64,000 nt of DNA, taken from Aulosira sp. ZfuVER01 (GTDB taxonomy: Bacteria > Cyanobacteriota > Cyanobacteriia > Cyanobacteriales > Nostocaceae). Numbering within the stretch: the first letter of the stretch is position 1; the number at the start of each line of letters is the position of its first letter. Below the pieces are notes generated by a model that saw only the letters and a program-made list of their open reading frames with translations, was not told the origin of the DNA and did no database searches. Positions 1 through 64,000 of the stretch are shown here, piece after piece. Where the stretch lies: assembly GCA_034530615.2 (NCBI GenBank), contig JAVRCV020000023.1, forward strand, positions 35,173 to 99,172. The letters are read 5' to 3'. The translations under genes were made by a program, and so were the position numbers.

Positions 1-744
1 CAAAAAGGGAATTATCCAGAGGCAGAAAATTATATCCAACAAGCCCTATCTAGCGAGCCAAATGAACCTTTAGCCTATGCGATGAAGGCATCTTTAGCAT
101 ATACAAATAAGGATTTAACCACACTAAACACATACAGCACAAAAACCTTAGAAATTGGACAAAAGTTGATTGCTAGCGATCCCTTACGGGGTAATTTATA
201 CACAGCAGTCGGTAACTTTTTAGAGGGAGCAGTAATTATCACCCGTGAGGGTACAGGCGGTGCAGCACAAGCTTTAGGTAAGCTGCGTCAAGTCTATCAA
301 TATTTAGATAAAGCAGAAGCAATTTCTGCCAACGATCCAGAACTAAACCTGATTAAAGGTTATATGGATTTGCTTTTAGCGGTGAATCTGCCTTTTAGTA
401 ACCCAGATGAAGCAATTCAACGTCTAGAAAAAAGCGCTGCTCCCCAGTATCTAGTAGATCGGGGTATTGCCATAGCCTATCGCGATTTAAAAAATTACTC
501 CCAAGCCTTGGATTATGCCAACCGTGCTTTAAAAGCAACATCTGATAACCCAGAAATATATTATCTCAAAGCCCAAATACTGCACGAACAAGGAAAAAGA
601 CAAAAAAGCCGACAAACAATCCAAGATGCGATCGCTCATTTTGACAAAGCCTTGAGCAAAAAATCCCAACTCCCAGCCGATTTAGTCAAACAAATTGAAC
701 ACGAACGCAACAGCGCTAACAATAGCCTCAAAAATTTAGGTTAG
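1..744 (+). CDS. TPR-repeat protein (Sll0314/Alr1548-like), 5' partial
   Basis: Frame is open from base 1; helical TPR-like segments (YSQALDYANRAL, PEIYYLKAQIL). Confidence 0.75.
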   Translation, partial: QKGNYPEAENYIQQALSSEPNEPLAYAMKASLAYTNKDLTTLNTYSTKTLEIGQKLIASDPLRGNLYTAVGNFLEGAVIITREGTGGAAQALGKLRQVYQYLDKAEAISANDPELNLIKGYMDLLLAVNLPFSNPDEAIQRLEKSAAPQYLVDRGIAIAYRDLKNYSQALDYANRALKATSDNPEIYYLKAQILHEQGKRQKSRQTIQDAIAHFDKALSKKSQLPADLVKQIEHERNSANNSLKNLG

Positions 745-760
745 TTATTTCTCCTCGTCT

Positions 761-808
761 CCCCACACTCCCCACACTCCCCACACTCCCCACACTCCCC
801 ACACTCCC
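761..808 (+). repeat. Short tandem repeat (CCCCACACT)x5, STRR-like
   Basis: Five perfect 9-bp units read directly. Confidence 0.9.
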
Positions 809-883
809 TTGTCCGCCCTTACTCCCAACCCCTATGCTGCTATGCTTGTTTTCAGAAAACAGTAACGGAGATATTTAACGGCA

Positions 884-1336
884 ATGCATATCCAGTTTCG
901 TGAATTTAATCCTTTTGATGTCTGGATTTGGCTCAAGTTCAGCACGATTCCTTCTGGGCGTGAAAAGCAGTATGTAGAAGAAGTTTTCAATTCCTGGTTT
1001 TATTTAGGTAAATTAGGTGCATTTAACGCCGAAAATCTCCAGGTGCAGGAAACCGGGCTGGATCTTAGCTACATGAATTACGATCCCCAAGGTTATGACA
1101 AAAGCTTATTGGCGCTCATGCATAACATGGGTGAATTTGAGTATGAAGGTGAATGGGCGCGTTGCTGGTTTGATTTGGGAACCAGTGATGCGATCGCTTT
1201 AGATATTTTAATTAACGCCATCACACAGCTTAGTGAAGAATATGTCACTGTTGAAGAATTGTATATCGGCGGTGAAAATGAAGATTGGCCTGTAGAAGAT
1301 AGCGACAGTCGTTCGTACTCTATCTACGATAATTAA
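884..1336 (+). CDS. Conserved cyanobacterial protein (DUF3531-like)
   Basis: MHIQFREFNPFDVWIWL, SWFYLGKLGAFNAENLQ and DLGTSDAIALDILIN motifs recognised. Confidence 0.75.
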   Translation: MHIQFREFNPFDVWIWLKFSTIPSGREKQYVEEVFNSWFYLGKLGAFNAENLQVQETGLDLSYMNYDPQGYDKSLLALMHNMGEFEYEGEWARCWFDLGTSDAIALDILINAITQLSEEYVTVEELYIGGENEDWPVEDSDSRSYSIYDN

Positions 1337-1353
1337 TTAGTTAAGTTACCAAA

Positions 1354-1785
1354 ATGAACAGATCAGGGGAAATAAGGGTTTTAGTCTTAGGACTGATTCG
1401 GGATGGCGAACGCATATTTGTTTCCGAAGGCTACGACCCTTTTCAGCAATCAATATTTTATCGCGCTCTGGGAGGTGGTGTTGAGTTTGGCGAACCTAGC
1501 ATTTTAGCTTTAGAACGAGAATTCCAAGAAGAAATTCAAGCAGACTTAACTAATATTCGTTATCTAGGTTGTATTGAAAACCTGTTTACATTTAATGGTA
1601 GGCAAGGTCACGAAATTATTCAACTCTACCAATGTGATTTTGCCGATCCCCAGTTTTATCAATTAGATAGCTTAATATTTTCCGAGTCAGAAAATCATAA
1701 ACATCGGGCACTGTGGATTGATATTGACAGATTTAAATCAGGAGAGTTAAGATTAGTGCCCGAAGAATTTTTCAATTATTTGTAA
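1354..1785 (+). CDS. NUDIX hydrolase
   Basis: Nudix box GGGVEFGE...ALEREFQEE. Confidence 0.85.
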   Translation: MNRSGEIRVLVLGLIRDGERIFVSEGYDPFQQSIFYRALGGGVEFGEPSILALEREFQEEIQADLTNIRYLGCIENLFTFNGRQGHEIIQLYQCDFADPQFYQLDSLIFSESENHKHRALWIDIDRFKSGELRLVPEEFFNYL

Positions 1786-2804
1786 AATTACTATCGCACA
1801 CCAACAAATATATATGTAATGTTAGGTTAGCACCAATTGCCGGGTATATTATTCTCATGTATCCAGCAACCAGAAATCATGCAGGTGTGTTGATAGTCTA
1901 CCCTGAATATAAAGAGCGATCGTCAGTGCAAAAGCGGAATTTTATTTCAGACAACAATTGATATATTTTCAAAATGTGTTTGATGAGCAATTCAAAATTC
2001 TGCTTAGTACCAATTTGCTATGAAGATAAATATTATTAGCCTGTGGCAATCTGAGTATTCTAGCGCCTGATGCTCTGCAATTTCAATGCAGACTAGTGCA
2101 TAGTCCTGGAAATAAATACTCAGTAGAAATATGCTAAAAACTTCACTATCAACTTTTATCTTATTCTGCCTTGCGACACTATCTTAATTCCGTATATATA
2201 CAACCTTTACCCCACCTTAAAGTAGTATTGCTATCACCCAATCTGAAGACTTTATTTGAAGTATTATATGAGCTTATATCAGCTTGTACTCTGCAACAGT
2301 TTACTTGCTAGTTGTTTAGATAAATTTTGAATGAAGTTTTGTAACATAAATAACAATTTACTAGATATTCAGTGCCTTAAAATAAACAGACTTGACAGTA
2401 TAACCTTAAGGAAATCTGGCGAAAGTAGGAGCCAAACAGCGTTTGTACCGATAAAAGTCCATCTCTTGTATATATACAATTCCATCTCAGGATACTGTGC
2501 ATTTTCATAACTAGAGATTTAGACTTAATATATAAGATTGGTATGTGGAATATAAGTAATTAGTAACTTTCAACGATACCATCTTTATAATTTCTTTGTT
2601 ATTTTGTATTTAACTGGACAGTTCTCCAGGGTGTGGTGCGTTTAAATAACCATTAGTTGCACCATTTGCCCGCAACTATCTTGCAAATTAGCATTTTGTA
2701 CTTGCCTGATTTATATTGCTAAGCACAATATAAATTGCCTAGCTAGAAAGCCTAGCCTCAGTTCAAATTGCTAATTAGTCCATCTACAACAAAACACCTG
2801 ACTT

Positions 2805-3170
2805 ATGAATATGATTAAAACCACAAATCGACCTATTATTCTCTCTGCTTTTGTTAGCCCTGCCAGCGAAAACGACCAATTTAATAGTCATCCCCAATTT
2901 GCTAAACCTAAATTTGATTTACTGCAACCACTACGCCAATGGCTCGATGAACTGGAAATCCAGAATCGTAAATTAGCGAAATTTATTGCTAAACTAATTC
3001 CGGCGCAGTGTCCCTTTGAGCGAGATGTGATGCTGTTTGGTCGCAAAATTGCCCACATCCCCCCCATGTGCAAGCTCAATCCACTTTACGATCAATTCGT
3101 TGGCTTGCGTTTTCGCGCTCTATGCTATTTAGTAGATAAATGTGGAGAAGATATTCAGTCTTATTGCTAA
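2805..3170 (+). CDS. Mo-dependent nitrogenase C-terminal domain-like protein
   Basis: IPAQCPFERD...HIPPMCKLNPLYDQFVGLRFRALCYL signature. Confidence 0.8.
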   Translation: MNMIKTTNRPIILSAFVSPASENDQFNSHPQFAKPKFDLLQPLRQWLDELEIQNRKLAKFIAKLIPAQCPFERDVMLFGRKIAHIPPMCKLNPLYDQFVGLRFRALCYLVDKCGEDIQSYC

Positions 3171-3189
3171 AACGTAGATAGATCGCGGC

Positions 3190-3462
3190 ATGGAAATTAA
3201 AATTGAGCATCAACCTAGCCAGGAACGCCTTAACCAGTTGGATGTAGAGAAATGGGGAATTTGGCAAAAAGAGGTTTCAAAATTTCCTTGGACTTATGAT
3301 ACTCAAGAAACTTGCTACTTTTTGGCAGGAGATGTTATTGTTACACCAGATGGTGGACAGCCAGTGCAAATGGGCAAAGGTGATTTAGTAATCTTTCCGG
3401 CTGGAATGTCCTGTATATGGGAAATTATCAGCGATGTCAAAAAACATTATTACTTTGATTAG
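3190..3462 (+). CDS. Cupin (DUF861/cupin_3) protein
   Basis: FPWTYDTQETCYFLAG...KGDLVIFPAG motif. Confidence 0.85.
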   Translation: MEIKIEHQPSQERLNQLDVEKWGIWQKEVSKFPWTYDTQETCYFLAGDVIVTPDGGQPVQMGKGDLVIFPAGMSCIWEIISDVKKHYYFD

Positions 3463-3527
3463 GCAATAAATCCAAGTGATAGCCGTTAACTCCTCACATT
3501 TATTTGCTAAATAAACATCTGATTACG

Positions 3528-4103
3528 TCAATTCTGATTTAAATTGTATGGGGGTTCGCAACGATTGTTATAAGATAAAGTAGCGGAATCTGTAAATTGC
3601 TTATATCCGTATCTCTCAAAACTCGTTGCAACTCCATCACCTAAACAATATTCGTAAGAGTACATGGTTTCATTTCCGCCAAATTTAGCAGACAGTTCCT
3701 TCCAGATTGGTGGTTGATACCCAAATATATAGTTATAAAACTTTGACGCTTCAGCTTTATCGTAATTGTAGCTGCCTGGATACGCAAAAAAATCTCCGTT
3801 GAAGTCTAAGCTGATGGATTTTGCTTGATTATTCATAAAAGTAATAGAAAAATCACTTTTAGGAAACTGGGGAAATAGTCGTCGGAAGCTTTTGGGAGCG
3901 TAAGTATAGATAACTTGCTCACCGTTGGTTTTTTTGCTAGTGTAACGCCCAAAATGTTGTTCAATCGTTTCGGGTGTTTGATTCAAAATATAACGTCCAG
4001 CCCAAGCAGGAAGAGTGATAAAACTGTTGAGGAGCAGAAATCCCACAGTTAACCCGGTAAAAGTTTGGTAGAAATGGCACAATTTCATCGTCATTACCTC
4101 CAC
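3528..4103 (-). CDS. Hypothetical secreted protein
   Basis: N-terminal hydrophobic segment ending AWA; no family recognised. Confidence 0.6.
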   Translation of the reverse strand: MEVMTMKLCHFYQTFTGLTVGFLLLNSFITLPAWAGRYILNQTPETIEQHFGRYTSKKTNGEQVIYTYAPKSFRRLFPQFPKSDFSITFMNNQAKSISLDFNGDFFAYPGSYNYDKAEASKFYNYIFGYQPPIWKELSAKFGGNETMYSYEYCLGDGVATSFERYGYKQFTDSATLSYNNRCEPPYNLNQN

Positions 4104-4214
4104 CTCCCAGCCAGGGAGTTCATAATCGTTTAATGGGAGGCTTATTATTCATGATGCTACTTAGTAGAAAAATGTTGCTTCCCACAGCAATTCTCATGAG
4201 GATATTGACGAGAA

Positions 4215-4961
4215 ATGTTACTACATTTGAGTACCTGGCCTGAAGTTGAAGCTTATCTACAGCAGTCTAGAGGTATTATTCTTCCTATTGGTTCCACAGA
4301 GCAACATGGCCCTACAGGGTTAATTGGTACAGATGCAATTTGTGCAGAAGCGATCGCTCGTGGTGTAGGTGAAGCAAGCCAAGCGATGGTAGGGCCGACA
4401 ATCAATGTGGGCATGGCACTACATCACACCGCCTTTCCCGGTACTATAAGTCTGCGTCCCAGTACTTTAATTCAGTTAGTCCGAGATTATGTAACTTGTT
4501 TAAGTAAAGCAGGTTTTAGCAAGTTCTACTTTATCAACGGACACGGTGGCAATATCGCTACCCTCAAAGCAGCTTTCTCTGAAACTTATGCGCACTTAGA
4601 AGATTTGCAAATTGCTAATGCCAACAGAGTGCAATGCCAAGTTGCTAATTGGTTTATGTGCAGTTCCGTATACAAACTCGCTAAAGAATTATATGGGGAT
4701 CAGGAAGGCTCCCATGCCACACCTAGCGAAGTAGCTGTTACACAGTATGTCTATCCAGAGGCGATTAAGCAAGCACCTCTTTCACCTGAAGTAGAGAAAG
4801 GACACAGTATTTATAGTGCAGCTGACTTTCGCCTGCGTTACCCCGATGGACGCATGGGATCAAATCCTGCTTTGGCTACCCCAGAACACGGTAAGCAGTT
4901 TTACGATTCGGCGGTGAAGGAACTCAGCAACGGTTATTTAGAATTTTTAAACGCAGAATAG
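4215..4961 (+). CDS. Creatininase family amidohydrolase
   Basis: PIGSTEQHG, D, NGHGGN and HA..E motifs. Confidence 0.9.
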   Translation: MLLHLSTWPEVEAYLQQSRGIILPIGSTEQHGPTGLIGTDAICAEAIARGVGEASQAMVGPTINVGMALHHTAFPGTISLRPSTLIQLVRDYVTCLSKAGFSKFYFINGHGGNIATLKAAFSETYAHLEDLQIANANRVQCQVANWFMCSSVYKLAKELYGDQEGSHATPSEVAVTQYVYPEAIKQAPLSPEVEKGHSIYSAADFRLRYPDGRMGSNPALATPEHGKQFYDSAVKELSNGYLEFLNAE

Positions 4962-5555
4962 CCGTTTCGCAAAAATATCTAAATGTTAGGGTGCGTTATG
5001 GCGGAAGCGATCGCGCACCACCAATAGCCGATGCTGACTTTACAAGCTTTCTCGTCCCTAGCGTCATGACAAAGATAGTTATTGGAGAATCAAAAGAATT
5101 GGTGATAAGATTGAAAAGCAGTAAGCCTGCCCATAAAGAGTAGTAGCTTTGATACTTTTTTAGGTAGGAAACTAGACTAAAATGCTTTAGACGGCTTGAA
5201 GAAAATTTATGAGAAGCTAGGGAAGAGTTAATTAGTAACTGACGTGATAACTCAAGATAGCTACCATAAACCGCAAGTCAAACTAAATTGACGAAAAGGG
5301 TATACTTATAGGAGTGTATTTTCTTTAGGGAAGCGCTTTTTCCAAAAAAGCTATTTTTGTTGACCGTTAACTAGCGTATTCATCATTCATATCACAAGAA
5401 CTCAAATATAATAAAGCTCATGCCAATTATCCGATAAGCGGTAATTTGCTTTTGTTATAGAAAAAAGATAATTTAGGTGTTAATCACAAGTTCAATTGTT
5501 TACCCAAGCGAGACTAATGTGGTGACTTTTACGGGAGGGTAAGGAGATTTGAGGG

Positions 5556-7280
5556 ATGCAAACTCAAAAGTTAATCCCTGTTGACAGCAGTTCAGAAAGC
5601 AAAACAGTGCCAGCGGAAGAGCCATCGACAGACGAACTCCCAACCATTGAGTTCCCCTCACGAGGGAAACTCAAAGCTAGTTCCTGGCGCATACATCAAA
5701 AAATTGGTTATGGATATTTTGTAGCCATTGGAATTGGTTTTTTTGGCTCACTCACTGGTTTGGTAATTGCGAACTATTACCGGGGAAGAGAAATTAAACA
5801 ATTAAGTCAAGCTCATCAGCAAGGACAATTACTGAGTAACTATAAAGATGCAGTCATCGGGGCACAATTATATAGCTCTAATTTAGTTTCAGTATTAGAA
5901 AATCCCAAACGGTTGCAAACTAAAAAAAACGAATTTATCAAAAGTGTTGATAAGGCTAAACAATTAGAATCAGAAATTACTGATTTTATAGATAGAAATC
6001 CTAAAAGATTAGCAGCACACAGCACCACTTTAGTAGCTTTATTGCAAGATTATACAACTAGCTTAGAGTCTTATGTAAAGCAAATAGAGTCTGTATTGCA
6101 GCAAATTGAAAATCAGCAAGTGCAGACACAGAAAGTTGCTTCAACACGCGAGCAGTTACTAAAAATTATGCGTGGCGAAACAGCTATGCGATTGGAGCAG
6201 CTTTCAGAAACCCTGAGTAACATTTTACAATATGCTGAATTTCAAGAACAGGAAAGAACTCAAGGTGTAGAGCAGGCAAAAGGAGTAGAGAGATTAATCG
6301 TCATCATGAGTATGCTGGTGTCTGTGGCGATCGCAGCCATTGTAGCTTGGCGTACTAGTCGGGCGATCGCAGAACCAGTTATCACCGTTACCCAAGTGGC
6401 TGAACAAGTAGCCAGAAAATCTAATTTTGATTTACGCGCACCTGTCACCACCGAAGATGAAATTGGCTTATTAGCTAAATCTCTAAATCGTCTAATTGAA
6501 AGGGTATCTGAACGGACTAAAGAACTACAACAAGCGAAAGAATTAGCCGAAGCTGCTAGCAAAGCCAAAAGCATATTTCTTGCAAATGTCAGTCACGAAT
6601 TACGCACACCTTTAAATGCAGTGATTGGCTTAAGTCAACTGCTACAAGATGATGCAACAGATTTAGGTTTATCGGGAGATTTTATCACCGACTTAGAAAC
6701 AATTAACTCTGCTGGCAGACATTTACTAGAACTAATTAATGACATCCTCGACTTATCAAAAATTGAAGCGGGGAAAATGACTCTCTACCCAGAGACATTT
6801 GAGATTGCAACACTAATTAATAATGTTGTGCTCACAGTTAAATCGGCTGTAGAGAAAAACGGCAATATCTTAGAAGTAGATTGTGACGAACAACTGGGTA
6901 CGATGTATGCCGATCAAACAAGGATGCGGCAAGTATTGTTAAACTTACTCAGCAATGCTGCCAAATTTACGACAAACGGCAAAGTAACGCTCACAGTTAA
7001 GAGCGAAAAAGGAGATTTATTACAGACATCTCCTTTTGGGTTCATTACCTTCACTGTGAATGATACAGGAATTGGAATGTCACAAAGTCAGCAAAAGCAG
7101 TTATTTCAACCTTTTATCCAAGGAGATACATCGACTACGAAGAAGTATGGTGGTACAGGTTTAGGGTTGGCAATTAGCCGCCACTTTTGCCAGATGATGG
7201 GTGGTGAAATTATTGTCAAAAGTCAGATGGGAGTAGGTTCTACTTTTACGGTTCGCTTGCCATTGACTGTGCAAGAATAA
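5556..7280 (+). CDS. Membrane sensor histidine kinase (HAMP-HisKA-HATPase)
   Basis: Two TM segments, [18 protein letters not shown]-box, [22 protein letters not shown]. Confidence 0.95.
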
Positions 7281-7468
7281 GTTGCGAAACTCCACCGCGC
7301 TAGAATTTTGGGGCTAGACAAACAAAAGTTTTTGCTGTTTGCAAGATAGTTGAGAGCGATCGCATTATCAATCATGATGTTATAATTGCCTGGGATATGT
7401 TTTTGCATTTCCGATAATTCACAGGTTTGAGATAAAGACAAGATACTTTCATCTGTGAATCAATACCT

Positions 7469-7553
7469 GGAGAGGTGTCCGAGTGGTTGATGGTGACGCA
7501 CTCGAAATGCGTTTTGGGGCAACCCAACGGGGGTTCGAATCCCCCCCTCTCCG
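7469..7553 (+). tRNA. tRNA-Ser(CGA)
   Basis: GGAGAGG/CCTCTCC acceptor stem, anticodon loop CT-CGA-AA, long variable arm, GGTTCGAATCC T arm. Confidence 0.95.
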
Positions 7554-7555
7554 TT

Positions 7556-7681
7556 TCAAATGGTATTCATCAACTCCCGAAACCATTTATCCGCATAAAC
7601 TGTATTGCGCTGTCTCAAACAAGAGTGAGCAGTATCAATTTCTGAATTTGCAGTCTGATTTACCCTAACTTGAAATGCCAT
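7556..7681 (-). pseudogene. Truncated ParE/RelE-like toxin (41 aa N-terminal fragment)
   Basis: MAFQVRVNQTANSEIDTAHSCLRQRNTVYADKWFRELMNTI*; overlaps the antitoxin 3' end and stops 3 bp from the tRNA. Confidence 0.65.
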
Positions 7682-7955
7682 ACTTCTGCTGCATTTCTTG
7701 CTCAAATTTGGTTAGGGTAGTAGTTCTACCCGCCTCTACATCTTCAAGTCCTTGCTTAATTGAGGCGATGGCTTCTAATCTTTCTAAGGTATCCAGCAGT
7801 TTTTGATAAGACTCTGCATCCTGAAGCACAAGTTCAGCTTTACCATTAACTGTCAGCACTACGGGTTTTCCTGTCTGCTTCATCTATTGTAGGAATTCCA
7901 ACGTATTGTGTTTAAAGCTAGAGAGTGAGTGAATGTCTCGACTAATGTTTAACAT
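7665..7955 (-). pseudogene. Phd/YefM antitoxin with in-frame TAG at codon 24
   Basis: MLNISRDIHSLSSFKHNTLEFLQ*MKQTGKPVVLTVNGKAELV; typical Phd N-terminus interrupted by a stop at 7884-7886. Confidence 0.8.
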
Positions 7956-7967
7956 AGAGTTGATTCT

Positions 7968-7994
7968 GCATTAAACTTGCACTTAATTTAATGC
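7968..7994. promoter_or_regulatory. Inverted repeat, probable TA autoregulatory operator
   Basis: GCATTAAA-N11-TTTAATGC just upstream of the antitoxin start. Confidence 0.55.
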
Positions 7995-8119
7995 TATCTC
8001 GAAGGCTTCCGTCTACTAGAAATTTGTCTGTTCAGGCAGGCAGTACCGCGTTTTACTTGAGAAAAATCACACATCGCGCTAGTCTTCATTAGCAAAACTG
8101 CACGCTGTGACATTTGGTA

Positions 8120-10537
8120 ATGACAAATCAAACCCCCCTGCAAATCCCTACTTGCACTTGGAGTCGTCCCATTGGTCTTGGTTGGGACAAGCCCTACACT
8201 GTCCGCTACGCTAGTAATATTGATGACGGCCCTTGGCATGGTATGCCTTTAGGTGGCTTTGGTGCAGGTTGCATCGGTCATTCTTCAAGGGGAGACTTTA
8301 ATCTCTGGCACATTGACGGGGGAGAGCATACTTTTAAAAATATCCCCGCCTGTCAGTTCAGTGTGTTTGAGTCTCATGGCACATCTTCCCAAGCTTATGC
8401 TTTATCTACCCAACTACCTGAGGATGCTACTCTCAATGCTTGGCAATGGTATCCAATTAGCCAAGAAGCAAGTGAGATTTCCCACACGGGTACTTATCAC
8501 GCACTATATCCTCGCAGTTGGTTTGTCTACGAAAATGTATTGCAAGCACAGTTAACCTGTGAGCAGTTTTCCCCTATCTGGGCAAATAACTATCAAGAAA
8601 CTAGTTACCCAGTGGCGATATTTCTCTGGAATGCCCATAATCCAACGAATGCACCTATCACTCTTAGTATCATGCTCACCTGGGAGAATATGGTGGGCTG
8701 GTTTACAAATGCTTTGAAATCCCCAGAGGTGAAGATTAGGGATGATGGTAGCCCGGTGTATGAGTATCAGCCACTTTTGGGCAAGAGTCAAGGTAATTAC
8801 AACCAATTAGTGGAAAATGACCAATACATTGGTTGTTTTTTATCTCGGGTTAAGAGTGATGCACCTGCGCAGGAAGGTGATGGTAGCTGGTGTATCGCCA
8901 CCCTAAAACATCCCCAGGTAGAAGTATTTCATCACACTAGATGGAATTCAGCTGGTACTGGTAATGAGTTGTGGCAAAGCTTTGCTCGTGATGGTTCGTT
9001 GTCCAATTACGTTGATGCAACTCCAGCACCAGATAATACACAAATAGGAGCAGCGATCGCACTCCGCTTCACCCTGCAACCAGGAGAATCTCTAGAAATT
9101 CCCTTCGTATTAGCTTGGGATTTTCCAGTAACAGAATTTGCAGCCGGAGTTAACTATTACCGCAGATATACAGATTTTTTTGGGCAAGATGGTAATAATG
9201 CTTGGGCGATCGCATCTACTGCTTTAGCTGAATACCAAAATTGGCGATCGCAGATTCAAAGTTGGCAACAACCCATCCTCGACCGGGAGGATTTACCCGC
9301 TTGGTTTAAGATGGCTTTATTTAACGAGCTTTATGACCTCACCAGTGGTGGTACTCTCTGGAGTGCTGCATCAAAACTCGACCCCATAGGTCAGTTTGCG
9401 GTGCTGGAGTGCTTAGATTACCGCTGGTATGAAAGTTTAGATGTGCGTTTGTATGGTTCTTTCGCCTTGCTAATCTTGTTTCCTGAACTGGAAAAATCAG
9501 TGATGCGGGCTTTTGCACGGGCAATTCCCCAAAGTGACGATCGCCAACGTGTTATTGGCTATTACTACACAATTGGCGCAGACACTACCACCGCCGTCCG
9601 CAAAGTCGCAGGCGCAACACCCCACGATTTAGGCGCACCCAATGAACACGTCTGGGAGAAAACCAACTACACCTGCTACCAAGACTGTAATTTATGGAAG
9701 GATTTAGGCAGTGATTTTGTACTGCAAGTATACCGAGATTTTCTGCTCACGGGTGCTGATGATGTGCAATTCCTAGCAGATTGCTGGGATGCGATTGTTC
9801 AAACCCTCGACTACCTGAAAACTTTCGATCTAGATGGCGATGGGATTCCAGAGAATTCTGGTGCGCCCGATCAAACTTTTGATGATTGGCGACTGCAAGG
9901 TGTGAGTGCATATTGCGGCGGGTTGTGGTTGGCAGCTTTAGAAGCTGCGATCGCAATTAGCGATATTTTACTCGAGGCAAACCTTGTAAACCTTGGGGAC
10001 TTAGTAGTACAAAAAGCTATCTATCAAGCTTGGTTGCAACAATCTCGCCCGATCTACGAAGAAAAACTTTGGAATGGGCAATATTACCGCCTAGATAGTG
10101 AGAGTGGTTCTGATGTGGTGATGGCGGATCAGTTGTGCGGACAATTTTATGCACGATTGTTGGGATTACCGGATATTGTAGATAGCGATCGCGCTTTATC
10201 TGCACTAAAAACTGTTTATGAGGCTTGCTTTCTCAAGTTCCAAAATGGTCAGTTCGGTGCTGCAAACGGTGTTCTTCCCGACGGTTCCCCAGAAAATCCT
10301 AAAGCTACTCACCCTCTGGAAGTCTGGACAGGTATCAACTTTGGACTAGCAGCTTTTCTTGTACAGATGGGAATGCAGGATGAAGCATTGCGCTTAACAC
10401 AAGCTGTAGTGCAGCAAGTCTACGATAACGGGTTACAATTCCGCACACCCGAAGCCATCACCGCATCTGGGACTTTTCGTGCCAGTACCTACCTGCGGGC
10501 AATGGCTATTTGGGCAATTTACTTAGTTATTGGTTAA
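8120..10537 (+). CDS. GH116 beta-glucosidase / glucosylceramidase-like
   Basis: GMPLGGFGAG, ECLDYRWYESLDVRLY, PDQTFDDW, EVWTG, FRTPEA and YLRAMAIW motifs. Confidence 0.9.
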   Translation: MTNQTPLQIPTCTWSRPIGLGWDKPYTVRYASNIDDGPWHGMPLGGFGAGCIGHSSRGDFNLWHIDGGEHTFKNIPACQFSVFESHGTSSQAYALSTQLPEDATLNAWQWYPISQEASEISHTGTYHALYPRSWFVYENVLQAQLTCEQFSPIWANNYQETSYPVAIFLWNAHNPTNAPITLSIMLTWENMVGWFTNALKSPEVKIRDDGSPVYEYQPLLGKSQGNYNQLVENDQYIGCFLSRVKSDAPAQEGDGSWCIATLKHPQVEVFHHTRWNSAGTGNELWQSFARDGSLSNYVDATPAPDNTQIGAAIALRFTLQPGESLEIPFVLAWDFPVTEFAAGVNYYRRYTDFFGQDGNNAWAIASTALAEYQNWRSQIQSWQQPILDREDLPAWFKMALFNELYDLTSGGTLWSAASKLDPIGQFAVLECLDYRWYESLDVRLYGSFALLILFPELEKSVMRAFARAIPQSDDRQRVIGYYYTIGADTTTAVRKVAGATPHDLGAPNEHVWEKTNYTCYQDCNLWKDLGSDFVLQVYRDFLLTGADDVQFLADCWDAIVQTLDYLKTFDLDGDGIPENSGAPDQTFDDWRLQGVSAYCGGLWLAALEAAIAISDILLEANLVNLGDLVVQKAIYQAWLQQSRPIYEEKLWNGQYYRLDSESGSDVVMADQLCGQFYARLLGLPDIVDSDRALSALKTVYEACFLKFQNGQFGAANGVLPDGSPENPKATHPLEVWTGINFGLAAFLVQMGMQDEALRLTQAVVQQVYDNGLQFRTPEAITASGTFRASTYLRAMAIWAIYLVIG

Positions 10538-10538
10538 T

Positions 10539-10570
10539 TGGGCATGGGGCATGGGGCATGGGGTATTGGG
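10539..10570 (+). repeat. STRR heptamer repeat (GGGCATG)n
   Basis: Tandem GGGCATG units after the GH116 stop. Confidence 0.8.
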
Positions 10571-10615
10571 CAAGAGCCAAGAGTCAAAGGTCAATAGTTA
10601 TTTCTCCCTTGTCTC

Positions 10616-10671
10616 CCCTTCGGGTTCGCAGTCGCCTGCGGAGGGAAACCCTCCCGCAGCGCTGTCTCACC
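10616..10671. repeat. Small dispersed structured repeat (SDR5-like) within CCTTGTCTCC-type repeats
   Basis: CCCTTCGGG and GCGGAGGGAAACCCTCCCGC hairpins; the inner hairpin is shared with 42057-42071. Confidence 0.55.
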
Positions 10672-11050
10672 TTGTCTTCCTTGCCCCATTTCTCCCCGCA
10701 CTCCCTTGTCCCCCTCATCCCCATCCTTTTGATTAACTAATCTGAAAATTGCAACCAAATATACATACAAATAAAAATATACGTTCTATTATTTTCATTT
10801 TGCCACTTACTTTACTTGTAGCTTAGACAATAAGTATTTATATCTGTGATTTTATTTTCCGGGTGTTTTAAAATTAAAGGGAAAAGGTAAGTAATACTAA
10901 GAAAGATGCTAAAGGTTGAAACCTCAAGTCTAGTGTTTTCAAAGTATCCAGCATCTCTATCTCTAGCCATTCAGAGGACTAATCTCACAAATTTTATGTT
11001 CATCATTAACAATTTTTACTTGCTCAAAAAATCATTTTTATTAGGTTTCT

Positions 11051-11064
11051 GTAAAAATCAATAC
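11051..11064. promoter_or_regulatory. Candidate NtcA box
   Basis: tGTA-aaaatcaa-TAC (GTA-N8-TAC) about 430 bp upstream of the hetC-like stump; short motif in AT-rich DNA. Confidence 0.3.
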
Positions 11065-11489
11065 TATAAATGCAGATTTTTGATATGAAAATTTTCCACA
11101 TTCCTGTAAGATAAAATTTTCATACTTCATCCTATGTGACTGCAAATACAGATAAAAGACTGTGAAATCAATACTTACTGATTCAGGAGTAAGTTCAATT
11201 TATATTGATGACCGTAGTCTAAGTTGTATAGGAAGCGATCGACAGTTGATTAGAACGCTGTTGAAAGCATACATAGGTTGCGATCGGAATTTTTTCTCAA
11301 CTTTCACTTATGAAAAGCCACTGAAAAATGATAACTGAGCAATTGGTGATTAATAACACAAGTAATTGCATTTTGCAGAGGCTGCTGGAATGAGCAAATC
11401 CTAACCTTGAAAGAATTAACAACTTTTTGTACTCTAAGTACTCGCCTCATTAAAGTTAACTAAATTACTCAAAAAACTAAAATTTAGCC

Positions 11490-11810
11490 ATGAACTCCTC
11501 TTCATTGTCAAGAGTTCAGGGAGATATGGAATATACAACTAACCAGCAATCTCCCACTCAAAAAGCGTCTATCCTCCCATTGTTGAGGGTAGTTGCAGGG
11601 GATACAAACCTAGCATCAGGCTTAAGTCAAGTGTGGGTGTTATGGAAGTCCCAGCTAGGTGAGGAACTGACTAGATATGGTTTTAGAGAAAATCTTGAGA
11701 ATGAATTGCAACTATCCCCAACAAGTTTGCTGCAAGCTTTTGGCATGGTGTCTCATCTATGGACTCAGACTATGAGCGATCGCGCAATAGTTCAGTATCC
11801 ACTATACTGA
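11490..11810 (+). pseudogene. hetC: Probable 5' remnant of hetC-type ABC transporter
   Basis: MNSSSLSRVQG...ASILPLLRVVAGDTNLA...QLGEELTRY resembles the HetC N-terminus as I recall it; it sits at the hetC position upstream of hetP; no C39, TM or ABC domains follow. Confidence 0.5.
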
Positions 11811-12427
11811 TTTTATACAGATGTATAGTTGTGGAAAACAGCACTCATCTTGCAATGATAGTACTTAACAGTATTGATCTCCACTCAGATCAAATACAAT
11901 TCAATATGTAATCTCCGTCAAACAAACTCACTAATGATTAAAATATGGCAGCCTTTTTTACATCAATCTAGGGCTATCTGCTGTAGAAGCAAAGTTTTTA
12001 ATATTCGTCATTGACAGCGTAATTCTCCGAGTCAATCTACTTTTTTTATAAAAAAATGATTTTTATGATTGATTTATTAACGCGATCGTGAGTTGGCTTT
12101 CGACGGTTTATCTATCATAACATAAAACAGAATATTTCACAATTTACTATCTGTAAGTCATTACTAAATCTCATACTGTATTTCTAAGAAAGATAGTACA
12201 AATTATAAGATTTTAAACAACTGTACCTCTTGCTGTATAAGCATTATTGCTAATCAAGCTAAAATTAGCTAATACATGAATTTTAAAAATAACTTGCAAT
12301 AAAGGCGATGAATTTAATTTTATTTTAATAATATTAATACTGTAGATTTTTTGCTATTAAACAACAGATTTAATGGTAAACTTTCTTAGTAACACAAGCG
12401 TATAAAAGCATTAAACGCTGATTAAGT

Positions 12428-12444
12428 GAGGGGTAATACCCCTC
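12428..12444. promoter_or_regulatory. HetR-binding inverted repeat of the hetP promoter
   Basis: GAGGGGT-AAT-ACCCCTC; same arms as the 17-bp HetR site upstream of Anabaena PCC 7120 hetP (GAGGGGTCTAACCCCTC). Confidence 0.8.
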
Positions 12445-13487
12445 AGTATTTATGAAATAAATGGAAAACGGCAAAGTTGTACAATACACTAGTAGATATC
12501 GCAATGAAATCCAGAAATTTACCTGATAAAGCTACTATTTTGGTAGATGACATTAACGGCAAAAAATAGTATAAATAAAAATGTTGTTCTTGATCGTCAA
12601 GGATACAGAATTTTTCTTTAATAACCTAAAATTTATGTAGTTTTCTCAGCATCTCCTAATTTATTGGTTGTATAAAATACATCTATCTTATCAGGGAAAA
12701 GTAATTGAATTAGGAGTGGGAAAATTACAAGGGACGAAACTGCATCTACCAAGAGCCATCCAGAGACTTTTTTCTGCCAGTCATCTGACATAACAAAGGG
12801 TAAATTTTTACCTGACGTTAACTGCCAAGCAACCGCAGCTTCTTTCATTAGTACTTAGTACCACTTAATGACGGCGGTGGAACTTGGGAGAGTATCTGAA
12901 GAATTACGGCAAAAGTCAAGTTTCCGAACAAAGGTCAGCTCATGGAAAGAATCATCAGGTTAAATGCAGTCGAAACCTCGAGGCAAGGGAGCAGTGATAG
13001 GATGAAGTTTGACGATTTTCTTCCTCAAGACCATCTTGCTCCTGAAAAAGTATCAATTTGTGGTAGTGCTGTTGCGATGACAACAGTCACTGTACTAGAA
13101 GGCTACATAGACACACTTCTAAGAGAGTTCCCAACCAAGGCAATTGAGAAGCTATTCAGTCTAATCCAAAGGAAAACTCGCATAGCAGTTCTTGAATAGG
13201 GGGTGATGCGGAGAGTTACTGGTGTCCCCTAGTAGAGCGAGTGGTTTTAATCAGGCGACTTCATTTGTCAAGAATGGCAGAAGTTGCTTATAACTTTTGA
13301 TATTTCTGTTTGAGCTTGTTAATAGAGTTGTGTTTTCCCTCAGCATTCGCTACTAGTGCATTACCGATATCTTCTTTTAGCTAATTCAGCAAATGCAAAT
13401 AGGCTAGAGCAGTTTCCTAACTTCAACTTACATTTCAAAAACCGCAGAAACTCAATCGGTTTACTTCATCACAAGACAAATAACACT

Positions 13488-13877
13488 ATGAACCAAGATA
13501 TTCCTAGTATTAGTAGCAAATTAAAGAACTCAATGCATCCTGAACAGTTCGACCAAGTAGTTGAAGCGATTCTGGCTGGAAAGTATTCATGGGCTTGTGT
13601 TTTAATGCTGCGCTTTTCTGGCTACAATCCTTTACATTACATTCCTTACCGTACTTACAATCGATTGCTCAAAGAAAACTCTCTGATGAGTCGGTCTAAC
13701 CAGCAGCAAAATCCCAGCATGAATCTTGCCAAACAATCTACTGATAAAAGGTCTGATGCTAATATTTCTCCAAACTGCTTAAGTAAAATTAAGGACTTGG
13801 CTTATCTTGAAGTTGTGAGCAAGCAAAAAGCAGAAATGCGTAGTAAAGAGCAGTGGCTGACAAAGAAAGTTCAATAA
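13488..13877 (+). CDS. hetP: Heterocyst commitment protein HetP (possibly C-terminally truncated)
   Basis: [46 protein letters not shown] and [14 protein letters not shown]; HetR box upstream. Confidence 0.9.
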
Positions 13878-14839
13878 TACAGAGCAACTAAATCAGAATT
13901 CAACCTAGAAATTTCTCTTGATTCTACTTTGAATTTCTGCCGATTTAATTCAATAGATCTAGATTCGCAGTTCATTTAGTAGCTGTCTGTTTGCCATGCA
14001 GATTAAGTCCCATAGCACGGCAAGTTTATTATGCTGTTTTGCTGTTAAATAGACTGCTTGTAAAATCTAGCCTAGAGATTTGCTTTGTGATTCCGAACTT
14101 AAAAACTCCTCAATTTAGCGTCCTCCTCCATTAGGAGGACTGCTCTTTGCTAATTTTCAACATTAAAGTTTAATTTGGCTGCTAGTGTGGTTCATTATTA
14201 TAACTTACAAATGATTATAATGAAACCGTATAAAGTTTTCTAGAAAAAACATAAATTGCAACAAAGTTGCTGAAAAAACTTAGTAAATACTCGGCTAATT
14301 TATCTATAGTTGAAGTTTTTTAAAATAAGTGCCAACTTTTTTGATGAAATATGCCAAATTGGCAAATATTGCTCGATAAAATTTTATAAATTATATATGC
14401 CAACTGAAACAGAGATGATTGACAAGCCAATTTCATGTATAGGAACAAAATAAATAATTAGTTCCAATCGTGAATTAGTCAACGTCTCATAGAGTAAATA
14501 ACTCCAACATTAAGACTCATACTCGAACTGTTGCTGCTGGTGGTTCTTTTTCCCAAACAGCTTGAGCTAAGAAAAGTTGGCTGGTGGCTTTCCACAGTCC
14601 AGACTTTGAATTACTCCCGCCTAGTTTAAAGATGGTGGAACTGTAGTTAGTATGGCTTTAGCCCAAAAAGTTATATTTAACACTTATTAGCAAATGTGGG
14701 ATAGAAAAAGTGACAGTTAAATCTTAGTCAATGTTGGTAGAACTTATAGCTCTTACACTTCTATAAACGACTATCGTAATCCTTGTCCTCCCAAACAGGA
14801 TTATGGCTGTTTTAGAAATTAGCAATTTATATCATCAAT

Positions 14840-14876
14840 ACTGGAAGCTATAAAACTTAAATAGCTTTCAGTTTTT
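14840..14876 (+). terminator. Rho-independent terminator-like hairpin
   Basis: ACTGGAAGCTAT/ATAGCTTTCAGT stem followed by a T run. Confidence 0.55.
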
Positions 14877-15720
14877 ATTTAGCAAAAAATTTAGATATTT
14901 GTCAGTTTTGTTAGATGGAATTTATAACGCACCATCCCAAGGTGGTATAACAGATTAAACTTTTTACAAACAACCTCTGCATTATTGAAATACACACTCA
15001 GCAATTTAATGTTGTTAAATTTATGATTTTACGTCTTAAGATAGATGTAGAAATAGCTATATTATGTATGAAGCTAAAGTATGTATATTTTAAGTTTAAA
15101 TGATATTTAAGCTAGTGCATATGCTAAGGAATTTGTACAGTGCATAGCTTCCAATATTATATTTTTAAATAAGTTATTTTTTCAATAAAAGATTTAGCAT
15201 TGATAGCTATTAATAAAACTTATTTAGTAAAATTAAAGATTTGATAAAGCAAATGTAAAGTTTTTGCAAAGATGCGGGATTTTTAACAAATAAGCTTGAC
15301 TAAATTAGGAAAATCTAATATTTAAAGAAATAGTGTGATCTTTAGTACAGTTAAAGCACTAATTTGCTAGTATCGTCATAAATCCTTTTTTAAAAAGTTT
15401 TGGATTGAGAAAGAATCTGCTTTTGCTGGGCACAATTTCATAAAATACGTACTTTAAAACTAACTTGTTAAGAAAGTCTGGTTTGGCTTGTGATTCCTTT
15501 CAATTAATTACTGCCATAACAATTTTAAAAAAGGTTTTTAACAATCTAAATCAAGGAAGCTAAATATTTAGCGTTTAATAGCATTCATCAGGGGACATAA
15601 TGGTTATGCTTTCTGGAGATTTTGTCAAGGTGTCTTTTTGCAATTTGCGAATTATCTACCTTCGCATATTACTCAAAAAGAATTTAATAGAAAAATTATG
15701 TCATTTACAAAGAGGGAAAA

Positions 15721-15946
15721 TAACTAGAGCTAATTTCCTAGTTAATTTCTTATTGCCTAACTTGATTAACGCCAGAAGTACAAATTTTCAACAAAACTAA
15801 CCGGGGATAACCTCTAGGCTGTTGGAAACCTAGAGGGAAAACGCCCGGCTTAGTTGCACATCAAAGTTAAGTGGTTAATTAGTCTTGCAGGACTAATTAA
15901 CTACGCAATTGTGAAACCTTGGTTATGAGGATTCAATCACAATTGC
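15721..15946 (+). other. Array of four hairpins, putative structured 5' leader or ncRNA
   Basis: Stems TAACTAG/CTAGTTA; CCTCTAGG/CCTAGAGG within CCGGG/CCCGG; GTTAATTAGTC/GACTAATTAAC; GCAATTGTGA/TCACAATTGC. Confidence 0.5.
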
Positions 15947-15993
15947 AGCGGACGGATTTGCCCACATTTTTAACAGTTGAATGCAACTGGACA

Positions 15994-16527
15994 ATGATTA
16001 TGTCATACTATTTTGGTCAAAACAAGACTGTTGATAGTGAAGTTGTGCAAGCAAGCAGGTTTTTGACACCTTTTCAACACAAGGTTTTACTCAAAAATTT
16101 GCAAGCAGATTTACAGCCAGAATATCGTCGTCGGATTGAAATTATGTTGCTAGCAGATAGGGGTAAATCTCAAACTCATATCTGCCAAATATTAAGTTGT
16201 TCCCAAGAGATGGCGCGATACTGGATTGCTATAGCAGAAGCAGGTCTGGCGCATAAATGGAATGAGCGACCAATTGGGAGACCAAAGACTGTTAATCATC
16301 AATATCTTGAAAGGTTAAAAGAATTGGTGAGTCGTAGTCCGGGTGATTATGGCTATGCATTTAGGAGCTGGACAGCCCAATGTTTAAGCAAACATCTTGC
16401 TCAAGAATTTGGGATTGAAATTAGCGATCGCCATATTAATCGGCTACTAAAACAAATGGGGTTATCGACCAGGCAAAAACCCTCAAAGCCACACACAACT
16501 GATGAGAATTTGCGGCTTACAATCTAA
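15994..16527 (+). CDS. IS630-like HTH / winged-HTH protein lacking a DDE domain
   Basis: RRRIEIMLL, HTH, GRPK, WTAQCLSKHL and INRLLKQMGLS; no catalytic domain. Confidence 0.75.
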   Translation: MIMSYYFGQNKTVDSEVVQASRFLTPFQHKVLLKNLQADLQPEYRRRIEIMLLADRGKSQTHICQILSCSQEMARYWIAIAEAGLAHKWNERPIGRPKTVNHQYLERLKELVSRSPGDYGYAFRSWTAQCLSKHLAQEFGIEISDRHINRLLKQMGLSTRQKPSKPHTTDENLRLTI

Positions 16528-16601
16528 CCCCATAGCCTAATTTATCTTGGTCATCCCATTTGAAACAGACCAATCGCTAATTCAGTCTTGGAGATGAAGA
16601 A

Positions 16602-19600
16602 ATGCCATCAGTATATTCACAAGCGCAGCTTGGTGAGCAGCTCGCTGTTGTCTTGGGTGAGAACCTAGAAGATGGAGAACTGCAAAGCTGCTTGGCGGCG
16701 ATGGAAATTTTGGAACCGCCGATCGCAAAACAGTTTTGGGAAGCAACAGAGGCAAAGGCAGGAATTTATTTAGTCTTGGTGGGTAAAGTTAGATTGCTGG
16801 ATAGTGGAGAGAACTTAATTACTACTCTCTCCCCAGGAGGATCGTTTGGGGAATTGACATTATTTCCCGAAGCAGGTTTGCAACCATACTCTGCCAGATC
16901 TTCTGTAAACCTCAAGCTGAGTTATCTCAAACAAGAGACATTGGAAGCTTTGATGGGCAAATATCCCATCCGCGATCGCCTTTTCGCCCGTGCAGAACTT
17001 TGGGATTTACTCATGTTGTGTCGCCAGAACGCAATCGCCAAAGGCAATACATCTGTTGAAGATATGCTCAAAGCCTTGTCTTATTTCTCGCGACAGCATC
17101 TAGAAATGGGTGCGATCCCAGCTAAACTAGCCGCAGAAACTCAGTTATGGCTAGTGCGTCAGGGAGAATTACGCCATGCTGATGGTAGCAGATTAATCCC
17201 TGGCAACATCTGTGCTCTCAAACCGGGAAGTTGGCAGGCGACAAAACCCACGATCGCTTACAGTCTTAAACATACCGATTGGCAAACAGCACTGCAACAT
17301 TGGCGACAATTGGCAGAATTGATTGATTCCCCAGCACCCCAAATTCCTGTAGAAAAACCAGCGGTATTTACTAGCACCAGCAATAACGTTATTCCCTTTC
17401 CTTCTCAAACTCAGCCAAAAAAACCGCAAAACAGATCGCGTGCTTACTTTCCTAGTCCAAAATTGCAAATGGGGCATTGGTGGGGACGGATTACCCATTA
17501 TTATCCCTTCTATGCTCAACACAGTGCCTCAGATTGTGGTGCTGCTTGCTTGGTAATGATTGGTCGCTATTGGGGTAAGCATTTTAGCGTCAATCGGCTG
17601 CGGGATATGACCAACGTCGGTCGTAGTGGCGCATCTTTAGCGGCGATCGCCACAGCAGCCGAAAGCCTGGGTTTCGCCACCCGTCCGGTAAAAGCCACCC
17701 TAGATAAATTTGCCGAACAATCTTTACCCGCGATCGCACACTGGGAAGGAAATCACTTTATCGTCGTCTATGAGATCGCGAAAAAGCAAGTAATTGTAGG
17801 CGATCCCGCCCTTGGTCAACGCAAACTTACCCTTAAGGAATTTGCCGCAGGTTGGAGTGGCTATGCATTACTTCTACAACCAACATCTCTACTCAAAGAT
17901 GCTCAGAATCAGGATGTTGGCTTGTGGAAATTTTTTGAGTTGGTTAAACCCCACTATAAAGTCCTGCTGCAAGTCTTTATCGCTTCTGTACTAATTCAGA
18001 TATTTGGATTAGTCACCCCAGTATTTACCCAGTTATTACTCGACCGAGTACTGGTGCAACGCAGCATTGCTACCCTGAACGCCGTTGGTATTGGGATGAT
18101 TGTTTTTGGGTTGTTCAGCATTGCCATGAACGGAGTCAGGACATATTTGCTCAGTCATACTGCCAATCGTATCAGCCTCTCCCTCTTGGTAGGTTTTATC
18201 AAACATACCTTCCGCTTGCCCCTTTCTTATTTTGAATCCCGTTATGTGGGAGATATCGTCTCCCGTATCGAAGAAAACCAGAAAATTCAAAGCTTCTTAA
18301 CAGGTCAAACCTTATCCATCGTGCTAGATATGCTGACGTTAGTTATCTATCTAGCACTGATGTTTTGGTATAGCTGGAAAATGGCACTATTTGTGCTGTG
18401 TACCGTACCACCATTTTTCATTCTGGCGCTGGCTAGCACAGGGATTTTACGCCGCATCTCCAGAGAGATTTTTAATGCTGGGGCTAAAGAAAACAGCTAT
18501 ATTATCGAATCTCTAACAGGAATTCGGACTGTTCGTTCATTGGCAATTGAACAGACTGTGCGTTGGCATTGGGAAGAATTGCTGAATAATTTGATCAAAA
18601 AAGCCTTTAATGCGCAGGTGATTGGGATTCGCCTCTCCATGCTAAGTGGTGCAATCAATACCTTTACCAGTACGGCATTGATGTGGTTTGGAGCATGGCA
18701 AGTCATTCAAGGGGAACTCACCGTTGGTCAATTAGTTGCTTTCAATATGTTGGTGGGTAACGTCTTAGGCCCTTTTCAAAGGTTTTCCCAACTGTGGAAT
18801 CAATTTCAAGAAATCATTATTTCCACAGAACGCATTAATGATGTCCTAGAAGCAGAACCAGAAGAAGACTTGCACAATAAACCCCGCAAGACTTTGGGTA
18901 GACTGCGCGGTCACATTCGCTTCGATCGCGTCACTTTCCGTTATCACCCCGAAAGTAAGACTAACGTCCTAGAAAATATCAATTTTGAAATTCAGCCAGA
19001 GCAAATGGTAGCGTTGGTGGGGCGCAGTGGTTCTGGAAAAACCACCCTGAGCAAGTTAATTTTGGGATTATACCCGCCAACCGATGGCAAAGTGCTAATT
19101 GATGGTTGTGACGTGACTGGTATCTCCTTGCGATCGCTCCGTTCTCAAGTCGGTGTTGTCGATCAAGACACTTTTTTGTTTGGTAGTACAATCCGCGAAA
19201 ACATTACCATAGCCCACCCAGAAGCAACTCTTGACGAAATTATTCAAGCTGCAAAATTAGCCGGAGCAGATGAATTTATCCAGCAACTACCCCTCGGTTA
19301 CGAAACCCAAATCGGTGAAGGTGGGGGAATGCTCTCTGGAGGACAACGCCAACGACTAGCCATAGCCCGTGCTTTGCTAGGAAATCCCCGTTTATTACTG
19401 TTTGACGAAGCCACCAGTCACTTAGACACAGAATCAGAACGGATAATTCAGAACAATCTGAAAACCATTCTCAAAGGGCGCACCAGTGTCATTATTGCGC
19501 ATCGTCTTTCCACAGTTCGTAACGCTGACTTAATCCTTGTTTTAGATCGTGGTGTCTTGGTGGAAAGCGGTACTCATGACGAATTAATCGCTAAACAAGG

Positions 19601-19646
19601 TCATTACTACTATCTGAATCAACAACAACTAGCTCAAGTTAGTTGA
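16602..19646 (+). CDS. C39 peptidase-containing ABC transporter (PCAT) with N-terminal cNMP-like domain
   Basis: SFGEL cNMP-like motif; QHSASDCGAAC (Cys), HWEGNHFIV (His), VGDP (Asp); TM domain; GRSGSGKT, LSGGQRQR, DEATSHLD. Confidence 0.95.
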   Translation: MPSVYSQAQLGEQLAVVLGENLEDGELQSCLAAMEILEPPIAKQFWEATEAKAGIYLVLVGKVRLLDSGENLITTLSPGGSFGELTLFPEAGLQPYSARSSVNLKLSYLKQETLEALMGKYPIRDRLFARAELWDLLMLCRQNAIAKGNTSVEDMLKALSYFSRQHLEMGAIPAKLAAETQLWLVRQGELRHADGSRLIPGNICALKPGSWQATKPTIAYSLKHTDWQTALQHWRQLAELIDSPAPQIPVEKPAVFTSTSNNVIPFPSQTQPKKPQNRSRAYFPSPKLQMGHWWGRITHYYPFYAQHSASDCGAACLVMIGRYWGKHFSVNRLRDMTNVGRSGASLAAIATAAESLGFATRPVKATLDKFAEQSLPAIAHWEGNHFIVVYEIAKKQVIVGDPALGQRKLTLKEFAAGWSGYALLLQPTSLLKDAQNQDVGLWKFFELVKPHYKVLLQVFIASVLIQIFGLVTPVFTQLLLDRVLVQRSIATLNAVGIGMIVFGLFSIAMNGVRTYLLSHTANRISLSLLVGFIKHTFRLPLSYFESRYVGDIVSRIEENQKIQSFLTGQTLSIVLDMLTLVIYLALMFWYSWKMALFVLCTVPPFFILALASTGILRRISREIFNAGAKENSYIIESLTGIRTVRSLAIEQTVRWHWEELLNNLIKKAFNAQVIGIRLSMLSGAINTFTSTALMWFGAWQVIQGELTVGQLVAFNMLVGNVLGPFQRFSQLWNQFQEIIISTERINDVLEAEPEEDLHNKPRKTLGRLRGHIRFDRVTFRYHPESKTNVLENINFEIQPEQMVALVGRSGSGKTTLSKLILGLYPPTDGKVLIDGCDVTGISLRSLRSQVGVVDQDTFLFGSTIRENITIAHPEATLDEIIQAAKLAGADEFIQQLPLGYETQIGEGGGMLSGGQRQRLAIARALLGNPRLLLFDEATSHLDTESERIIQNNLKTILKGRTSVIIAHRLSTVRNADLILVLDRGVLVESGTHDELIAKQGHYYYLNQQQLAQVS

Positions 19647-19704
19647 GGAGAAGAGGACATCCTCTACTCTCCACCTGTATCTACCATTTTTGGGATGTAG
19701 AACT

Positions 19705-21252
19705 ATGCCATATCCATACACCAATTCCTCATCCGCACTGGCTAAAGAGGAGCAGGATGAGTATATAAGCTACAGAAATAATTCTGAATTTACTGAAGTT
19801 GCCGAACCGAACGCAGATAATACTAACGATTTGCACTACAGCACAGAAGAACTATTAGATGCCTTACCTCGGGTTTGGACTCAAGGTGTATTTTATACCT
19901 TAGTAGGTTTTGCTATTCTCGCTTTACCTTGGGCAACCCTTGCCAAGGTAGACGAGACAGGAAGCGCTAGAGGACGGATAGAACCTCAAGGTGCAACCCA
20001 AAAATTGGACTCCCAAGTTGGTGGGAGTGTAAAGCTTGTCAAGGTTAAAGAAGGTGATACTGTCGCAGAGGGACAGGTTTTACTAGAACTTGAGTCTGAT
20101 GTCTTGCAGACAAACCTTCAGCAAGCTGAGGCCAAGCTTTCTGGATTGTTAAATCAAAGGGCGCAGTTGGATGTACTGAAAAACCAAGTAAAGTTAACCC
20201 TTAGCACTCAAGAACAACAAAACCAATCCCAAGCCTTGGAGAAACTCTCTCAAGTTAACCAAGCTAAACAAAACCTGGATGCGAAACAGAGTGCTTATAA
20301 CTTACAAAAGTTAGAAAAACAAGCATTAGTCAATCAGGTACAGCAACAAGTTAATTCCTCTGGGAATGACCAAAAAGCGGCTGAAAGTCGTTTGAAGATA
20401 GACTCTAGACAAGTCCAACGCTTTAGTCAACTCCTGAAAGATGGTGCTGTTTCTGCAACTCAAATTGACGAACTAATAAAACAAGAACAAGAAAGTAAAC
20501 GACTTTACGAAAAGGCGAAATCTGACATTAAACAAGGCAAATGGCGTTTAACTGAAGAACAAAGCCGCTATCAGGCGACGATGAACCAGTTACAAGCTGA
20601 TATTGAGCAAGCTAAATTGCGACTGCAAGAAGAACAAAATAGCTATCAAAGCTTACTGCAAACTGGTAAATTGGCAGTTCTAAAAAACCAGCAACAACTC
20701 AAAGATATAGAAACACAAATTGCCGGATTGCGATCGCAAGTTCTCCAAGCCAGAAGCGAAATCACATCCTTAAAGATACAGTTACAGCAGAGAATAGTGC
20801 GATCGCCTGTAGATGGTACTCTTTTTGAATTTCCGATCGGTAAGCCAGGAGCAGTATTACAACCCGGACAAAGAATTGCCCAAGTTGCACCTAGAAATGT
20901 TGGTGTTGTCCTCAAAGCTCAAATGCCAAGTCAAGATAGCGGCTTTTTAAAGGTAGGAATGCCAGTCAAAATCAAATTTGATGCTTATCCTTTCCAAGAG
21001 TATGGCATTACTCAAGGAAAAGTTACTTGGATATCTCCTGACTCCAGGGTACAGCAAACACCCCAAGGCAACATTGAAACCTATGAATTAGAAATCAGCT
21101 TAGAGAAACAATATATCCAAAACGGCGAAAAACGTATTGCCTTAACCGCAGGACAGACAGCCAACGCCGAAGTCATTATTCGTCAGCGTCGGGTAATTGA
21201 TTTTGTCTTAGATCCGTTTAGGAAACTACAAAAAGGCGGTTTAGAAATGTAG
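19705..21252 (+). CDS. HlyD family secretion membrane-fusion protein
   Basis: Single TM, VKEGDTV lipoyl half-motif, long coiled coil, KFDAYPFQEYG. Confidence 0.95.
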   Translation: MPYPYTNSSSALAKEEQDEYISYRNNSEFTEVAEPNADNTNDLHYSTEELLDALPRVWTQGVFYTLVGFAILALPWATLAKVDETGSARGRIEPQGATQKLDSQVGGSVKLVKVKEGDTVAEGQVLLELESDVLQTNLQQAEAKLSGLLNQRAQLDVLKNQVKLTLSTQEQQNQSQALEKLSQVNQAKQNLDAKQSAYNLQKLEKQALVNQVQQQVNSSGNDQKAAESRLKIDSRQVQRFSQLLKDGAVSATQIDELIKQEQESKRLYEKAKSDIKQGKWRLTEEQSRYQATMNQLQADIEQAKLRLQEEQNSYQSLLQTGKLAVLKNQQQLKDIETQIAGLRSQVLQARSEITSLKIQLQQRIVRSPVDGTLFEFPIGKPGAVLQPGQRIAQVAPRNVGVVLKAQMPSQDSGFLKVGMPVKIKFDAYPFQEYGITQGKVTWISPDSRVQQTPQGNIETYELEISLEKQYIQNGEKRIALTAGQTANAEVIIRQRRVIDFVLDPFRKLQKGGLEM

Positions 21253-21321
21253 TGGCGTGCATCAACCACTCGAATACTAAAAATTCCAGTTTTCATCTAC
21301 CAAGTACCCAGGAGCAAGATT

Positions 21322-21519
21322 ATGCATCCAATTGATCTGATGAGAAAATATGGCTGGTCTTACCACAAATTAGCCGCAGAGTTTGGAGTTTCCGAAGCTG
21401 AAGCCAGAAGATGGGGATTTAAAAAAACTGCTAGCAATTACCGCAATCCCCCATCAATGGCTTACAAACTAGCAGACAAAATAGATCGGGAGCTATCAAA
21501 TATTTTGGCATCTGCATAG
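21322..21519 (+). CDS. Small Cro/XRE-like HTH protein
   Basis: WSYHKLAAEFGVSEAEARRW HTH pattern; AGGAG RBS. Confidence 0.7.
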   Translation: MHPIDLMRKYGWSYHKLAAEFGVSEAEARRWGFKKTASNYRNPPSMAYKLADKIDRELSNILASA

Positions 21520-21615
21520 CAAACTTCTCTCACCCGCAATTTTTTCATGCTTGATGGTGTATTGGTTCATCGTCAAAGTTTTGATAAGTTTGTAGTGTTA
21601 AATCAGGGTGACACT

Positions 21616-22419
21616 ATGGGACAAATCATTACACAGGTGGATGCTTTCACCAATACACCATTTGCAGGTAATCCGGCTGCTGTTTGCATTTTACCTGCTC
21701 CCCAAAGCGATCGCTGGATGCAAAATGTAGCGCAGGAGATGAATTTATCGGAGACGGCTTTTCTCGTCAAACAAGATGATGGCTTTAATTTGCGCTGGTT
21801 TACCCCAACGGTGGAAGTACCCCTTTGTGGTCATGCAACCTTAGCTAGCGCCCATGTACTCTGGTCTGAGGCGCATTTGTTACCAGATGAAATTGCCCGT
21901 TTCTATACTAAAAGCGGTGTGTTGATTGCCAAAAAGCAAGTTAACTGGATTGAGTTAGATTTTCCTGTCAATCATTCACAAGCCACTGTTGCACCCCAAG
22001 AACTGAGTCAAGCTTTGGGTGTAGAGTGTAAATCTGTGTTTCAGAATTCCCTCGGCTATTTAGTAGAGGTAGAGTCTGAGGATTTGGTGCGACAAATGCA
22101 GCCCAATTTTCAACAACTGAGAACTTTGCCTGTTCCTGATGTAATTGTTACTAGCGTTGCTAAACCTGATTCTGAGTACGATTTTGTTTCTCGCTTTTTT
22201 GCGCCAGGATTAGGTATTAATGAAGATCCGGTGACTGGTGCGGCTCATTGCTGTCTTGCTCCTTTTTGGCGCGATCGCTTGGGTAAGGATGAGTTCTTGG
22301 CTTATCAAGCATCCAGCCGTGGCGGAGTGGTGAAGGTGCGGTATGCGGGAGGCGATCGCGTCTTTTTAGCCGGACAAGCTGTTACTGTTTTACGCGGGGA
22401 ATTAATTATCAAGCAATAG
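21616..22419 (+). CDS. PhzF family epimerase/isomerase
   Basis: QVDAFT..GNPAAV, SETAF, LCGHATLA, EDPVTGAAH. Confidence 0.9.
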   Translation: MGQIITQVDAFTNTPFAGNPAAVCILPAPQSDRWMQNVAQEMNLSETAFLVKQDDGFNLRWFTPTVEVPLCGHATLASAHVLWSEAHLLPDEIARFYTKSGVLIAKKQVNWIELDFPVNHSQATVAPQELSQALGVECKSVFQNSLGYLVEVESEDLVRQMQPNFQQLRTLPVPDVIVTSVAKPDSEYDFVSRFFAPGLGINEDPVTGAAHCCLAPFWRDRLGKDEFLAYQASSRGGVVKVRYAGGDRVFLAGQAVTVLRGELIIKQ

Positions 22420-22435
22420 ACATCCGATCTGATTT

Positions 22436-23383
22436 GTGAAAAATAATTTTGTTAAACGAACCACGAAGGACACGAAGAGCGCGAGGAATCAGAAAATTAA
22501 TGAGCGCGAAGGCTTGAGTTGTAAAAATACTCAATTGCAATTATTTTATTCTCATGAAAATGGTGAACTCTGGCAGGGAAATGCAATTGAGTGGCTACGT
22601 AATTTAGATACAGAGTCAGTTGATTTAGCGATTGCCGATCCTCCATATAATATCAAAAAAGCCGAGTGGGATACTTTTGAATCTCAAGCAGCTTATGTTG
22701 AATGGTCTTTAGAGTGGATTGAGCAAGTAGCCCGTATTCTTAAACATACGGGAAGTTTTTATATTTGTGGTTTCTCGGAAATATTAGCTGATATAAAATT
22801 ACCTGCTTCTCGTTTTTTTAAAGGGTGTCGTTGGCTCATTTGGCATTACAAGAACAAGGCCAATTTGTCAAATGATTGGGGACGATCCCATGAAAGTATT
22901 TTACATTTCCGCAAATCCAAAAATTTCTATATGGATATAGAAAATGTCAGAATATTATATGGAGAACATACTTTAAAATATCCTTCACATCCACAAGCTA
23001 TTACCAGTCAGTATGGAAGTAATGGCAAGACATGGAATCCCAACTCAAAGGGAGCTAAACCAAGGGATGTGATCGAAATTCCTACAACTTGTAATGGAAT
23101 GCATGAAAAGACTAAACATCCTACACAGAAGCCAGAAGAACTGATAAGAAAATTTATTCTCGCTTCATCCAAACGCCAGGATATTGTCATTGACCCTTTT
23201 TTAGGTTCAGGAACTACAGCTGTAACTGCTGAACAATTAGGCAGAAGATGGTTAGGATGTGATATTAATTCTGACTATTTAGAGTTAGCAGTTCAACGGA
23301 TCAAGAATGCCGATCGCATGAGCGATGAAGAATGGTTTTGGTTCGATAGAAAAAATGAAGAACGGAGAAAAAGAATTAGGTAA
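22436..23383 (+). CDS. DNA amino-methyltransferase, beta class (N6A/N4C); start uncertain
   Basis: DPPY motif IV precedes HPTQKP and DPFLGSGTT motif I. Confidence 0.9.
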   Translation: MKNNFVKRTTKDTKSARNQKINEREGLSCKNTQLQLFYSHENGELWQGNAIEWLRNLDTESVDLAIADPPYNIKKAEWDTFESQAAYVEWSLEWIEQVARILKHTGSFYICGFSEILADIKLPASRFFKGCRWLIWHYKNKANLSNDWGRSHESILHFRKSKNFYMDIENVRILYGEHTLKYPSHPQAITSQYGSNGKTWNPNSKGAKPRDVIEIPTTCNGMHEKTKHPTQKPEELIRKFILASSKRQDIVIDPFLGSGTTAVTAEQLGRRWLGCDINSDYLELAVQRIKNADRMSDEEWFWFDRKNEERRKRIR

Positions 23384-23539
23384 AAAGGCAATCATTGAAG
23401 TAGAAGTAGGGTGTGTTATGCCGAAAGGCTAACGCACCTTGAATTATTTATGCTCTGGTGCGTTACTGCCGTCTGCCTTCAGTAACTAAAATTATTCTGT
23501 TGCACAATAGTTAAAGAAGCCCTTATTTAATTTACAAAA

Positions 23540-23977
23540 ATGCCTCCTAAACAAACAGTTAGTAGAAACTCCATTCAAGCCTGTGACTGGCCGATTGAAC
23601 AACTACCCGGATTGAGCCAAGAAGAACTATCCCGATTGCAAAATTGTGGAATTACAACCACAGGCGCACTAGTTAAACAAGGGAAAACCCTAGAGGACAA
23701 AGTGGCGTTAGCTAATAAATTACAAGTTCATCTTCAGTATGTAAACAAATGGGTAGCTTTGGCAGATTTAGCACGAATTCCCACTGTAGGGACGCAATAT
23801 TGTGGTTTATTGTTACACGCTGGTATTGGTTCTGTAGCGCAATTGGCTCAGGTTCCCGCGCACCGATTACACCAACAAATTTTACGCTTGCAGGTAGCAA
23901 CCATGCAGCGACGAGATTTGTGTCCGGCGATTGAATTAGTACAGCAGTGGAGTTACCAAGCGCGACAAATAAGTTAA
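23540..23977 (+). CDS. DUF4332-like helix-hairpin-helix protein
   Basis: IEQLPGL, KWVALADLARIP, GLLLHAGI. Confidence 0.75.
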   Translation: MPPKQTVSRNSIQACDWPIEQLPGLSQEELSRLQNCGITTTGALVKQGKTLEDKVALANKLQVHLQYVNKWVALADLARIPTVGTQYCGLLLHAGIGSVAQLAQVPAHRLHQQILRLQVATMQRRDLCPAIELVQQWSYQARQIS

Positions 23978-23987
23978 AAGTCTAATT

Positions 23988-24015
23988 TTTTGAATTTTGA
24001 ATTTTGAATTTTGAA
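23988..24015 (+). repeat. STRR (TTTTGAA)x4
   Basis: Tandem heptamers between convergent genes. Confidence 0.85.
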
Positions 24016-24019
24016 TTTT

Positions 24020-24634
24020 TTATTCTTTCGCTAAAACTCCATTCAGAAAGATATCAGCCAGTCCTTCTGCCATCTGCTGCATTTCTTGGGGGGAAGCGTC
24101 GGGTTCCATGAGGGTATTGTTGGAAAAACCTGCGATCGCAAACATTCCCAAGAATACCTTAGCAACTAATTTGGCATCCATTTGCCGATAAATGCCTTTA
24201 TCCATAGCAGTTTGGAAGAAAGCCTCGGCCACATCGGTCATTTTATTAATCACATCTGATTGAATGCGATCGCGCAAGTCTGGATGAAACTGCACTTCCA
24301 TAAAGCAAACGCGCATCAAATCGACGTTTTTTTGGAAATTCCACATCCGGCGGCGCATCACCTGGGCTACAGCCTTATAACTACCCATTTCGCTCAGTTC
24401 TGTCAGCAAATCAGTGAGAATATCTACCCAACCACTAGTTGCCACTTCTACCAAAATCGCCTTTTTATTGGGAAAATGGCGAAATAAAGTGCCCTCAGCT
24501 ACCCCGGCGGCCTGTGCTAAGTCGCGGGTTGTAGTACCATCAAAACCTTGAGAGGCAAACAATTTTTGCGCCGCTTGTAAAATGCGGGTACGTGTCTGCG
24601 CCTCTGAGGGGGGAGGAGAATTAAAAACTCGCAT
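24020..24634 (-). CDS. TetR family transcriptional regulator
   Basis: GFDGTTTRDLAQAAGVAEGTLFRHFPNK. Confidence 0.95.
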   Translation of the reverse strand: MRVFNSPPPSEAQTRTRILQAAQKLFASQGFDGTTTRDLAQAAGVAEGTLFRHFPNKKAILVEVATSGWVDILTDLLTELSEMGSYKAVAQVMRRRMWNFQKNVDLMRVCFMEVQFHPDLRDRIQSDVINKMTDVAEAFFQTAMDKGIYRQMDAKLVAKVFLGMFAIAGFSNNTLMEPDASPQEMQQMAEGLADIFLNGVLAKE

Positions 24635-24888
24635 AGTAGTTATTGGGAGATCTCCGGAACACGACTTGTAGCATTATTGTCTAACGTTCAGTACAAAAAG
24701 CACAGAAAGCTTAATACAAGATTAACGCTCTGTTTCTCAATTTGCCCGTTTTTGAAGTATTAAACAATTCGTAATTATGTTTTGTAACGGGAACTGTTTA
24801 TATAAATCAGGGTATCAATCCCTATTGAATGACGAATTACGAATTACTAATTACGAATTATGATGAAACTTTACTTTATTTGCTGCTT

Positions 24889-26508
24889 ATGAATCAGCCC
24901 AATTGCTTGCAAGCAATTTTATCTTCGTCAAAGAAGGTATCTATGATCCTTTATCGGTTGTTTGTGACTTTGTTAGCCCTAACAATGCTCTGGTGTGGTT
25001 TACTACCAGAAGTCGCTCTAGCTCAGACTCAAACAGCACCTCCTGCTCAAAGAGTGCTGTCACCTAGCAAAACTCCGACTTCGATTCAACCTTATCTGGA
25101 TCGAGTGATTAAGCAGTTGACAGAGTTTCGCTTAGACAATGGTTTGAAGTTCATTGTTTTAGAACGGCATCAAGCACCTGTAGTTTCTTTTCTGACTTAT
25201 GCTGATGTGGGTGGAGTGGATGAGCCAGATGGCAAAACTGGTGTAGCACACTTTCTAGAACATTTAGCTTTCAAAGGTACAAAGCGCATTGGTACAAAAG
25301 ACTACAATGCAGAAAAACCACTGCTAGAAAGACTACAACAGTTAGATGCTCAAATTAAAGCAGCAAAAGCAAGTGGCAAAAAAGATGAAATTGCTAAATT
25401 GCAAGCTGAGTTTGAGCGAGTGGAATTAGAAGCAGCCAAGCTAGTTCAGCAAAATGAAATGGGGCGAATTGTTGAACAAGCTGGAGGCGTGGGTTTAAAT
25501 GCCAATACTTCTACGGAAGCGACTCGTTATTTTTATAGCTTTCCGGCAAATAAGTTGGAACTGTGGATGTCGCTAGAATCAGAGCGATTTCTCGAACCTG
25601 TGTTTCGCGAGTTTTATAAAGAAAAAGAGGTGATTTTAGAAGAACGGCGTTTGCGGGTGGAGAATTCACCCATCGGCTTGATGCTCGAGAAATTTATCGA
25701 TGCGGCTTATAAAGTTCATCCCTACAAGCGTCCGGTGATTGGTTATGACCAAGATATCCGCAACCTCACCCCGGGCGATGTGCAAAAGTTTTTTAACAAT
25801 TATTATGTACCCAGCAATTTAGCGATCGCTATTGTGGGTGATGTTAACCCAACTGAGGTCAAAAGGCTGGCGCAAACCTACTTTGGACGCTTTCCCACAA
25901 AAACAAAAGCTGTTGAGCAAATCTCCACAGAACCGCAACAAAAACAAACACGAGAAGTTACTTTACAGCTACCTTCCCAACCTTGGTATTTAGAAGGTTA
26001 TCACCGTCCAGCAATTACCCATCCAGATAATGCTGTATATGAAATTATTGGCAGTTTATTGAGTAACGGACGCACATCGCGGTTGTATAAATCTTTGGTA
26101 GAAAAGCAGCAGTTAGCCTTGAATGCCCAAGGTTTTAGTGGATTTCCCGGAGATAAATACCCAAATCTGATGCTATTTTATGCGCTCACTGCTCCCGGAC
26201 ATACAGTTGATGAGTTGGCGGTGGCTTTGCGTCAGGAAATTGACAAATTGAAAACTGAGCCTGTAACAGATACGGAATTGCAGCGTGTGAAAACCCAAGC
26301 AAGAGCAGGTTTGTTACGTAGTCTCGATTCCAATATGGGGATGGCGCAGCAATTGTTGGAATATGAGGTGAAAACTGGCTCTTGGCGAAATTTGTTTAAG
26401 CAGTTGGATGAAATTGCGGCAGTGACGACTGCTGATATTCAGCGAGTGGCAAAGGCATCGTTTACAGCAGAAAATCGCACGATTGGCAAGTTGTTGTCTA
26501 AGGGATAA
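24889..26508 (+). CDS. M16B peptidase, catalytic subunit (secreted)
   Basis: HFLEH inverted zinc motif, NANT, EERR; signal-like N-terminus. Confidence 0.9.
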   Translation: MNQPNCLQAILSSSKKVSMILYRLFVTLLALTMLWCGLLPEVALAQTQTAPPAQRVLSPSKTPTSIQPYLDRVIKQLTEFRLDNGLKFIVLERHQAPVVSFLTYADVGGVDEPDGKTGVAHFLEHLAFKGTKRIGTKDYNAEKPLLERLQQLDAQIKAAKASGKKDEIAKLQAEFERVELEAAKLVQQNEMGRIVEQAGGVGLNANTSTEATRYFYSFPANKLELWMSLESERFLEPVFREFYKEKEVILEERRLRVENSPIGLMLEKFIDAAYKVHPYKRPVIGYDQDIRNLTPGDVQKFFNNYYVPSNLAIAIVGDVNPTEVKRLAQTYFGRFPTKTKAVEQISTEPQQKQTREVTLQLPSQPWYLEGYHRPAITHPDNAVYEIIGSLLSNGRTSRLYKSLVEKQQLALNAQGFSGFPGDKYPNLMLFYALTAPGHTVDELAVALRQEIDKLKTEPVTDTELQRVKTQARAGLLRSLDSNMGMAQQLLEYEVKTGSWRNLFKQLDEIAAVTTADIQRVAKASFTAENRTIGKLLSKG

Positions 26509-26548
26509 CGAACCGCTAAGAACGCAAAGGACGCGAAGGGAACAGAGT

Positions 26549-28081
26549 ATGCAGCAGTATCAGAGTAAAAGGCAGATGTTATTCAGAATCCAAAATCCAA
26601 AATCTAAAATCCAAAATCGGCAGAGGCTGATTTATGCTTTGGTTGGTGCTTTTGCCTTTTTACTTTTAACTTTTAATTTTTCTGGTGCAGCGACAGCAGC
26701 AGCCAAGCATTACACTGAGTTGCAATTACCAGCGTTACCAGAGGTGAAGTTACCCAAGTATGAGCGCTTCACACTGCAAAATGGCATGGTTGTCTATTTG
26801 ATGGAAGATCATGAGCTACCGCTCGTAGGTGGTACAGCGTTGGTACGTACTGGAAGTCGCCTGGAACCAGCAGATAAAGTTGGCTTGGCTGAGTTTACAG
26901 GCGAGGTAATGCGGACTGGAGGGACGAAGCAGCATTCGGCTGATGAACTCAACGAAATGTTGGAACAACGGGCTGCTTCGGTGGAAACTGGTATTGGTGA
27001 AACCTCTGGTAGTGCTAGCTTTGAGGCACTGACTGAGGATTTAGACACGGTGTTTGAGCTATTTACTGAAGTGCTACGGGAGCCAGTATTTGCTCAAGAA
27101 AAGTTGGATTTAGCCAAGACGCAGGAGAAGGGTAGTATTGCCCGTCGCAATGATAATCCCAATTCTATAGCTGGTCGAGAATTTCGTAAATTAATCTATG
27201 GGAAAGATAGCCCCTATGCTCGCACAACAGAATATGCTTCTGTAGAAAATATTTCCCGTGCAGATTTAATCAAGTTTTATCAGCAATATTTCTACCCCAA
27301 TAATATAATTTTGGGGATTTTGGGAGATTTTGATGCGAAGAAAATGCGATCGCTCATTCAAGCTAAGTTAGGCGATTGGCAACCGAACCCCAAACTGGCT
27401 AAACTCCCATTACCACAAGTTTCCCAAGCCAAAGCTGGCGGTGTGTTTTTTGTTAATCAACCGCAATTGACTCAAAGTAATATTTACATTGGGCATTTAG
27501 GCGGAAAATTCGACAATCCCGATTATGCAGCCTTGGATGTGTTGAATGGCGTGTTAAATGGATTTGGCGGACGCTTGTTTAATGAAGTGCGATCGCGTCA
27601 AGGTTTAGCTTATTCAGTATACGGTCAATGGAGTCCCCGCTACGATTATCCCGGAATGTTCATTGCTGGAGGACAAACGCGATCGCAAACTACTGTGCAG
27701 TTTGTCAAAGCCTTACAAGCTGAAATTAAGCGCATCCAAACTCAAAGAGTTACAGCCAAAGAACTAGCTTTTGCTAAAGAATCTACACTAAATTCCTTTG
27801 TTTTCAATTTTGAAGACCCTAACCAAACTATCTCACGGTTGATGCGATACGAATATTACGGCTATCCTGCTGATTTCTTATTTCGCTATCAAAAAGCCGT
27901 AGCAGCTACAACAGCAGCTGATGTCCAGCGAGTAGCAAAACAATACCTCAAACCAGAAAATATCGTAACTCTGGTTGTCGGAAATCAAACAGCAATTCAA
28001 CCACCTTTGACACAGCTAGCAACACAGGTAACGCCCATAGATGTGACTATTCCCCCTGCACAACCACAGGCAAAAAATTAA
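26549..28081 (+). CDS. M16B peptidase, non-catalytic partner subunit
   Basis: M16 fold motifs (RLFNEVRSRQGLAY); no HxxEH; signal peptide. Confidence 0.85.
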   Translation: MQQYQSKRQMLFRIQNPKSKIQNRQRLIYALVGAFAFLLLTFNFSGAATAAAKHYTELQLPALPEVKLPKYERFTLQNGMVVYLMEDHELPLVGGTALVRTGSRLEPADKVGLAEFTGEVMRTGGTKQHSADELNEMLEQRAASVETGIGETSGSASFEALTEDLDTVFELFTEVLREPVFAQEKLDLAKTQEKGSIARRNDNPNSIAGREFRKLIYGKDSPYARTTEYASVENISRADLIKFYQQYFYPNNIILGILGDFDAKKMRSLIQAKLGDWQPNPKLAKLPLPQVSQAKAGGVFFVNQPQLTQSNIYIGHLGGKFDNPDYAALDVLNGVLNGFGGRLFNEVRSRQGLAYSVYGQWSPRYDYPGMFIAGGQTRSQTTVQFVKALQAEIKRIQTQRVTAKELAFAKESTLNSFVFNFEDPNQTISRLMRYEYYGYPADFLFRYQKAVAATTAADVQRVAKQYLKPENIVTLVVGNQTAIQPPLTQLATQVTPIDVTIPPAQPQAKN

Positions 28082-28536
28082 TTTCTATAACTTTTCTCTA
28101 AACAGTTGTAGTCAAATTATCTGTAGAGACGCCATAAAATGCGTCTCTATTTTTTATTGATTTACATTTTGATGAAGATGTAATAGCAATTCTCTAAAAT
28201 TCAGCAACAGATTCAAACCCTAGAGCCTAGATTCTGTAGTACTTTCATAATTACGAATTACGAATTACGAATTGGTATAACTATCAACCCTTGCAATTCC
28301 ACAAAGAATTCGGCAGTTAGCACATGGGGTTGTCCTGACCTAAGCGACTATGTACTATACAAAAGTCAGCAGATCGAAAAATTCCACGAGCGATCGCAAA
28401 CCTTTTGGTTCTACTGATAATTTAGATCTACTTCCACCTATGTCTTGGAGATTCCCGTCACGTAGACGCGCAGCAGCTTCCCGTAAGGGTAAGCAAAGTG
28501 GCGTTAGCATCTGCGTTAGGAGAAGGAGCTTCACCC

Positions 28537-28582
28537 AAAAAGCACTTGATTGCCCTTCTTCAAGGGGTGGGCAATCAAGCGC
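28537..28582 (-). terminator. Terminator hairpin ending the small-peptide cluster
   Basis: CTTGATTGCCC/GGGCAATCAAG stem followed by TTTTT on the minus strand. Confidence 0.6.
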
Positions 28583-28613
28583 CGACTTTCTGTAAAGTGC
28601 TGACTACAAGCTG

Positions 28614-28946
28614 TTAATGGTTTGGTCGATCAATCGCTGTTATCTTAACAGTCTCATAAGCAGAGTTTGTTCCCTTTCCAGATTTAGTTTTTACCTTGAC
28701 TTTATCAAAGCCTTCGTAGTAATAATCCACATCAGCATAAGGATCGTCACCAATCGCCAGAGCCGTTCCTGTACCCTTTGCTTTTGTAACTTTACCTTTA
28801 GTTTTTAGATCGATGTCTGTATCAGTCAAAGTGTAAGTTGAATCTCCTTTGGCAGATGCGTCGGCAGTTATGGTCAATGACGCGCCACCCAAAATCAACT
28901 CGTTGTCTGAAGTATTCTCTAAATACGACAAGTCTGCAATCTTCAT
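28614..28946 (-). CDS. Double-glycine leader secreted small protein (beta-rich)
   Basis: MKIADLSYLENTSDNELILGG then ASLTITADASAKGDSTYT. Confidence 0.75.
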   Translation of the reverse strand: MKIADLSYLENTSDNELILGGASLTITADASAKGDSTYTLTDTDIDLKTKGKVTKAKGTGTALAIGDDPYADVDYYYEGFDKVKVKTKSGKGTNSAYETVKITAIDRPNH

Positions 28947-29186
28947 AAGAATCAACCTTCTTGTTTTCAATTATTTGATGCTTATCGAGTTCGCTAGAAA
29001 CTTAAGTTTCACAGCCACAATGGAGTGATAACAATTCAAAATTAAGAAAGCCAAATTTAATCTATGTTTTAAGCTTTGCATTTGTTACTTAATTTTGGCG
29101 AATTGGTATGAGTGTTTTAGGACTTATGAAGCACTAAAGTGCTTACTAAGATTTTTCTAAAGGTGAAAGTTCAAAATTTAATTTAC

Positions 29187-29528
29187 TTACTCATAAATTG
29201 AACCACCGTTTTCATGCAAAGCTTTTGTGTAAACTCCACCACCGTTTTCAAACCAAGCTTTCGTGTAAACAGGAGGCTTAGGAGGCTTAGGTAAAGGCTT
29301 GGGCGAAGGTTCGCCGCCACTTTCACTTCCTGGACAAGGAGCAGAGATGCACACTATCTCACCAGGATGATCGTGACCCCCTTCTTCACCTAACGCCAAA
29401 GTAGTAACCTCAGGGGCTTTTCCTCCTCCGATTTCAGCAGCCTCTTCATCTGTTAACTGCTTTCCAACGTCTAGGTTTAAGTCTTCTAGATCGGAAATAT
29501 CCAGAGCAAAAGGATGATTTAGATTCAT
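29187..29528 (-). CDS. Double-glycine leader precursor with TTxxxxEE (plesiocin-like) core repeats
   Basis: LDISDL...EEAAEIGGG leader; VTTLALGEEGG, VYTKAWFENGG, VYTKALHENGG. Confidence 0.75.
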   Translation of the reverse strand: MNLNHPFALDISDLEDLNLDVGKQLTDEEAAEIGGGKAPEVTTLALGEEGGHDHPGEIVCISAPCPGSESGGEPSPKPLPKPPKPPVYTKAWFENGGGVYTKALHENGGSIYE

Positions 29529-29628
29529 AAAAAACTCCTAATTTTTATCAACACTGGAGGGAATCTATCAAGTCTGCAAGACCCTAACGGCTCGCTCTGA
29601 TAGGGTGGAGGTACAAGATATGAGTTAC

Positions 29629-29817
29629 CTAATCAGCGCCAGAAATATTACTAGTACAGGATTTTGAAGAGCTATGAGCAGATGAGATGTTTACACAAAC
29701 ACATTGACTCATCTCATTTTGCTCGTCGCCAGATGCTTTGACAAAATTTTTGGCTTCGGCTAAAATTCTTCCATCCTGTGAAACTATCCATTTAGCTACA
29801 ACTTGATAGCGAGCCAT
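29629..29817 (-). CDS. Small Ser-rich protein, paralogue of 32390-32641
   Basis: MARYQVVAKWIVSQDGRILAEAK aligns with MNYQKMVIKRIVAPDGKVIAESK. Confidence 0.65.
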   Translation of the reverse strand: MARYQVVAKWIVSQDGRILAEAKNFVKASGDEQNEMSQCVCVNISSAHSSSKSCTSNISGAD

Positions 29818-30241
29818 GAGCTTCCTACCTAACACTGTTTATTGGAAAAATTAAACGAGTTAGAGGAAGGACAAAGGAGACTAGGGATAAGGGCTGTCAA
29901 ACACCTTCTATCTATGACCTGATGTTTCAAATGGAAAATGGGAAGTTCTCCCGGGAATTACTAACTTATTTTTGGGAATTTTAATGATGAGCAATTAGTT
30001 TTTAATTGCTCATATTTACTATATAGCTTTTGTGTTTAATAATCAATTTTTTTGAGTTTTTAATTAATGAGTATATTTAATATATTAGAAGCTAAAAAAA
30101 TAGATTTACATCATAGAAATTATAGATACACAAAGAATCTGGATAATAGTTACTAACTTTTATCATCCAGATTTAAAAGGGCTATATTTTATTTTTGAGA
30201 ACGTCGAATGCATCTATAAATTCAGGGCTACTACAGTGAGA

Positions 30242-31987
30242 CTAGGCACTAATCAGGGTTTTTTGAGTTTCATCTTCATTCTGTTTCTGTAGCACTAGAT
30301 CTAAATTAGAATGAGCTGCTGCTAAGTCTGGCTTCATAGAGATAGATTGCTGATAGTAGGCGATCGCAGTTTTGAAATCGCCTATCTGTTGACACTTAAA
30401 GCCTAAATCGTTGTTCAGCGTTGCGTAATAAGCTTGTTTCTCTGGGGAAAGCTTTCCTTGAGCATAAAGTGCATTGGCTCTATTAACCTCAGCTTCAATG
30501 CAGTCAGGCTGTAGCTCCAGTGCTTTTTGATAGCAGGCGATCGCATCTTCCCATTTACCTTGCTGCTGTAGAGCATAGCCCAGGTTATTGTAAGCAGCGA
30601 TCGCTTCTGGCTGTAGAGCTAAGACTTGATTATAGGCTTCTATGGCTTCTGATAACTGATTTTGAGTTTGATATAAGTTCCCCAAGCTAAATAAAGCCTT
30701 GATAGAATTAGGCTGAAGCTGAAGTAGGTTTTTAAATAGATTTTCGGCAGTTCGGTACTCACCTTTTTGTCTCATCAATACCCCTAGCCCATACAGTGCG
30801 TCTGGGTGATTTGATTGAACTTCCAGAATTTGACGGTATCCCTGCTCGGCTTTGGTGAGTCGGTTTGCTCGATGCTCCTGAATAGTCATCTCAAGCGCTA
30901 AAGGAAGATTTCTGACATCGAGTTGTCGATTGTGGCAATTTTTGTACTGAACTGCTATATGCTTAATGTGGCGCTCTTTAGCACCAAACGAATACTTATA
31001 TTCCTCATTTCCTCTTAAAAAATCGTAAACTTTAAATCCATTTTGAATAGCGTATTGGATCGCGTCAGCGTGGAGGATCAGTCCAGGTGGTAGCTCTGTA
31101 AAGGTTTCGTCGCGACCTGTAATGACAAATAGCATGGATCTTTGAGAAACATCAACAAAGTTTGCGATCGCGCCTAAAGGTTTGTCCCCTTTCCAGAGAA
31201 CCGGAAGATACAGACAGTTATTTTCAAAACAATGACGTAAAATAGACCGAAAGTAATTCATGATTACGTCACAGTTATCCCCTTTTTGCTCTCTCCATCT
31301 GGACTCCCAGAAATTAAGTAGTATCTCAATATGAGATTTCAAATTATCTGCATTAACATGGGTGATATAAAACTCATCAGAGCTTTCAATTTTTCTGAAA
31401 AAACGCCTTATTTTTTGGCGAGTATTGGAACCGACGTAGTTTTGCAGATAGTCATCCCAGTCATCTGGTAATGACACATAAGGGGCAATATAGTTATCTG
31501 TATCTTCTCCTGGATTTTGAAGGCGACGTTGACTAAACTTAAAACTATCTTCGGAGAAACTGCTCAAGAATAGAGACATCCGTATATCTGTTTTGAGAAT
31601 ATTTTTTACCTCAAAACTAGACCATACTAACTGCTGTCGGATATAAGCAGCAAAGCTAGGAATTATCTCCTCTTCATAGCCAGGTAGGCAAATAACTCCC
31701 GTGTAATCTGCCATACTGTTTCCTGCCATGCAGATTTCAGTGTCAAACCCACCTCCATCTTGCTGGTTTAATAAAATTTTCAGAGGTAAAAATGCAACAT
31801 AGAATGAATCTTGGGTATTTGCTTTAGCAGCTAATATAAACCACGGTTCCGCTGACATCTGTAACCATCCAAATAGCCAAATCCAAGATAAAAAGAATTG
31901 AGCTTGAGGATCGGCTTCGTATACAGAATCCCAATTTTCTCTTATTTTCTTAAATGTTGCAAAATTATCAATTATGTCAATTTGCAT
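30242..31987 (-). CDS. CelD/BcsL-like GNAT acyltransferase fused to TPR repeats
   Basis: FFLSWIW, ADY, PPGLILH and YDFLRGNEEYKYSFGA GNAT motifs; C-terminal AYNNLG TPRs. Confidence 0.85.
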   Translation of the reverse strand: MQIDIIDNFATFKKIRENWDSVYEADPQAQFFLSWIWLFGWLQMSAEPWFILAAKANTQDSFYVAFLPLKILLNQQDGGGFDTEICMAGNSMADYTGVICLPGYEEEIIPSFAAYIRQQLVWSSFEVKNILKTDIRMSLFLSSFSEDSFKFSQRRLQNPGEDTDNYIAPYVSLPDDWDDYLQNYVGSNTRQKIRRFFRKIESSDEFYITHVNADNLKSHIEILLNFWESRWREQKGDNCDVIMNYFRSILRHCFENNCLYLPVLWKGDKPLGAIANFVDVSQRSMLFVITGRDETFTELPPGLILHADAIQYAIQNGFKVYDFLRGNEEYKYSFGAKERHIKHIAVQYKNCHNRQLDVRNLPLALEMTIQEHRANRLTKAEQGYRQILEVQSNHPDALYGLGVLMRQKGEYRTAENLFKNLLQLQPNSIKALFSLGNLYQTQNQLSEAIEAYNQVLALQPEAIAAYNNLGYALQQQGKWEDAIACYQKALELQPDCIEAEVNRANALYAQGKLSPEKQAYYATLNNDLGFKCQQIGDFKTAIAYYQQSISMKPDLAAAHSNLDLVLQKQNEDETQKTLISA

Positions 31988-32030
31988 CTCATTTTTGCCT
32001 CACAAATAATCTTTCTATCTGGTGAGACTA

Positions 32031-32351
32031 TTAACGGTTGTTGAGATAAAAAGAAGTTGAACTACTACTACTCCGAGATGAAGCAGTTTGGTTTCCAGTT
32101 CTTGCATACGCTTCAGATCTGGCATTGGCTCTACTATAGTCAAGGCTGTCAGTCTTTCTAACAGTTGTCTCCGTTTGAGCATTAGCATAAGTCGTCTCAC
32201 CTACAGCGACTGCACCTGCATCGGCATCAGCATATCCACGCCCAGTTTTTGTTGATGTAACTGTACCAGCGTAAACGCCGCCCATGATAACACTGCTTTC
32301 AGCAATTGGCTGTAAATAACTTAAGTCAGAGATGATTAAGAAATTTCTCAC
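32031..32351 (-). CDS. Double-glycine leader secreted small protein (beta-rich); GTG start inferred
   Basis: LIISDLSYLQPIAESSVIMGG then VYAGTVT...ADADAGAVAVGETTYA. Confidence 0.75.
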   Translation of the reverse strand: MRNFLIISDLSYLQPIAESSVIMGGVYAGTVTSTKTGRGYADADAGAVAVGETTYANAQTETTVRKTDSLDYSRANARSEAYARTGNQTASSRSSSSSTSFYLNNR

Positions 32352-32389
32352 ACCACCTACCTCAGAATAAGTTTTAAAACAACTAATAT

Positions 32390-32641
32390 TCACTCAACTG
32401 AAGACTTGTTAGAAGAACTAGATGTTGATGAACTGCTGCTAGAGCTAGATGATGATGAGAAACTATTAGAACTAGACCTTGCGTAACTGCTGGAACTATT
32501 ACCAGATGAAACTTTTACAGAAACACTTTGGCTGGTTTCACCTTCAGAATCGCCTGATGTTTCGACTACGCTTTTTGATTCAGCAATAACCTTACCATCG
32601 GGAGCGACTATGCGTTTAATCACCATTTTCTGGTAATTCAT
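32390..32641 (-). CDS. Small Ser-rich protein with poly-Ser tail
   Basis: Paralogue of 29629-29817; no GG leader. Confidence 0.7.
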   Translation of the reverse strand: MNYQKMVIKRIVAPDGKVIAESKSVVETSGDSEGETSQSVSVKVSSGNSSSSYARSSSNSFSSSSSSSSSSSTSSSSNKSSVE

Positions 32642-32672
32642 AATTTGAATCTCGATTTTTATTGATGATTAA

Positions 32673-32981
32673 CTAACTCTTAACGCTTGCAAAAGCCGCA
32701 GTATATTCATTACCATTGATACGCCCTTTTGCCCCCCCAAACTTTTCTTTTCCATCTTTACTAGAAATTCTATATCCGCGAATTTCACCATTTTCATTGC
32801 TGAATTCTTCAACTAAGTATTCTGCTTGCTCTGTCTGATTTTTTTTAACAAATCCTGGAATATTGGTTGTTAACAGTCCCAAGATGTCATCGTGCTTTTC
32901 TTCAGCAGTTAAACCGCCTTTAACTTGATTACCACTCACTGCTTCACAAAAGCTGAGGTCGCTAATTTGTAATCCAAGCAT
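32673..32981 (-). CDS. Double-glycine leader secreted small protein
   Basis: MLGLQISDLSFCEAVSGNQVKGG then LTAEE. Confidence 0.75.
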   Translation of the reverse strand: MLGLQISDLSFCEAVSGNQVKGGLTAEEKHDDILGLLTTNIPGFVKKNQTEQAEYLVEEFSNENGEIRGYRISSKDGKEKFGGAKGRINGNEYTAAFASVKS

Positions 32982-33147
32982 ATCAAAACCTTTTTAAATC
33001 TGGTAAAAGCTGAAAGCTTAAAAAAGCTTTCAGCAATTTGTCTAATTTTTTGGAGGAGTTTGTACAATTTTCAGATCTTTATTGACGAGGTGAAAATTGT
33101 ACAAATAATCTTCTTCAAAAAATCCTAGAGAAAGGTACCTAACTTAA

Positions 33148-33435
33148 TTATCTGACAGCACTGGTGCTTGTAGCTGTGGAACCAGAGTATTTGTTTTCTA
33201 TTGCATAAGTAACCGCTTCCGCATCCGAGAAGGTGTCTTTGCCATATGCACTGGCATCAGCATATCCTTGGGCTACATTGCCTTTAACATCAGCCTTGGA
33301 ATCAATTTTGCTATCAACATCAATATCGATTTTGATGTCTTTGTCGAATTTAATGTTTTTACCACCACGACTGCTACCACCACCAAAAATTTCTTCGTTA
33401 GTAGATTCTAAGTAGTTTAGATCGTTGATAATCAT
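33148..33435 (-). CDS. Double-glycine leader secreted small protein (beta-rich)
   Basis: MIINDLNYLESTNEEIFGG then ...KIDIDVDSKID...ADASAYGKDTFSDA; AGGAG RBS. Confidence 0.8.
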   Translation of the reverse strand: MIINDLNYLESTNEEIFGGGSSRGGKNIKFDKDIKIDIDVDSKIDSKADVKGNVAQGYADASAYGKDTFSDAEAVTYAIENKYSGSTATSTSAVR

Positions 33436-33756
33436 TACTTTGCTCCTGAGAATTACTTAATCAGAATTTGGGAATTTTTGCGAGAGCAATTTGCTTTTTT
33501 CTCACATTTATACTTTAAATGATTCACACAAAAAGTCAAGAGCTTTTGCACAACATGGCAATAAGAGTTTTCAATAAAAATTAGTATATTTTCAATTAAT
33601 TGATTAACTAATTTTATCTGATTAATAAAAGCATAAAAATCCGAGCAATGCTTATTTTCTCATTGCTCAGAAAAAATCAAAATATTGTTTTTTATTAATT
33701 TAGCAATGCTTTAATGCATGTTTTCTAAATTAAAAAAATCGAATTTAAACTTAGAT

Positions 33757-34542
33757 TCATGCCTGCTGAAGCAGTTGTTTTTGTGGTTGCAAATTAGTAT
33801 CTAAATATAACTGCATGAGCATTCCCATTCCTTCTACTTGTTGCTTTAACCAATCAGCAAATAATTCCGAAATAATTTTTTCGCGTAATTGCTCATCTAA
33901 TTCTGGTTGAATAATTTCTTCCACCCAAACTAAATACACTCCCTTTGGCGTAGTAATCGGTTTGAGAACCCCAGGTGGAGAACTAGCGAATACAGGCGCA
34001 CCAATCTCTGGGCGAAAATCTTTACGGTATCGAACTCCTTGATATCCATAAGCACGACGAAGTTCTGGCTCTGAGATATATAAACGAGCGATTTCTGGAA
34101 AGGTAATTTCCCTTTCTTCTAGAGCATAAAAAAGTTCCAGAGCTAAGTCCCTATCCTCGAAGGTAACTTCGTAGGTGACAGCAGCATCATAATCTAGTCG
34201 GTTGTCATAAAAGAACTTTCCAACTTGAGCCGCAAATAGATGATTCGCCAACTTTTTAGAAATCAGGCTGTTATAAACTAGTTCTTCAAAATCCTTCACA
34301 GACAGATGATATTTATCTAACCAAGCCCAGGTATCTTTAGCTGTGACAAGTTTTTTATCTAACCTGAGTTTGTCTCCTTCTGACTGTAATTCTGCTTCTG
34401 TCACCTCAATCCCAACTTCCTGAGCCGCTTCGTTAATAATTTTTTGAGACGTAATAGTTTTTATAACATCAGGAATCTGACAAGATAGCTTGAGGCTGTG
34501 TATCAAATCTGAACTAGAGATGGTCGGATGCTCGAACATCAT
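33757..34542 (-). CDS. SurA/PpiC-like peptidyl-prolyl isomerase of PCAT clusters
   Basis: ELQSEGDKLR, LALELFYAL..EITF..IARLY, RPEIGAPVF, KPI..KG.YL pattern. Confidence 0.8.
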   Translation of the reverse strand: MMFEHPTISSSDLIHSLKLSCQIPDVIKTITSQKIINEAAQEVGIEVTEAELQSEGDKLRLDKKLVTAKDTWAWLDKYHLSVKDFEELVYNSLISKKLANHLFAAQVGKFFYDNRLDYDAAVTYEVTFEDRDLALELFYALEEREITFPEIARLYISEPELRRAYGYQGVRYRKDFRPEIGAPVFASSPPGVLKPITTPKGVYLVWVEEIIQPELDEQLREKIISELFADWLKQQVEGMGMLMQLYLDTNLQPQKQLLQQA

Positions 34543-34962
34543 GGGACAAATTCCTGAGAGAAAATTGTTTTAAGTCTTTTCGGAAATTATTTTGTAATGG
34601 AATTATTCTTCTTAATTCAACTATTCATTAAAACCGCATTTCAAAGCGGGGTCTAGGTCACTTTGGTAGTAACAATGGTTCTAAAAACAAAATTTTTGAT
34701 TTCTGGGCAACGGTATATACACAACTCCTATCGCCCACAGGCTTTGTTATAACCGCATCATTCTATGGTGACGGCAGTACGGCATAATGAAGAGTCTGAG
34801 CGCATAGATGCGAAGGGGTTTGTCGTAGACATCGCCTACTCTTCCACCACTTTTATTAAACCTTCAATCGATAGATATACCAAAAGTACGGGCTATTTCA
34901 GGTTCTTATTTAGGTACTATATTTCTGAAATGAGCAAACCTAGCATTTAAAGATTTAGGTCA

Positions 34963-35223
34963 ATGGTAAATCAGAACCAAAACTTGAGGATAAAAATCAC
35001 TGGAGCCATTTTTGCTGCTCTTAACTTAGCGATTATTTCCTTAGGATTAAGTAGCTGCGGCGTTGAAGTACAGAATCCACTGAATCAAACTGAGCAACAA
35101 AAAGAACAGTACAAAAATCAACCTAGTCAAAAGCCTCAGCAGGTTAAGCAGAATGACGAAGATGACGACGACAAAAAAGATGACGACGACAAAGATGACA
35201 AAGACGATGACGATAAAGATTAA
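34963..35223 (+). CDS. Small lipoprotein with acidic D/K tail
   Basis: Lipobox LSSC; C-terminal DDDDKKDDDDKD. Confidence 0.7.
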   Translation: MVNQNQNLRIKITGAIFAALNLAIISLGLSSCGVEVQNPLNQTEQQKEQYKNQPSQKPQQVKQNDEDDDDKKDDDDKDDKDDDDKD

Positions 35224-35248
35224 ATAAAAGCGTTTGAGTTTCTATATT

Positions 35249-36634
35249 ATGGTTATCCACAACGCCTCTAGTTCTCTGGTTGATATCCTACGCCAACGGC
35301 GGCAACGACTGGCTCAACTAATTGATTTTCCCGCAATTCTTTGGTCGGGAAGCAGCAGTCCGCGCAACTTTCTCGCCAATGCCTATCCATTTCGCGCTAA
35401 TAGCCATTTTCTCTATTTCGCCGGAATACCTTTGCCCAACGCCGCTATTCGCTTAGAAGCTGGGAAGCTAGAACTCTTCATGGACGATCCTCAACCCAGT
35501 AGCGCCCTATGGCATGGCGAAATGCCCAAACGTGAGGAAATCGCCCAAATCATTGGGGCAGATGCAGCTAAACCAATGGCAGAATTAGAGTCTGCGATCG
35601 CAGATGCAGCGACAATTGCCGTGCAGGATGCGGCTACTTGGACGAACCAATCACAGCTATTAAATAGATGGGTTTTACCACAAAATCCACCCCAAGGAAT
35701 TGATTTAGAGTTAGCCAAGGCAGTTGTTAGCCTACGCCTTACCCATGATGAAGGGGCGTTAACTGAGTTGTGCAAGGCCGCGGCTGTAAGTGTAAAAGCA
35801 CATAAAGCTGGTATGGCAGCAACACCCACAGCTAAACGAGAAGCAGAAGTTCGTGGGGCGATGGAAGGAGTAATCATCGCTCATAACATGACTACTTCTT
35901 ACAACAGTATTGTTACTGTCCACGGCGAAGTTTTGCACAACGAACATTATCACCATCCACTGCAACCAGGTGACTTGCTATTAGCTGATGTTGGTGCTGA
36001 AACGGATATGGGGTGGGCAGCAGATATTACCCGTACTTGGCCTGTTTCCGGTAAGTTTTCCTCTACCCAAAGAGATATTTATGATGTTGTGCTAGCAGCC
36101 CATGATGCTTGTATTGCCAAAATCAGCCCTGGTGTTGAGTATGGGGAGATTCATCTGTTAGCTGCCAAAGTAATTGCTGAGGGGTTAGTGGATTTAGGAA
36201 TTTTACGAGGAAATGCCCCAGATTTAGTAGAACTAGATGCCCATGCTTTGTTTTTCCCTCACGGTATTGGGCATCTCTTGGGCTTGGATGTTCATGATAT
36301 GGAGGATTTGGGGGATTTAGCAGGATATGAAGAAGGGCGGAAAAGGAGCGATCGCTTTGGCTTAGGCTACCTCCGTTTAAATCGTCCCCTGCGTCCGGGA
36401 ATGCTAGTCACAATTGAGCCTGGGTTTTATCAAGTTCCAGCAATTTTAAATGAGGCTAAACAAAGTTCAAAATATCAGAATATTGTCAATTGGGAGTATT
36501 TATCACAGTTTGCCGATGTACGCGGAATCCGCATTGAAGATGATGTTTTAGTTACAGCAGACGGCAGCGAAGTGTTAACAGCCGCGTTGCCAAATAAAGC
36601 TGATGCTGTAGAACATCTAGTGAAATGGGCATAG
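35249..36634 (+). CDS. pepP: Xaa-Pro aminopeptidase (M24B)
   Basis: DVG, ADITRTWP, HGIGHLLGLDVHD, TIEPG, GIRIEDD. Confidence 0.9.
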   Translation: MVIHNASSSLVDILRQRRQRLAQLIDFPAILWSGSSSPRNFLANAYPFRANSHFLYFAGIPLPNAAIRLEAGKLELFMDDPQPSSALWHGEMPKREEIAQIIGADAAKPMAELESAIADAATIAVQDAATWTNQSQLLNRWVLPQNPPQGIDLELAKAVVSLRLTHDEGALTELCKAAAVSVKAHKAGMAATPTAKREAEVRGAMEGVIIAHNMTTSYNSIVTVHGEVLHNEHYHHPLQPGDLLLADVGAETDMGWAADITRTWPVSGKFSSTQRDIYDVVLAAHDACIAKISPGVEYGEIHLLAAKVIAEGLVDLGILRGNAPDLVELDAHALFFPHGIGHLLGLDVHDMEDLGDLAGYEEGRKRSDRFGLGYLRLNRPLRPGMLVTIEPGFYQVPAILNEAKQSSKYQNIVNWEYLSQFADVRGIRIEDDVLVTADGSEVLTAALPNKADAVEHLVKWA

Positions 36635-36840
36635 AGCATTTGTCATTAGTTATTTCTTCCTCCCCCTGCTTTGTCCTCCTTGTCCCCCTTGTCTTCCTTG
36701 TCCTTTTAATCTTCCTCATCTTCATTCCCCCCAGATATGTATCAGGTTGCTCAAGTCGGTGGGAAAACTACTAAGCTGGTAAATAGCACGTTCAAACTCT
36801 ACCCAAAATTCCTACTGGCTTACTATCTGTAATCGAAATT

Positions 36841-38298
36841 ATGTTTGATGCATTAGCTGACCGTTTAGAATCTGCCTGGAAGAAACTACGGGGGCAGGAT
36901 AAAATTTCTCAATCCAACATTCAAGACGCTTTGCGGGAAGTTCGCCGCGCTTTGTTGGAAGCAGATGTCAACCTCCAGGTAGTCAAAGATTTTATTACCG
37001 AAGTCGAAGCCAAGGCACAGGGATCTGAGGTGATCGCTGGCGTGCGACCTGACCAACAGTTCATCAAAATTGTTTACGATGAACTGGTGCAGGTGATGGG
37101 GGAGGAAAATGTTCCCCTGGCAGAAGTTCAGGGAGAACCTACCATTGTGCTGATGGCTGGTTTGCAAGGTACTGGTAAAACCACTGCTACTGCTAAGTTA
37201 GCTTTACATCTACGCAAATTAGACCGCAGCTGCTTGTTAGTAGCAACAGACGTATATCGCCCAGCCGCGATCGATCAGTTGATAACTTTAGGTAAGCAAA
37301 TTGACGTACCAGTATTTGAACTGGGAAGCGACGCCAACCCAGTAGAAATTGCTCGCCAAGGTGTAGAACGGGCTAGGGCAGAAGGCGTAAATACCGTAAT
37401 TATCGATACTGCCGGTCGTCTGCAAATTGACGAAGACATGATGGCAGAACTTGCCCAAATTAAAGCCACAGTTCAGCCTCACGAAACCTTACTAGTTGTG
37501 GACTCCATGACTGGTCAAGAAGCAGCGAATCTTACCCGTACCTTCCACGAGCAAATCGGGATTACTGGGGCAATTCTCACCAAACTAGATGGTGATAGCC
37601 GTGGTGGTGCTGCACTTTCAGTTAGACAAATCTCCGGTGCGCCAATTAAGTTTGTCGGCGTCGGTGAGAAAGTCGAGGCGCTGCAACCATTTTACCCAGA
37701 CCGGATGGCATCGCGGATTTTGGGTATGGGCGATGTTCTGACCTTGGTGGAAAAAGCCCAGGAAGAAATTGACTTGGCAGATGCCGAGAAAATGCAGGAG
37801 AAAATCCTGTCAGCGAAGTTTGACTTTACCGACTTTCTCAAACAATTGCGCCTGCTGAAGAACATGGGATCGCTGGGAGGCATCATCAAGATGATTCCCG
37901 GAATGAACAAGCTCTCAGATGACCAGCTAAAGCATGGAGAAACCCAGCTAAAACGCTGTGAGGCCATGATTAACTCCATGACCCGCCAAGAACGCCACGA
38001 CCCCGATCTATTAGCGAGTTCTCCTAGCAGACGGCGACGGATTGCTACTGGCTCTGGCTATAAAGAGTCCGACGTGAGTAAATTAGTGGCTGATTTCCAG
38101 AAAATGCGATCGCTCATGCAGCAAATGGGTCAAGGTCAATTTGGGGGGATGCCCGGAATGTTCGGTGGTGGTATGGGCAACGCCCTTGCCGGAGCAGGTA
38201 ATCGTCCCGCCGCCCCTGGATGGCGCGGTTACACTGGCAACCCAGCCGCGAAAAAGAAAAAGAAGGAGAAAAAAAAGAAAGGTTTCGGGAATCTTTAG
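36841..38298 (+). CDS. ffh: Signal recognition particle protein
   Basis: GLQGTGKTT, DTAGR, TKLDGDSRGG, M domain. Confidence 0.98.
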   Translation: MFDALADRLESAWKKLRGQDKISQSNIQDALREVRRALLEADVNLQVVKDFITEVEAKAQGSEVIAGVRPDQQFIKIVYDELVQVMGEENVPLAEVQGEPTIVLMAGLQGTGKTTATAKLALHLRKLDRSCLLVATDVYRPAAIDQLITLGKQIDVPVFELGSDANPVEIARQGVERARAEGVNTVIIDTAGRLQIDEDMMAELAQIKATVQPHETLLVVDSMTGQEAANLTRTFHEQIGITGAILTKLDGDSRGGAALSVRQISGAPIKFVGVGEKVEALQPFYPDRMASRILGMGDVLTLVEKAQEEIDLADAEKMQEKILSAKFDFTDFLKQLRLLKNMGSLGGIIKMIPGMNKLSDDQLKHGETQLKRCEAMINSMTRQERHDPDLLASSPSRRRRIATGSGYKESDVSKLVADFQKMRSLMQQMGQGQFGGMPGMFGGGMGNALAGAGNRPAAPGWRGYTGNPAAKKKKKEKKKKGFGNL

Positions 38299-38533
38299 GC
38301 AAGAGTCAAGGGTCAAGGTTAATTACTCTGGACTTTGGACTCTTGACATTAGACTAATAGCAATTCATGCCCAGGAAGTGCTAAAATTAGCATTCCAAGA
38401 TGGAAAATTGTGCCTAAAAGAAGTTAAGCCTTAATTTCTGGGCAACAGCCAGAGTCAAGTAGCTATAAATAAAAAAGTCTTTTGACTTTTGACTTCAACC
38501 AATATCTACAAACAGGAGAACGATTCTTCAACC

Positions 38534-38797
38534 ATGATCAAACTGCGCTTGAAGCGATACGGTAAAAAGCGGGAAGCGAGTTACCGCATCATAGCTATTA
38601 ACAGCCTCGCTCGCCGCGATGGTCGTCCCCTAGAAGAACTGGGATTTTATAACCCCAGAACGGATGAAGTACGATTGGACGTTCCCGGAATCGTTAAGCG
38701 ACTGCAACAAGGCGCTCAACCCACTGACACCGTCCGTCGCATCCTCGTAAAAGCTAATGTTTTTGAACAGGTCAGTGCAACAACAGCCGCATCATAG
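38534..38797 (+). CDS. rpsP: 30S ribosomal protein S16
   Basis: [12 protein letters not shown]...[15 protein letters not shown]. Confidence 0.97.
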
Positions 38798-39194
38798 TGC
38801 CGGAACACAATCCCCCACAGCCAGCCCCAATTATGAGGGGTTGGTAAGGTTTTTGATACAACCTTTTTTAGAATCTCCAGTGTCTTTAAGCGTCGATTGT
38901 GAAATTTCTCAGAGCCTCCAAAAGGCTTGGATTCGCATCGCCTTTGACAGCGCAGATAAAGGCAAAGTGTTTGGTCGGGGAGGACGCAATATTCAGGCGA
39001 TTCGCACGGTAATTGCCGCAGCGGCCGAAGTTGCTGGACAATCAGTATATCTGGATATCTATGGCAGTAGCGCCTCACGAGAAGGCGCGTCTTTTGATGA
39101 AGATCGGGAAGAGCGATTACCCCCACCAAAATCAAGAGAAAGACGTGGAAACGGAAACACACCCAGGCCGATCGCTAAACCCCGCACCCGTTAG
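38757..39194 (+). CDS. khpA: KH domain RNA-binding protein
   Basis: [19 protein letters not shown]; follows rpsP. Confidence 0.85.
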
Positions 39195-39438
39195 GTTGAA
39201 ACTTTAGAACTAGTCTGGGCGGTTTCTATTCCGCTCAGACATTCTAGTAAATAGGAATGGTTAAAAACCGACCAAATTTGCTACTCTGGCATCAGTGGCG
39301 TTAGGCATCAAGTCACTATAAAATGCTCAAAATCCTTTTGAAGATTGAACAGATGGGTGTTTTTCATCAGGAGTGCTTGTAGTTAGGGATAATCATATAT
39401 AACTCTGAACAATCTCTTGCAGGAGGTGAAACCAGGGA

Positions 39439-39615
39439 GTGGCCGAAATTCGTTTAGGTGAGAACGAGTCTATTGACTCGGCTCTGAGACGTTTTAAGAA
39501 AAAAATTCAAAAAGCTGGAATTTTGTCCGAAGTCAAACGCCGGGAAAGGTACGAAAAGCCTAGTTTACGGCGCAAGCGCAAAGAGGAAGCCGCACGCAAA
39601 GGTGTCCGCTACTAA
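39439..39615 (+). CDS. rpsU: 30S ribosomal protein S21 (58 aa, below ORF-track cutoff)
   Basis: GTG start after [54 protein letters not shown]. Confidence 0.95.
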
Positions 39616-39860
39616 GTCATAGTAGGGTCTTTGGTGAATGTGGTTAACCTACATTAATTGTGCAAGTTCAGGTTTGAAACTATTTTGAGAACAAACCTCA
39701 AGAAAGTAGAGATGTGATTACTCGTGTCTCTACTTTTCCACTTTCAGGGAGATCAGGGAGATAACTTTTGACAAATGACTTCAAAGATGATTCAAAAATA
39801 AAATTTTTACTAGTTTTGCTGAAATCTGATAAATTTTGCTAATAAATTAATCAATACACT

Positions 39861-40814
39861 ATGCCAGAGGCTGTCAAAATTGAGCTGCCGAATATTCCCA
39901 GTGCGATCGCTTTAGCTGGAGATGGAGAAGAAAATCTCAAACTTCTATCCCAGCAAACAGGGGCTAGCTTAGTATTACGCGGACAGGACTTACATATTTC
40001 CGGCACACCGAAGCAAATTGATTTGGCTTCGCGATTAGTGCGATCGCTCGAAGACCTCTGGATTAAAGGTAATACTATCTCCAGCGCCGATATTTCCACA
40101 GCCCGTCAAGCCTTAGATACTCATCGAGAAGGGGAACTCCAAGATTTACAGCGAGATATCCTCGCCAGAACTCGACGGGGTGAAGAAATCCGTGCCAAAA
40201 CCTTTCGACAACGACAATACATCGATGTCCTACGCAAGCGTGACCTCATCTTCTGCACCGGTCCTGCGGGAACTGGTAAGACTTTTCTCGCCGTTGTCGT
40301 CGCCGTCCAAGCACTCCTCGCCAATCAGTTTGAAAAGCTGATTTTAACCCGTCCTGCCGTCGAAGCTGGCGAAAAACTTGGCTTTCTACCCGGAGATTTA
40401 CAGCAGAAAGTTAATCCCTATCTCCGCCCACTTTACGACGCCATCAATGAATTTATCGATCCAGAGAAAGTCCCTAACTTAATGGAACGCGGTGTCATTG
40501 AAGTTGCACCACTTGCCTATATGCGGGGACGTACCTTAAATAACGCTTTTGTCATTGTTGATGAAGCCCAAAATACTACACCTGCTCAAATAAAAATGGT
40601 TTTGACTCGTTTGGGCTTCCGTTCGCGTATGGTAATTACAGGTGACATGACACAAACTGATTTACCACTAAACCAACAATCAGGTTTAGCAGTAGCTTTA
40701 CACGTTCTAAAAAACGTTGAAGGCATTGCCTTTTGTGAATTTTCCCAAAAAGATGTCGTGCGTCATCCCCTAGTTCAGCGCATCGTCGCTGCTTACGAAC
40801 AATATGAAAAATAG
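39861..40814 (+). CDS. phoH: PhoH family ATPase
   Basis: GPAGTGKT, RPAVEAGEKLGFLPG, YMRGRT, DEAQN. Confidence 0.95.
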   Translation: MPEAVKIELPNIPSAIALAGDGEENLKLLSQQTGASLVLRGQDLHISGTPKQIDLASRLVRSLEDLWIKGNTISSADISTARQALDTHREGELQDLQRDILARTRRGEEIRAKTFRQRQYIDVLRKRDLIFCTGPAGTGKTFLAVVVAVQALLANQFEKLILTRPAVEAGEKLGFLPGDLQQKVNPYLRPLYDAINEFIDPEKVPNLMERGVIEVAPLAYMRGRTLNNAFVIVDEAQNTTPAQIKMVLTRLGFRSRMVITGDMTQTDLPLNQQSGLAVALHVLKNVEGIAFCEFSQKDVVRHPLVQRIVAAYEQYEK

Positions 40815-40840
40815 TCAGCCCCTGCGGGGAATTCAAAATT

Positions 40841-40890
40841 CGTCTTGAAAAGTTTGCTCAACGGGGGGAACCCCCGCACGCAACTTTTCG
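40841..40890 (+). repeat. SDR5-like structured element inside AATTCAA STRR
   Basis: GAAAAGTT...AACTTTTC outer stem and CGGGGGGAACCCCCG inner stem. Confidence 0.7.
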
Positions 40891-41011
40891 CAAAATTCAA
40901 AATTACAATCCCCATAAATAAATTTAGCAGCTTGTATCCTTTTCTTATTCGGTCATTAGTCATTGGCTAATGGCATAGAACAAATGACAAATGACAAAGG
41001 ACAAAGGACAA

Positions 41012-41416
41012 ATGACCACAACATTAAAAGAATTTTTAACAGCTTGCGAAAACTTGGGAACTTTGCGTTTAATTGTCACTAGCAGTGCTGGTGTCTTAGA
41101 AGTCAGAAGCAAGCTAGAAAAGCTATTTTATGCAGAAATACCCAAGGGTAAATATGCGAATATGCACACCGAAAATTTTGAGTTTCACTTGAATATGGAC
41201 AAAATTACTCAAGTGAAATTTGAAACAGGGGAAGCGAAAAGGGGTAACTTTACAACCTATGCTATCCGGTTTCTAGATGAGAAACAGGAGCCTGCTTTAA
41301 GTTTCTTCCTGCAATGGGGTAAGCCAGGAGAGTATGAACCAGGCCAGGTGGAAACTTGGCAGGCTCTTAAAGATCGGTATGGAGAAGTTTGGGAACCTTT
41401 ACCAGCGGAAATTTAA
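41012..41416 (+). CDS. ChuX/HutX-like heme-binding protein
   Basis: LGTLRLIV...VLE, FEFHLNMDKI, YAIRFLD pattern. Confidence 0.65.
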   Translation: MTTTLKEFLTACENLGTLRLIVTSSAGVLEVRSKLEKLFYAEIPKGKYANMHTENFEFHLNMDKITQVKFETGEAKRGNFTTYAIRFLDEKQEPALSFFLQWGKPGEYEPGQVETWQALKDRYGEVWEPLPAEI

Positions 41417-41458
41417 TTGTAGAAATTGGGCATAGCGCATGAATATTTATGCGCTATC

Positions 41459-41950
41459 TCATTTTTTATTGCTACTCAATTCAGTAAACTCAAATACATC
41501 GTGACTACTACCCCGTAGCACAGATTCTGTATGTTTGCCTACAAATCGCTTACCAGTTGCCAGTTCTAACGCTCCCCAAATAGCACCAAGTGTATACGTA
41601 CATTTACGGTTAGAACCTTGGGCTTCCCCCACAGAGCATAAGGTTTCTGTAGTAAAAATCTTGATGGCATCGCCTTCTTGCTTGATTTGGTCAATGAGAC
41701 ACAGGCGAGTACCATCTTTACCTAAGGCTAATCCTAGTTTGTAGGCTACATCATCTAAAGACAAGGTTGTGTTTACTAAGCCTAATTCTTGTGCTAAGTG
41801 TTTACCACGACTACGACCCGCCGCAGTTAAAGCGATCGCAGTGGCTTTTTCCCCCAAAGCTTCTTCCATACCCTCAATTGCTGCTTTAAAACAGACAATA
41901 CTGCTAAAATCCCCCAAAGTAGGACGCAACATCAACAATAGTTCTCCCAA
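41459..41950 (-). CDS. V4R domain protein
   Basis: AGRSRG, ETLC, CTYTLGAIWGALE, HTES...FEF. Confidence 0.75.
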   Translation of the reverse strand: MGELLLMLRPTLGDFSSIVCFKAAIEGMEEALGEKATAIALTAAGRSRGKHLAQELGLVNTTLSLDDVAYKLGLALGKDGTRLCLIDQIKQEGDAIKIFTTETLCSVGEAQGSNRKCTYTLGAIWGALELATGKRFVGKHTESVLRGSSHDVFEFTELSSNKK

Positions 41951-42036
41951 GTTGTTATAAATCTCTAAGTTTCAAAGCTAAAAGTTCATTAACCAAATTT
42001 TTAATTTTGGATTAGAGAATTTCCCAATCCAAAATC

Positions 42037-42084
42037 CGTCTTGAAAAGTTTGCTACGGAGGGAAACCCTCCTTAAAACTTTTCG
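42037..42084 (+). repeat. SDR5-like structured element inside AATCCAA STRR
   Basis: Same outer stem as 40841-40890; inner GGAGGGAAACCCTCC. Confidence 0.7.
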
Positions 42085-42111
42085 CAAAATCCAAAATCTA
42101 AAATTGATTGA

Positions 42112-42480
42112 CTAAACCACTAAAGGCGCAATTTGCGCAACGGCGCGTTTAATTTCTAGAAACAATAAGCCTTGTTTAACAGCAGCATTAGCTAAAACTA
42201 ATAAAACAGCATCAGGGCCACAACTAACTACAATCCCATAGCCTTTTTCGCCTTCAACAACAATCCGGTCAATAGTCCCACGCACTAATTCACTACCTAT
42301 ACGTTCGCCTAAGGAAAGCATAGCCGCTGACATAGCAGCAGTACGGTCTTCATCCATCTCAGCAGGTAATACAGAAGCTAAAGCTAGACCATCGGGGCTT
42401 ACTAAAGCTGCACCCTGAATATTAGATGTGCCGCTAACAAATTCTTGTAGAACCTGCTGTAACATTGAAATATTTATCAT
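42112..42480 (-). CDS. Roadblock/LC7 (MglB-like) protein
   Basis: GAALVSPDGLALAS, DRTAAMSAAMLSLG. Confidence 0.9.
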   Translation of the reverse strand: MINISMLQQVLQEFVSGTSNIQGAALVSPDGLALASVLPAEMDEDRTAAMSAAMLSLGERIGSELVRGTIDRIVVEGEKGYGIVVSCGPDAVLLVLANAAVKQGLLFLEIKRAVAQIAPLVV

Positions 42481-42647
42481 GCTTTTTTCCTCAGTAATTG
42501 TTGGTAAAAGTTGCTGATTCGTTGCTAGAAAAACTGTTGGTGAATTTATTGGCAAATTTGAAGTTTTGCCATCCATGAACATTTGGCTAAATGTCCTTGG
42601 AAGTAGCTTGAGGATATTGCCTAAATGCATTAAGGCTCATCTGCTGA

Positions 42648-43187
42648 CTACAATATCGAGGGTTTTACGATTTCTGAGATAAGTACCTTTAAAGCCTCTA
42701 TAATTGAAGCTTTTTGAGTAGGATTCACAACTACTACGGGTGGTTTTTTGGTTACTTTCTGCAACCCCAAAGCGATCGCAATATCTTCGGGTGTTGCAGC
42801 ACTGGGACAATCCATGTGAGTTAGCCCTATCAGTATGGGAATTTGCACTCTTTGCTTAACAAAGTCGAGAATCTGACTCCCATAGTGGAAATTTTCTGGA
42901 CGGTGTGCATCTACAAGCACGATGCAAGCTTGAACCTGGCGAATGAGGATATCCCACATAAAGTCAAATCGGCGTTGTCCTGGTGTGCCGTAAAGGTAAA
43001 GTAATTGATCGGGTACTATGGTGAACATCCCAAAGTCTAGCGCTACCGTGGTTTTATCCTTAAATAGCGCTATTTCGTCTGTGCTTGGTTTATCAGTATC
43101 AACGACCTCGATTTCACTGATACTGCGAATAAAGCTCGTTTTCCCTGCACCTACGCTACCTGCGATCGCAATGCGTAGGATTTCCAT
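42648..43187 (-). CDS. Small GTPase (MglA/CvnD-like)
   Basis: GSVGAGKT, TTVALDFG, YGTPGQRRFDFMW. Confidence 0.9.
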   Translation of the reverse strand: MEILRIAIAGSVGAGKTSFIRSISEIEVVDTDKPSTDEIALFKDKTTVALDFGMFTIVPDQLLYLYGTPGQRRFDFMWDILIRQVQACIVLVDAHRPENFHYGSQILDFVKQRVQIPILIGLTHMDCPSAATPEDIAIALGLQKVTKKPPVVVVNPTQKASIIEALKVLISEIVKPSIL

Positions 43188-43661
43188 CTAAACCTCCGCA
43201 AGGATAATACTTCTAGAGCCGTTGGGATAATTGCAGAGCTGCTCTCTATAAGGGTGAAGACAATTGGAATTGCCCACACTGATATTAGGAATGCAAATAT
43301 ATTCTGGAAGCACATCAGTAGTTCTAGTCTGCTTTGAAAATTTTGACGTAACTATTTTTCAGCAAAGATGCAATTCACAAAGCAATTGCACCAGGTATTA
43401 CGCACCCTAAAATCAGTCAATCAGTATTTTACCGGATTTTACACTATTATTAATTTACTTTTTAAACAGTAAACCATTATTTTTTTGTATATAACTTTGT
43501 GTATTACATAGTACTAAACAAAGTGCTTCCTTATCTGCATATTAAATGAGATTAGAACTGATAGGTTATATTTGCTTGTGTTTTTGTCACTTGAGTCAAC
43601 AAAATGCAACACAATAATTCTGTAGATGAAATTTTGCTTGAGGAAAAATCAATTGCTTGCT

Positions 43662-44450
43662 ATGAGGGCGATTTGGAGTTTTTGCTTGGTGGCTTTGTTG
43701 CTATTTGGATCGAATGGGAATGCAACTGCGGGAGAATTATCTCAACGGCTTGCTAATTTTCCTCAATGGGAAAAACTAACTTCTGTGCAACCTGCTGCTG
43801 GAGATTTAGTCTATCCTGAATGGATGGCAGGTTATTGGCAGGTTAAGAGTACGTTAATAGATTTGGTTGCACCTTTGGCACCAAATCTAGTGACACCTGG
43901 ATTTGAAGCTAACCGCAAACAACTCAATCAGCCTATAAGTTTTTTAGTCAGATTTATTCGAGAAAACTCACCTATTTCTCAATTAAAAATCCGTCCGCAG
44001 ATAGATAACAAATCATCAATATTAGTAGCTGATAGAGCATTTAATAGCTTGAATTTGGCACGGGCTTATTTAGGAGATGAAGCTGTGCTATCTGTGAAAG
44101 TAGATCCAAATTCGCCTAATCGCCAAATTACGTTATTACGTGGAGATCGCCAACTAGTTTCTCTTGTTACCGCACGTGCTACAGAAACTACATCTGATGG
44201 TAAGTTCATCACCACAGAAGTGTTTCAACAACTTTTTAAAGGTGGTTCTCGTCCTTATTTCAATTCTGTAGAATCTACCACTGCTTACCGCCAAGTTTCT
44301 ACATCTCATCCAGCCATAGAAGCTGATCAAGTTACTGCTGTTTACCTTTCACCTCAAGATCCAGATTACTTTGCCGCAGGCTCTAAACCAGTTGCTCTTT
44401 ATCGCTATCGCCTAGAATTTTTTCCATCCCAATTACCAACTACTCCCTAA
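43662..44450 (+). CDS. Conserved secreted protein (DUF6816-like)
   Basis: Signal peptide; DLVYPEWMAGYW, ADRAFN, QVTAVYL. Confidence 0.65.
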   Translation: MRAIWSFCLVALLLFGSNGNATAGELSQRLANFPQWEKLTSVQPAAGDLVYPEWMAGYWQVKSTLIDLVAPLAPNLVTPGFEANRKQLNQPISFLVRFIRENSPISQLKIRPQIDNKSSILVADRAFNSLNLARAYLGDEAVLSVKVDPNSPNRQITLLRGDRQLVSLVTARATETTSDGKFITTEVFQQLFKGGSRPYFNSVESTTAYRQVSTSHPAIEADQVTAVYLSPQDPDYFAAGSKPVALYRYRLEFFPSQLPTTP

Positions 44451-44543
44451 GGATGATTTAGACATGAGAAGCTTGACTACAAGATAATACAAATGTAGTA
44501 TAAAGATTCCAAGCTCAAGCTTACGCTCTTGGAAGAGTGCATC

Positions 44544-46364
44544 ATGTCCAAATTTCAAGATATTTTACATTATTTTCGTCCCTACTGGAGGCTGAGTATT
44601 TTCAGTATTGCAGCATCCAGCATTTACGAAATTATTGATTTGGTTGTACCTTATGCCATTGGACAAATTTTAAATGTCTTGTCCGGTCAACCATTAGACA
44701 AACCACTGGAAAGAGCGATCGCAAATTTTTCTGACATTATAAATTACCCAGTTAATCAACAACTATCTTTAGGTGTATTACTGGGCATCATTTTTATTGT
44801 CACCGTTGTGAGAGCGCCAACACAACCTTGGTTAACTAGTTGGTTTCACTGGGATATAGCATTAAGAGCGCGTCGAGAACAAACCCAAACAGCCATAGCC
44901 AAAATTCTCACTCTCCCATTAGAATTTTATGATGAAAATAACCCTGGACGCATAGCCGGAAGAGTAGCGAGAGGTCTTGCTAACCACACTTGGACATATC
45001 CCGAAATTGCCGGACAATTAATTCCTAAACTGCTGCGAGTGCTGGGAATTTTTGTGTTTATCTTGTTAATTGATTGGCGGATTGCGACTTTATATCTGTT
45101 TTCTTTTGTACTTATCCTCAGTTTTACCTTAAAAGACTTACAAAGGATAATTTGGCATGAAGGCCGTCTGGATAAGTACATGGAAGATACCGAAAGTCGC
45201 ACTTCCGAACTGATCACTAATATCAAAACTGTAAAAGCATTTGCGACAGAAGCTAAGGAGCTAAAACGGCAAAAACAACGTTTGGATCGGGAACTAAAAG
45301 TAGTAGATTATCGTATCCATAAAGGTTATGTAAATCTGCTAACTTGGCAGAAATCTGTAATTCAGTTTTGCGTATTTACAATTCTGGGCTTAACTTTAGC
45401 AGCAACAGCAGGTGGTAAGATTTCTCTTGGTCATTTTGTAATGACCTTAACTCTTTCCAGCATGGCATACGCGGAGTTAGAACCTATCAGCAACCTGGCA
45501 GAAGTTTTTGCCCGTCGTTATTCTTCGATGATTCGGTTTCACGAATTTCTCCAACAGCCAATTGGTACTGATGCATCTAGTTTATTAGAAGTAGGAAGTC
45601 AAGCTGAATCACCTTATCAATTTACTGGCAAAATTGAGTTATCTCACGTAAGTTTTGGGTATGATGCCAATCGTCTAGTCTTACAAGATATCAACTTATT
45701 GATTGAGCCATACCAAACAGTAGCGTTAGTTGGGCGTTCTGGTTCGGGTAAATCTACCTTTGTGAAGCTGTTGTTGCGGTATTTTGAACCCCAATCTGGT
45801 CAAATTCTGATTGATGGTCAAGATATTCGTACCTTGGATGTAGGTAATTACAGACGGAGATTAGCGATCGTTCACCAAGAAGTCGATGTCTTCAACGGCA
45901 CGTTGTTAGATAATCTCACCTATGGCAGACCAAACGCTACTTTTGAGCAGGTTCAGGAAGCCTGCAAGATTGCCAGAGTTGATGAAGTGGTACAAAACCT
46001 ACCCCAAGGTTATTACACCGTTGTCGGGGAACGTGGTGTCAGATTATCTGGTGGACAAAGACAGCGCTTGGGAATTGCCAGGGCGTTGCTGGTAGAACCA
46101 GACGTACTAGTGTTTGACGAAGCTACCTCTAGCCTTGATTACGAGTCTGAGCGTTCCATTCAATTAGCGATGCGATCGATTCAAGGCACTCGCACTACAA
46201 TCATCATTGCTCACCGCTTGAGTACAGTGCGGGAAGCCGACAAGATTGTGGTTCTAGATCGAGGAAAAATTGTGGAAGTCGGTAGCCATGAAGAACTTTT
46301 GCGCCAAGAAGGTATTTACCGCCGCTTGCATTCCTTGCAAGAAACAGGTGAACTCCTGAGTTAG
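44544..46364 (+). CDS. ABC exporter (TM + ATPase)
   Basis: GRSGSGKST, LSGGQRQR, DEATSSLD. Confidence 0.95.
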   Translation: MSKFQDILHYFRPYWRLSIFSIAASSIYEIIDLVVPYAIGQILNVLSGQPLDKPLERAIANFSDIINYPVNQQLSLGVLLGIIFIVTVVRAPTQPWLTSWFHWDIALRARREQTQTAIAKILTLPLEFYDENNPGRIAGRVARGLANHTWTYPEIAGQLIPKLLRVLGIFVFILLIDWRIATLYLFSFVLILSFTLKDLQRIIWHEGRLDKYMEDTESRTSELITNIKTVKAFATEAKELKRQKQRLDRELKVVDYRIHKGYVNLLTWQKSVIQFCVFTILGLTLAATAGGKISLGHFVMTLTLSSMAYAELEPISNLAEVFARRYSSMIRFHEFLQQPIGTDASSLLEVGSQAESPYQFTGKIELSHVSFGYDANRLVLQDINLLIEPYQTVALVGRSGSGKSTFVKLLLRYFEPQSGQILIDGQDIRTLDVGNYRRRLAIVHQEVDVFNGTLLDNLTYGRPNATFEQVQEACKIARVDEVVQNLPQGYYTVVGERGVRLSGGQRQRLGIARALLVEPDVLVFDEATSSLDYESERSIQLAMRSIQGTRTTIIIAHRLSTVREADKIVVLDRGKIVEVGSHEELLRQEGIYRRLHSLQETGELLS

Positions 46365-46472
46365 GTGTGAAGAACTGGGTTTCGTGAGGAAACCCAGTTT
46401 CTCCAAAATATTTTTTTAAACCCCTTGCGATTTCTAAAACTTGGTGCTAATGTTGTAAATCGTGAGACAAAT

Positions 46473-46558
46473 GGGTCGGTGTCCGAGTGGTTAATGGAGA
46501 CGGACTGTAAATCCGTTGGTTTACGCCTACGCTGGTTCAAATCCAGCCCGGCCCACCA
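46473..46558 (+). tRNA. tRNA-Tyr(GTA)
   Basis: GGGTCGG/CCGGCCC acceptor, CT-GTA-AA loop, encoded CCA. Confidence 0.95.
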
Positions 46559-46643
46559 CTTCAAAGTTATGAGTTATAATCTCTGAGAGAATGGTAAAGT
46601 TCACAGCATTATAACTCTTAACTAAAAACAAAAGTTGTATTTC

Positions 46644-46715
46644 GCCCGTGTGGCTCAGTGGTAGAGCACACCCTTGGTAAGGGTGAGGTCACGAGTTCAA
46701 TCCTCGTCACGGGCT
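46644..46715 (+). tRNA. tRNA-Thr(GGT)
   Basis: GCCCGTG/CACGGGC acceptor, TT-GGT-AA loop. Confidence 0.95.
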
Positions 46716-47250
46716 TTTTGAATTATTGACAAATTAAGGATTTTGAACAATTTGCATAAGTTGGCTGTACTCTATCAGTATCGCTTTGCGTCAATGAAGT
46801 TGCATAACAGAATGTTTATCAGACTAAGCATATTTAATAAGATTTTTTTATATAAAAACTTCCTTTATGGATTCATAACCATTTAGATAAGAAGCCCTTC
46901 TATGGCTAGAGAAGCAGTTAATAAAAATGCAAAAGTCCTTATTCAAGAATCTAATGGAGCAACAAAGCAAGTTGTTTTAATGTAAATCTTGATGTCTAAC
47001 AATTTGCCTGATCTAGATAGAAAGTTAGTTACATTTTTTTAGATTTGATTTTAATTGTTTGGCATAAAAAGTCCTGAAGAACCCAAAATTTAAGGCACTA
47101 TATCTAAGAATTCCTGTTCGCTACAAGTGGTAAATATTAGGGTGAGAGAATGAGGTGATTTTATCCTTTCTCTCACTCTTTTTTTATCTTTATAACTTAC
47201 GCATTGACAGGTAATACTAAATAAATATGAATAGTTTATGAAATCGACGC

Positions 47251-47410
47251 TTAGAAACCGCACGCCAATAGCACGCGATCGTTCAGTAGTAACTTATTCA
47301 TAATTCCGCGTAAATAAGTTTTTATTGTAGGTTCGCTGAGATATAGCGTTTTAGCGATTTCGGGATTGCTATAGCCTTCAACAATCAGCCGCAGCACCTC
47401 TAGTTCTTGC
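47251..47410 (-). pseudogene. Remnant of NarL/LuxR HTH output domain
   Basis: QELEVLRLIVEGYSNPEIAKTLYLSEPTIKTYLRGIMNKLLLNDRV; no receiver domain or clear start. Confidence 0.7.
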
Positions 47411-47616
47411 CCCGACAACTTTTCCGGCGAAATAGACTAAGTAGATTTAGTCCTAAATACACTGTCCTAGAAGGTTGCGTTGATCCTATTAGCGATCGTG
47501 CCACAAATTTCTGATGCAATTGAGCGATCGGCTTGAGAACGAATCTGAGGATTATCTACTGAAAATCGAAACATTCAGGTAAAATAACTTGGCAGCTTTG
47601 GAAGGAGTGAGAAATC

Positions 47617-48489
47617 ATGGCAGAAGCGCAGATTGGGATTATTGGTGGCAGCGGTCTATACAAGATGGATGCACTTAAGGATATTGAAGAATTGCAGGTA
47701 AAAACGCCGTTTGGTTCACCTTCGGATGCTTTAATTCTAGGTAAATTAAATGGGACAAGGGTAGCATTTCTGGCTCGTCATGGTCGCAATCACACGCTAC
47801 TTCCTTCCGAGTTACCATTCCGCGCCAATATCTATGCAATGAAGCAATTGGGTGTAGAGTATTTAATTTCGGCTAGTGCAGTGGGTTCGTTGAAAGCAGA
47901 AGCCAAACCACTTGATATGGTGGTTCCAGATCAATTTATTGACAGAACAAAAAATCGAGTATCAACGTTTTTTGGGGAAGGAATTGTTGCTCATATTGCC
48001 TTTGGCGATCCGGTTTGTCACAATTTGGCGGGTGTTTTAGCAGATGCGATCGCATCTTTAAATCTACCAGAAGTAACTCTGCATCGTGGTGGCACTTATG
48101 TGTGCATGGAAGGGCCAGCATTTTCTACCAAGGCGGAATCGAATCTTTATCGCAGTTGGGGTGCGACAGTCATTGGAATGACAAATTTACCAGAGGCGAA
48201 GTTAGCTAGAGAAGCAGAAATTGCTTATGCAACTTTAGCATTGGTCACAGATTACGATTGTTGGCATCCAGATCACGATAGCGTCACCGTGGAAATGGTA
48301 ATTGGTAATTTACAGCGCAATGCAGTGAATGCACAAAAGGTAATTCAAGAAACTGTACGCCGCTTGAGTGAAAATCCACCTCCTAGCGATGCACATTCGG
48401 CTTTGAAATATGCAATTTTGACTCAGTTGGATAAAGCACCGATGGCGACGAAGGAAAAATTGGGCTTGTTATTGCAGAAGTATTTATAG
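47617..48489 (+). CDS. mtnP: S-methyl-5'-thioadenosine phosphorylase
   Basis: GIIGGSG, RHG, EGPAFST, GMT, TDYDCW. Confidence 0.95.
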
Positions 48490-48687
48490 ACTTAATCATC
48501 ACTAGAGGATGAATGAGTAAGTCTAAACTTAAAGGTAGAGTTCTGACGAATACACGCATAAGAAAGTCTGCTGCGTTATAGTTTTCAATAGCCATTCGAT
48601 CTATCATTGATAACTATTCACGCAGGACTACTCCAAATTGATAACGAGTTTAGCTATTTAGTAATATAAAAGAACCACAGAGACGCA

Positions 48688-48733
48688 GCGAAAAGTCGGA
48701 GCGTCGGCTTCCGGCGATCTGAACTTTTCAAGA
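48688..48733 (-). repeat. SDR5-like element, reverse orientation
   Basis: Reverse complement reads TCTTGAAAAGTT...ACTTTTCGC, as at 40841 and 42037. Confidence 0.6.
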
Positions 48734-48775
48734 TAGAGAACGCAGAGGAGAAGAGGGATTGTCGGCTATGCAAAT

Positions 48776-49867
48776 TTAGCCCTCAATTAATTTTTTAAAG
48801 TGTTCATCTGCTCGAATGGCATTAAAGTCTGGATTAGTTTTGGCAAATTCTCGATGTATGTCTTCTCTCAACTTAATTGCCTGTTTGAGATTTTCAATTG
48901 CTAAATTGCTCTCATTAAGAAATACATGACAACGAGCTTTATGCATCCAAGCCCAGTCAAAATCGGGCTGAAGTTCTAAAGCTTTATCATAGCAGCTAAT
49001 AGCTTCATCATATCGTCGTAATTTCCTTAGAGAATTACCGCAGCCGAACCAAGCTATATAGTGTTTGGATTCGATACTAATTGCTTTTTCGTAAGATAAT
49101 AGTGCTTCTGAATAGCGTCCTAATTTTCTAAGCGTCCAGCCGTGATTTACCCAAGCTATATAGGATTCAGGTTCTCGTTGTATGACTTCTTTATAACAAG
49201 CTAACGCTTCTTTATAGTCACCTTCAAAAAATAAAGCATCTCCTTGTTTAAGATAATCATTAGCAGTAAAAAATAGGCGAGGATTTTCAGATTTTAGGAT
49301 TTCTAATTGGGCGGTTAAATCTTGAATTCTTTGTTGGATTTCGGGATGAAGATAATCTTGTGTTAATGAAGGTGAAGGCGTAAGTCCAGTTAGCTGTTGC
49401 AAAATTTGCTCTTTTTGACTTTGGGCATCTAAATATAAATTGTTTAATTCAGACAATCGGCTTAAAAAGTCAGATTTTAATACTTCTAGTTCTTGCTTAA
49501 AAGCTGCTGTCTGATTTTTTAATTCTGCGGCTACTTCTTTTTCTAGTTGCTTTTCCACTTCTTCTTCTAAGCGTTTTTTAGTTTCCGCGACTACTTCACT
49601 AATTACACTGCGACGCAATAACCAAACACCCGCCGCCGCTAAGATGGGCAACATAGTCAGTACGACAAGCAAGATATTGAGTAAGGCTGTAGTGTGATTA
49701 AAAGCACGGTCAACTTCCTCTTGCACCTGGTTGTCTATTTCTATTCTTTCCCTATCTGTCAAAGTGGGAGTTGCTGCTATAGGGCTGACTTGGGGTGCAG
49801 CTACGGCACTAGTGGCAGTTAGGAGAATTAGTAAAACTGCTAACGCAATTTGATTCTTGATCTTCAT
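48776..49867 (-). CDS. Membrane-anchored TPR protein
   Basis: Signal peptide, TM, coiled coil, C-terminal TPRs. Confidence 0.8.
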   Translation of the reverse strand: MKIKNQIALAVLLILLTATSAVAAPQVSPIAATPTLTDRERIEIDNQVQEEVDRAFNHTTALLNILLVVLTMLPILAAAGVWLLRRSVISEVVAETKKRLEEEVEKQLEKEVAAELKNQTAAFKQELEVLKSDFLSRLSELNNLYLDAQSQKEQILQQLTGLTPSPSLTQDYLHPEIQQRIQDLTAQLEILKSENPRLFFTANDYLKQGDALFFEGDYKEALACYKEVIQREPESYIAWVNHGWTLRKLGRYSEALLSYEKAISIESKHYIAWFGCGNSLRKLRRYDEAISCYDKALELQPDFDWAWMHKARCHVFLNESNLAIENLKQAIKLREDIHREFAKTNPDFNAIRADEHFKKLIEG

Positions 49868-49934
49868 GCAAGCCTGCTAAGTATAAACTCAGAATCTATC
49901 GTAATCTACACAACTAAGTTACTAGATTCCGTAT

Positions 49935-52046
49935 TTAAGCTACTTGAAAATTAAAGCTGAGAGTTGCCCAATTATTTACATCTAACACATAAGAGTCAGC
50001 AGTTGTACCGTTAATCTCTGCTTTGACTGCACTAGCGTTATGTAAATCTTGGAGTAAGGCTTGAGCAACTTCTAAGGGGTTCAATAACGGGCCAATGGGT
50101 TGCTGATCTGTTGTACTGTTCTTGGCTGTTTCTAAGGTGGTTAAGGTTTCGCTGAAGGGGGTGGTGCTGAAAATCAGTTGGTGTTCGCATTCATAAGCTG
50201 GCCCTGCAATTACCCATCCAGAGGTAACATCGCTTTGTGGTAATGCGATCGCTTCACCAGGAGCAATTACCATTTGTTTAACTAGGGGTTTAGTTCCTGA
50301 AGTGTTGGGTTCTGGAGGAGTTTGCCAAGGATAAAAAGCGATCGCACTCCTGCTATTCTTTAATCCTAGTAGGATGAAATATACCGGGCGATCGTCCATG
50401 TTTTGCAATCGATACTGTAAGCGGCTGCCAATAGGTACAGTAGTAGTGCTGAGTGACTTGTTAGTTGCTGTTTCAGCACTGAAAGTCCGCATGGTTTCTC
50501 GTTGCATAACCACGCGAGGCGATATGCTACTAATTACCTCTAGGGTTGCTTTGATTGCCAAGCGGGAAGAACCTTCATTTTCGGTGAGACGCCATAACTT
50601 AGCCGCTAAAAGAGTGGGTAATTTTGGTGCTAACTTATTGACTGCTACTTTTACCGCTTCTCCCACTTCCCCAGTACTATTGAGAATTGGCTCACCACCA
50701 ACAGAAAATAGACCGTAGCGAGTCGGAGTTTGCAACAGTTTGCTAAACAAATAATCAGCTGGTTGTTCTCCTGCAACTACAGTAGAAACATGGGAGACTG
50801 TCGCAAAAGCACTGGTAGCGTCTACTCGTTCAATTCTCTCCAATCCTGTATCGAGGGCGACTATTAAACTAATATTCCGGGGTAAAACTCGCACTGCTTC
50901 TTGGACGAGTTGCCCAACCTGTAAAGGCGTAGTAGTATCAAGGCTGGAGAGTTGTGCTTTTGCTGTTAAACCAGTACGCGATCGCAATACTAACTGTTCG
51001 CCGCTAACTAAGCTGAGTCGAGAGTTAACGCCGTAGTATTCCAAGACTTGTGGTGGTAATCCTGCTAACCACAGACTAACTGTTTTCCCATCCTCTTCTG
51101 TGGCTATAATTGCGCCCTCACCGCCAACTGGGCTATCGGGAAGAAAACGATCTGTTAATAAGGGATTTTTCTTACTACTTAATAAAGCTGGCTGCTGCTT
51201 GCTACCCAGCTTCCGCATCGAACTTTCGACTTGCGAGAGACTGACTTGAATTGTCTTTGCGGGAATAGCTTCCCATAAATATTGAGTCAAAGCGTAGGTA
51301 AATAACCCAGCATTAAAACCAGATAACAGCAATTCCCTAGCTGATTGCTTTGGATCTAGCGTTGCTGTTAATAGCAGGGGTGGGGTAGCTACTCCCTTAC
51401 TCGGTGAACTTTGGGTTTTGAGTTGTTTAAGAAATTCTAGTTCTGCTGATGCTAACTCCGTATCTACTAATTCTGGACGGGCGCGAACTCGCAATCCTGG
51501 GGGTTGAATTGTCGGAGCATAGTAACTAGTATCTAATACTGCGGTGACACGATCTGTAGGGAGCGATCGCAACAATAACAGTAGAGTTTCCTCTAATAAA
51601 TAATTGACATTTTGATTATTTTGTGTATCTGCTGGTACTAGAGCATTTTGTAGCGTATCGTTTCCTAATTTAATGCGAGTACCGTAACCGCTAAAGTGAA
51701 GTAACACAACATCCCCAGGTCTAGCTTGCTTACCGAGATGTTCTGAAAAAGCGGCTTCGATAAATTCCCGGCTAGCTTGTTCCTCCGTTAACGTCAGGAT
51801 GTTGGAGGCGGGGAAGCCAAAGCGATGCACCAACAATTCCTTTTGTAGTTCTACATCGGTCAAGCAACCGCTGAGGCTAGGATTTTGTGCATATTGATTA
51901 ATACCTATCAACAATGCTAATTTACGCAGATTAGGTTGTGCTAAAGCTTGGTAATAGCGATTTCCCAAGGTCAACCACTCAGCCTCAGTTACACCCAAAA
52001 CTGTGAGTATTGAACCAATTCGTTGTAAAAAAGTCCGGCGCTTCAT
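49935..52046 (-). CDS. Caspase-family (C14) pseudo-orthocaspase with Tat-like N-terminus
   Basis: MKRRTFL; ALLIGINQY, LSGCLTDV; HFSGYG and LDTSY in place of the His/Cys dyad. Confidence 0.85.
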   Translation of the reverse strand: MKRRTFLQRIGSILTVLGVTEAEWLTLGNRYYQALAQPNLRKLALLIGINQYAQNPSLSGCLTDVELQKELLVHRFGFPASNILTLTEEQASREFIEAAFSEHLGKQARPGDVVLLHFSGYGTRIKLGNDTLQNALVPADTQNNQNVNYLLEETLLLLLRSLPTDRVTAVLDTSYYAPTIQPPGLRVRARPELVDTELASAELEFLKQLKTQSSPSKGVATPPLLLTATLDPKQSARELLLSGFNAGLFTYALTQYLWEAIPAKTIQVSLSQVESSMRKLGSKQQPALLSSKKNPLLTDRFLPDSPVGGEGAIIATEEDGKTVSLWLAGLPPQVLEYYGVNSRLSLVSGEQLVLRSRTGLTAKAQLSSLDTTTPLQVGQLVQEAVRVLPRNISLIVALDTGLERIERVDATSAFATVSHVSTVVAGEQPADYLFSKLLQTPTRYGLFSVGGEPILNSTGEVGEAVKVAVNKLAPKLPTLLAAKLWRLTENEGSSRLAIKATLEVISSISPRVVMQRETMRTFSAETATNKSLSTTTVPIGSRLQYRLQNMDDRPVYFILLGLKNSRSAIAFYPWQTPPEPNTSGTKPLVKQMVIAPGEAIALPQSDVTSGWVIAGPAYECEHQLIFSTTPFSETLTTLETAKNSTTDQQPIGPLLNPLEVAQALLQDLHNASAVKAEINGTTADSYVLDVNNWATLSFNFQVA

Positions 52047-52148
52047 AAATTCGCTATCAGCCTTCAGCCCATCAGCATAACAGCTTAAAGGGCTGAAGCC
52101 TGTAGTGTAAAGTTAAGGTTGGTACAATTCGCGCTATCAGAATTAATC

Positions 52149-53327
52149 CTAAGCTAATACTTGCACTTTCATTGACCGTGCTAACTCCGCCGCCACCTCT
52201 GGGCGAGAAAATTCTGGTGGGGGTAATTCACCCCGGCGCAGCATTTCCCGAACTTTGGTTCCCGACAGGTGAACTCGTTCTTCTGGCCTACTAGGACTAG
52301 TTTTATTTGTGGCCATTTGTTTGGTGCGAGTGCAGTAAAAAGCGTGTTCAAACTTCATCGGTACAATACCCAATTCATTTGGCTCAAACTCATCAAAGAT
52401 ATATTGAGCATCATAAGTACCGTAGTAGTCACCCACACCTGCATGATCTCGCCCAACAATAAAGTGAGTACAACCGTAGTTCTTGCGGACTAAAGCATGG
52501 AAAATTGCTTCCCGTGGACCAGCGTAACGCATTGCTGCCGGATTAATTGCCAAAATCACTCTATCTAAAGGATAGTAGTGTTCCAGCAAAATTTCATAGC
52601 AGCGCATCCGCACATCAGCAGCGATGTCATCTTCTTTTGTTGCCCCTACCAATGGGTGCAAAAATAGACCATCTACGGTTTCTAAAGCGCACTTTTGAAT
52701 ATATTCATGGGCGCGGTGGATGGGGTTGCGAGTTTGAAAGCCAACGATAGTTTTCCAGCCTTTAGTTTTGAACATTTGCCGAGATGCGGCAGGATCGATT
52801 TGATAAGCGGGAAACTGAGGATGGGGATCGCGTTCTAACAGCCAGATGTCGCCTGCAAGATTTACTGCTCCCTGGTTATAGACTACCTGTACCCCAGGAT
52901 GTTTAGCATCATCAGTGCGATAGACATTAATTGCTTCGCGGGTTTTATCGTAGCGATATTTCTGTGTTAGCTGTAAAACCCCAATATATTCGCCGTTGGG
53001 GTTATCTAGACGGATCAAGCCGCCTTCTTTGAGAGGGGAAGCTACTTCTTCGGCTACCGACAGTGTAATAGGAATTGACCACACCAGACCGTTAGCTAGG
53101 CGCATTTCTGTAACCACGCGATCGTAGTCTTCCTGGTTCATAAAACCTTTGAGTGGACTAAAGGCGCCGATCGCAATCATCTCTAAATCAGAAACGGCTC
53201 GTTCGTCAAGTTGCACTCGTGGCAAAAATTCAGCCTTTGAGAGAAACTCTTCTCTTTGTTCTGGCGTGGCGATGCGATTAACCAACTGTCCACCGTGCGG
53301 CGCAATAGCATCTGAATGGTAACTCAA
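52149..53327 (-). CDS. sat: Sulfate adenylyltransferase
   Basis: [28 protein letters not shown] start after AGAGGGG RBS. Confidence 0.97.
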
Positions 53328-53843
53328 CGTAATCCCCTCTTTGCGTTCAGGTAATTGTTTCAAACTATGTACTAACTTATCAAAAAGTTAATAAAATTAC
53401 ATAAAATCAGTACTTTTAGGCTAGCAGATGATTATTTCTACTAACTTTCTAGTAATCACCCTGTTTTAGTACTTGTGTACCGCTTTATTGGTTGATTTTT
53501 CTGTCTAGTAATTTTCTAAACCAGTTGACATTAGCTATATGTGTTACCTAATTTTATCTGAAAACATATCTGATAATTTAATAAGCATTGCTATACAAGC
53601 ATCGTAGCTACATTATCAGCTATACCCCACTCCATAAGCGCCTATTTTAGACCCTGACTCGTTTTGATGAGCTTATTAGTATGGGTGTAACTTAATTATT
53701 CGCCGTCAAGCCACATACAGCCTATGCAGAAATTTATCAAATAACTTATTTAACAAATCCAGACAACACACCTACTCGTCTCGTCTTGATTCTGTTACAT
53801 AATCAAGTTAAGATGATGAAAGGTAGATTATAGCGTTGAATCA

Positions 53844-54266
53844 ATGAATAAATATCTAGTCGAGTTAAGGCACTCTACTAGTGGTGAAATGATGCTCATT
53901 CAACTAGAAGCTAATTCACCAGATGATGCTTGCGATCGCGCCGTGGAAGCTAACCCAGATTATGAAGTGGTCAAGGTTAAGCACACACACGGAGGTAAAC
54001 GCAGTGGCGCTGGTAGAACTAGTAAATGGGGCGATGGAGTCAAGACACAGGTTTACCGTTTACCTCCTGTCATTGGTGACAAAGCTGAGGATATAGTCAG
54101 TGAACTAGAAATAGTTAACCATATCCTTGAAAGTTGGCAATCAAAAGTAGATGAGTCAAAAGCTAAATCAGCTAACGGTCAACCATCGGAGCGTTATAAG
54201 TATGTTGCTCAACTGGTAGCTGACTTAAAACAAGCAATGCAAGTGACGGGTAACAAGCTGGTGTAA
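53844..54266 (+). CDS. Putative DNA-binding protein (HGGKRxGAGR motif plus RHH-like strand)
   Basis: HGGKRSGAGRTSKW..KTQVYRLP. Confidence 0.6.
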   Translation: MNKYLVELRHSTSGEMMLIQLEANSPDDACDRAVEANPDYEVVKVKHTHGGKRSGAGRTSKWGDGVKTQVYRLPPVIGDKAEDIVSELEIVNHILESWQSKVDESKAKSANGQPSERYKYVAQLVADLKQAMQVTGNKLV

Positions 54267-54413
54267 TCAGGGCATTATTTTAATTTGGTGGTCAATTTTT
54301 TGAGAAAAAACATAGGTTTTTCGATTTTTCGTTTCCGGCAGGGTAAGGGAACACAAAAAAGAGATGACCTAATTCCAGAACTAGCTAAGGTTAGGTCTAG
54401 CTTATTTATCCAC

Positions 54414-54436
54414 TTGTTAGACATCGTGTCTAACAA
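54414..54436. repeat. Palindrome copy 1 TTGTTAGACA-TCG-TGTCTAACAA
   Basis: Also at 54806-54828 (2 mismatches) and 55157-55179. Confidence 0.9.
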
Positions 54437-54550
54437 CTTACAAAGAACATGGAAGCAATAAAAAATACGTGGAAGAAATTACTAGGGAATAAGTATAGAT
54501 AGGCACTCCATCCGATGATGTGCCATCCCCAAGGGTAGCAGTATAAGACA

Positions 54551-54805
54551 ATGGCAAACCATAGCGGTGATTCAAAATTCAGAACTGCCGCAAAACCCGT
54601 AGAGATTTATTTTGATGATGAACTCCACAGTAAAAACTTTATGCAAACACTGAGAATGTTAGAGCAGTTACAACCAGAGTTATTTGCGGGATTAATACTA
54701 GTTTCTGATACTACCTGGCTAATACCGGGAACCACATTAAGAGTTATCAGGCTAGATGATTTAATTCCTAAAATCATTCAAATGCACAGTACTTTGATTG
54801 ATTAG
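54551..54805 (+). CDS. Hypothetical element protein (84 aa)
   Basis: ORF between palindromes 1 and 2; its stop abuts palindrome 2. Confidence 0.55.
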   Translation: MANHSGDSKFRTAAKPVEIYFDDELHSKNFMQTLRMLEQLQPELFAGLILVSDTTWLIPGTTLRVIRLDDLIPKIIQMHSTLID

Positions 54806-55046
54806 TTATTAGACATCGTATCTAACAAATTAAAACGGAGAATAGAGACAATGACAGTTTGGTATAACGAGGCAAAATAGCTACTCACTTAATTTATCTA
54901 ATAACTTACTTGGTAGTTTTTTAGACATACATCATTACAACGACAATAAAACATCAGTCTTGATTAGGAAATTTTTATATTTTGAACTTATAAAAAGAGT
55001 TTAGGTAAATCCATCACTAAAGAATACAAAAAAACTTGATGGATAT

Positions 55047-55133
55047 TTAAGATAATTTCCTCCCAATACAGTGCGTTGTACTATTTTGTGTCGCATTTGC
55101 ACCGAATACTTCAGTTAATGTTGGTTCTGGCAT
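55047..55133 (-). pseudogene. Truncated cyanobacterial prophage-like gene (MPEPTLTEVFGANATQ...)
   Basis: 28 codons after an AAGG-like RBS; N-terminus recalled from hypothetical proteins of cyanobacterial prophage-like elements. Confidence 0.4.
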
Positions 55134-55239
55134 ATCTCTTTACCTTAGATGTTGAGTTGTTAGACATCGTGTCTAACAAGTGGATAAATAAGCTACTGAA
55201 GTCTATTATAGTGAAACTTACCATAATTACAAGAAACTC

Positions 55240-55494
55240 ATGGCATTACCAGAAGGCTTCTCACCATTTGAACACTTACAAGACATGATTAGACTTAACC
55301 ACAACAAGCTTGTTAGAGAATATTTCTCTGATGTTGGTGGTGAAGATTGGGAAGCAGATTTAAGTAGCAGTAGACCACAACTAAGGGTAGCTGCCACGAT
55401 GGTAGATGATGATACAGCCGAAATGACATTGATGAGACTGTACTTTTTTTATGACATCTCGTGGATACCACACACCGCTATGCAGGTTTGGTAG
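55240..55494 (+). pseudogene. Probably truncated cyanobacterial prophage-like gene
   Basis: MALPEGFSPFEHLQD...WEADLSSSRPQLRVAATMVDDDTAEMTLMRL matches my recollection of a longer hypothetical family. Confidence 0.45.
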
Positions 55495-55792
55495 ATGTCT
55501 AATGTCTTCGGTTATGTCTTACTGTGCTGGAAGGTCTAGGACGTTCTGTGGAGAATTATCGATGAAAACCTTATGGTTCCTATGGCTTTGAGAGTTATGG
55601 TAGAAATCACCATTACTGTGGTATGTTGGATGGAAATCGAATGTACCTTACAGAATTACTCAAGGGAGCCTGCAACAAAGCTCCTTGTTTATTTATGGAA
55701 AAATGGAAGGTACTTTCCATTCTGCTTTCTTGCGGCATTGATGGCTGGAATGTACCTTACAATGAGACAAAGATTCTGGAAGGTACATTCTA

Positions 55793-56395
55793 ATGCAAGA
55801 GATAACCCAATTAGTGCAACTGTATAAAATATATGAGGGGCTGAACATAGGTATTTTTGATAGACAGCTACCTGAGAATACTGTCTTGAAAATTGGACAT
55901 AAAACATCTGATGGTAATTACCGCCCTGGTAAATGGGATGATACGCGAAACCAAAAAATATGTGACGAAATAGAGATTAATGATAAACTTCTGAATTTTC
56001 CAAAAGAGGAATGGTTAGCTGTCCTTGTTCATCAAATGATTCATCAGTGGCAGTATGATCACGGTAATCAGAAAACAACAAAACATTATCACAATCAAGA
56101 GTATGTGAAAAAAGCAGCAGGTATAGGTTTAATCATCAAGACTGGGTATGAAAATGAGCAATCAATTGACCATAATGGAAAATTTATGCAAGTAATTCAA
56201 AACTTAGATAGTGAATTGATATTGAAGCCTAGGAATGTTATTTCACAGGTAACTGAAGAATCGAAGAATGGAAAAAAGAAAAAATATACTTGCCCTAGTT
56301 GTGGTTTTAATTCGTGGGCAAAACCAGGAGCGACTAATATATGCTGTAACTGCAATGGTTCAGTAAAACAAATGATAGAACAGATTAAATCCTAG
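55793..56395 (+). CDS. SprT-like metalloprotease domain with zinc ribbon (HQxxH variant)
   Basis: EIEIN, VLVHQMIHQWQ, YHNQEY, YTCPSCG...CCNC. Confidence 0.8.
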   Translation: MQEITQLVQLYKIYEGLNIGIFDRQLPENTVLKIGHKTSDGNYRPGKWDDTRNQKICDEIEINDKLLNFPKEEWLAVLVHQMIHQWQYDHGNQKTTKHYHNQEYVKKAAGIGLIIKTGYENEQSIDHNGKFMQVIQNLDSELILKPRNVISQVTEESKNGKKKKYTCPSCGFNSWAKPGATNICCNCNGSVKQMIEQIKS

Positions 56396-56469
56396 ATGTA
56401 TGTGTGTTAGGTAAAAGTTATCAGATAAGTTATGTAATAAAAATGGGCAACACATATATAGGCATATAA

Positions 56470-56499
56470 AAAGAGAGTAGATACCAACCTACTCTCTTT
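56470..56499. terminator. Hairpin terminator between convergent SprT and integrase genes
   Basis: AAAGAGAGTAG/CTACTCTCTTT stem. Confidence 0.7.
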
Positions 56500-56520
56500 C
56501 GATTTTTATGATTAGTTAAG

Positions 56521-57798
56521 TTAAAAATCTCCTAGTGTGACATTGCGATTACTGTCTAAATAATGCTCAATAATTACATCAACCGAGTTACCACAACTAT
56601 CGGCTAATAGTTTTAAATCAGTGCCATTATTAGCTTGAATGCTAATGAAAGTATGCCGTGTTGAGTATGGCTTAAGATATTGTAATTTACCTTTTTCAGC
56701 TAGTTCTGTAACAGCCCCCGGATATTTATAAGTTGAACCATTAGCATAAACTGCCATCTGTTGCCAGCCTCTTTTTAAGCTACCCGTGGTTATTCGACTA
56801 CCATTTTTAGTTTTAAATACTAAATCATCAGGATTTTTACCATCGCCATATAGTCTTGTTAATAGATTGATTAATCTATTCATTCCTTTCATTTTGAACA
56901 TTCTAACAACGTCTGTTTTAGTTCCTTTTGTAATACCACTTCGGGAATCATAAGCTTCCTTAAAAATTATCCAACCAGTATCAAGCTTAATATGTTCCCA
57001 CTTCAAAGCAAAAGCCTCACCATGTCTACAACCAGTGAGAAATAAAAACTCTACGATGTCGGACATTCCGCTAATTGTTGTTCTTTGATGATTTCTCATG
57101 TAGTCAATAATTAAGTCTCGCTCTTCTATTGTGTATGCTCTATAGTCTTCAGCCTCGGAAAGTTGTTTAGACTTTTTAGGCACTTTATAGTGTTTTTTGA
57201 TTTCCAAAAAGTAATCTTCTGGTAGTATTTTTTGGTTAACAGCGCGTTGACACATTCCACTTAATATGCCCAAAAAGCTTTTAATTTCAGATCTATTTTT
57301 ATCTTTAGCTAAAAAATCTTTGATTATTTCCAAAGCTGTTTCATTGTCTAGAGGTTTATCTAGATAGGGTTTAAGCAAGTTTGGGTATTTGCACAAATAA
57401 TTATTCTCGTAAGTTGTTTTTTCTATCGCTCCTGTACTCAGCTTCCATTCACTGAACTCTTCCCATAGTTCCCTGAGTTTAGGCAGTGGTTTTGCAGTTG
57501 GTAGCTGAGTAACTGTAGCTAGTGGCTTGATATCCAGGTACTTAGCTAGTGTTGGGTCAAAGTTCACTCCGTTCTGGTAGTCGATATCCTCCTGTATCCG
57601 TCGTGCTATGCCTTCTGCCCATTGACGGTTATCCGGTGTGTCCTTTCTTCCACCTAGTGCCTTGTAAGCTTGTCTCTTGCCATAGAACTGCTGACTGATT
57701 TTGGTAGAAAACTGCAAGCGGAGTGTTCCTTTGTCGGTTCCCACGTTTACATCAGTAAATTGCTTGGAACCTTTGTTATTGGGTTGTTTAGAGTACAT
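56521..57798 (-). CDS. Tyrosine recombinase (XisA/XisC-like cyanobacterial integrase)
   Basis: Arm-binding-like N-terminus (GTLRLQF), TGCRHGEA, KPYSTRHTF, CGNS, IIEHY. Confidence 0.92.
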   Translation of the reverse strand: MYSKQPNNKGSKQFTDVNVGTDKGTLRLQFSTKISQQFYGKRQAYKALGGRKDTPDNRQWAEGIARRIQEDIDYQNGVNFDPTLAKYLDIKPLATVTQLPTAKPLPKLRELWEEFSEWKLSTGAIEKTTYENNYLCKYPNLLKPYLDKPLDNETALEIIKDFLAKDKNRSEIKSFLGILSGMCQRAVNQKILPEDYFLEIKKHYKVPKKSKQLSEAEDYRAYTIEERDLIIDYMRNHQRTTISGMSDIVEFLFLTGCRHGEAFALKWEHIKLDTGWIIFKEAYDSRSGITKGTKTDVVRMFKMKGMNRLINLLTRLYGDGKNPDDLVFKTKNGSRITTGSLKRGWQQMAVYANGSTYKYPGAVTELAEKGKLQYLKPYSTRHTFISIQANNGTDLKLLADSCGNSVDVIIEHYLDSNRNVTLGDF

Positions 57799-57973
57799 CT
57801 AGTATTTTTCTAGTAGATTAAGTGGATTAAGTTATCAGATAACTCTAGAGTACTAGATTTTTCGTTTTTGTACTAACTTATCAAAATGCTGGTACACAGA
57901 GAAAAAGAGTTTGGATAATAGTGCAGAGGGAATAAGTTACGCTGAAGCTAATGCACCTTACAGCCTAGAAATT

Positions 57974-58627
57974 ATGACTGCTGTATCCCCTGTGGTTAAA
58001 CCTGTTAGCTTGATGCGGCTAGCGCCTGGTAGTGTTGTGACTATTGAGGATGTAAGTTGGGAAGAATTTGAATCAATATTGCAAGAACTGGGAGAAAAGC
58101 GATCACTGCGAGTTGCTTACAGCAATTCTAATTTAGAAATCATGGTTCCTCTACCCGAACACGAAAAACCAAAAGACTTAATTTCTGATATTGTCAAAAT
58201 TTTACTTAAGAAGCTAGGGAAAAAGTATGAACCTTTTGGTTCAACCACATTTAAGCAGGAAAATTCAGCAGGAGTAGAACCAGATGCTTGCTTCTATATC
58301 GAGAATTACCAACAAATGATTGGTAAGCGTAGGCTAGAACCAGACGATCCGCCCCCTGATTTGGCAATTGAGACAGATGTCACTTCTAAAACAACTCTTG
58401 ATGCTTACGAAGCGATCGCTGTTCCAGAATTATGGATTTACAATGGCAAAAAGCTCTCTATTTATCTGCTTCAAGATGGGCGTTATATTCAATGTGAGAA
58501 TAGCCCCACCTTTCCTAATATCGCTTTAACTCAGATAATTCCCGCTACTATAGAACGCGCTTGGCAAGTAGGAAGCGTGCAAGCTATAGAAGAGTTTGAG
58601 AACGAGATTAACTCAACTTATTTCTGA
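57974..58627 (+). CDS. Uma2 family endonuclease
   Basis: VSWEEFE, EPDACFYI, PPDLAIETD, VPELWIY. Confidence 0.9.
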   Translation: MTAVSPVVKPVSLMRLAPGSVVTIEDVSWEEFESILQELGEKRSLRVAYSNSNLEIMVPLPEHEKPKDLISDIVKILLKKLGKKYEPFGSTTFKQENSAGVEPDACFYIENYQQMIGKRRLEPDDPPPDLAIETDVTSKTTLDAYEAIAVPELWIYNGKKLSIYLLQDGRYIQCENSPTFPNIALTQIIPATIERAWQVGSVQAIEEFENEINSTYF

Positions 58628-58628
58628 T

Positions 58629-59093
58629 ATGTTTGATCCTGTAAAGTATGCTCAAGAACCTACAGATTCAAAACAGGAAAATGAGTTACTGAAGTGGATT
58701 CATCAACTTGACGACGAGCATAAATTTACCTTTGTTTGGCTAGTGTTAAATGCAAATGAGTGGAAAGGTTGCAAATTAGCAAAGCGATCGCAACTTAAGC
58801 CAATTTTTTTAGAAGTGATTCTCGAAAAAGGGCTTGTTTACGGTGATGCAAGTTCGCTGAGATGGTGGATTGAAACAGTTATACATGGTTTAGGTCATCG
58901 CCGGGTACTAAAAATTATCAAGGCACATATTGATATTGCTCCCTTGTGCGTACATAAAACGCTTTATTGGCTACCTATGTTTTATAAAGAGCAATCAGAA
59001 GAACTTAAAAATGAAGTGCGATCGCTTGAAGTCGAGTTTGAGGCAAAATACCCGAACTCTCAGCCATTTCAAAGTACGAGAACTCATGCTTAA
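58629..59093 (+). CDS. Hypothetical protein
   Basis: ORF directly after Uma2; no family recognised. Confidence 0.6.
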   Translation: MFDPVKYAQEPTDSKQENELLKWIHQLDDEHKFTFVWLVLNANEWKGCKLAKRSQLKPIFLEVILEKGLVYGDASSLRWWIETVIHGLGHRRVLKIIKAHIDIAPLCVHKTLYWLPMFYKEQSEELKNEVRSLEVEFEAKYPNSQPFQSTRTHA

Positions 59094-59105
59094 TCAGCAT
59101 TAATT

Positions 59106-59516
59106 CTAGTTTTTCTGAAACTGCAAATATTCCAATAGTAGCAACCGAAAGTAGTCCAATATCCTAATATAATTCTTCATCTGCTCATATTTACCATTAC
59201 TGCCAAAGTAAATTCTGGCAATCTGAGCTACGTTAAAAATTCGCATAGCTTGTAGATGAGCAATTGCCTGAGCTTTGTTGGCAATCTGTCCTTTAGACTG
59301 AATTTGACTCGCATAACCTCTGAGATTGACTGTTAAAATTTCAATTTCTTCTAGCAGCGAAAACTCTTCATCTTCTGGGGGAAACTGAATAATAATTTCT
59401 TGTCTTTCGCTACGTGTATTTTGATAAGCATCCGTTAATTGTGCTAATAATTGAATAATATTTTTCTTGGTCAATTCCTGCTCATCTATAATTATTTCAC
59501 TCATCATTGGCTCCAT
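59106..59516 (-). CDS. Hypothetical helical protein (possible immunity partner)
   Basis: Overlaps the stop of the upstream gene. Confidence 0.6.
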   Translation of the reverse strand: MEPMMSEIIIDEQELTKKNIIQLLAQLTDAYQNTRSERQEIIIQFPPEDEEFSLLEEIEILTVNLRGYASQIQSKGQIANKAQAIAHLQAMRIFNVAQIARIYFGSNGKYEQMKNYIRILDYFRLLLLEYLQFQKN

Positions 59517-59817
59517 AAGTCACTATCTTTTCATTACCATATTTATCTGGTCTAACAATCAGATATTCATTTCCTTTACGATATACTGCTGAACTATCTC
59601 CACGATATCCAGTTTGTGGAACTCTGATAGCTCCTTTTTTATTAAAGTTATGAGCTTTGCGTAGATACTTTAATGGGTCAATTCCTTTTCTAGCAGCATG
59701 GTCTAAAATACTCTGGGTAACACTCATATACTGTTGAATCTCTGCTGCTTCTGTCGAGGTATAGCCTTCTAATAGCTGTATCAGAAATGGGTCAGAGTTT
59801 AACTCATCTTCTGGCAT
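59497..59817 (-). CDS. Hypothetical protein, RNase-toxin-like
   Basis: ILDHAARKG..YLRKAHNF...YLIV...KIVTYG pattern. Confidence 0.5.
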   Translation of the reverse strand: MPEDELNSDPFLIQLLEGYTSTEAAEIQQYMSVTQSILDHAARKGIDPLKYLRKAHNFNKKGAIRVPQTGYRGDSSAVYRKGNEYLIVRPDKYGNEKIVTYGANDE

Positions 59818-59900
59818 AGTTATCTTTTTAAAGACAAAAATTCCCCTCTTCACTCGCGAAGAGGGGTGATTTTGACTTTAGCTAAAACCGGAGTAGAGGT

Positions 59901-60956
59901 TCAACTAAATTGTTCAATAATTCCGCCACCTAAGACTTTATCCCCTTCGTACCACACCGCCGCTTGTCCGGGGGTGATGCTGAATTGGGGTTCATCAAAC
60001 ACCAAGCGGACGCGGAAGTTTTCTAGAGGAATCACTGTCACTGGTGTGGGATGGGAACGATAGCGAATTTGGACTTCCGCATGAATTGGGGTGGATGGTT
60101 CAGCAATGGAAACCCAATTTACCCGACTGACGGTGCATTCTGGTTGAGTTGCCTTAGTGCGATCGCCTACGATCACTTTATTATTCACCGCATCTAATTC
60201 AATCACATACAGCGGTTCTGGTGCAGCAATCCCCAAGCCTTTACGCTGCCCAATTGTGTAGTGATGAACACCATCATGCTGTCCTAATACTTTCCCCGAT
60301 GTATCGACAATATCGCCTTTTTTCGGGGCGAGATACTGATCGAGAAATGCCCGCATGGAACCGTTGCTTTCTACTAAGCACAAGTCTTGGCTTTCTGGCT
60401 TATCGGCAGTTGCGAGTCCATATTCAGTAGCGATGCGGCGGGTGTCGGCTTTTTGGAGTTCACCTAGAGGAAATACGGAAGCTCCTAGTAAATCTTGGGA
60501 CAAATCATAGAGAAAGTAGGACTGGTCTTTATTGCGGTCAACAGCCCTTAACAATTGATAGCGTCCAGTAGCTTCGTCATAGCGAATTTGGGCATAATGA
60601 CCCGTAGCAATGCGATCGCATCCGAGTTGTTCGCGAGCATACTGCACCATTGGCCCAAATTTCACAGTTTTATTACACTGCGAGCAAGGTAAAGGTGTGA
60701 TCCCAGCACTATAACCAGCAACTAGGTAATCAACAATATTTGTTTGAAAGACATCGCGAATATCAACAACTTGATGGGGAATACCCAATTGTTCGCAGAT
60801 ATTAGCCGCGTCAATCATTCCTTCAGAGCAACACTGACCTTTGCCTTTCATCAGCCAAAGAGTCAAACCCACAACTTCATAGCCCTGATTGTGTAGTATG
60901 GCAGCGGCGGTAGAACTGTCAACGCCACCGGAAAGACCAACGACGACTTTTTTCAT
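59901..60956 (-). CDS. mnmA: tRNA 2-thiouridylase
   Basis: [41 protein letters not shown]. Confidence 0.97.
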
Positions 60957-61295
60957 ATCCTTAAATTATTGCTAGGCTAGTGGCTTCTCCTGAAGCTAAT
61001 GCTCAACATCAAACGCAGGTTTTGAGGTATTCAAATTCATGCCATGCAGCCTGATGGTTACAATTGTAGCATATATATCTTCAAACCCTTATTAGATAAG
61101 CATTTCAGCATTGCTTTCTATGATGAAATCGCATCAATATCTGAACTGTCAGTAGTTAGGATATAAGATTTTAGCAAGACCTATGCAATGCCACTCAGCC
61201 CGATGGACTCATTCTAAGTTAACACTTATATAGGTGCTACAACAGACAGCTCTATTAGTTCCTCAAGGAAATTGTCGAGAATTTTTGTTACTACT

Positions 61296-62126
61296 ATGTC
61301 CAGACCAATACCAGATCAAGCGATCGCATTTCCACTAGTCCCCTTTTTCCTGGGAGGATGCTTGGCGTTGCTCCCCGACTCTACCCCAGCACAAGCACAA
61401 GTTACCAAGAGTGGCTTTTTATTGGCAGAACGAACAGTGGTTAAAACTTTACCACCACCGCCAGTTATGCAAACCATTCCTAACAATCAGCAGGCGCAAA
61501 CAATTCCTTGGCGATCGTATAATCAAAATTTTCAGTCTCCCCCCAGAGTGAGGGTTAATCAATATAAGCAAAACTTTAGACCTTATCAAACAGTACAAGC
61601 TAATTCTTATAACTGGAGTGCTGAACGTTACTTAGTGTACGTTGATGGCAATGATTACCAGCGGTTGCAGCGTGTACGCCAATTGGAACGTAGTGCTTAT
61701 ATCAAGTATGACAATGGACGTGAGGTGATTCAGTCAGGATCTTTTAGTAGACCCGCTAACGCCCAACAACGAGTTCGAGAACTAGAGTCATATGGTATCT
61801 ATGGGGCGCGAATTGTCAGAGCTTCTAGCGGTCAACAAGTAGGCTATACCCCTAGCACAAACTATGCTGCTACTCCTAGAAATCCCAAACCAGAAAGATC
61901 CAATTATTACTTTGTAATTATTCCAGCTAGATCGCAAGATTTGTCGGCTATTGCCAGTCGCATTCGCCAAAATTCTGGGCGTTATGACATTGTAGTTGAA
62001 AGGCAAAAACCACTAGGGCCCCATGTAGCTGTAGGAGCTTTTGGTCAGCGTTCTGATGCTGAAAGATGGAATGACTATCTGCGAAAATTGGGATATGGTA
62101 ACGCCAGAGTTTACTATGGCAAGTGA
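61296..62126 (+). CDS. Secreted protein with SPOR-like domains
   Basis: Signal peptide; IQSGSFSRPANAQQRVREL and HVAVGAF...WNDYLRKLG..ARVYY. Confidence 0.65.
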   Translation: MSRPIPDQAIAFPLVPFFLGGCLALLPDSTPAQAQVTKSGFLLAERTVVKTLPPPPVMQTIPNNQQAQTIPWRSYNQNFQSPPRVRVNQYKQNFRPYQTVQANSYNWSAERYLVYVDGNDYQRLQRVRQLERSAYIKYDNGREVIQSGSFSRPANAQQRVRELESYGIYGARIVRASSGQQVGYTPSTNYAATPRNPKPERSNYYFVIIPARSQDLSAIASRIRQNSGRYDIVVERQKPLGPHVAVGAFGQRSDAERWNDYLRKLGYGNARVYYGK

Positions 62127-62266
62127 AGAGTTCTGAGTCCTGAGTACTGAGTTAAAACCGGGGTATCAACTGCTTTGGTGACTTCTGAAAAGAATTTAAC
62201 CAGTGAGAATGAGGCAAAGCCCTCAAAATTGAAAATTGATAATTCATCACTCAGGACTTACGACTC

Positions 62267-63820
62267 ATGACTCAGCTTCAGCGCAGGGAAGAAGAGATTT
62301 CCCAATTTGTAGTTACCGCAGCGCAAATGCGGGAAATTGAAGACAGAATATTTGCCGCAGGAATGCCTGTAGTAGCTTTAATGGAAAAGGTGGCGGGACT
62401 TATTGCCCGTCGCCTTCAGGCGATGATTCCTCAAGGAAAATCTCGGGTTGGGGTTTTAGTCGGGCCTGGACATAATGGCGGTGATGCTTTGGTAGTAGCC
62501 CGGGAATTACATTTTCAAGAATATCAAGTTTGGATTTATAATCCTTTTACTAAACTCAAGGAATTAACTTCACAGCATTTGCAATATGCCCAGAGTTTGG
62601 GAATACCTTGTTATCAAGAAATTGAACAGTTGCCAGATTGTGATGTATTAGTTGATGGCTTGTTTGGTTTTGGGTTAGAAAAACAGCTGACTGATGCGAT
62701 CGCTTCTGCAATTGATCGGCTAAATTCATGGAAGCAGCCAATTTTTAGTATTGATTTACCTTCAGGCTTACATACTGATACAGGCGAAGTTTTAGGAACG
62801 GCGATTCGCGCTACGCATACATTTTGCCTGGGTTTGTGGAAGCTAGGATTTTTGCAGGATCAAGCTCTAGATTATATCGGCAATGCAGAGCTAATCGATT
62901 TTGATATTCCTGTAGCTGATGTGCAAGCTGTACTCGCAGATGCACCAAAGATTACCCGCATCACCACAACTAAGGCAATCTCAAATTTACCTCTACCTCG
63001 TCCGCCAGTCACCCACAAATACAAAGAAGGACATTTGCTGTTGATTTGCGGTTCTCGTCGCTATGCGGGTGGAGCAATTTTAACGGCTTTAGGTGCGCGC
63101 GCTAGTGGTGTAGGGATGCTTTCAATTGCTGTGCCAGAATATCTCAAACCCATTTTGGTGTCGCATTTACCAGAAGCATTGGTGATTGGGTGTCCAGAAA
63201 CAGAAACAGGAGCCATAGCTAAACTACAATTACCAGAAAAAACCGATTTAAGTTCCTTTGATGCGATCGCTTGCGGCCCTGGTTTAACTACAGATAGCAC
63301 TCCCATTGTGCAACAGGTAATAGAAAGCGAACGTCCTTTACTGCTCGATGCTGATGGTTTAAATATCTTGGCACAGATGGGAACCATCCCCACCTTAAAA
63401 AAACGCCAAGCACCAACCATACTTACACCCCACGCGGGTGAATTTAAGCGGTTATTTCCCGATATCCCCGATGCTAATCAAGATAGAGTCAAAGCTGTGC
63501 GGGAAGCAGCAATGCAAAGTGGGGCAATAGTTTTGTTAAAAGGAGCCAGAACTGCGATCGCAAATGCTCAAGGTTCAGTGTGGCTGAATCCCAAAAGTAC
63601 CCCAGCATTAGCCCGTGGTGGTAGTGGCGATGTCTTAACAGGAATACTCGGCGGATTATTAGCGCAAGCAATCAAGAAACAAATTGCGATTGAAGATATG
63701 GTAGCAACTGCTTCTTGGTGGCATTCTCAAGCCGGAATTTTAGCAGCCCAAGAGCGTACAGAATTAGGCGTTGATGCGTTTACCTTGACGCAATATTTAA
63801 TGAAATCTCTCAACTTTTAG
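62267..63820 (+). CDS. nnr: Bifunctional NAD(P)H-hydrate epimerase/dehydratase
   Basis: GPGHNGGD, DGLFGFG, DLPSG; GPGL, DADGL, TPHAGEF, GGSGDVL. Confidence 0.95.
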   Translation: MTQLQRREEEISQFVVTAAQMREIEDRIFAAGMPVVALMEKVAGLIARRLQAMIPQGKSRVGVLVGPGHNGGDALVVARELHFQEYQVWIYNPFTKLKELTSQHLQYAQSLGIPCYQEIEQLPDCDVLVDGLFGFGLEKQLTDAIASAIDRLNSWKQPIFSIDLPSGLHTDTGEVLGTAIRATHTFCLGLWKLGFLQDQALDYIGNAELIDFDIPVADVQAVLADAPKITRITTTKAISNLPLPRPPVTHKYKEGHLLLICGSRRYAGGAILTALGARASGVGMLSIAVPEYLKPILVSHLPEALVIGCPETETGAIAKLQLPEKTDLSSFDAIACGPGLTTDSTPIVQQVIESERPLLLDADGLNILAQMGTIPTLKKRQAPTILTPHAGEFKRLFPDIPDANQDRVKAVREAAMQSGAIVLLKGARTAIANAQGSVWLNPKSTPALARGGSGDVLTGILGGLLAQAIKKQIAIEDMVATASWWHSQAGILAAQERTELGVDAFTLTQYLMKSLNF

Positions 63821-63856
63821 TCAGCACTTCAGTTGTCATCAGTACTTACGCACTCA

Positions 63857-63947
63857 GATCCCCCAACCCCCTTAAAAAGCTACTGTGTAAACACATCTCT
63901 GTGCTAGGTGCAAAATATGGTTTGATCCCCCTAAATCCCCCTTAAAA
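63857..63947 (+). repeat. Two half-copies of a CCCCCTTAAAA-type palindromic repeat
   Basis: GATCCCCCCAACCCCCTTAAAAAG and GATCCCCCTAAATCCCCCTTAAAA, each lacking a GGGGG arm. Confidence 0.5.
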
Positions 63948-64000
63948 CTGTCCGTTCGCTGATTTTGAGGTGGTAAGAGGAATTAAAAGCTTCAGGAAAA

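Follow-up and report, generated by a model that had tools for sequence, protein, structure and literature searches.

The window analysed here, a stretch of 64,000 nucleotides from Aulosira sp. ZfuVER01, contains a double-glycine (GG) peptide export cluster which, judged by its gene content, is of a known kind, namely group II of Wang, Fewer and Sivonen (2011; PMC3140520), and which has been split by a 13-kb inversion. The reading we favour, with moderate confidence, is that the PCAT of this cluster cuts and exports four small proteins (A to D) that act together as an extracellular beta-rich structure. It starts from what can be read in the DNA: the genes for transporter, adaptor and PPIase are intact, four leaders belong to one type, A to D are inherited together with a leaderless partner (E), and an inversion has taken place. 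Neither the system type nor its motif is new, and the split reflects a genome rearrangement; what makes the cluster valuable is its cargo.

The export and accessory genes are the following.

15919..16527, plus strand: HTH protein, IS630/COG3415-like, first gene of the PCAT operon (domain search)
16602..19646, plus strand: long-type PCAT, cNMP-C39-ABC (Pfam cNMP, C39, ABC_membrane and ABC_tran; Walker motifs intact)
19690..21252, plus strand: HlyD adaptor (TIGR01843 above cut-off)
21322..21519, plus strand: conserved 65-aa ORF without GG, whose usual slot is between hlyD and the PPIase gene
24829..28081, plus strand: pair of M16 peptidases, neighbours inside the inversion (domain search)
33757..34542, minus strand: SurA/PpiC-like PPIase (TIGR04500, E 4e-17, and Rotamase_2, both under cut-off)

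The catalytic set of the PCAT is present, Q306, C312, H385 and D401 aligning with C39 structures of PCATs. The end of HlyD and the nearest cargo gene are 7.4 kb apart in convergent orientation, and the sole small ORF adjoining HlyD is the 65-aa ORF; residues and coordinates thus agree with the earlier note, which had described an intact C39 transporter and HlyD about 7 kb away, convergent and with no adjoining substrate. Homologs of the 65-aa ORF (77–92% identical) occupy the hlyD-PPIase slot of relatives, and family scans gave no match for it. In relatives, as in both paralogous operons (contigs C17 and C55), the PPIase gene comes after hlyD; the two paralogous operons are also headed by counterparts of the HTH gene.

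The window has in common with group II of Wang et al. (PMC3140520) a long CAP_ED PCAT, HlyD, a SurA rotamase (here under the cut-off and syntenic), M16 peptidase, a COG3415 HTH (a group II domain in their Table S2), HetP, and an array of GG precursors of 70–110 aa. As that paper also prints the motif KIXDLXYLEX10GG and the HetP link, the architecture, leader motif and HetP link described in the earlier note were all on record. An APH_ChoK-like kinase, listed for group II without being stated as universal, was not found among the 32 window proteins scanned; an LxmK-like kinase fills a comparable site in another genome (G004). In the parts of the paper drawn on here, the motif is placed inside HetP, not as an N-terminal cargo leader, and no conserved A–E set is given; the inversion split is a feature of the window.

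Five minus-strand ORFs, starting at 28946, 29528, 32351 (GTG), 32981 and 33435, each directly preceded by a purine-rich stretch, have real GG-ending leaders. Counts for A to C below refer to 20 D-anchored loci, fetched around homologs.

28614..28946, minus strand: cargo D, 21-aa leader, 89-aa mature protein predicted all-beta; 24 of 150 family genomes
29187..29528, minus strand: putative group-2 graspetide precursor, 36-aa leader, TTLALGEE core; ATP-grasp near homologs
32031..32351, minus strand: cargo B, 25-aa leader, 81-aa mature protein, 31% Ser+Thr; 10/20 loci
32673..32981, minus strand: cargo C, 23-aa leader, 79-aa mature protein; 15/20 loci
33148..33435, minus strand: cargo A, 19-aa leader, 76-aa mature protein, first gene past the PPIase; 16/20 loci

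Scoring all 28,862 small ORFs of the genome with a motif published independently (KIxDLxYLE plus GG/GA) placed three cluster ORFs at the top, 28946 (7/7), 33435 (6/7) and 32351 (5/7), and their leader match is not due to chance. The ORF at 32981 scored 4/7, level with 19 other small ORFs, and 29528 scored below 4. A regular expression fitted to the cluster leaders matched five times genome-wide, four times in the cluster, and is circular by construction. At −4, all four cargo leaders carry a hydrophobic residue. The distance from motif to GG ranges between 7 and 9 residues, and the Leu-7/Leu-12 spacing of studied PCAT substrates (PMC6363468) is absent from these leaders. The single leader claimed for five ORFs is borne out for four (A to D), whereas that of 29528 differs and is of the canonical PCAT type. 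Of the proposed shared code for multi-cargo export, it stands that several cargos are likely exported by the window PCAT, but the code covers four proteins and not the leaderless partner.

ORF 29528 is likely a graspetide passenger, a leftover ring-peptide precursor. It has a single TTxxxxEE core copy, TTLALGEE, its LDISDL resembles the graspetide enzyme-binding motif, and its homologs have an ATP-grasp gene within ~1.5 kb in 19/25 loci. Its leader ends LTDEEAAEIGGG and aligns weakly (E 0.72) with the PDB chain 'CtA peptide', which places the probable cut behind the third Gly. An ATP-grasp gene is missing between 28946 and 29187, and the only close copy (73% identical) lies on contig C79 at 64462–65367, beside its own precursor; maturation of 29528 would need this enzyme. 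The best PDB match of the graspetide ATP-grasp is 7DRM (E 3e-28), presumably PsnB. The cassette of G060 holds a 29528 ortholog together with the ATP-grasp enzyme, and the precursor also lies inside the cassette in G147; it was not seen in the cassettes of G005, G010 and G014. The RiPP-like precursor that had been counted into the multi-cargo system appears to be a graspetide precursor, as its core indicates, but one that travels as a passenger. Group 2 graspetides such as plesiocin (bioRxiv 2021.03.09.434688, PMC11626197, PMC8939145) likewise show TTxxxxEE, an LFIEDL-like leader motif and a GG site; 29528 differs in having one canonical core plus two TKxxxEN variants, a Pro-rich linker and an enzyme gene outside the cluster. 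The orphaned precursor may offer a simple test case for in-trans maturation.

Three further genes lie among the cargos.

29629..29817, minus strand: leaderless partner E2, start 29817, paralog of E1; ortholog in G060
30242..31987, minus strand: GNAT-TPR, putative modifier (Acetyltransf_6 and TPR domains)
32390..32641, minus strand: leaderless partner E1, KRIVxPDGK hairpin motif, Ser-rich tail; 16/20 D-anchored loci

E1 and E2, overlooked in the earlier note, travel with the cassette. The association of the cargos with a SurA/PpiC-like chaperone and a GNAT-TPR was recovered by the domain matches, that of the PPIase being under cut-off. In other loci the comparable place of the GNAT-TPR is filled by TPR-GT41 or GT2 enzymes, and GT41, GT2 and RTX genes occur among the cargos.

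By co-occurrence and selection, A to D and the leaderless partner are a conserved set without a family name, which is new here. A–E is complete in 9/20 D-anchored loci. dN/dS was below 1 in 19/20 small-ORF pairs, including all ten that involve the window, with 0.34–0.58 for B and 0.23 for E1; half of the D-anchored loci lack B, which one would hardly expect if B were an obligate subunit. The small ORFs matched no NCBIfam or Pfam family. Mature D is predicted to form an all-beta meander of four strands (AF2 pLDDT 95), and neither sequence nor fold searches of the PDB turned up a clear match (best Z 5.5, rmsd 2.9, 61 aligned). This lack of a clear match does not make the D fold new. Mature A alone folded poorly (pLDDT 54); it often occurs in tandem copies (2–4 matches in 6/13 other matching genomes) and is also found outside the family. 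Only a short AxAxAxGxxT motif is common to A, B and D (hhalign probability 6–16%), and C has no detectable relation to the other three (<1%). P0133 is a single chain in which D and A are fused (hhalign 94% for D, 69% for A); a second such fusion, P0124, has three full-length relatives. Support for the A part of the fusion is weak, and low-complexity beta sequences can align through composition.

These properties bear on the bacteriocin role that Wang et al. (PMC3140520) assumed for group II precursors. The cargos might be exported by the window PCAT and act singly as bacteriocin-like toxins or signals, with E and the GNAT-TPR serving immunity or tailoring. GG leaders and PCATs classically serve bacteriocins, cargo content differs among loci, and unrelated RiPP modules (graspetide, Nif11 with radical SAM, kinase type) occupy the same site. 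However, many genera retain one and the same orthologous set under purifying selection, mature A to D are without Cys and near neutral in charge, and D and A are fused elsewhere; we consider this explanation unlikely.

The split was traced to two breakpoints.

21522..21594, no strand: left inversion breakpoint (blastn colinearity with G005, G010, G008 and G006 flips)
34684..34805, no strand: right inversion breakpoint (blastn colinearity with relatives)

As colinearity flips at both ends, the split system that the earlier note had treated as an arrangement in itself is, from these alignments, the outcome of an inversion and not a design feature. Misassembly was rejected for the left junction, which the check covered: a single contig spans it in 3/3 possible source runs (X1–X3), which are not independent support since they are possibly the source of the same DNA. 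A phase-variable or programmed inversion was also dismissed, there being no terminal repeats and no second orientation seen; comparison of the two junctions gave no matching inverted repeat, and contigs of four runs, which drop rare variants, gave no alternative joint at the left junction. Loss of an HK gene in the inversion was ruled out because G008 and G006 have a gap of only 0.3–0.6 kb at that place. The M16 pair also adjoins other cargo types in G004, G007 and G009, and the role of dedicated maturases suggested by Wang et al. is open to doubt, since the pair remains with tetR regardless of cargo type.

The right breakpoint lies ~140–260 bp upstream of the PPIase start, and the inversion might have cut the PPIase and cargo genes from their promoter, leaving a silent or decaying relic, the more so as the ATP-grasp, Nif11 precursor and radical SAM genes of G060 are missing here. 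We regard this as quite unlikely: every remaining ORF is intact, a conserved 58-bp block (34627–34684) remains upstream of the PPIase gene, and G014 was split independently at the same spacer, its halves 28 kb apart in opposite orientation, with intact cargo. A promoter and terminator scan remained at shuffle level (22 versus 20.5 ± 4.5). Nor need the split stop export, because the cargos are diffusible proteins.

That the distant PCAT-HlyD pair is cognate to the cargos, as the earlier note had supposed, is supported by both synteny and phylogeny. The synteny search it had proposed found PCAT, HlyD, PPIase and cargo genes co-directional in 14/20 D-anchored loci; of the rest, two show just the PPIase, at the edge, one meets a contig end and three have no visible transporter. 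The same order occurs in G005, G010, G017, G015, G019 and G060. In a quick ML tree built without the Wang et al. reference proteins, the window PCAT groups with the G005 and G010 cassette PCATs (SH-aLRT 100). This group belongs to a clade of 24 rows (SH-aLRT 99), most of them PCATs linked to a cassette, and both own paralogs and the kinase-cargo PCATs fall outside it; one G003 PCAT with a C-like neighbour sits in the kinase-cargo clade. Another PCAT could serve the cargos, since eight further C39 domains with the catalytic Cys are encoded elsewhere in the genome.

Upstream of the PCAT operon lie hetP and two remnants.

11490..11908, plus strand: HetC-like long-PCAT remnant, ~0.4 kb of a 3.1-kb gene (N-terminus comparison)
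12942..13199, plus strand: second hlyD remnant, N-terminal part (41% over 61 aa to a HlyD-like ORF)
13488..13877, plus strand: hetP (NF037966, 120.7 bits against a cut-off of 45)

The first remnant is 62% identical to the N-terminus of the 1045-aa PCAT upstream of hetP in G060 and colinear with a 339-aa truncated form in G008; from position and length we infer that it was HetC itself. The reference for the second is a 333-aa HlyD-like ORF between PCAT and hetP in G019. The window ORF at 12942 is not patC, because patC sits downstream of hetP. In Anabaena PCC 7120 (PMC10986499, PMC4133259), too, a long cNMP-C39 PCAT lacking an intact HlyD lies upstream of hetP; in the window, by contrast, the HetC-like gene survives as a remnant, and the intact PCAT, a paralog, has an HlyD and a PPIase of its own. 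Conceivably, the window PCAT replaces the decayed gene in heterocyst commitment, processing HetP or exporting a differentiation signal: hetP, the only HetP-family match in the genome, is situated 2.7 kb upstream of the PCAT, with the motif in its interior (KIKDLAYLE), the genome with the HetC-like remnant has two nifH copies, and the HetC substrate is described as unknown (PMC10986499). This seems very improbable to us, as HetP has SK in place of the GG (which G060 and G019 retain and G008 and G006 have lost), the HetC-like protein is nearer to the PCATs of C55 (50%) and C17 (47%) than to the window PCAT (41%), HetP-like genes also occur in group II clusters of unicellular Cyanothece, and cargo A reaches beyond the family. 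The physical tie to hetP asserted earlier is common (hetP is upstream in 6/14 loci with a visible PCAT) but not obligatory, hetP being on another contig in the three closest cassette relatives, G005, G010 and G014.

In the favoured reading of joint export, precursors would be made in the cytoplasm and cut after GG by the C39 domain, and the ABC domain would push the 76–89-aa products through HlyD and an unlinked TolC-type channel, as PCAT biology suggests; two OEP-family genes lie on contig C10. More loosely, the SurA-like protein might keep beta-prone chains soluble, the TPR enzyme might modify the cargos, and outside the cell A, likely the major subunit, might co-assemble with B and D into matrix or fibre, a beta-fibre being plausible. 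The working model is PteB of Synechococcus elongatus, which exports EbfG1–4 with N-termini following GG/GA (PMC4997328), EbfG1–3 forming amyloid (bioRxiv 2022.07.13.498973): one PCAT, several small GG proteins and a biofilm-matrix role. However, the closest Anabaena homologs of PteB are short-type PCAT clusters (54–58%, versus 32% for Alr1927), and the Anabaena candidates have unlike leaders and bodies. NCBIfam and Pfam scans linked none of the cargos to EbfG or CTB proteins; Atlas CTB scores of 0.83 and 0.85 are leads only. The CT pilus of Microcystis (PMC12397347) also has a small beta-rich surface subunit beside an O-GlcNAc transferase gene, but the portion of that text used here mentions no ABC transporter or HlyD, unlike the window cluster. 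Identity of the cargos with CT pilin found no support, no CT pilin being among the PDB search results.

A bolder and rather doubtful proposal is that filamentous cyanobacteria possess an undescribed beta-sheet fibre or sheath, often glycosylated, with A to D and leaderless E as its subunits, and that a dedicated PCAT clade recognising the IxDLxYLE leader exports them; HetP would have begun as regulator or decoy of the export machine, and the heterocyst hetC-hetP module would be its cut-down copy.

Since 2011 (PMC3140520) the precursors of group II have carried the label 'bacteriocins', and literature searches found no functional tests of them. The conserved cargo set defined here can be deleted and purified. 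If the cargos build a fibre, they would represent a new matrix component and fold for filamentous cyanobacteria and, because HetP carries the same leader motif, would offer a tangible way of asking which substrate HetC cuts.

The fifth of the cluster's small ORFs stands apart from the other four, and exporter and cargos owe their separation to a rearrangement. The ORFs with their leaders, the PPIase, the GNAT-TPR gene, the PCAT and HlyD were all confirmed in place.

13488..13877, plus strand: hetP
16602..19646, plus strand: PCAT
19690..21252, plus strand: HlyD
28614..28946, minus strand: cargo D (GG leader)
29187..29528, minus strand: fifth ORF, graspetide precursor
29629-29817 and 32390-32641: leaderless partner ORFs, E
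32031..32351, minus strand: cargo B (GG leader)
32673..32981, minus strand: cargo C (GG leader)
33148..33435, minus strand: cargo A (GG leader)
33757..34542, minus strand: PPIase
41459-43187, minus strand: trio of what we take to be small GTPase, roadblock-like and V4R-like genes

The C39 domain of the PCAT retains Q306, C312, H385 and D401, which align with PCAT C39 structures. As a test of the leaders, every small ORF in the genome (28,862 in total) was scored against the independently published KIxDLxYLE plus GG/GA. D (7/7), A (6/7) and B (5/7) obtained the best three scores genome-wide, C (4/7) was level with 19 other ORFs, and the fifth ORF remained below 4/7. Judged by these scores, the leaders of A-D are of one type; within this genome it seems confined to the cluster, which contained four of five matches in a pattern search fitted to these leaders themselves. 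The earlier note had assigned one shared leader to five substrates, which holds for A-D but not for the fifth ORF with its lower motif score and different leader. dN/dS was below 1 in 19 of 20 pairs of small ORFs (1.62 in the remaining pair), and they are under purifying selection.

The TTLALGEE core of the fifth ORF matches the group 2 graspetide motif TTxxxxEE. A paralog on another contig (C79:63931-64221) adjoins the gene for a 301-aa ATP-grasp maturase, the top PDB match of which is 7DRM, presumably PsnB. Together they form a complete group-2 graspetide pair (C79:63931-65367; L068:3932-5368), with no transporter seen adjoining. After removal of duplicates and own-genome rows, an ATP-grasp gene was present within about 1.5 kb at 19/25 homolog loci. 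In the related genome G060, an ortholog (81%) lies inside the same cassette. The genes that follow it there encode an ATP-grasp sharing 73% identity with the C79 enzyme, then a Nif11-like precursor and then a radical SAM protein; all three are absent from the window. Two additional ATP-grasp genes follow 3′ of that cassette (L105:12988-15413), and the site thus gathers several RiPP modules. The leader of the fifth ORF terminates in LTDEEAAEIGGG and shares Leu-12 and Ile-4 with the studied PCAT substrates (PMC6363468); the leader segment LFIEDL is bound by the plesiocin enzyme (bioRxiv 2021.03.09.434688, PMC11626197, PMC8939145). The fifth ORF is a passenger of the cassette whose leader is unlike those of A-D.

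Gene order in the relatives G005 and G010 is HTH-PCAT-HlyD-PPIase-A-C-E-B-GNAT/TPR-D-radical SAM followed by a reversed M16 pair, and blastn places a single inversion between it and the window, with ends near 21.55 and 34.75 kb. The nearest backbone relatives, G008 and G006 (flanks mostly 85-93% DNA identity), both lack the inversion. For synteny, 20 loci were examined, anchored on the 20 top-ranking usable D homologs of a larger family-genome search. PCAT, HlyD, PPIase and cargo were co-directional in 14; two had the PPIase alone at the edge, one reached the contig end, three were without visible transporter, and none showed the convergent arrangement. The split system of the earlier note is correct for the window, where exporter and cargo lie apart and convergent, but in relatives they form a co-directional unit that the inversion separated here. 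No terminal repeats were found at the inversion ends, and single contigs in three possible source runs span the left junction. G014 carries an independent break in the same spacer, with HlyD 28 kb off on the opposite strand; both rearrangements, mutually independent, break just past the 65-aa ORF at 21322-21519 (77-92% conserved, no known family), which occupies the slot between hlyD and PPIase in many cassettes. A 58-bp non-coding block 5′ of the PPIase (34627-34684), conserved in G005, G010 and G014, is a possible promoter or regulatory site. At the right breakpoint, a short stretch (34729-34800) matches unrelated sites of G006 and G001 (78-88%) and is possibly a small mobile repeat.

Group II clusters, as Wang et al. 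(2011, PMC3140520) describe them, contain a long PCAT, HlyD, SurA, an M16 peptidase, a COG3415 HTH, an adjacent HetP and GG-precursor arrays; every feature listed there bar the APH kinase also occurs in the window, and KIXDLXYLEX10GG is in print there as a motif inside HetP. Since their Table S3 has many unclassified group II precursors, with no sequences in the portion covered, orthologs of the window cargos may already be among its entries. No functional test of such precursors turned up in searches of an open-access library. The genome itself has two paralogous HTH-PCAT-HlyD-PPIase operons (C55:78479-94155 and C17:333-13269), near which lie Nif11-like plus radical SAM, kinase-type and long-leader GG precursors with leaders longer than, and different from, the A-D type.

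The single hetP of the genome stands 3′ of remnants of a HetC-like PCAT and a second hlyD. Its product has KIKDLAYLE with SK in place of GG; G060 and G019 both keep an intact GG. The proposed tie to the hetP locus applies here and in 6 of the 14 D-anchored loci with visible PCAT, where hetP lies upstream, but not in G005, G010 and G014, where it is on a separate contig; the association is old but loose. In four genomes of another family, no more than about 1.5 kb lies between hetP and cargo A, and in three of them hetP directly follows hlyD. In this genome, which has two nifH copies, only a remnant of the HetC-like gene is left (11490-13199), and in G008 and G006 the gene is truncated (339-349 aa); heterocyst differentiation may proceed without HetC in this lineage.

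A quick ML tree covering 37 PCATs groups the window PCAT with those of G005/G010 (support 100), inside a clade of 24 rows (99) whose transporters are mostly cassette-linked. The window is mosaic: identity of its hlyD is 86% with G005 vs 72% with G008, which has a kinase-type cargo at the corresponding site, suggesting that transporter and cargo were swapped in as one.

Among the 20 D-anchored loci, A was present in 16, C in 15, B in 10, E in 16 and the complete A-E set in nine; D occurs in 24/150 family genomes and A, often as tandem copies, in 13/200 phylum genomes. A-E matched no Pfam or NCBIfam family. Mature D is predicted as an all-beta meander of four strands (pLDDT 95) without clear match in the PDB, and the Atlas located this fold in a cluster of 265 aa, mostly proteobacterial (TM 0.75); mature A modelled alone gave a poor fold prediction. 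A short AxAxAxGxxT motif is the only sequence feature common to A, B and D, C being unrelated. In P0124 (187 aa) and P0133 (190 aa), an A-like domain comes after a D-like one, which hints at contact between D and A; both proteins, like P0140-P0142, are D+A fusions of about 190 aa without IxDL leader. At other loci, the cargos are interspersed with TPR-GT41, GT2 and RTX genes (10 proteins scanned). That A-E are beta-sheet fibre or sheath subunits, with HetP a former regulator or decoy of their PCAT export, is as one claim rather doubtful. The locus is a rearranged cluster of known type that contains a single, orphaned graspetide precursor alongside a conserved candidate cargo set. The conservation of that set, the D fold, the fusions and the GT/RTX neighbours, together with the precedent of EbfG, small GG proteins exported by PteB with a biofilm-matrix role (PMC4997328, bioRxiv 2022.07.13.498973), would favour an extracellular structural role for this set.

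Follow-up and report, generated by a model that had tools for sequence, protein, structure and literature searches.

Upstream of sat, the gene for sulfate adenylyltransferase of Aulosira sp. ZfuVER01, a 4.5-kb element lies in what appears to be the promoter of this gene. This arrangement raises the question of whether excision of the element serves the host as a recombinational switch, linking sulfate activation to differentiation or stress, or whether sat simply tolerates a mobile element. We analyzed the locus within a window of 64,000 nucleotides (the whole stretch of DNA examined) and compared it with related genomes. The element is probably a recently acquired, site-specific integrative mini-element which is tolerated at the sat promoter and not programmed by the host.

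Boundaries and Composition of the Element

The original prediction that an 18-bp direct repeat bounds the element was borne out. Two exact copies, offset by 4,501 bp, are the only ones in the whole 8.03-Mb genome, in which one extra place matches with two mismatches. As predicted (about 40 and 70 bp), 40 bp separate one copy from the sat start codon and 70 bp separate the other from the ATG of an integrase gene (at 57798), both genes being on the minus strand (table 1). Some exact 18-mer repeat was also present in 7 of 200 simulated 64-kb sequences, which makes the repeat length alone only moderately unlikely. The boundaries were drawn from comparison with relatives. Alignments of the sat-side flank stopped at the final base of the left copy (query 485–486) in 13 of 14 same-genus genomes, the other one having no match, and at query 485–489 in 9 of 10 other genomes of the family. 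A single core followed directly by the right-hand host flank was found in 14 of 20 fetched loci, and the element interior had matches in none of these 20. The single-copy empty site expected in related genomes is therefore present, and it was also detected in an independent metagenome strain; direct-repeat cores together with such a site are characteristic of lambda-type integrative elements. The insertion appears to be young, because a relative whose sat flank is 97% identical has the empty site. The element also differs from the genome in composition (GC content 36.1% vs. 41.3%; one HIP1 octamer in its 4.5 kb vs. 0.96 per kb).

Table 1. Features of the sat locus and the integrated element (positions in the window)
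Feature	Position	Strand	Evidence and remarks
sat, sulfate adenylyltransferase, 392 aa	52149..53327	-	TTG start 53327-53325; Pfam ATP-sulfurylase E 4e-97; also PUA_2
Native sat 5' leader, 41 nt	53328..53368	-	Predicted +1 at 53368; PCC 7120 UTR5, with the TSS transferred to this strain by inference
att core, sat-side copy	53368..53385	-	About -17 to +1; TG at -14/-13 and putative -10 TAAGTT at -11 to -6
Conserved distal att arm of the family	53386..53520	-	Repeated TACTAGA/TAGTAGA motifs; DNA matches in 65 of 389 genomes; 17 ends aligned
Conserved family protein, 140 aa	53844..54266	+	Beside the distal end; 6 sister elements have 66-78% identical homologues at this position
Segment between 41-bp inverted repeats	54398..55195	.	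23-bp palindrome in three copies (54414, 54806, 55157)
Truncated remnant, 84 aa, of a gene of about 275 aa	55240..55494	+	Parent gene belongs to cyanobacterial integrated elements of a different class
SprT-like protein, 200 aa, cargo	55793..56395	+	Pfam SprT-like E 1.8e-6
Tyrosine integrase, 425 aa, open frame	56521..57798	-	Phage_integrase (PF00589) E 3e-12; phrog_1
Integrase-proximal att arm and leader	57799..57868	-	TACTAGA motifs touching the ATG; 15-bp palindrome 57831-57845; family-conserved; putative arm-site role
att core, integrase-side copy	57869..57886	-	Exact repeat and comparison of loci
Displaced native sat upstream block	57887..57913	-	About -44 to -18, now before the integrase; conserved in 42 named loci
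Uma2-family host gene	57975..58627	+	Divergently oriented to sat in close relatives with the empty site

The integrase contains the catalytic set of tyrosine integrases, R-K-(H/Y)xxR-(H/W)-Y: R258, K294, Y378-x-x-R381, and Y413 are conserved in 34–35 of 35 family rows; at the H/W position, 32 of these rows share N404. Its match to Arm-DNA-bind_2 is weak (E 0.038), and it had no match among solved structures. The repeated TACTAGA motifs, which are conserved at both ends of the element, are putative arm-type sites. The 140-aa protein had no informative match in Pfam, PHROG, NCBIfam, or Atlas (all Atlas leads scored below 0.9) and may be a directionality factor or a repressor. The segment between the inverted repeats contains an 84-aa ORF (54551–54805) and, in reverse orientation, a gene fragment from another type of element; the truncated remnant next to it shows 66–72% DNA identity to the start of 273–280-aa ORFs in three loci (L161, L162, and L167), and homologs of the SprT-like cargo (41–49% identical) occur in four sister elements. 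No conjugation or virion genes, by which an ICE or a prophage would be recognized, were found among the six element ORFs scanned, and a single-query search of viral contigs gave no relative.

The Insertion Point Lies within the Predicted sat Promoter

The sat gene is the sole ATP-sulfurylase match in the genome (tblastn) and hence single-copy. The published sat leader of PCC 7120 is 41 nt long (UTR5), and the core-to-start spacing is 41–42 nt in 23 of 31 scorable loci (11 of the 42 named loci were not scorable). We placed the sat transcription start site by transferring the PCC 7120 leader length through this spacing. Thus positioned, +1 would be the last base of the repeat, which would span about -17 to +1, and the extended -10-like TG-A-TAAGTT noted in the original prediction is the best -10 candidate. 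The proposal that the element targets a promoter rather than a coding sequence or tRNA also stood, as the sat reading frame is intact, with the insertion point 40 bp upstream, and the repeat covers the predicted -10/+1 region.

A rival promoter, with a -35 TTGATA in the core and a -10 AACAAT 18 nt away, was considered and rejected as the main promoter: the leader it implies is about 20 nt long rather than 41, and a 4-nt insertion separates its boxes in 7 of 42 loci. Even under this promoter, both boxes would stay with sat. Inspection of the core by eye for NtcA and LexA boxes found half-sites only. The NtcA ChIP data of PMC3898017 had no entry under the gene name or the coordinate prefix, a result that speaks neither for nor against NtcA binding.

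The extended -10 and +1 appear to be kept at both junctions, so that the exchange would be limited to DNA upstream of -17. As the core duplicates the -10 and +1, sat would retain its core promoter and its whole leader, which would explain why the insertion is tolerated, and sat is predicted to be still transcribed in the integrated state. What has been exchanged follows the original prediction: the native sat upstream region now precedes the integrase, and element DNA, the distal att arm, stands in its place before sat. Within the displaced block, six of the nine positions from -26 to -18 are conserved at 0.83–1.0 among the 42 named loci, and a T-run and an A-run at 0.74–0.9; loss of this -44 to -18 block may alter the strength or regulation of sat. 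The distal arm probably carries an outward-facing promoter, judging from the replacement of gene starts at leuS, aroB, and moeB by other members of the family (see below). The distal end did not yield a consensus outward promoter when searched. This end is generic to the family and not adapted to sat.

Relationship to XisA/XisC Elements and Heterocyst Differentiation

The element was originally described as Xis-like. It does share with the XisA (nifD) and XisC (hupL) elements, in the accessible portions of their published descriptions (Hilton et al. 2016, PMC4874684; PMC11249958), a tyrosine recombinase beside one direct repeat in a heterocyst-forming cyanobacterium. Its integrase is also like the XisA of this genome in that Y replaces the first H of the HxxR motif. 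The homology implied by the name was not upheld: the nifD-element XisA of the same genome gave a blastp match of E 0.007 over 40 residues only, phmmer detected no match between the two, and the family profile found 3 of 5,455 genome ORFs, with neither XisA nor its one paralog among them. Unlike XisA/XisC elements, which interrupt heterocyst-specific coding sequences, the element has a promoter as its target and leaves the gene uninterrupted; sat is not a heterocyst gene, and the insertion occurs in one strain only.

These differences bear on the idea of a host-programmed switch, in which excision in heterocysts or under stress would restore full sat expression. The integrase is intact, a conserved sat upstream block has been displaced, excision would rebuild the native promoter exactly, and the strain carries a nifD element, all of which would suit such a switch. 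However, the integrase is not related to XisA, and a core promoter is present on both sides. Single-copy sat is needed in growing cells and not in heterocysts alone. Moreover, in whole filaments of PCC 7120 the sat transcript drops after nitrogen removal (log2 -1.93 at 9 h and -2.33 at 24 h), which is opposite to what heterocyst-timed expression of the integrase from the sat promoter would need.

Occupancy of the site argues in the same direction. The sat site is occupied in 1 of 170 genomes having the exact 17-mer core and in none of the 42 named loci. A second genome with two copies (G140) has the extra copy on another contig, without an integrase or an element end; it was treated as chance, because a reversed control pattern also matched once in 389 genomes. 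In three deep runs, which are possibly the genome's own source, the integrated form was the only one assembled (depth 130–818), and their contigs, which drop rare forms, contained neither an empty-site nor a circle joint. No sister elements at the sat site were detected in viral contigs (single query) or metagenomes; the two metagenome loci of the family are both at the nblS site. Taken with the retained core promoter and the nitrogen response of PCC 7120, these data did not sustain the proposed link to differentiation. A programmed switch at sat is unlikely, and we give this explanation very little weight.

The same contigs would be expected from an inactive relic, that is, an element past excising and on its way to fixation. 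Its cargo fragments are decayed, and precedents exist in the family at leuS and thiE. On the other hand, the two core copies do not differ, the arms at either end are conserved, the full-length integrase has every catalytic residue, and the close relative with an empty site marks the insertion as young. Such a fate is therefore highly improbable for the sat element.

A Family of Elements with Diverse Targets

The element belongs to a Nostocaceae family whose integrase was detected in 38 of 389 genomes. Its members are 1.5–6 kb long, and conjugation or phage genes were not seen in them. At least 16 targets could be mapped: nine are promoters or gene starts, five lie inside coding sequences, and two are at 3' ends; the loci L026, L069, and L128 were left unassigned. 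Sister integrases are 70–77% identical, yet their sites are unrelated. Family members supply new start codons at leuS, aroB, moeB, and yraN. The leuS start comes from the distal end in 17 of 30 loci, and the same end provides new starts to aroB, moeB, and a DUF3110 gene, with the native promoter displaced. Orphan element ends are fixed before leuS and thiE. No description of the family turned up in the literature searched, which consisted largely of non-subscription papers.

This range of targets raises a further possibility, namely that the family has been selected to land on promoters or starts of housekeeping genes, where the state of the host would reach the integrase by way of the captured promoter, and the host gene would come to depend on the element end. 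More than half of the mapped targets (9 of 16) agree with this, three loci, with two different leaders before the integrase, have the nblS leader as their target, and the orphan ends before leuS and thiE persist. The closest sister element (77%) likewise occupies a promoter, which agrees with selection for promoter targets as well as with chance. If the 39-nt leader of PCC 7120 alr1850 applies, this insertion would be in the -35 region of a gene resembling phosphoketolase; we take the two genes to be equivalent from their equal length and a locus tag. However, the five targets within coding sequences and two at 3' ends speak against promoter selection, as does the opposite orientation at yraN and thiE; the integrase leader has its own -10-like hexamer, conserved in the family, and survival bias alone would favor insertions that leave a gene expressed. 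We regard selection for promoters as possible rather than probable. Somewhat more doubtful still is a joint reading, in which the element would be a working promoter-exchange device: the captured sat promoter would drive the integrase, sulfur/nitrogen status would set the excision rate, sat would return from element-end to native control, and a promoter-hunting clade would have permanently rewired leuS, thiE, moeB, nblS, and aroB across Nostocaceae.

Comparison with Other Integrative Elements

Entry of tyrosine-integrase elements into the 5' ends of housekeeping genes is described, in the parts of the accounts available, for SXT/R391 ICEs (prfC; PMC5812530) and dusA islands (Farrugia et al. 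2015, PMC4482086). The latter give their target a new 5' sequence and a putative promoter (PMC4482086), much as members of the present family replace 5' ends at leuS, aroB, moeB, and yraN. Compared by description, SXT/prfC and dusA elements use one target gene each, whereas the Nostocaceae family uses at least 16. Also in contrast to them, the crossover at sat would lie inside the promoter itself, and only upstream DNA, no coding sequence, is replaced. ICEclc, as outlined in the accessible text of PMC5812530, targets tRNA-Gly 3' ends, and in the circle an outward promoter at its far end is placed before the integrase. The Pint/Pcirc swap is similar to our case in that recombination alters what lies upstream of the integrase. 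It differs in that the outward promoter of the sat element is a predicted one, that the integrated integrase here follows a host promoter, and that the ICEclc outward promoter is no stand-in for a host promoter. Hilton et al. (2016, PMC4874684), who looked around XisA-like queries for genes that are interrupted, have neither sat nor leuS, thiE, or moeB among the targets of their Table 1.

Precise excision that could restore a host locus is also a feature of active lysogeny and of gene integrity switches, the Listeria comK prophage being one example. The sat element differs from a comK-type switch in showing no sign of regulated excision or of an off state.

Proposed Mechanism and Implications

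A reasonable scenario for the tolerated mini-element is that the integrase recombined a 4,501-bp circle with the 18-bp core overlapping the sat extended -10 and +1. The boundaries are those of the alignments, and the recombination itself would follow the lambda-type integrases. At its distal end, the element probably contributes an outward promoter comparable to Pcirc of ICEclc, whose own job would be integrase expression in the circle. As a by-product, the integrase would now follow a complete native sat promoter at a distance of 71 nt. Excision may occur now and then as a mobile-element event and would not be part of a host program.

The sat element does not support a new heterocyst rearrangement; it resembles a tolerated parasite more closely than a programmed on/off switch. 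It is a clean natural case of site-specific recombinase crossover at a -10/+1 region, which would hand a host promoter to the integrase and swap the upstream control region of a housekeeping gene. The quick retargeting of the family, with 70–77% identical integrases at unrelated sites, offers a model for the evolution of tyrosine-integrase specificity, and the family might also supply integration tools for filamentous cyanobacteria. Ends that were left behind appear to serve now as the 5' region of leuS in many genomes of one genus and of thiE across another, and would be a route by which mobile DNA may rewrite core promoters and mislead start-codon annotation.

Element Boundaries and Empty Site

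The 18-bp direct repeat is exact at both ends of the element, and the genome has no further exact copy. The geometry of the original prediction was right, including both gene distances and a promoter as target. Because some exact 18-mer repeat was present in 7 of 200 simulated windows, proof of the element was taken from relatives. When the sat-side flank was used as a DNA query, matches broke off where the left copy ends in 13 of 14 same-genus genomes; in 9 of 10 other Nostocaceae genomes they did so within 3 bases of that position. The right host flank directly followed a single core in 14 of 20 fetched loci, and the element interior was absent from all 20 fetched sat loci. Thus, the single-copy empty site anticipated in related genomes was found, and the element and its promoter target are real. 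The empty-site joint (53367 joined to 57869) was also observed in X4, a sequencing run of a related strain from a separate study, on one contig (depth 3, 23 letters on the short side); this agrees with the empty site in relatives and is weak alone.

The exact core 17-mer occurred in 170 of 389 Nostocaceae genomes, with two copies only in Aulosira sp. ZfuVER01 and genome G140. The latter was rejected as a second occupied genome, its extra copy being unrelated to such an element. That copy, at chance level, lies ~130 bp before a pair of genes which by appearance resemble a putative TIR-domain protein and a short Argonaute.

Coordinates of the element and related features (unprefixed positions, window; G000, Aulosira sp. 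ZfuVER01; C, contig; L, fetched locus)
Feature	Location	Strand	Description
sat	start 53327	-	392 aa, TTG start; left repeat copy 40 bp from start
Integrase	start 57798	-	425 aa, tyrosine type, ATG start; right repeat copy 70 bp from start
18-bp repeat	53368-53385; 57869-57886		exact
Candidate promoter of 140-aa gene	53526-53555	+	perfect TTGACA, 18 nt, TAATTT; directed into element
44-bp inverted repeat	53536-53579; 56415-56458		80%
Possible nested remnant	54398-55494
Core-like palindrome	57831-57845
thiE-associated integrase	G000:C3:21600-22979		55% identical, same family, head-to-head with thiE
Distant integrase	G000:C5:14763-19600		30%
nifD element	G000:C22:56322-75362		19 kb, XisA-type recombinase
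XisA-type paralogue	G000:C25:123348-124814
Extra core copy and gene pair	L081:1544-4880 (G140:C362)
leuS orphan ends	L130-L133, L136, L140-L143, L145-L151, L154
thiE-site loci	L032, L035, L036, L038-L040, L042, L155-L159

Position in the sat Promoter

The sat unit of PCC 7120 has a mapped TSS, a 41-nt leader and a length fitting a 392-codon gene (PMC10287535, Dataset S1). Position 53368, the last core base on the minus strand, is 41 bases upstream of the sat start, and 23 of the 31 scorable loci (42 named genomes; 11 of the 42 loci not scorable by the search pattern) have a spacing of 41 or 42 here. If the PCC 7120 leader is carried over by spacing alone, the sat TSS would fall on the last core base and the core would run from about -17 to +1; within it, TG would occupy -14/-13 and TAAGTT would occupy -11 to -6. 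Among the 42 loci, whose other core positions are fixed by the search pattern itself, hexamer position 4 is variable and seven have 4 extra bases just 3' of the hexamer; this natural variation fits the -10 assignment. The 4-nt duplication within the core region of these seven empty sites (L085, L092, L096, L103, L109, L115 and L116) may have arisen by slippage, or it may be an alteration that prevents the element from integrating.

Upstream of sat, positions -26 to -18 form a conserved block, beyond which weaker T- and A-runs extend to about -43. In the integrated state this block lies ahead of the integrase, and sat retains the extended -10, +1 and leader, so that the exchange, as judged from sequence, keeps a predicted core promoter at both junctions. 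It had been proposed that the element is a recombinational switch tied to differentiation or stress. Such regulation at sat is possible but unsupported: the insertion would be precisely reversible, the integrase is intact and the conserved upstream block is displaced, but the -10 and +1 are kept, the element end at sat is generic, the site is occupied in a single strain, and sat of PCC 7120 drops after nitrogen removal (log2 -1.93 and -2.33; PMC10287535).

Integrase Family and Targets

Integrase matches at E <= 1e-60 were detected in 38 of 389 Nostocaceae genomes (up to 4 candidates per genome scored), and matches to the distal (sat-side) end in 65 of 389. From integrase loci (30 + 20) and distal-end loci (30), which are overlapping sets, 16 targets were mapped; three loci had no target assigned. 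Nine are promoters or 5' ends (sat, a phosphoketolase-like gene, nblS, leuS, aroB, a moeB-like gene, DUF3110, yraN and thiE), five are coding sequences (a DAHP-synthase-family gene, a hydrolase without Pfam match, two sites in a helicase, and an AAA_33 gene), and two are at 3' ends (a PGAP1-like gene and a convergent gap); the thiE, AAA_33 and convergent-gap targets were placed without a mapped core. Family members interrupting the DAHP-synthase-family gene, the hydrolase and the helicase (L054, L052, L055 and L060) have intact repeats, and are stronger candidates than the sat element for restoring a gene by excision.

Where both ends could be mapped, elements measure about 1.5-6 kb. Recurrent cargo includes SprT-like, Bro-N, KfrA_N, 140-aa and 125-aa proteins, and TACTAGA-type motifs are repeated at both ends. 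In a tree of 35 integrases, midpoint-rooted and carrying no order of events, same-site integrases mostly cluster, except the two helicase-site integrases; the sat integrase falls in a supported clade with those of the phosphoketolase promoter and the hydrolase gene. A promoter is split by the nearest sister of the sat element as well, at about -33 to -24 provided that the leader of alr1850 holds for it; alr1850 itself drops after nitrogen removal.

Within the sat element, 41-bp inverted repeats enclose a 23-bp palindrome in three copies whose 3-bp centres have the same direction, flanked by truncated parts, in divergent orientation, of two genes from another element class, which adjoins a ~190-aa integrase-like ORF in L163-L166. 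This region is possibly a nested, rearranged remnant. The 44-bp inverted repeat and AGTTATCAGATAACT-like palindromes, which resemble part of the att core, are possible operators or secondary integrase sites. The candidate promoter of the 140-aa gene was under the promoter-scan threshold. Elsewhere in the genome, the distant integrase adjoins a tRNA-like gene near a replication-type ORF and a CRISPR-cas region.

Relation to XisA and Known Systems

The genome also contains a split nifD, whose repeat is adjoined by a 472-aa recombinase that we take, from its position, to be of XisA type. Its similarity to the sat-element integrase is limited to E 0.007 over 40 residues, it was missed by a 35-row profile of the integrase family, and the two have only the superfamily and a YxxR variant in common. 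The description of the element as Xis-like was therefore not borne out.

Integration at 5' ends is already known from dusA islands, with replacement sequence (PMC4482086), and from SXT at prfC (PMC5812530). In a survey of gene-interrupting elements, 44 xis-like genes had no interrupted gene assigned to them (Hilton et al. 2016, PMC4874684). In literature searched mostly at the level of titles and abstract openings, we found no account of this integrase family or of a sat-promoter element.

Proposed Mechanism and Fate of Element Ends

The analysis shows where the element begins and ends, that its site is empty in relatives, that the integrase has kept its catalytic residues, that the ends recur across the family, and that starts are replaced at other genes. 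The element would integrate by lambda-type recombination of a 4501-bp circle into the core, probably using arm sites at its ends. At leuS, aroB and moeB the native promoter is lost where the distal end lies, so this end may contain an outward promoter; no consensus promoter could be recognised in its sequence. If it acts by analogy with Pcirc of ICEclc (PMC5812530), an outward promoter would drive the integrase while the element is circular and the host gene once the element has inserted.

The whole window was on one contig in sequencing runs X1 and X2, and the element on one contig in X3 (depth 130-818). No empty-site joint was found in the X1-X3 contigs, which possibly come from the genome's source runs and would be blind to rare excision. 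Since sat is also the only ATP-sulfurylase match in the genome, growth must be possible in the integrated state, unless the strain depends on reduced sulfur.

At leuS, the distal end provides a new start and N-terminus in 17 of the best 30 distal-end loci. These orphan ends, fused to leuS in 17 genomes of a single genus, bring a new ATG and about 10 additional residues; none of the 17 is among the 38 integrase-positive genomes, and leuS of Aulosira sp. ZfuVER01 retains an unreplaced start. The integrase-proximal end lies before thiE in 7 integrase loci and in Aulosira sp. ZfuVER01, and the thiE-site integrase has no cargo and no recognisable far end. Relics at thiE, intact or decayed, occur in 5/5 further genus members, all of which keep the leader and first integrase codons, the remainder being decayed. 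Because the genomes are kin, the leuS and thiE cases may each be a single old event. At leuS, an essential gene, the orphan end has likely been domesticated as promoter and start, and the thiE relics suggest that an element end is now the 5' region of thiE genus-wide.
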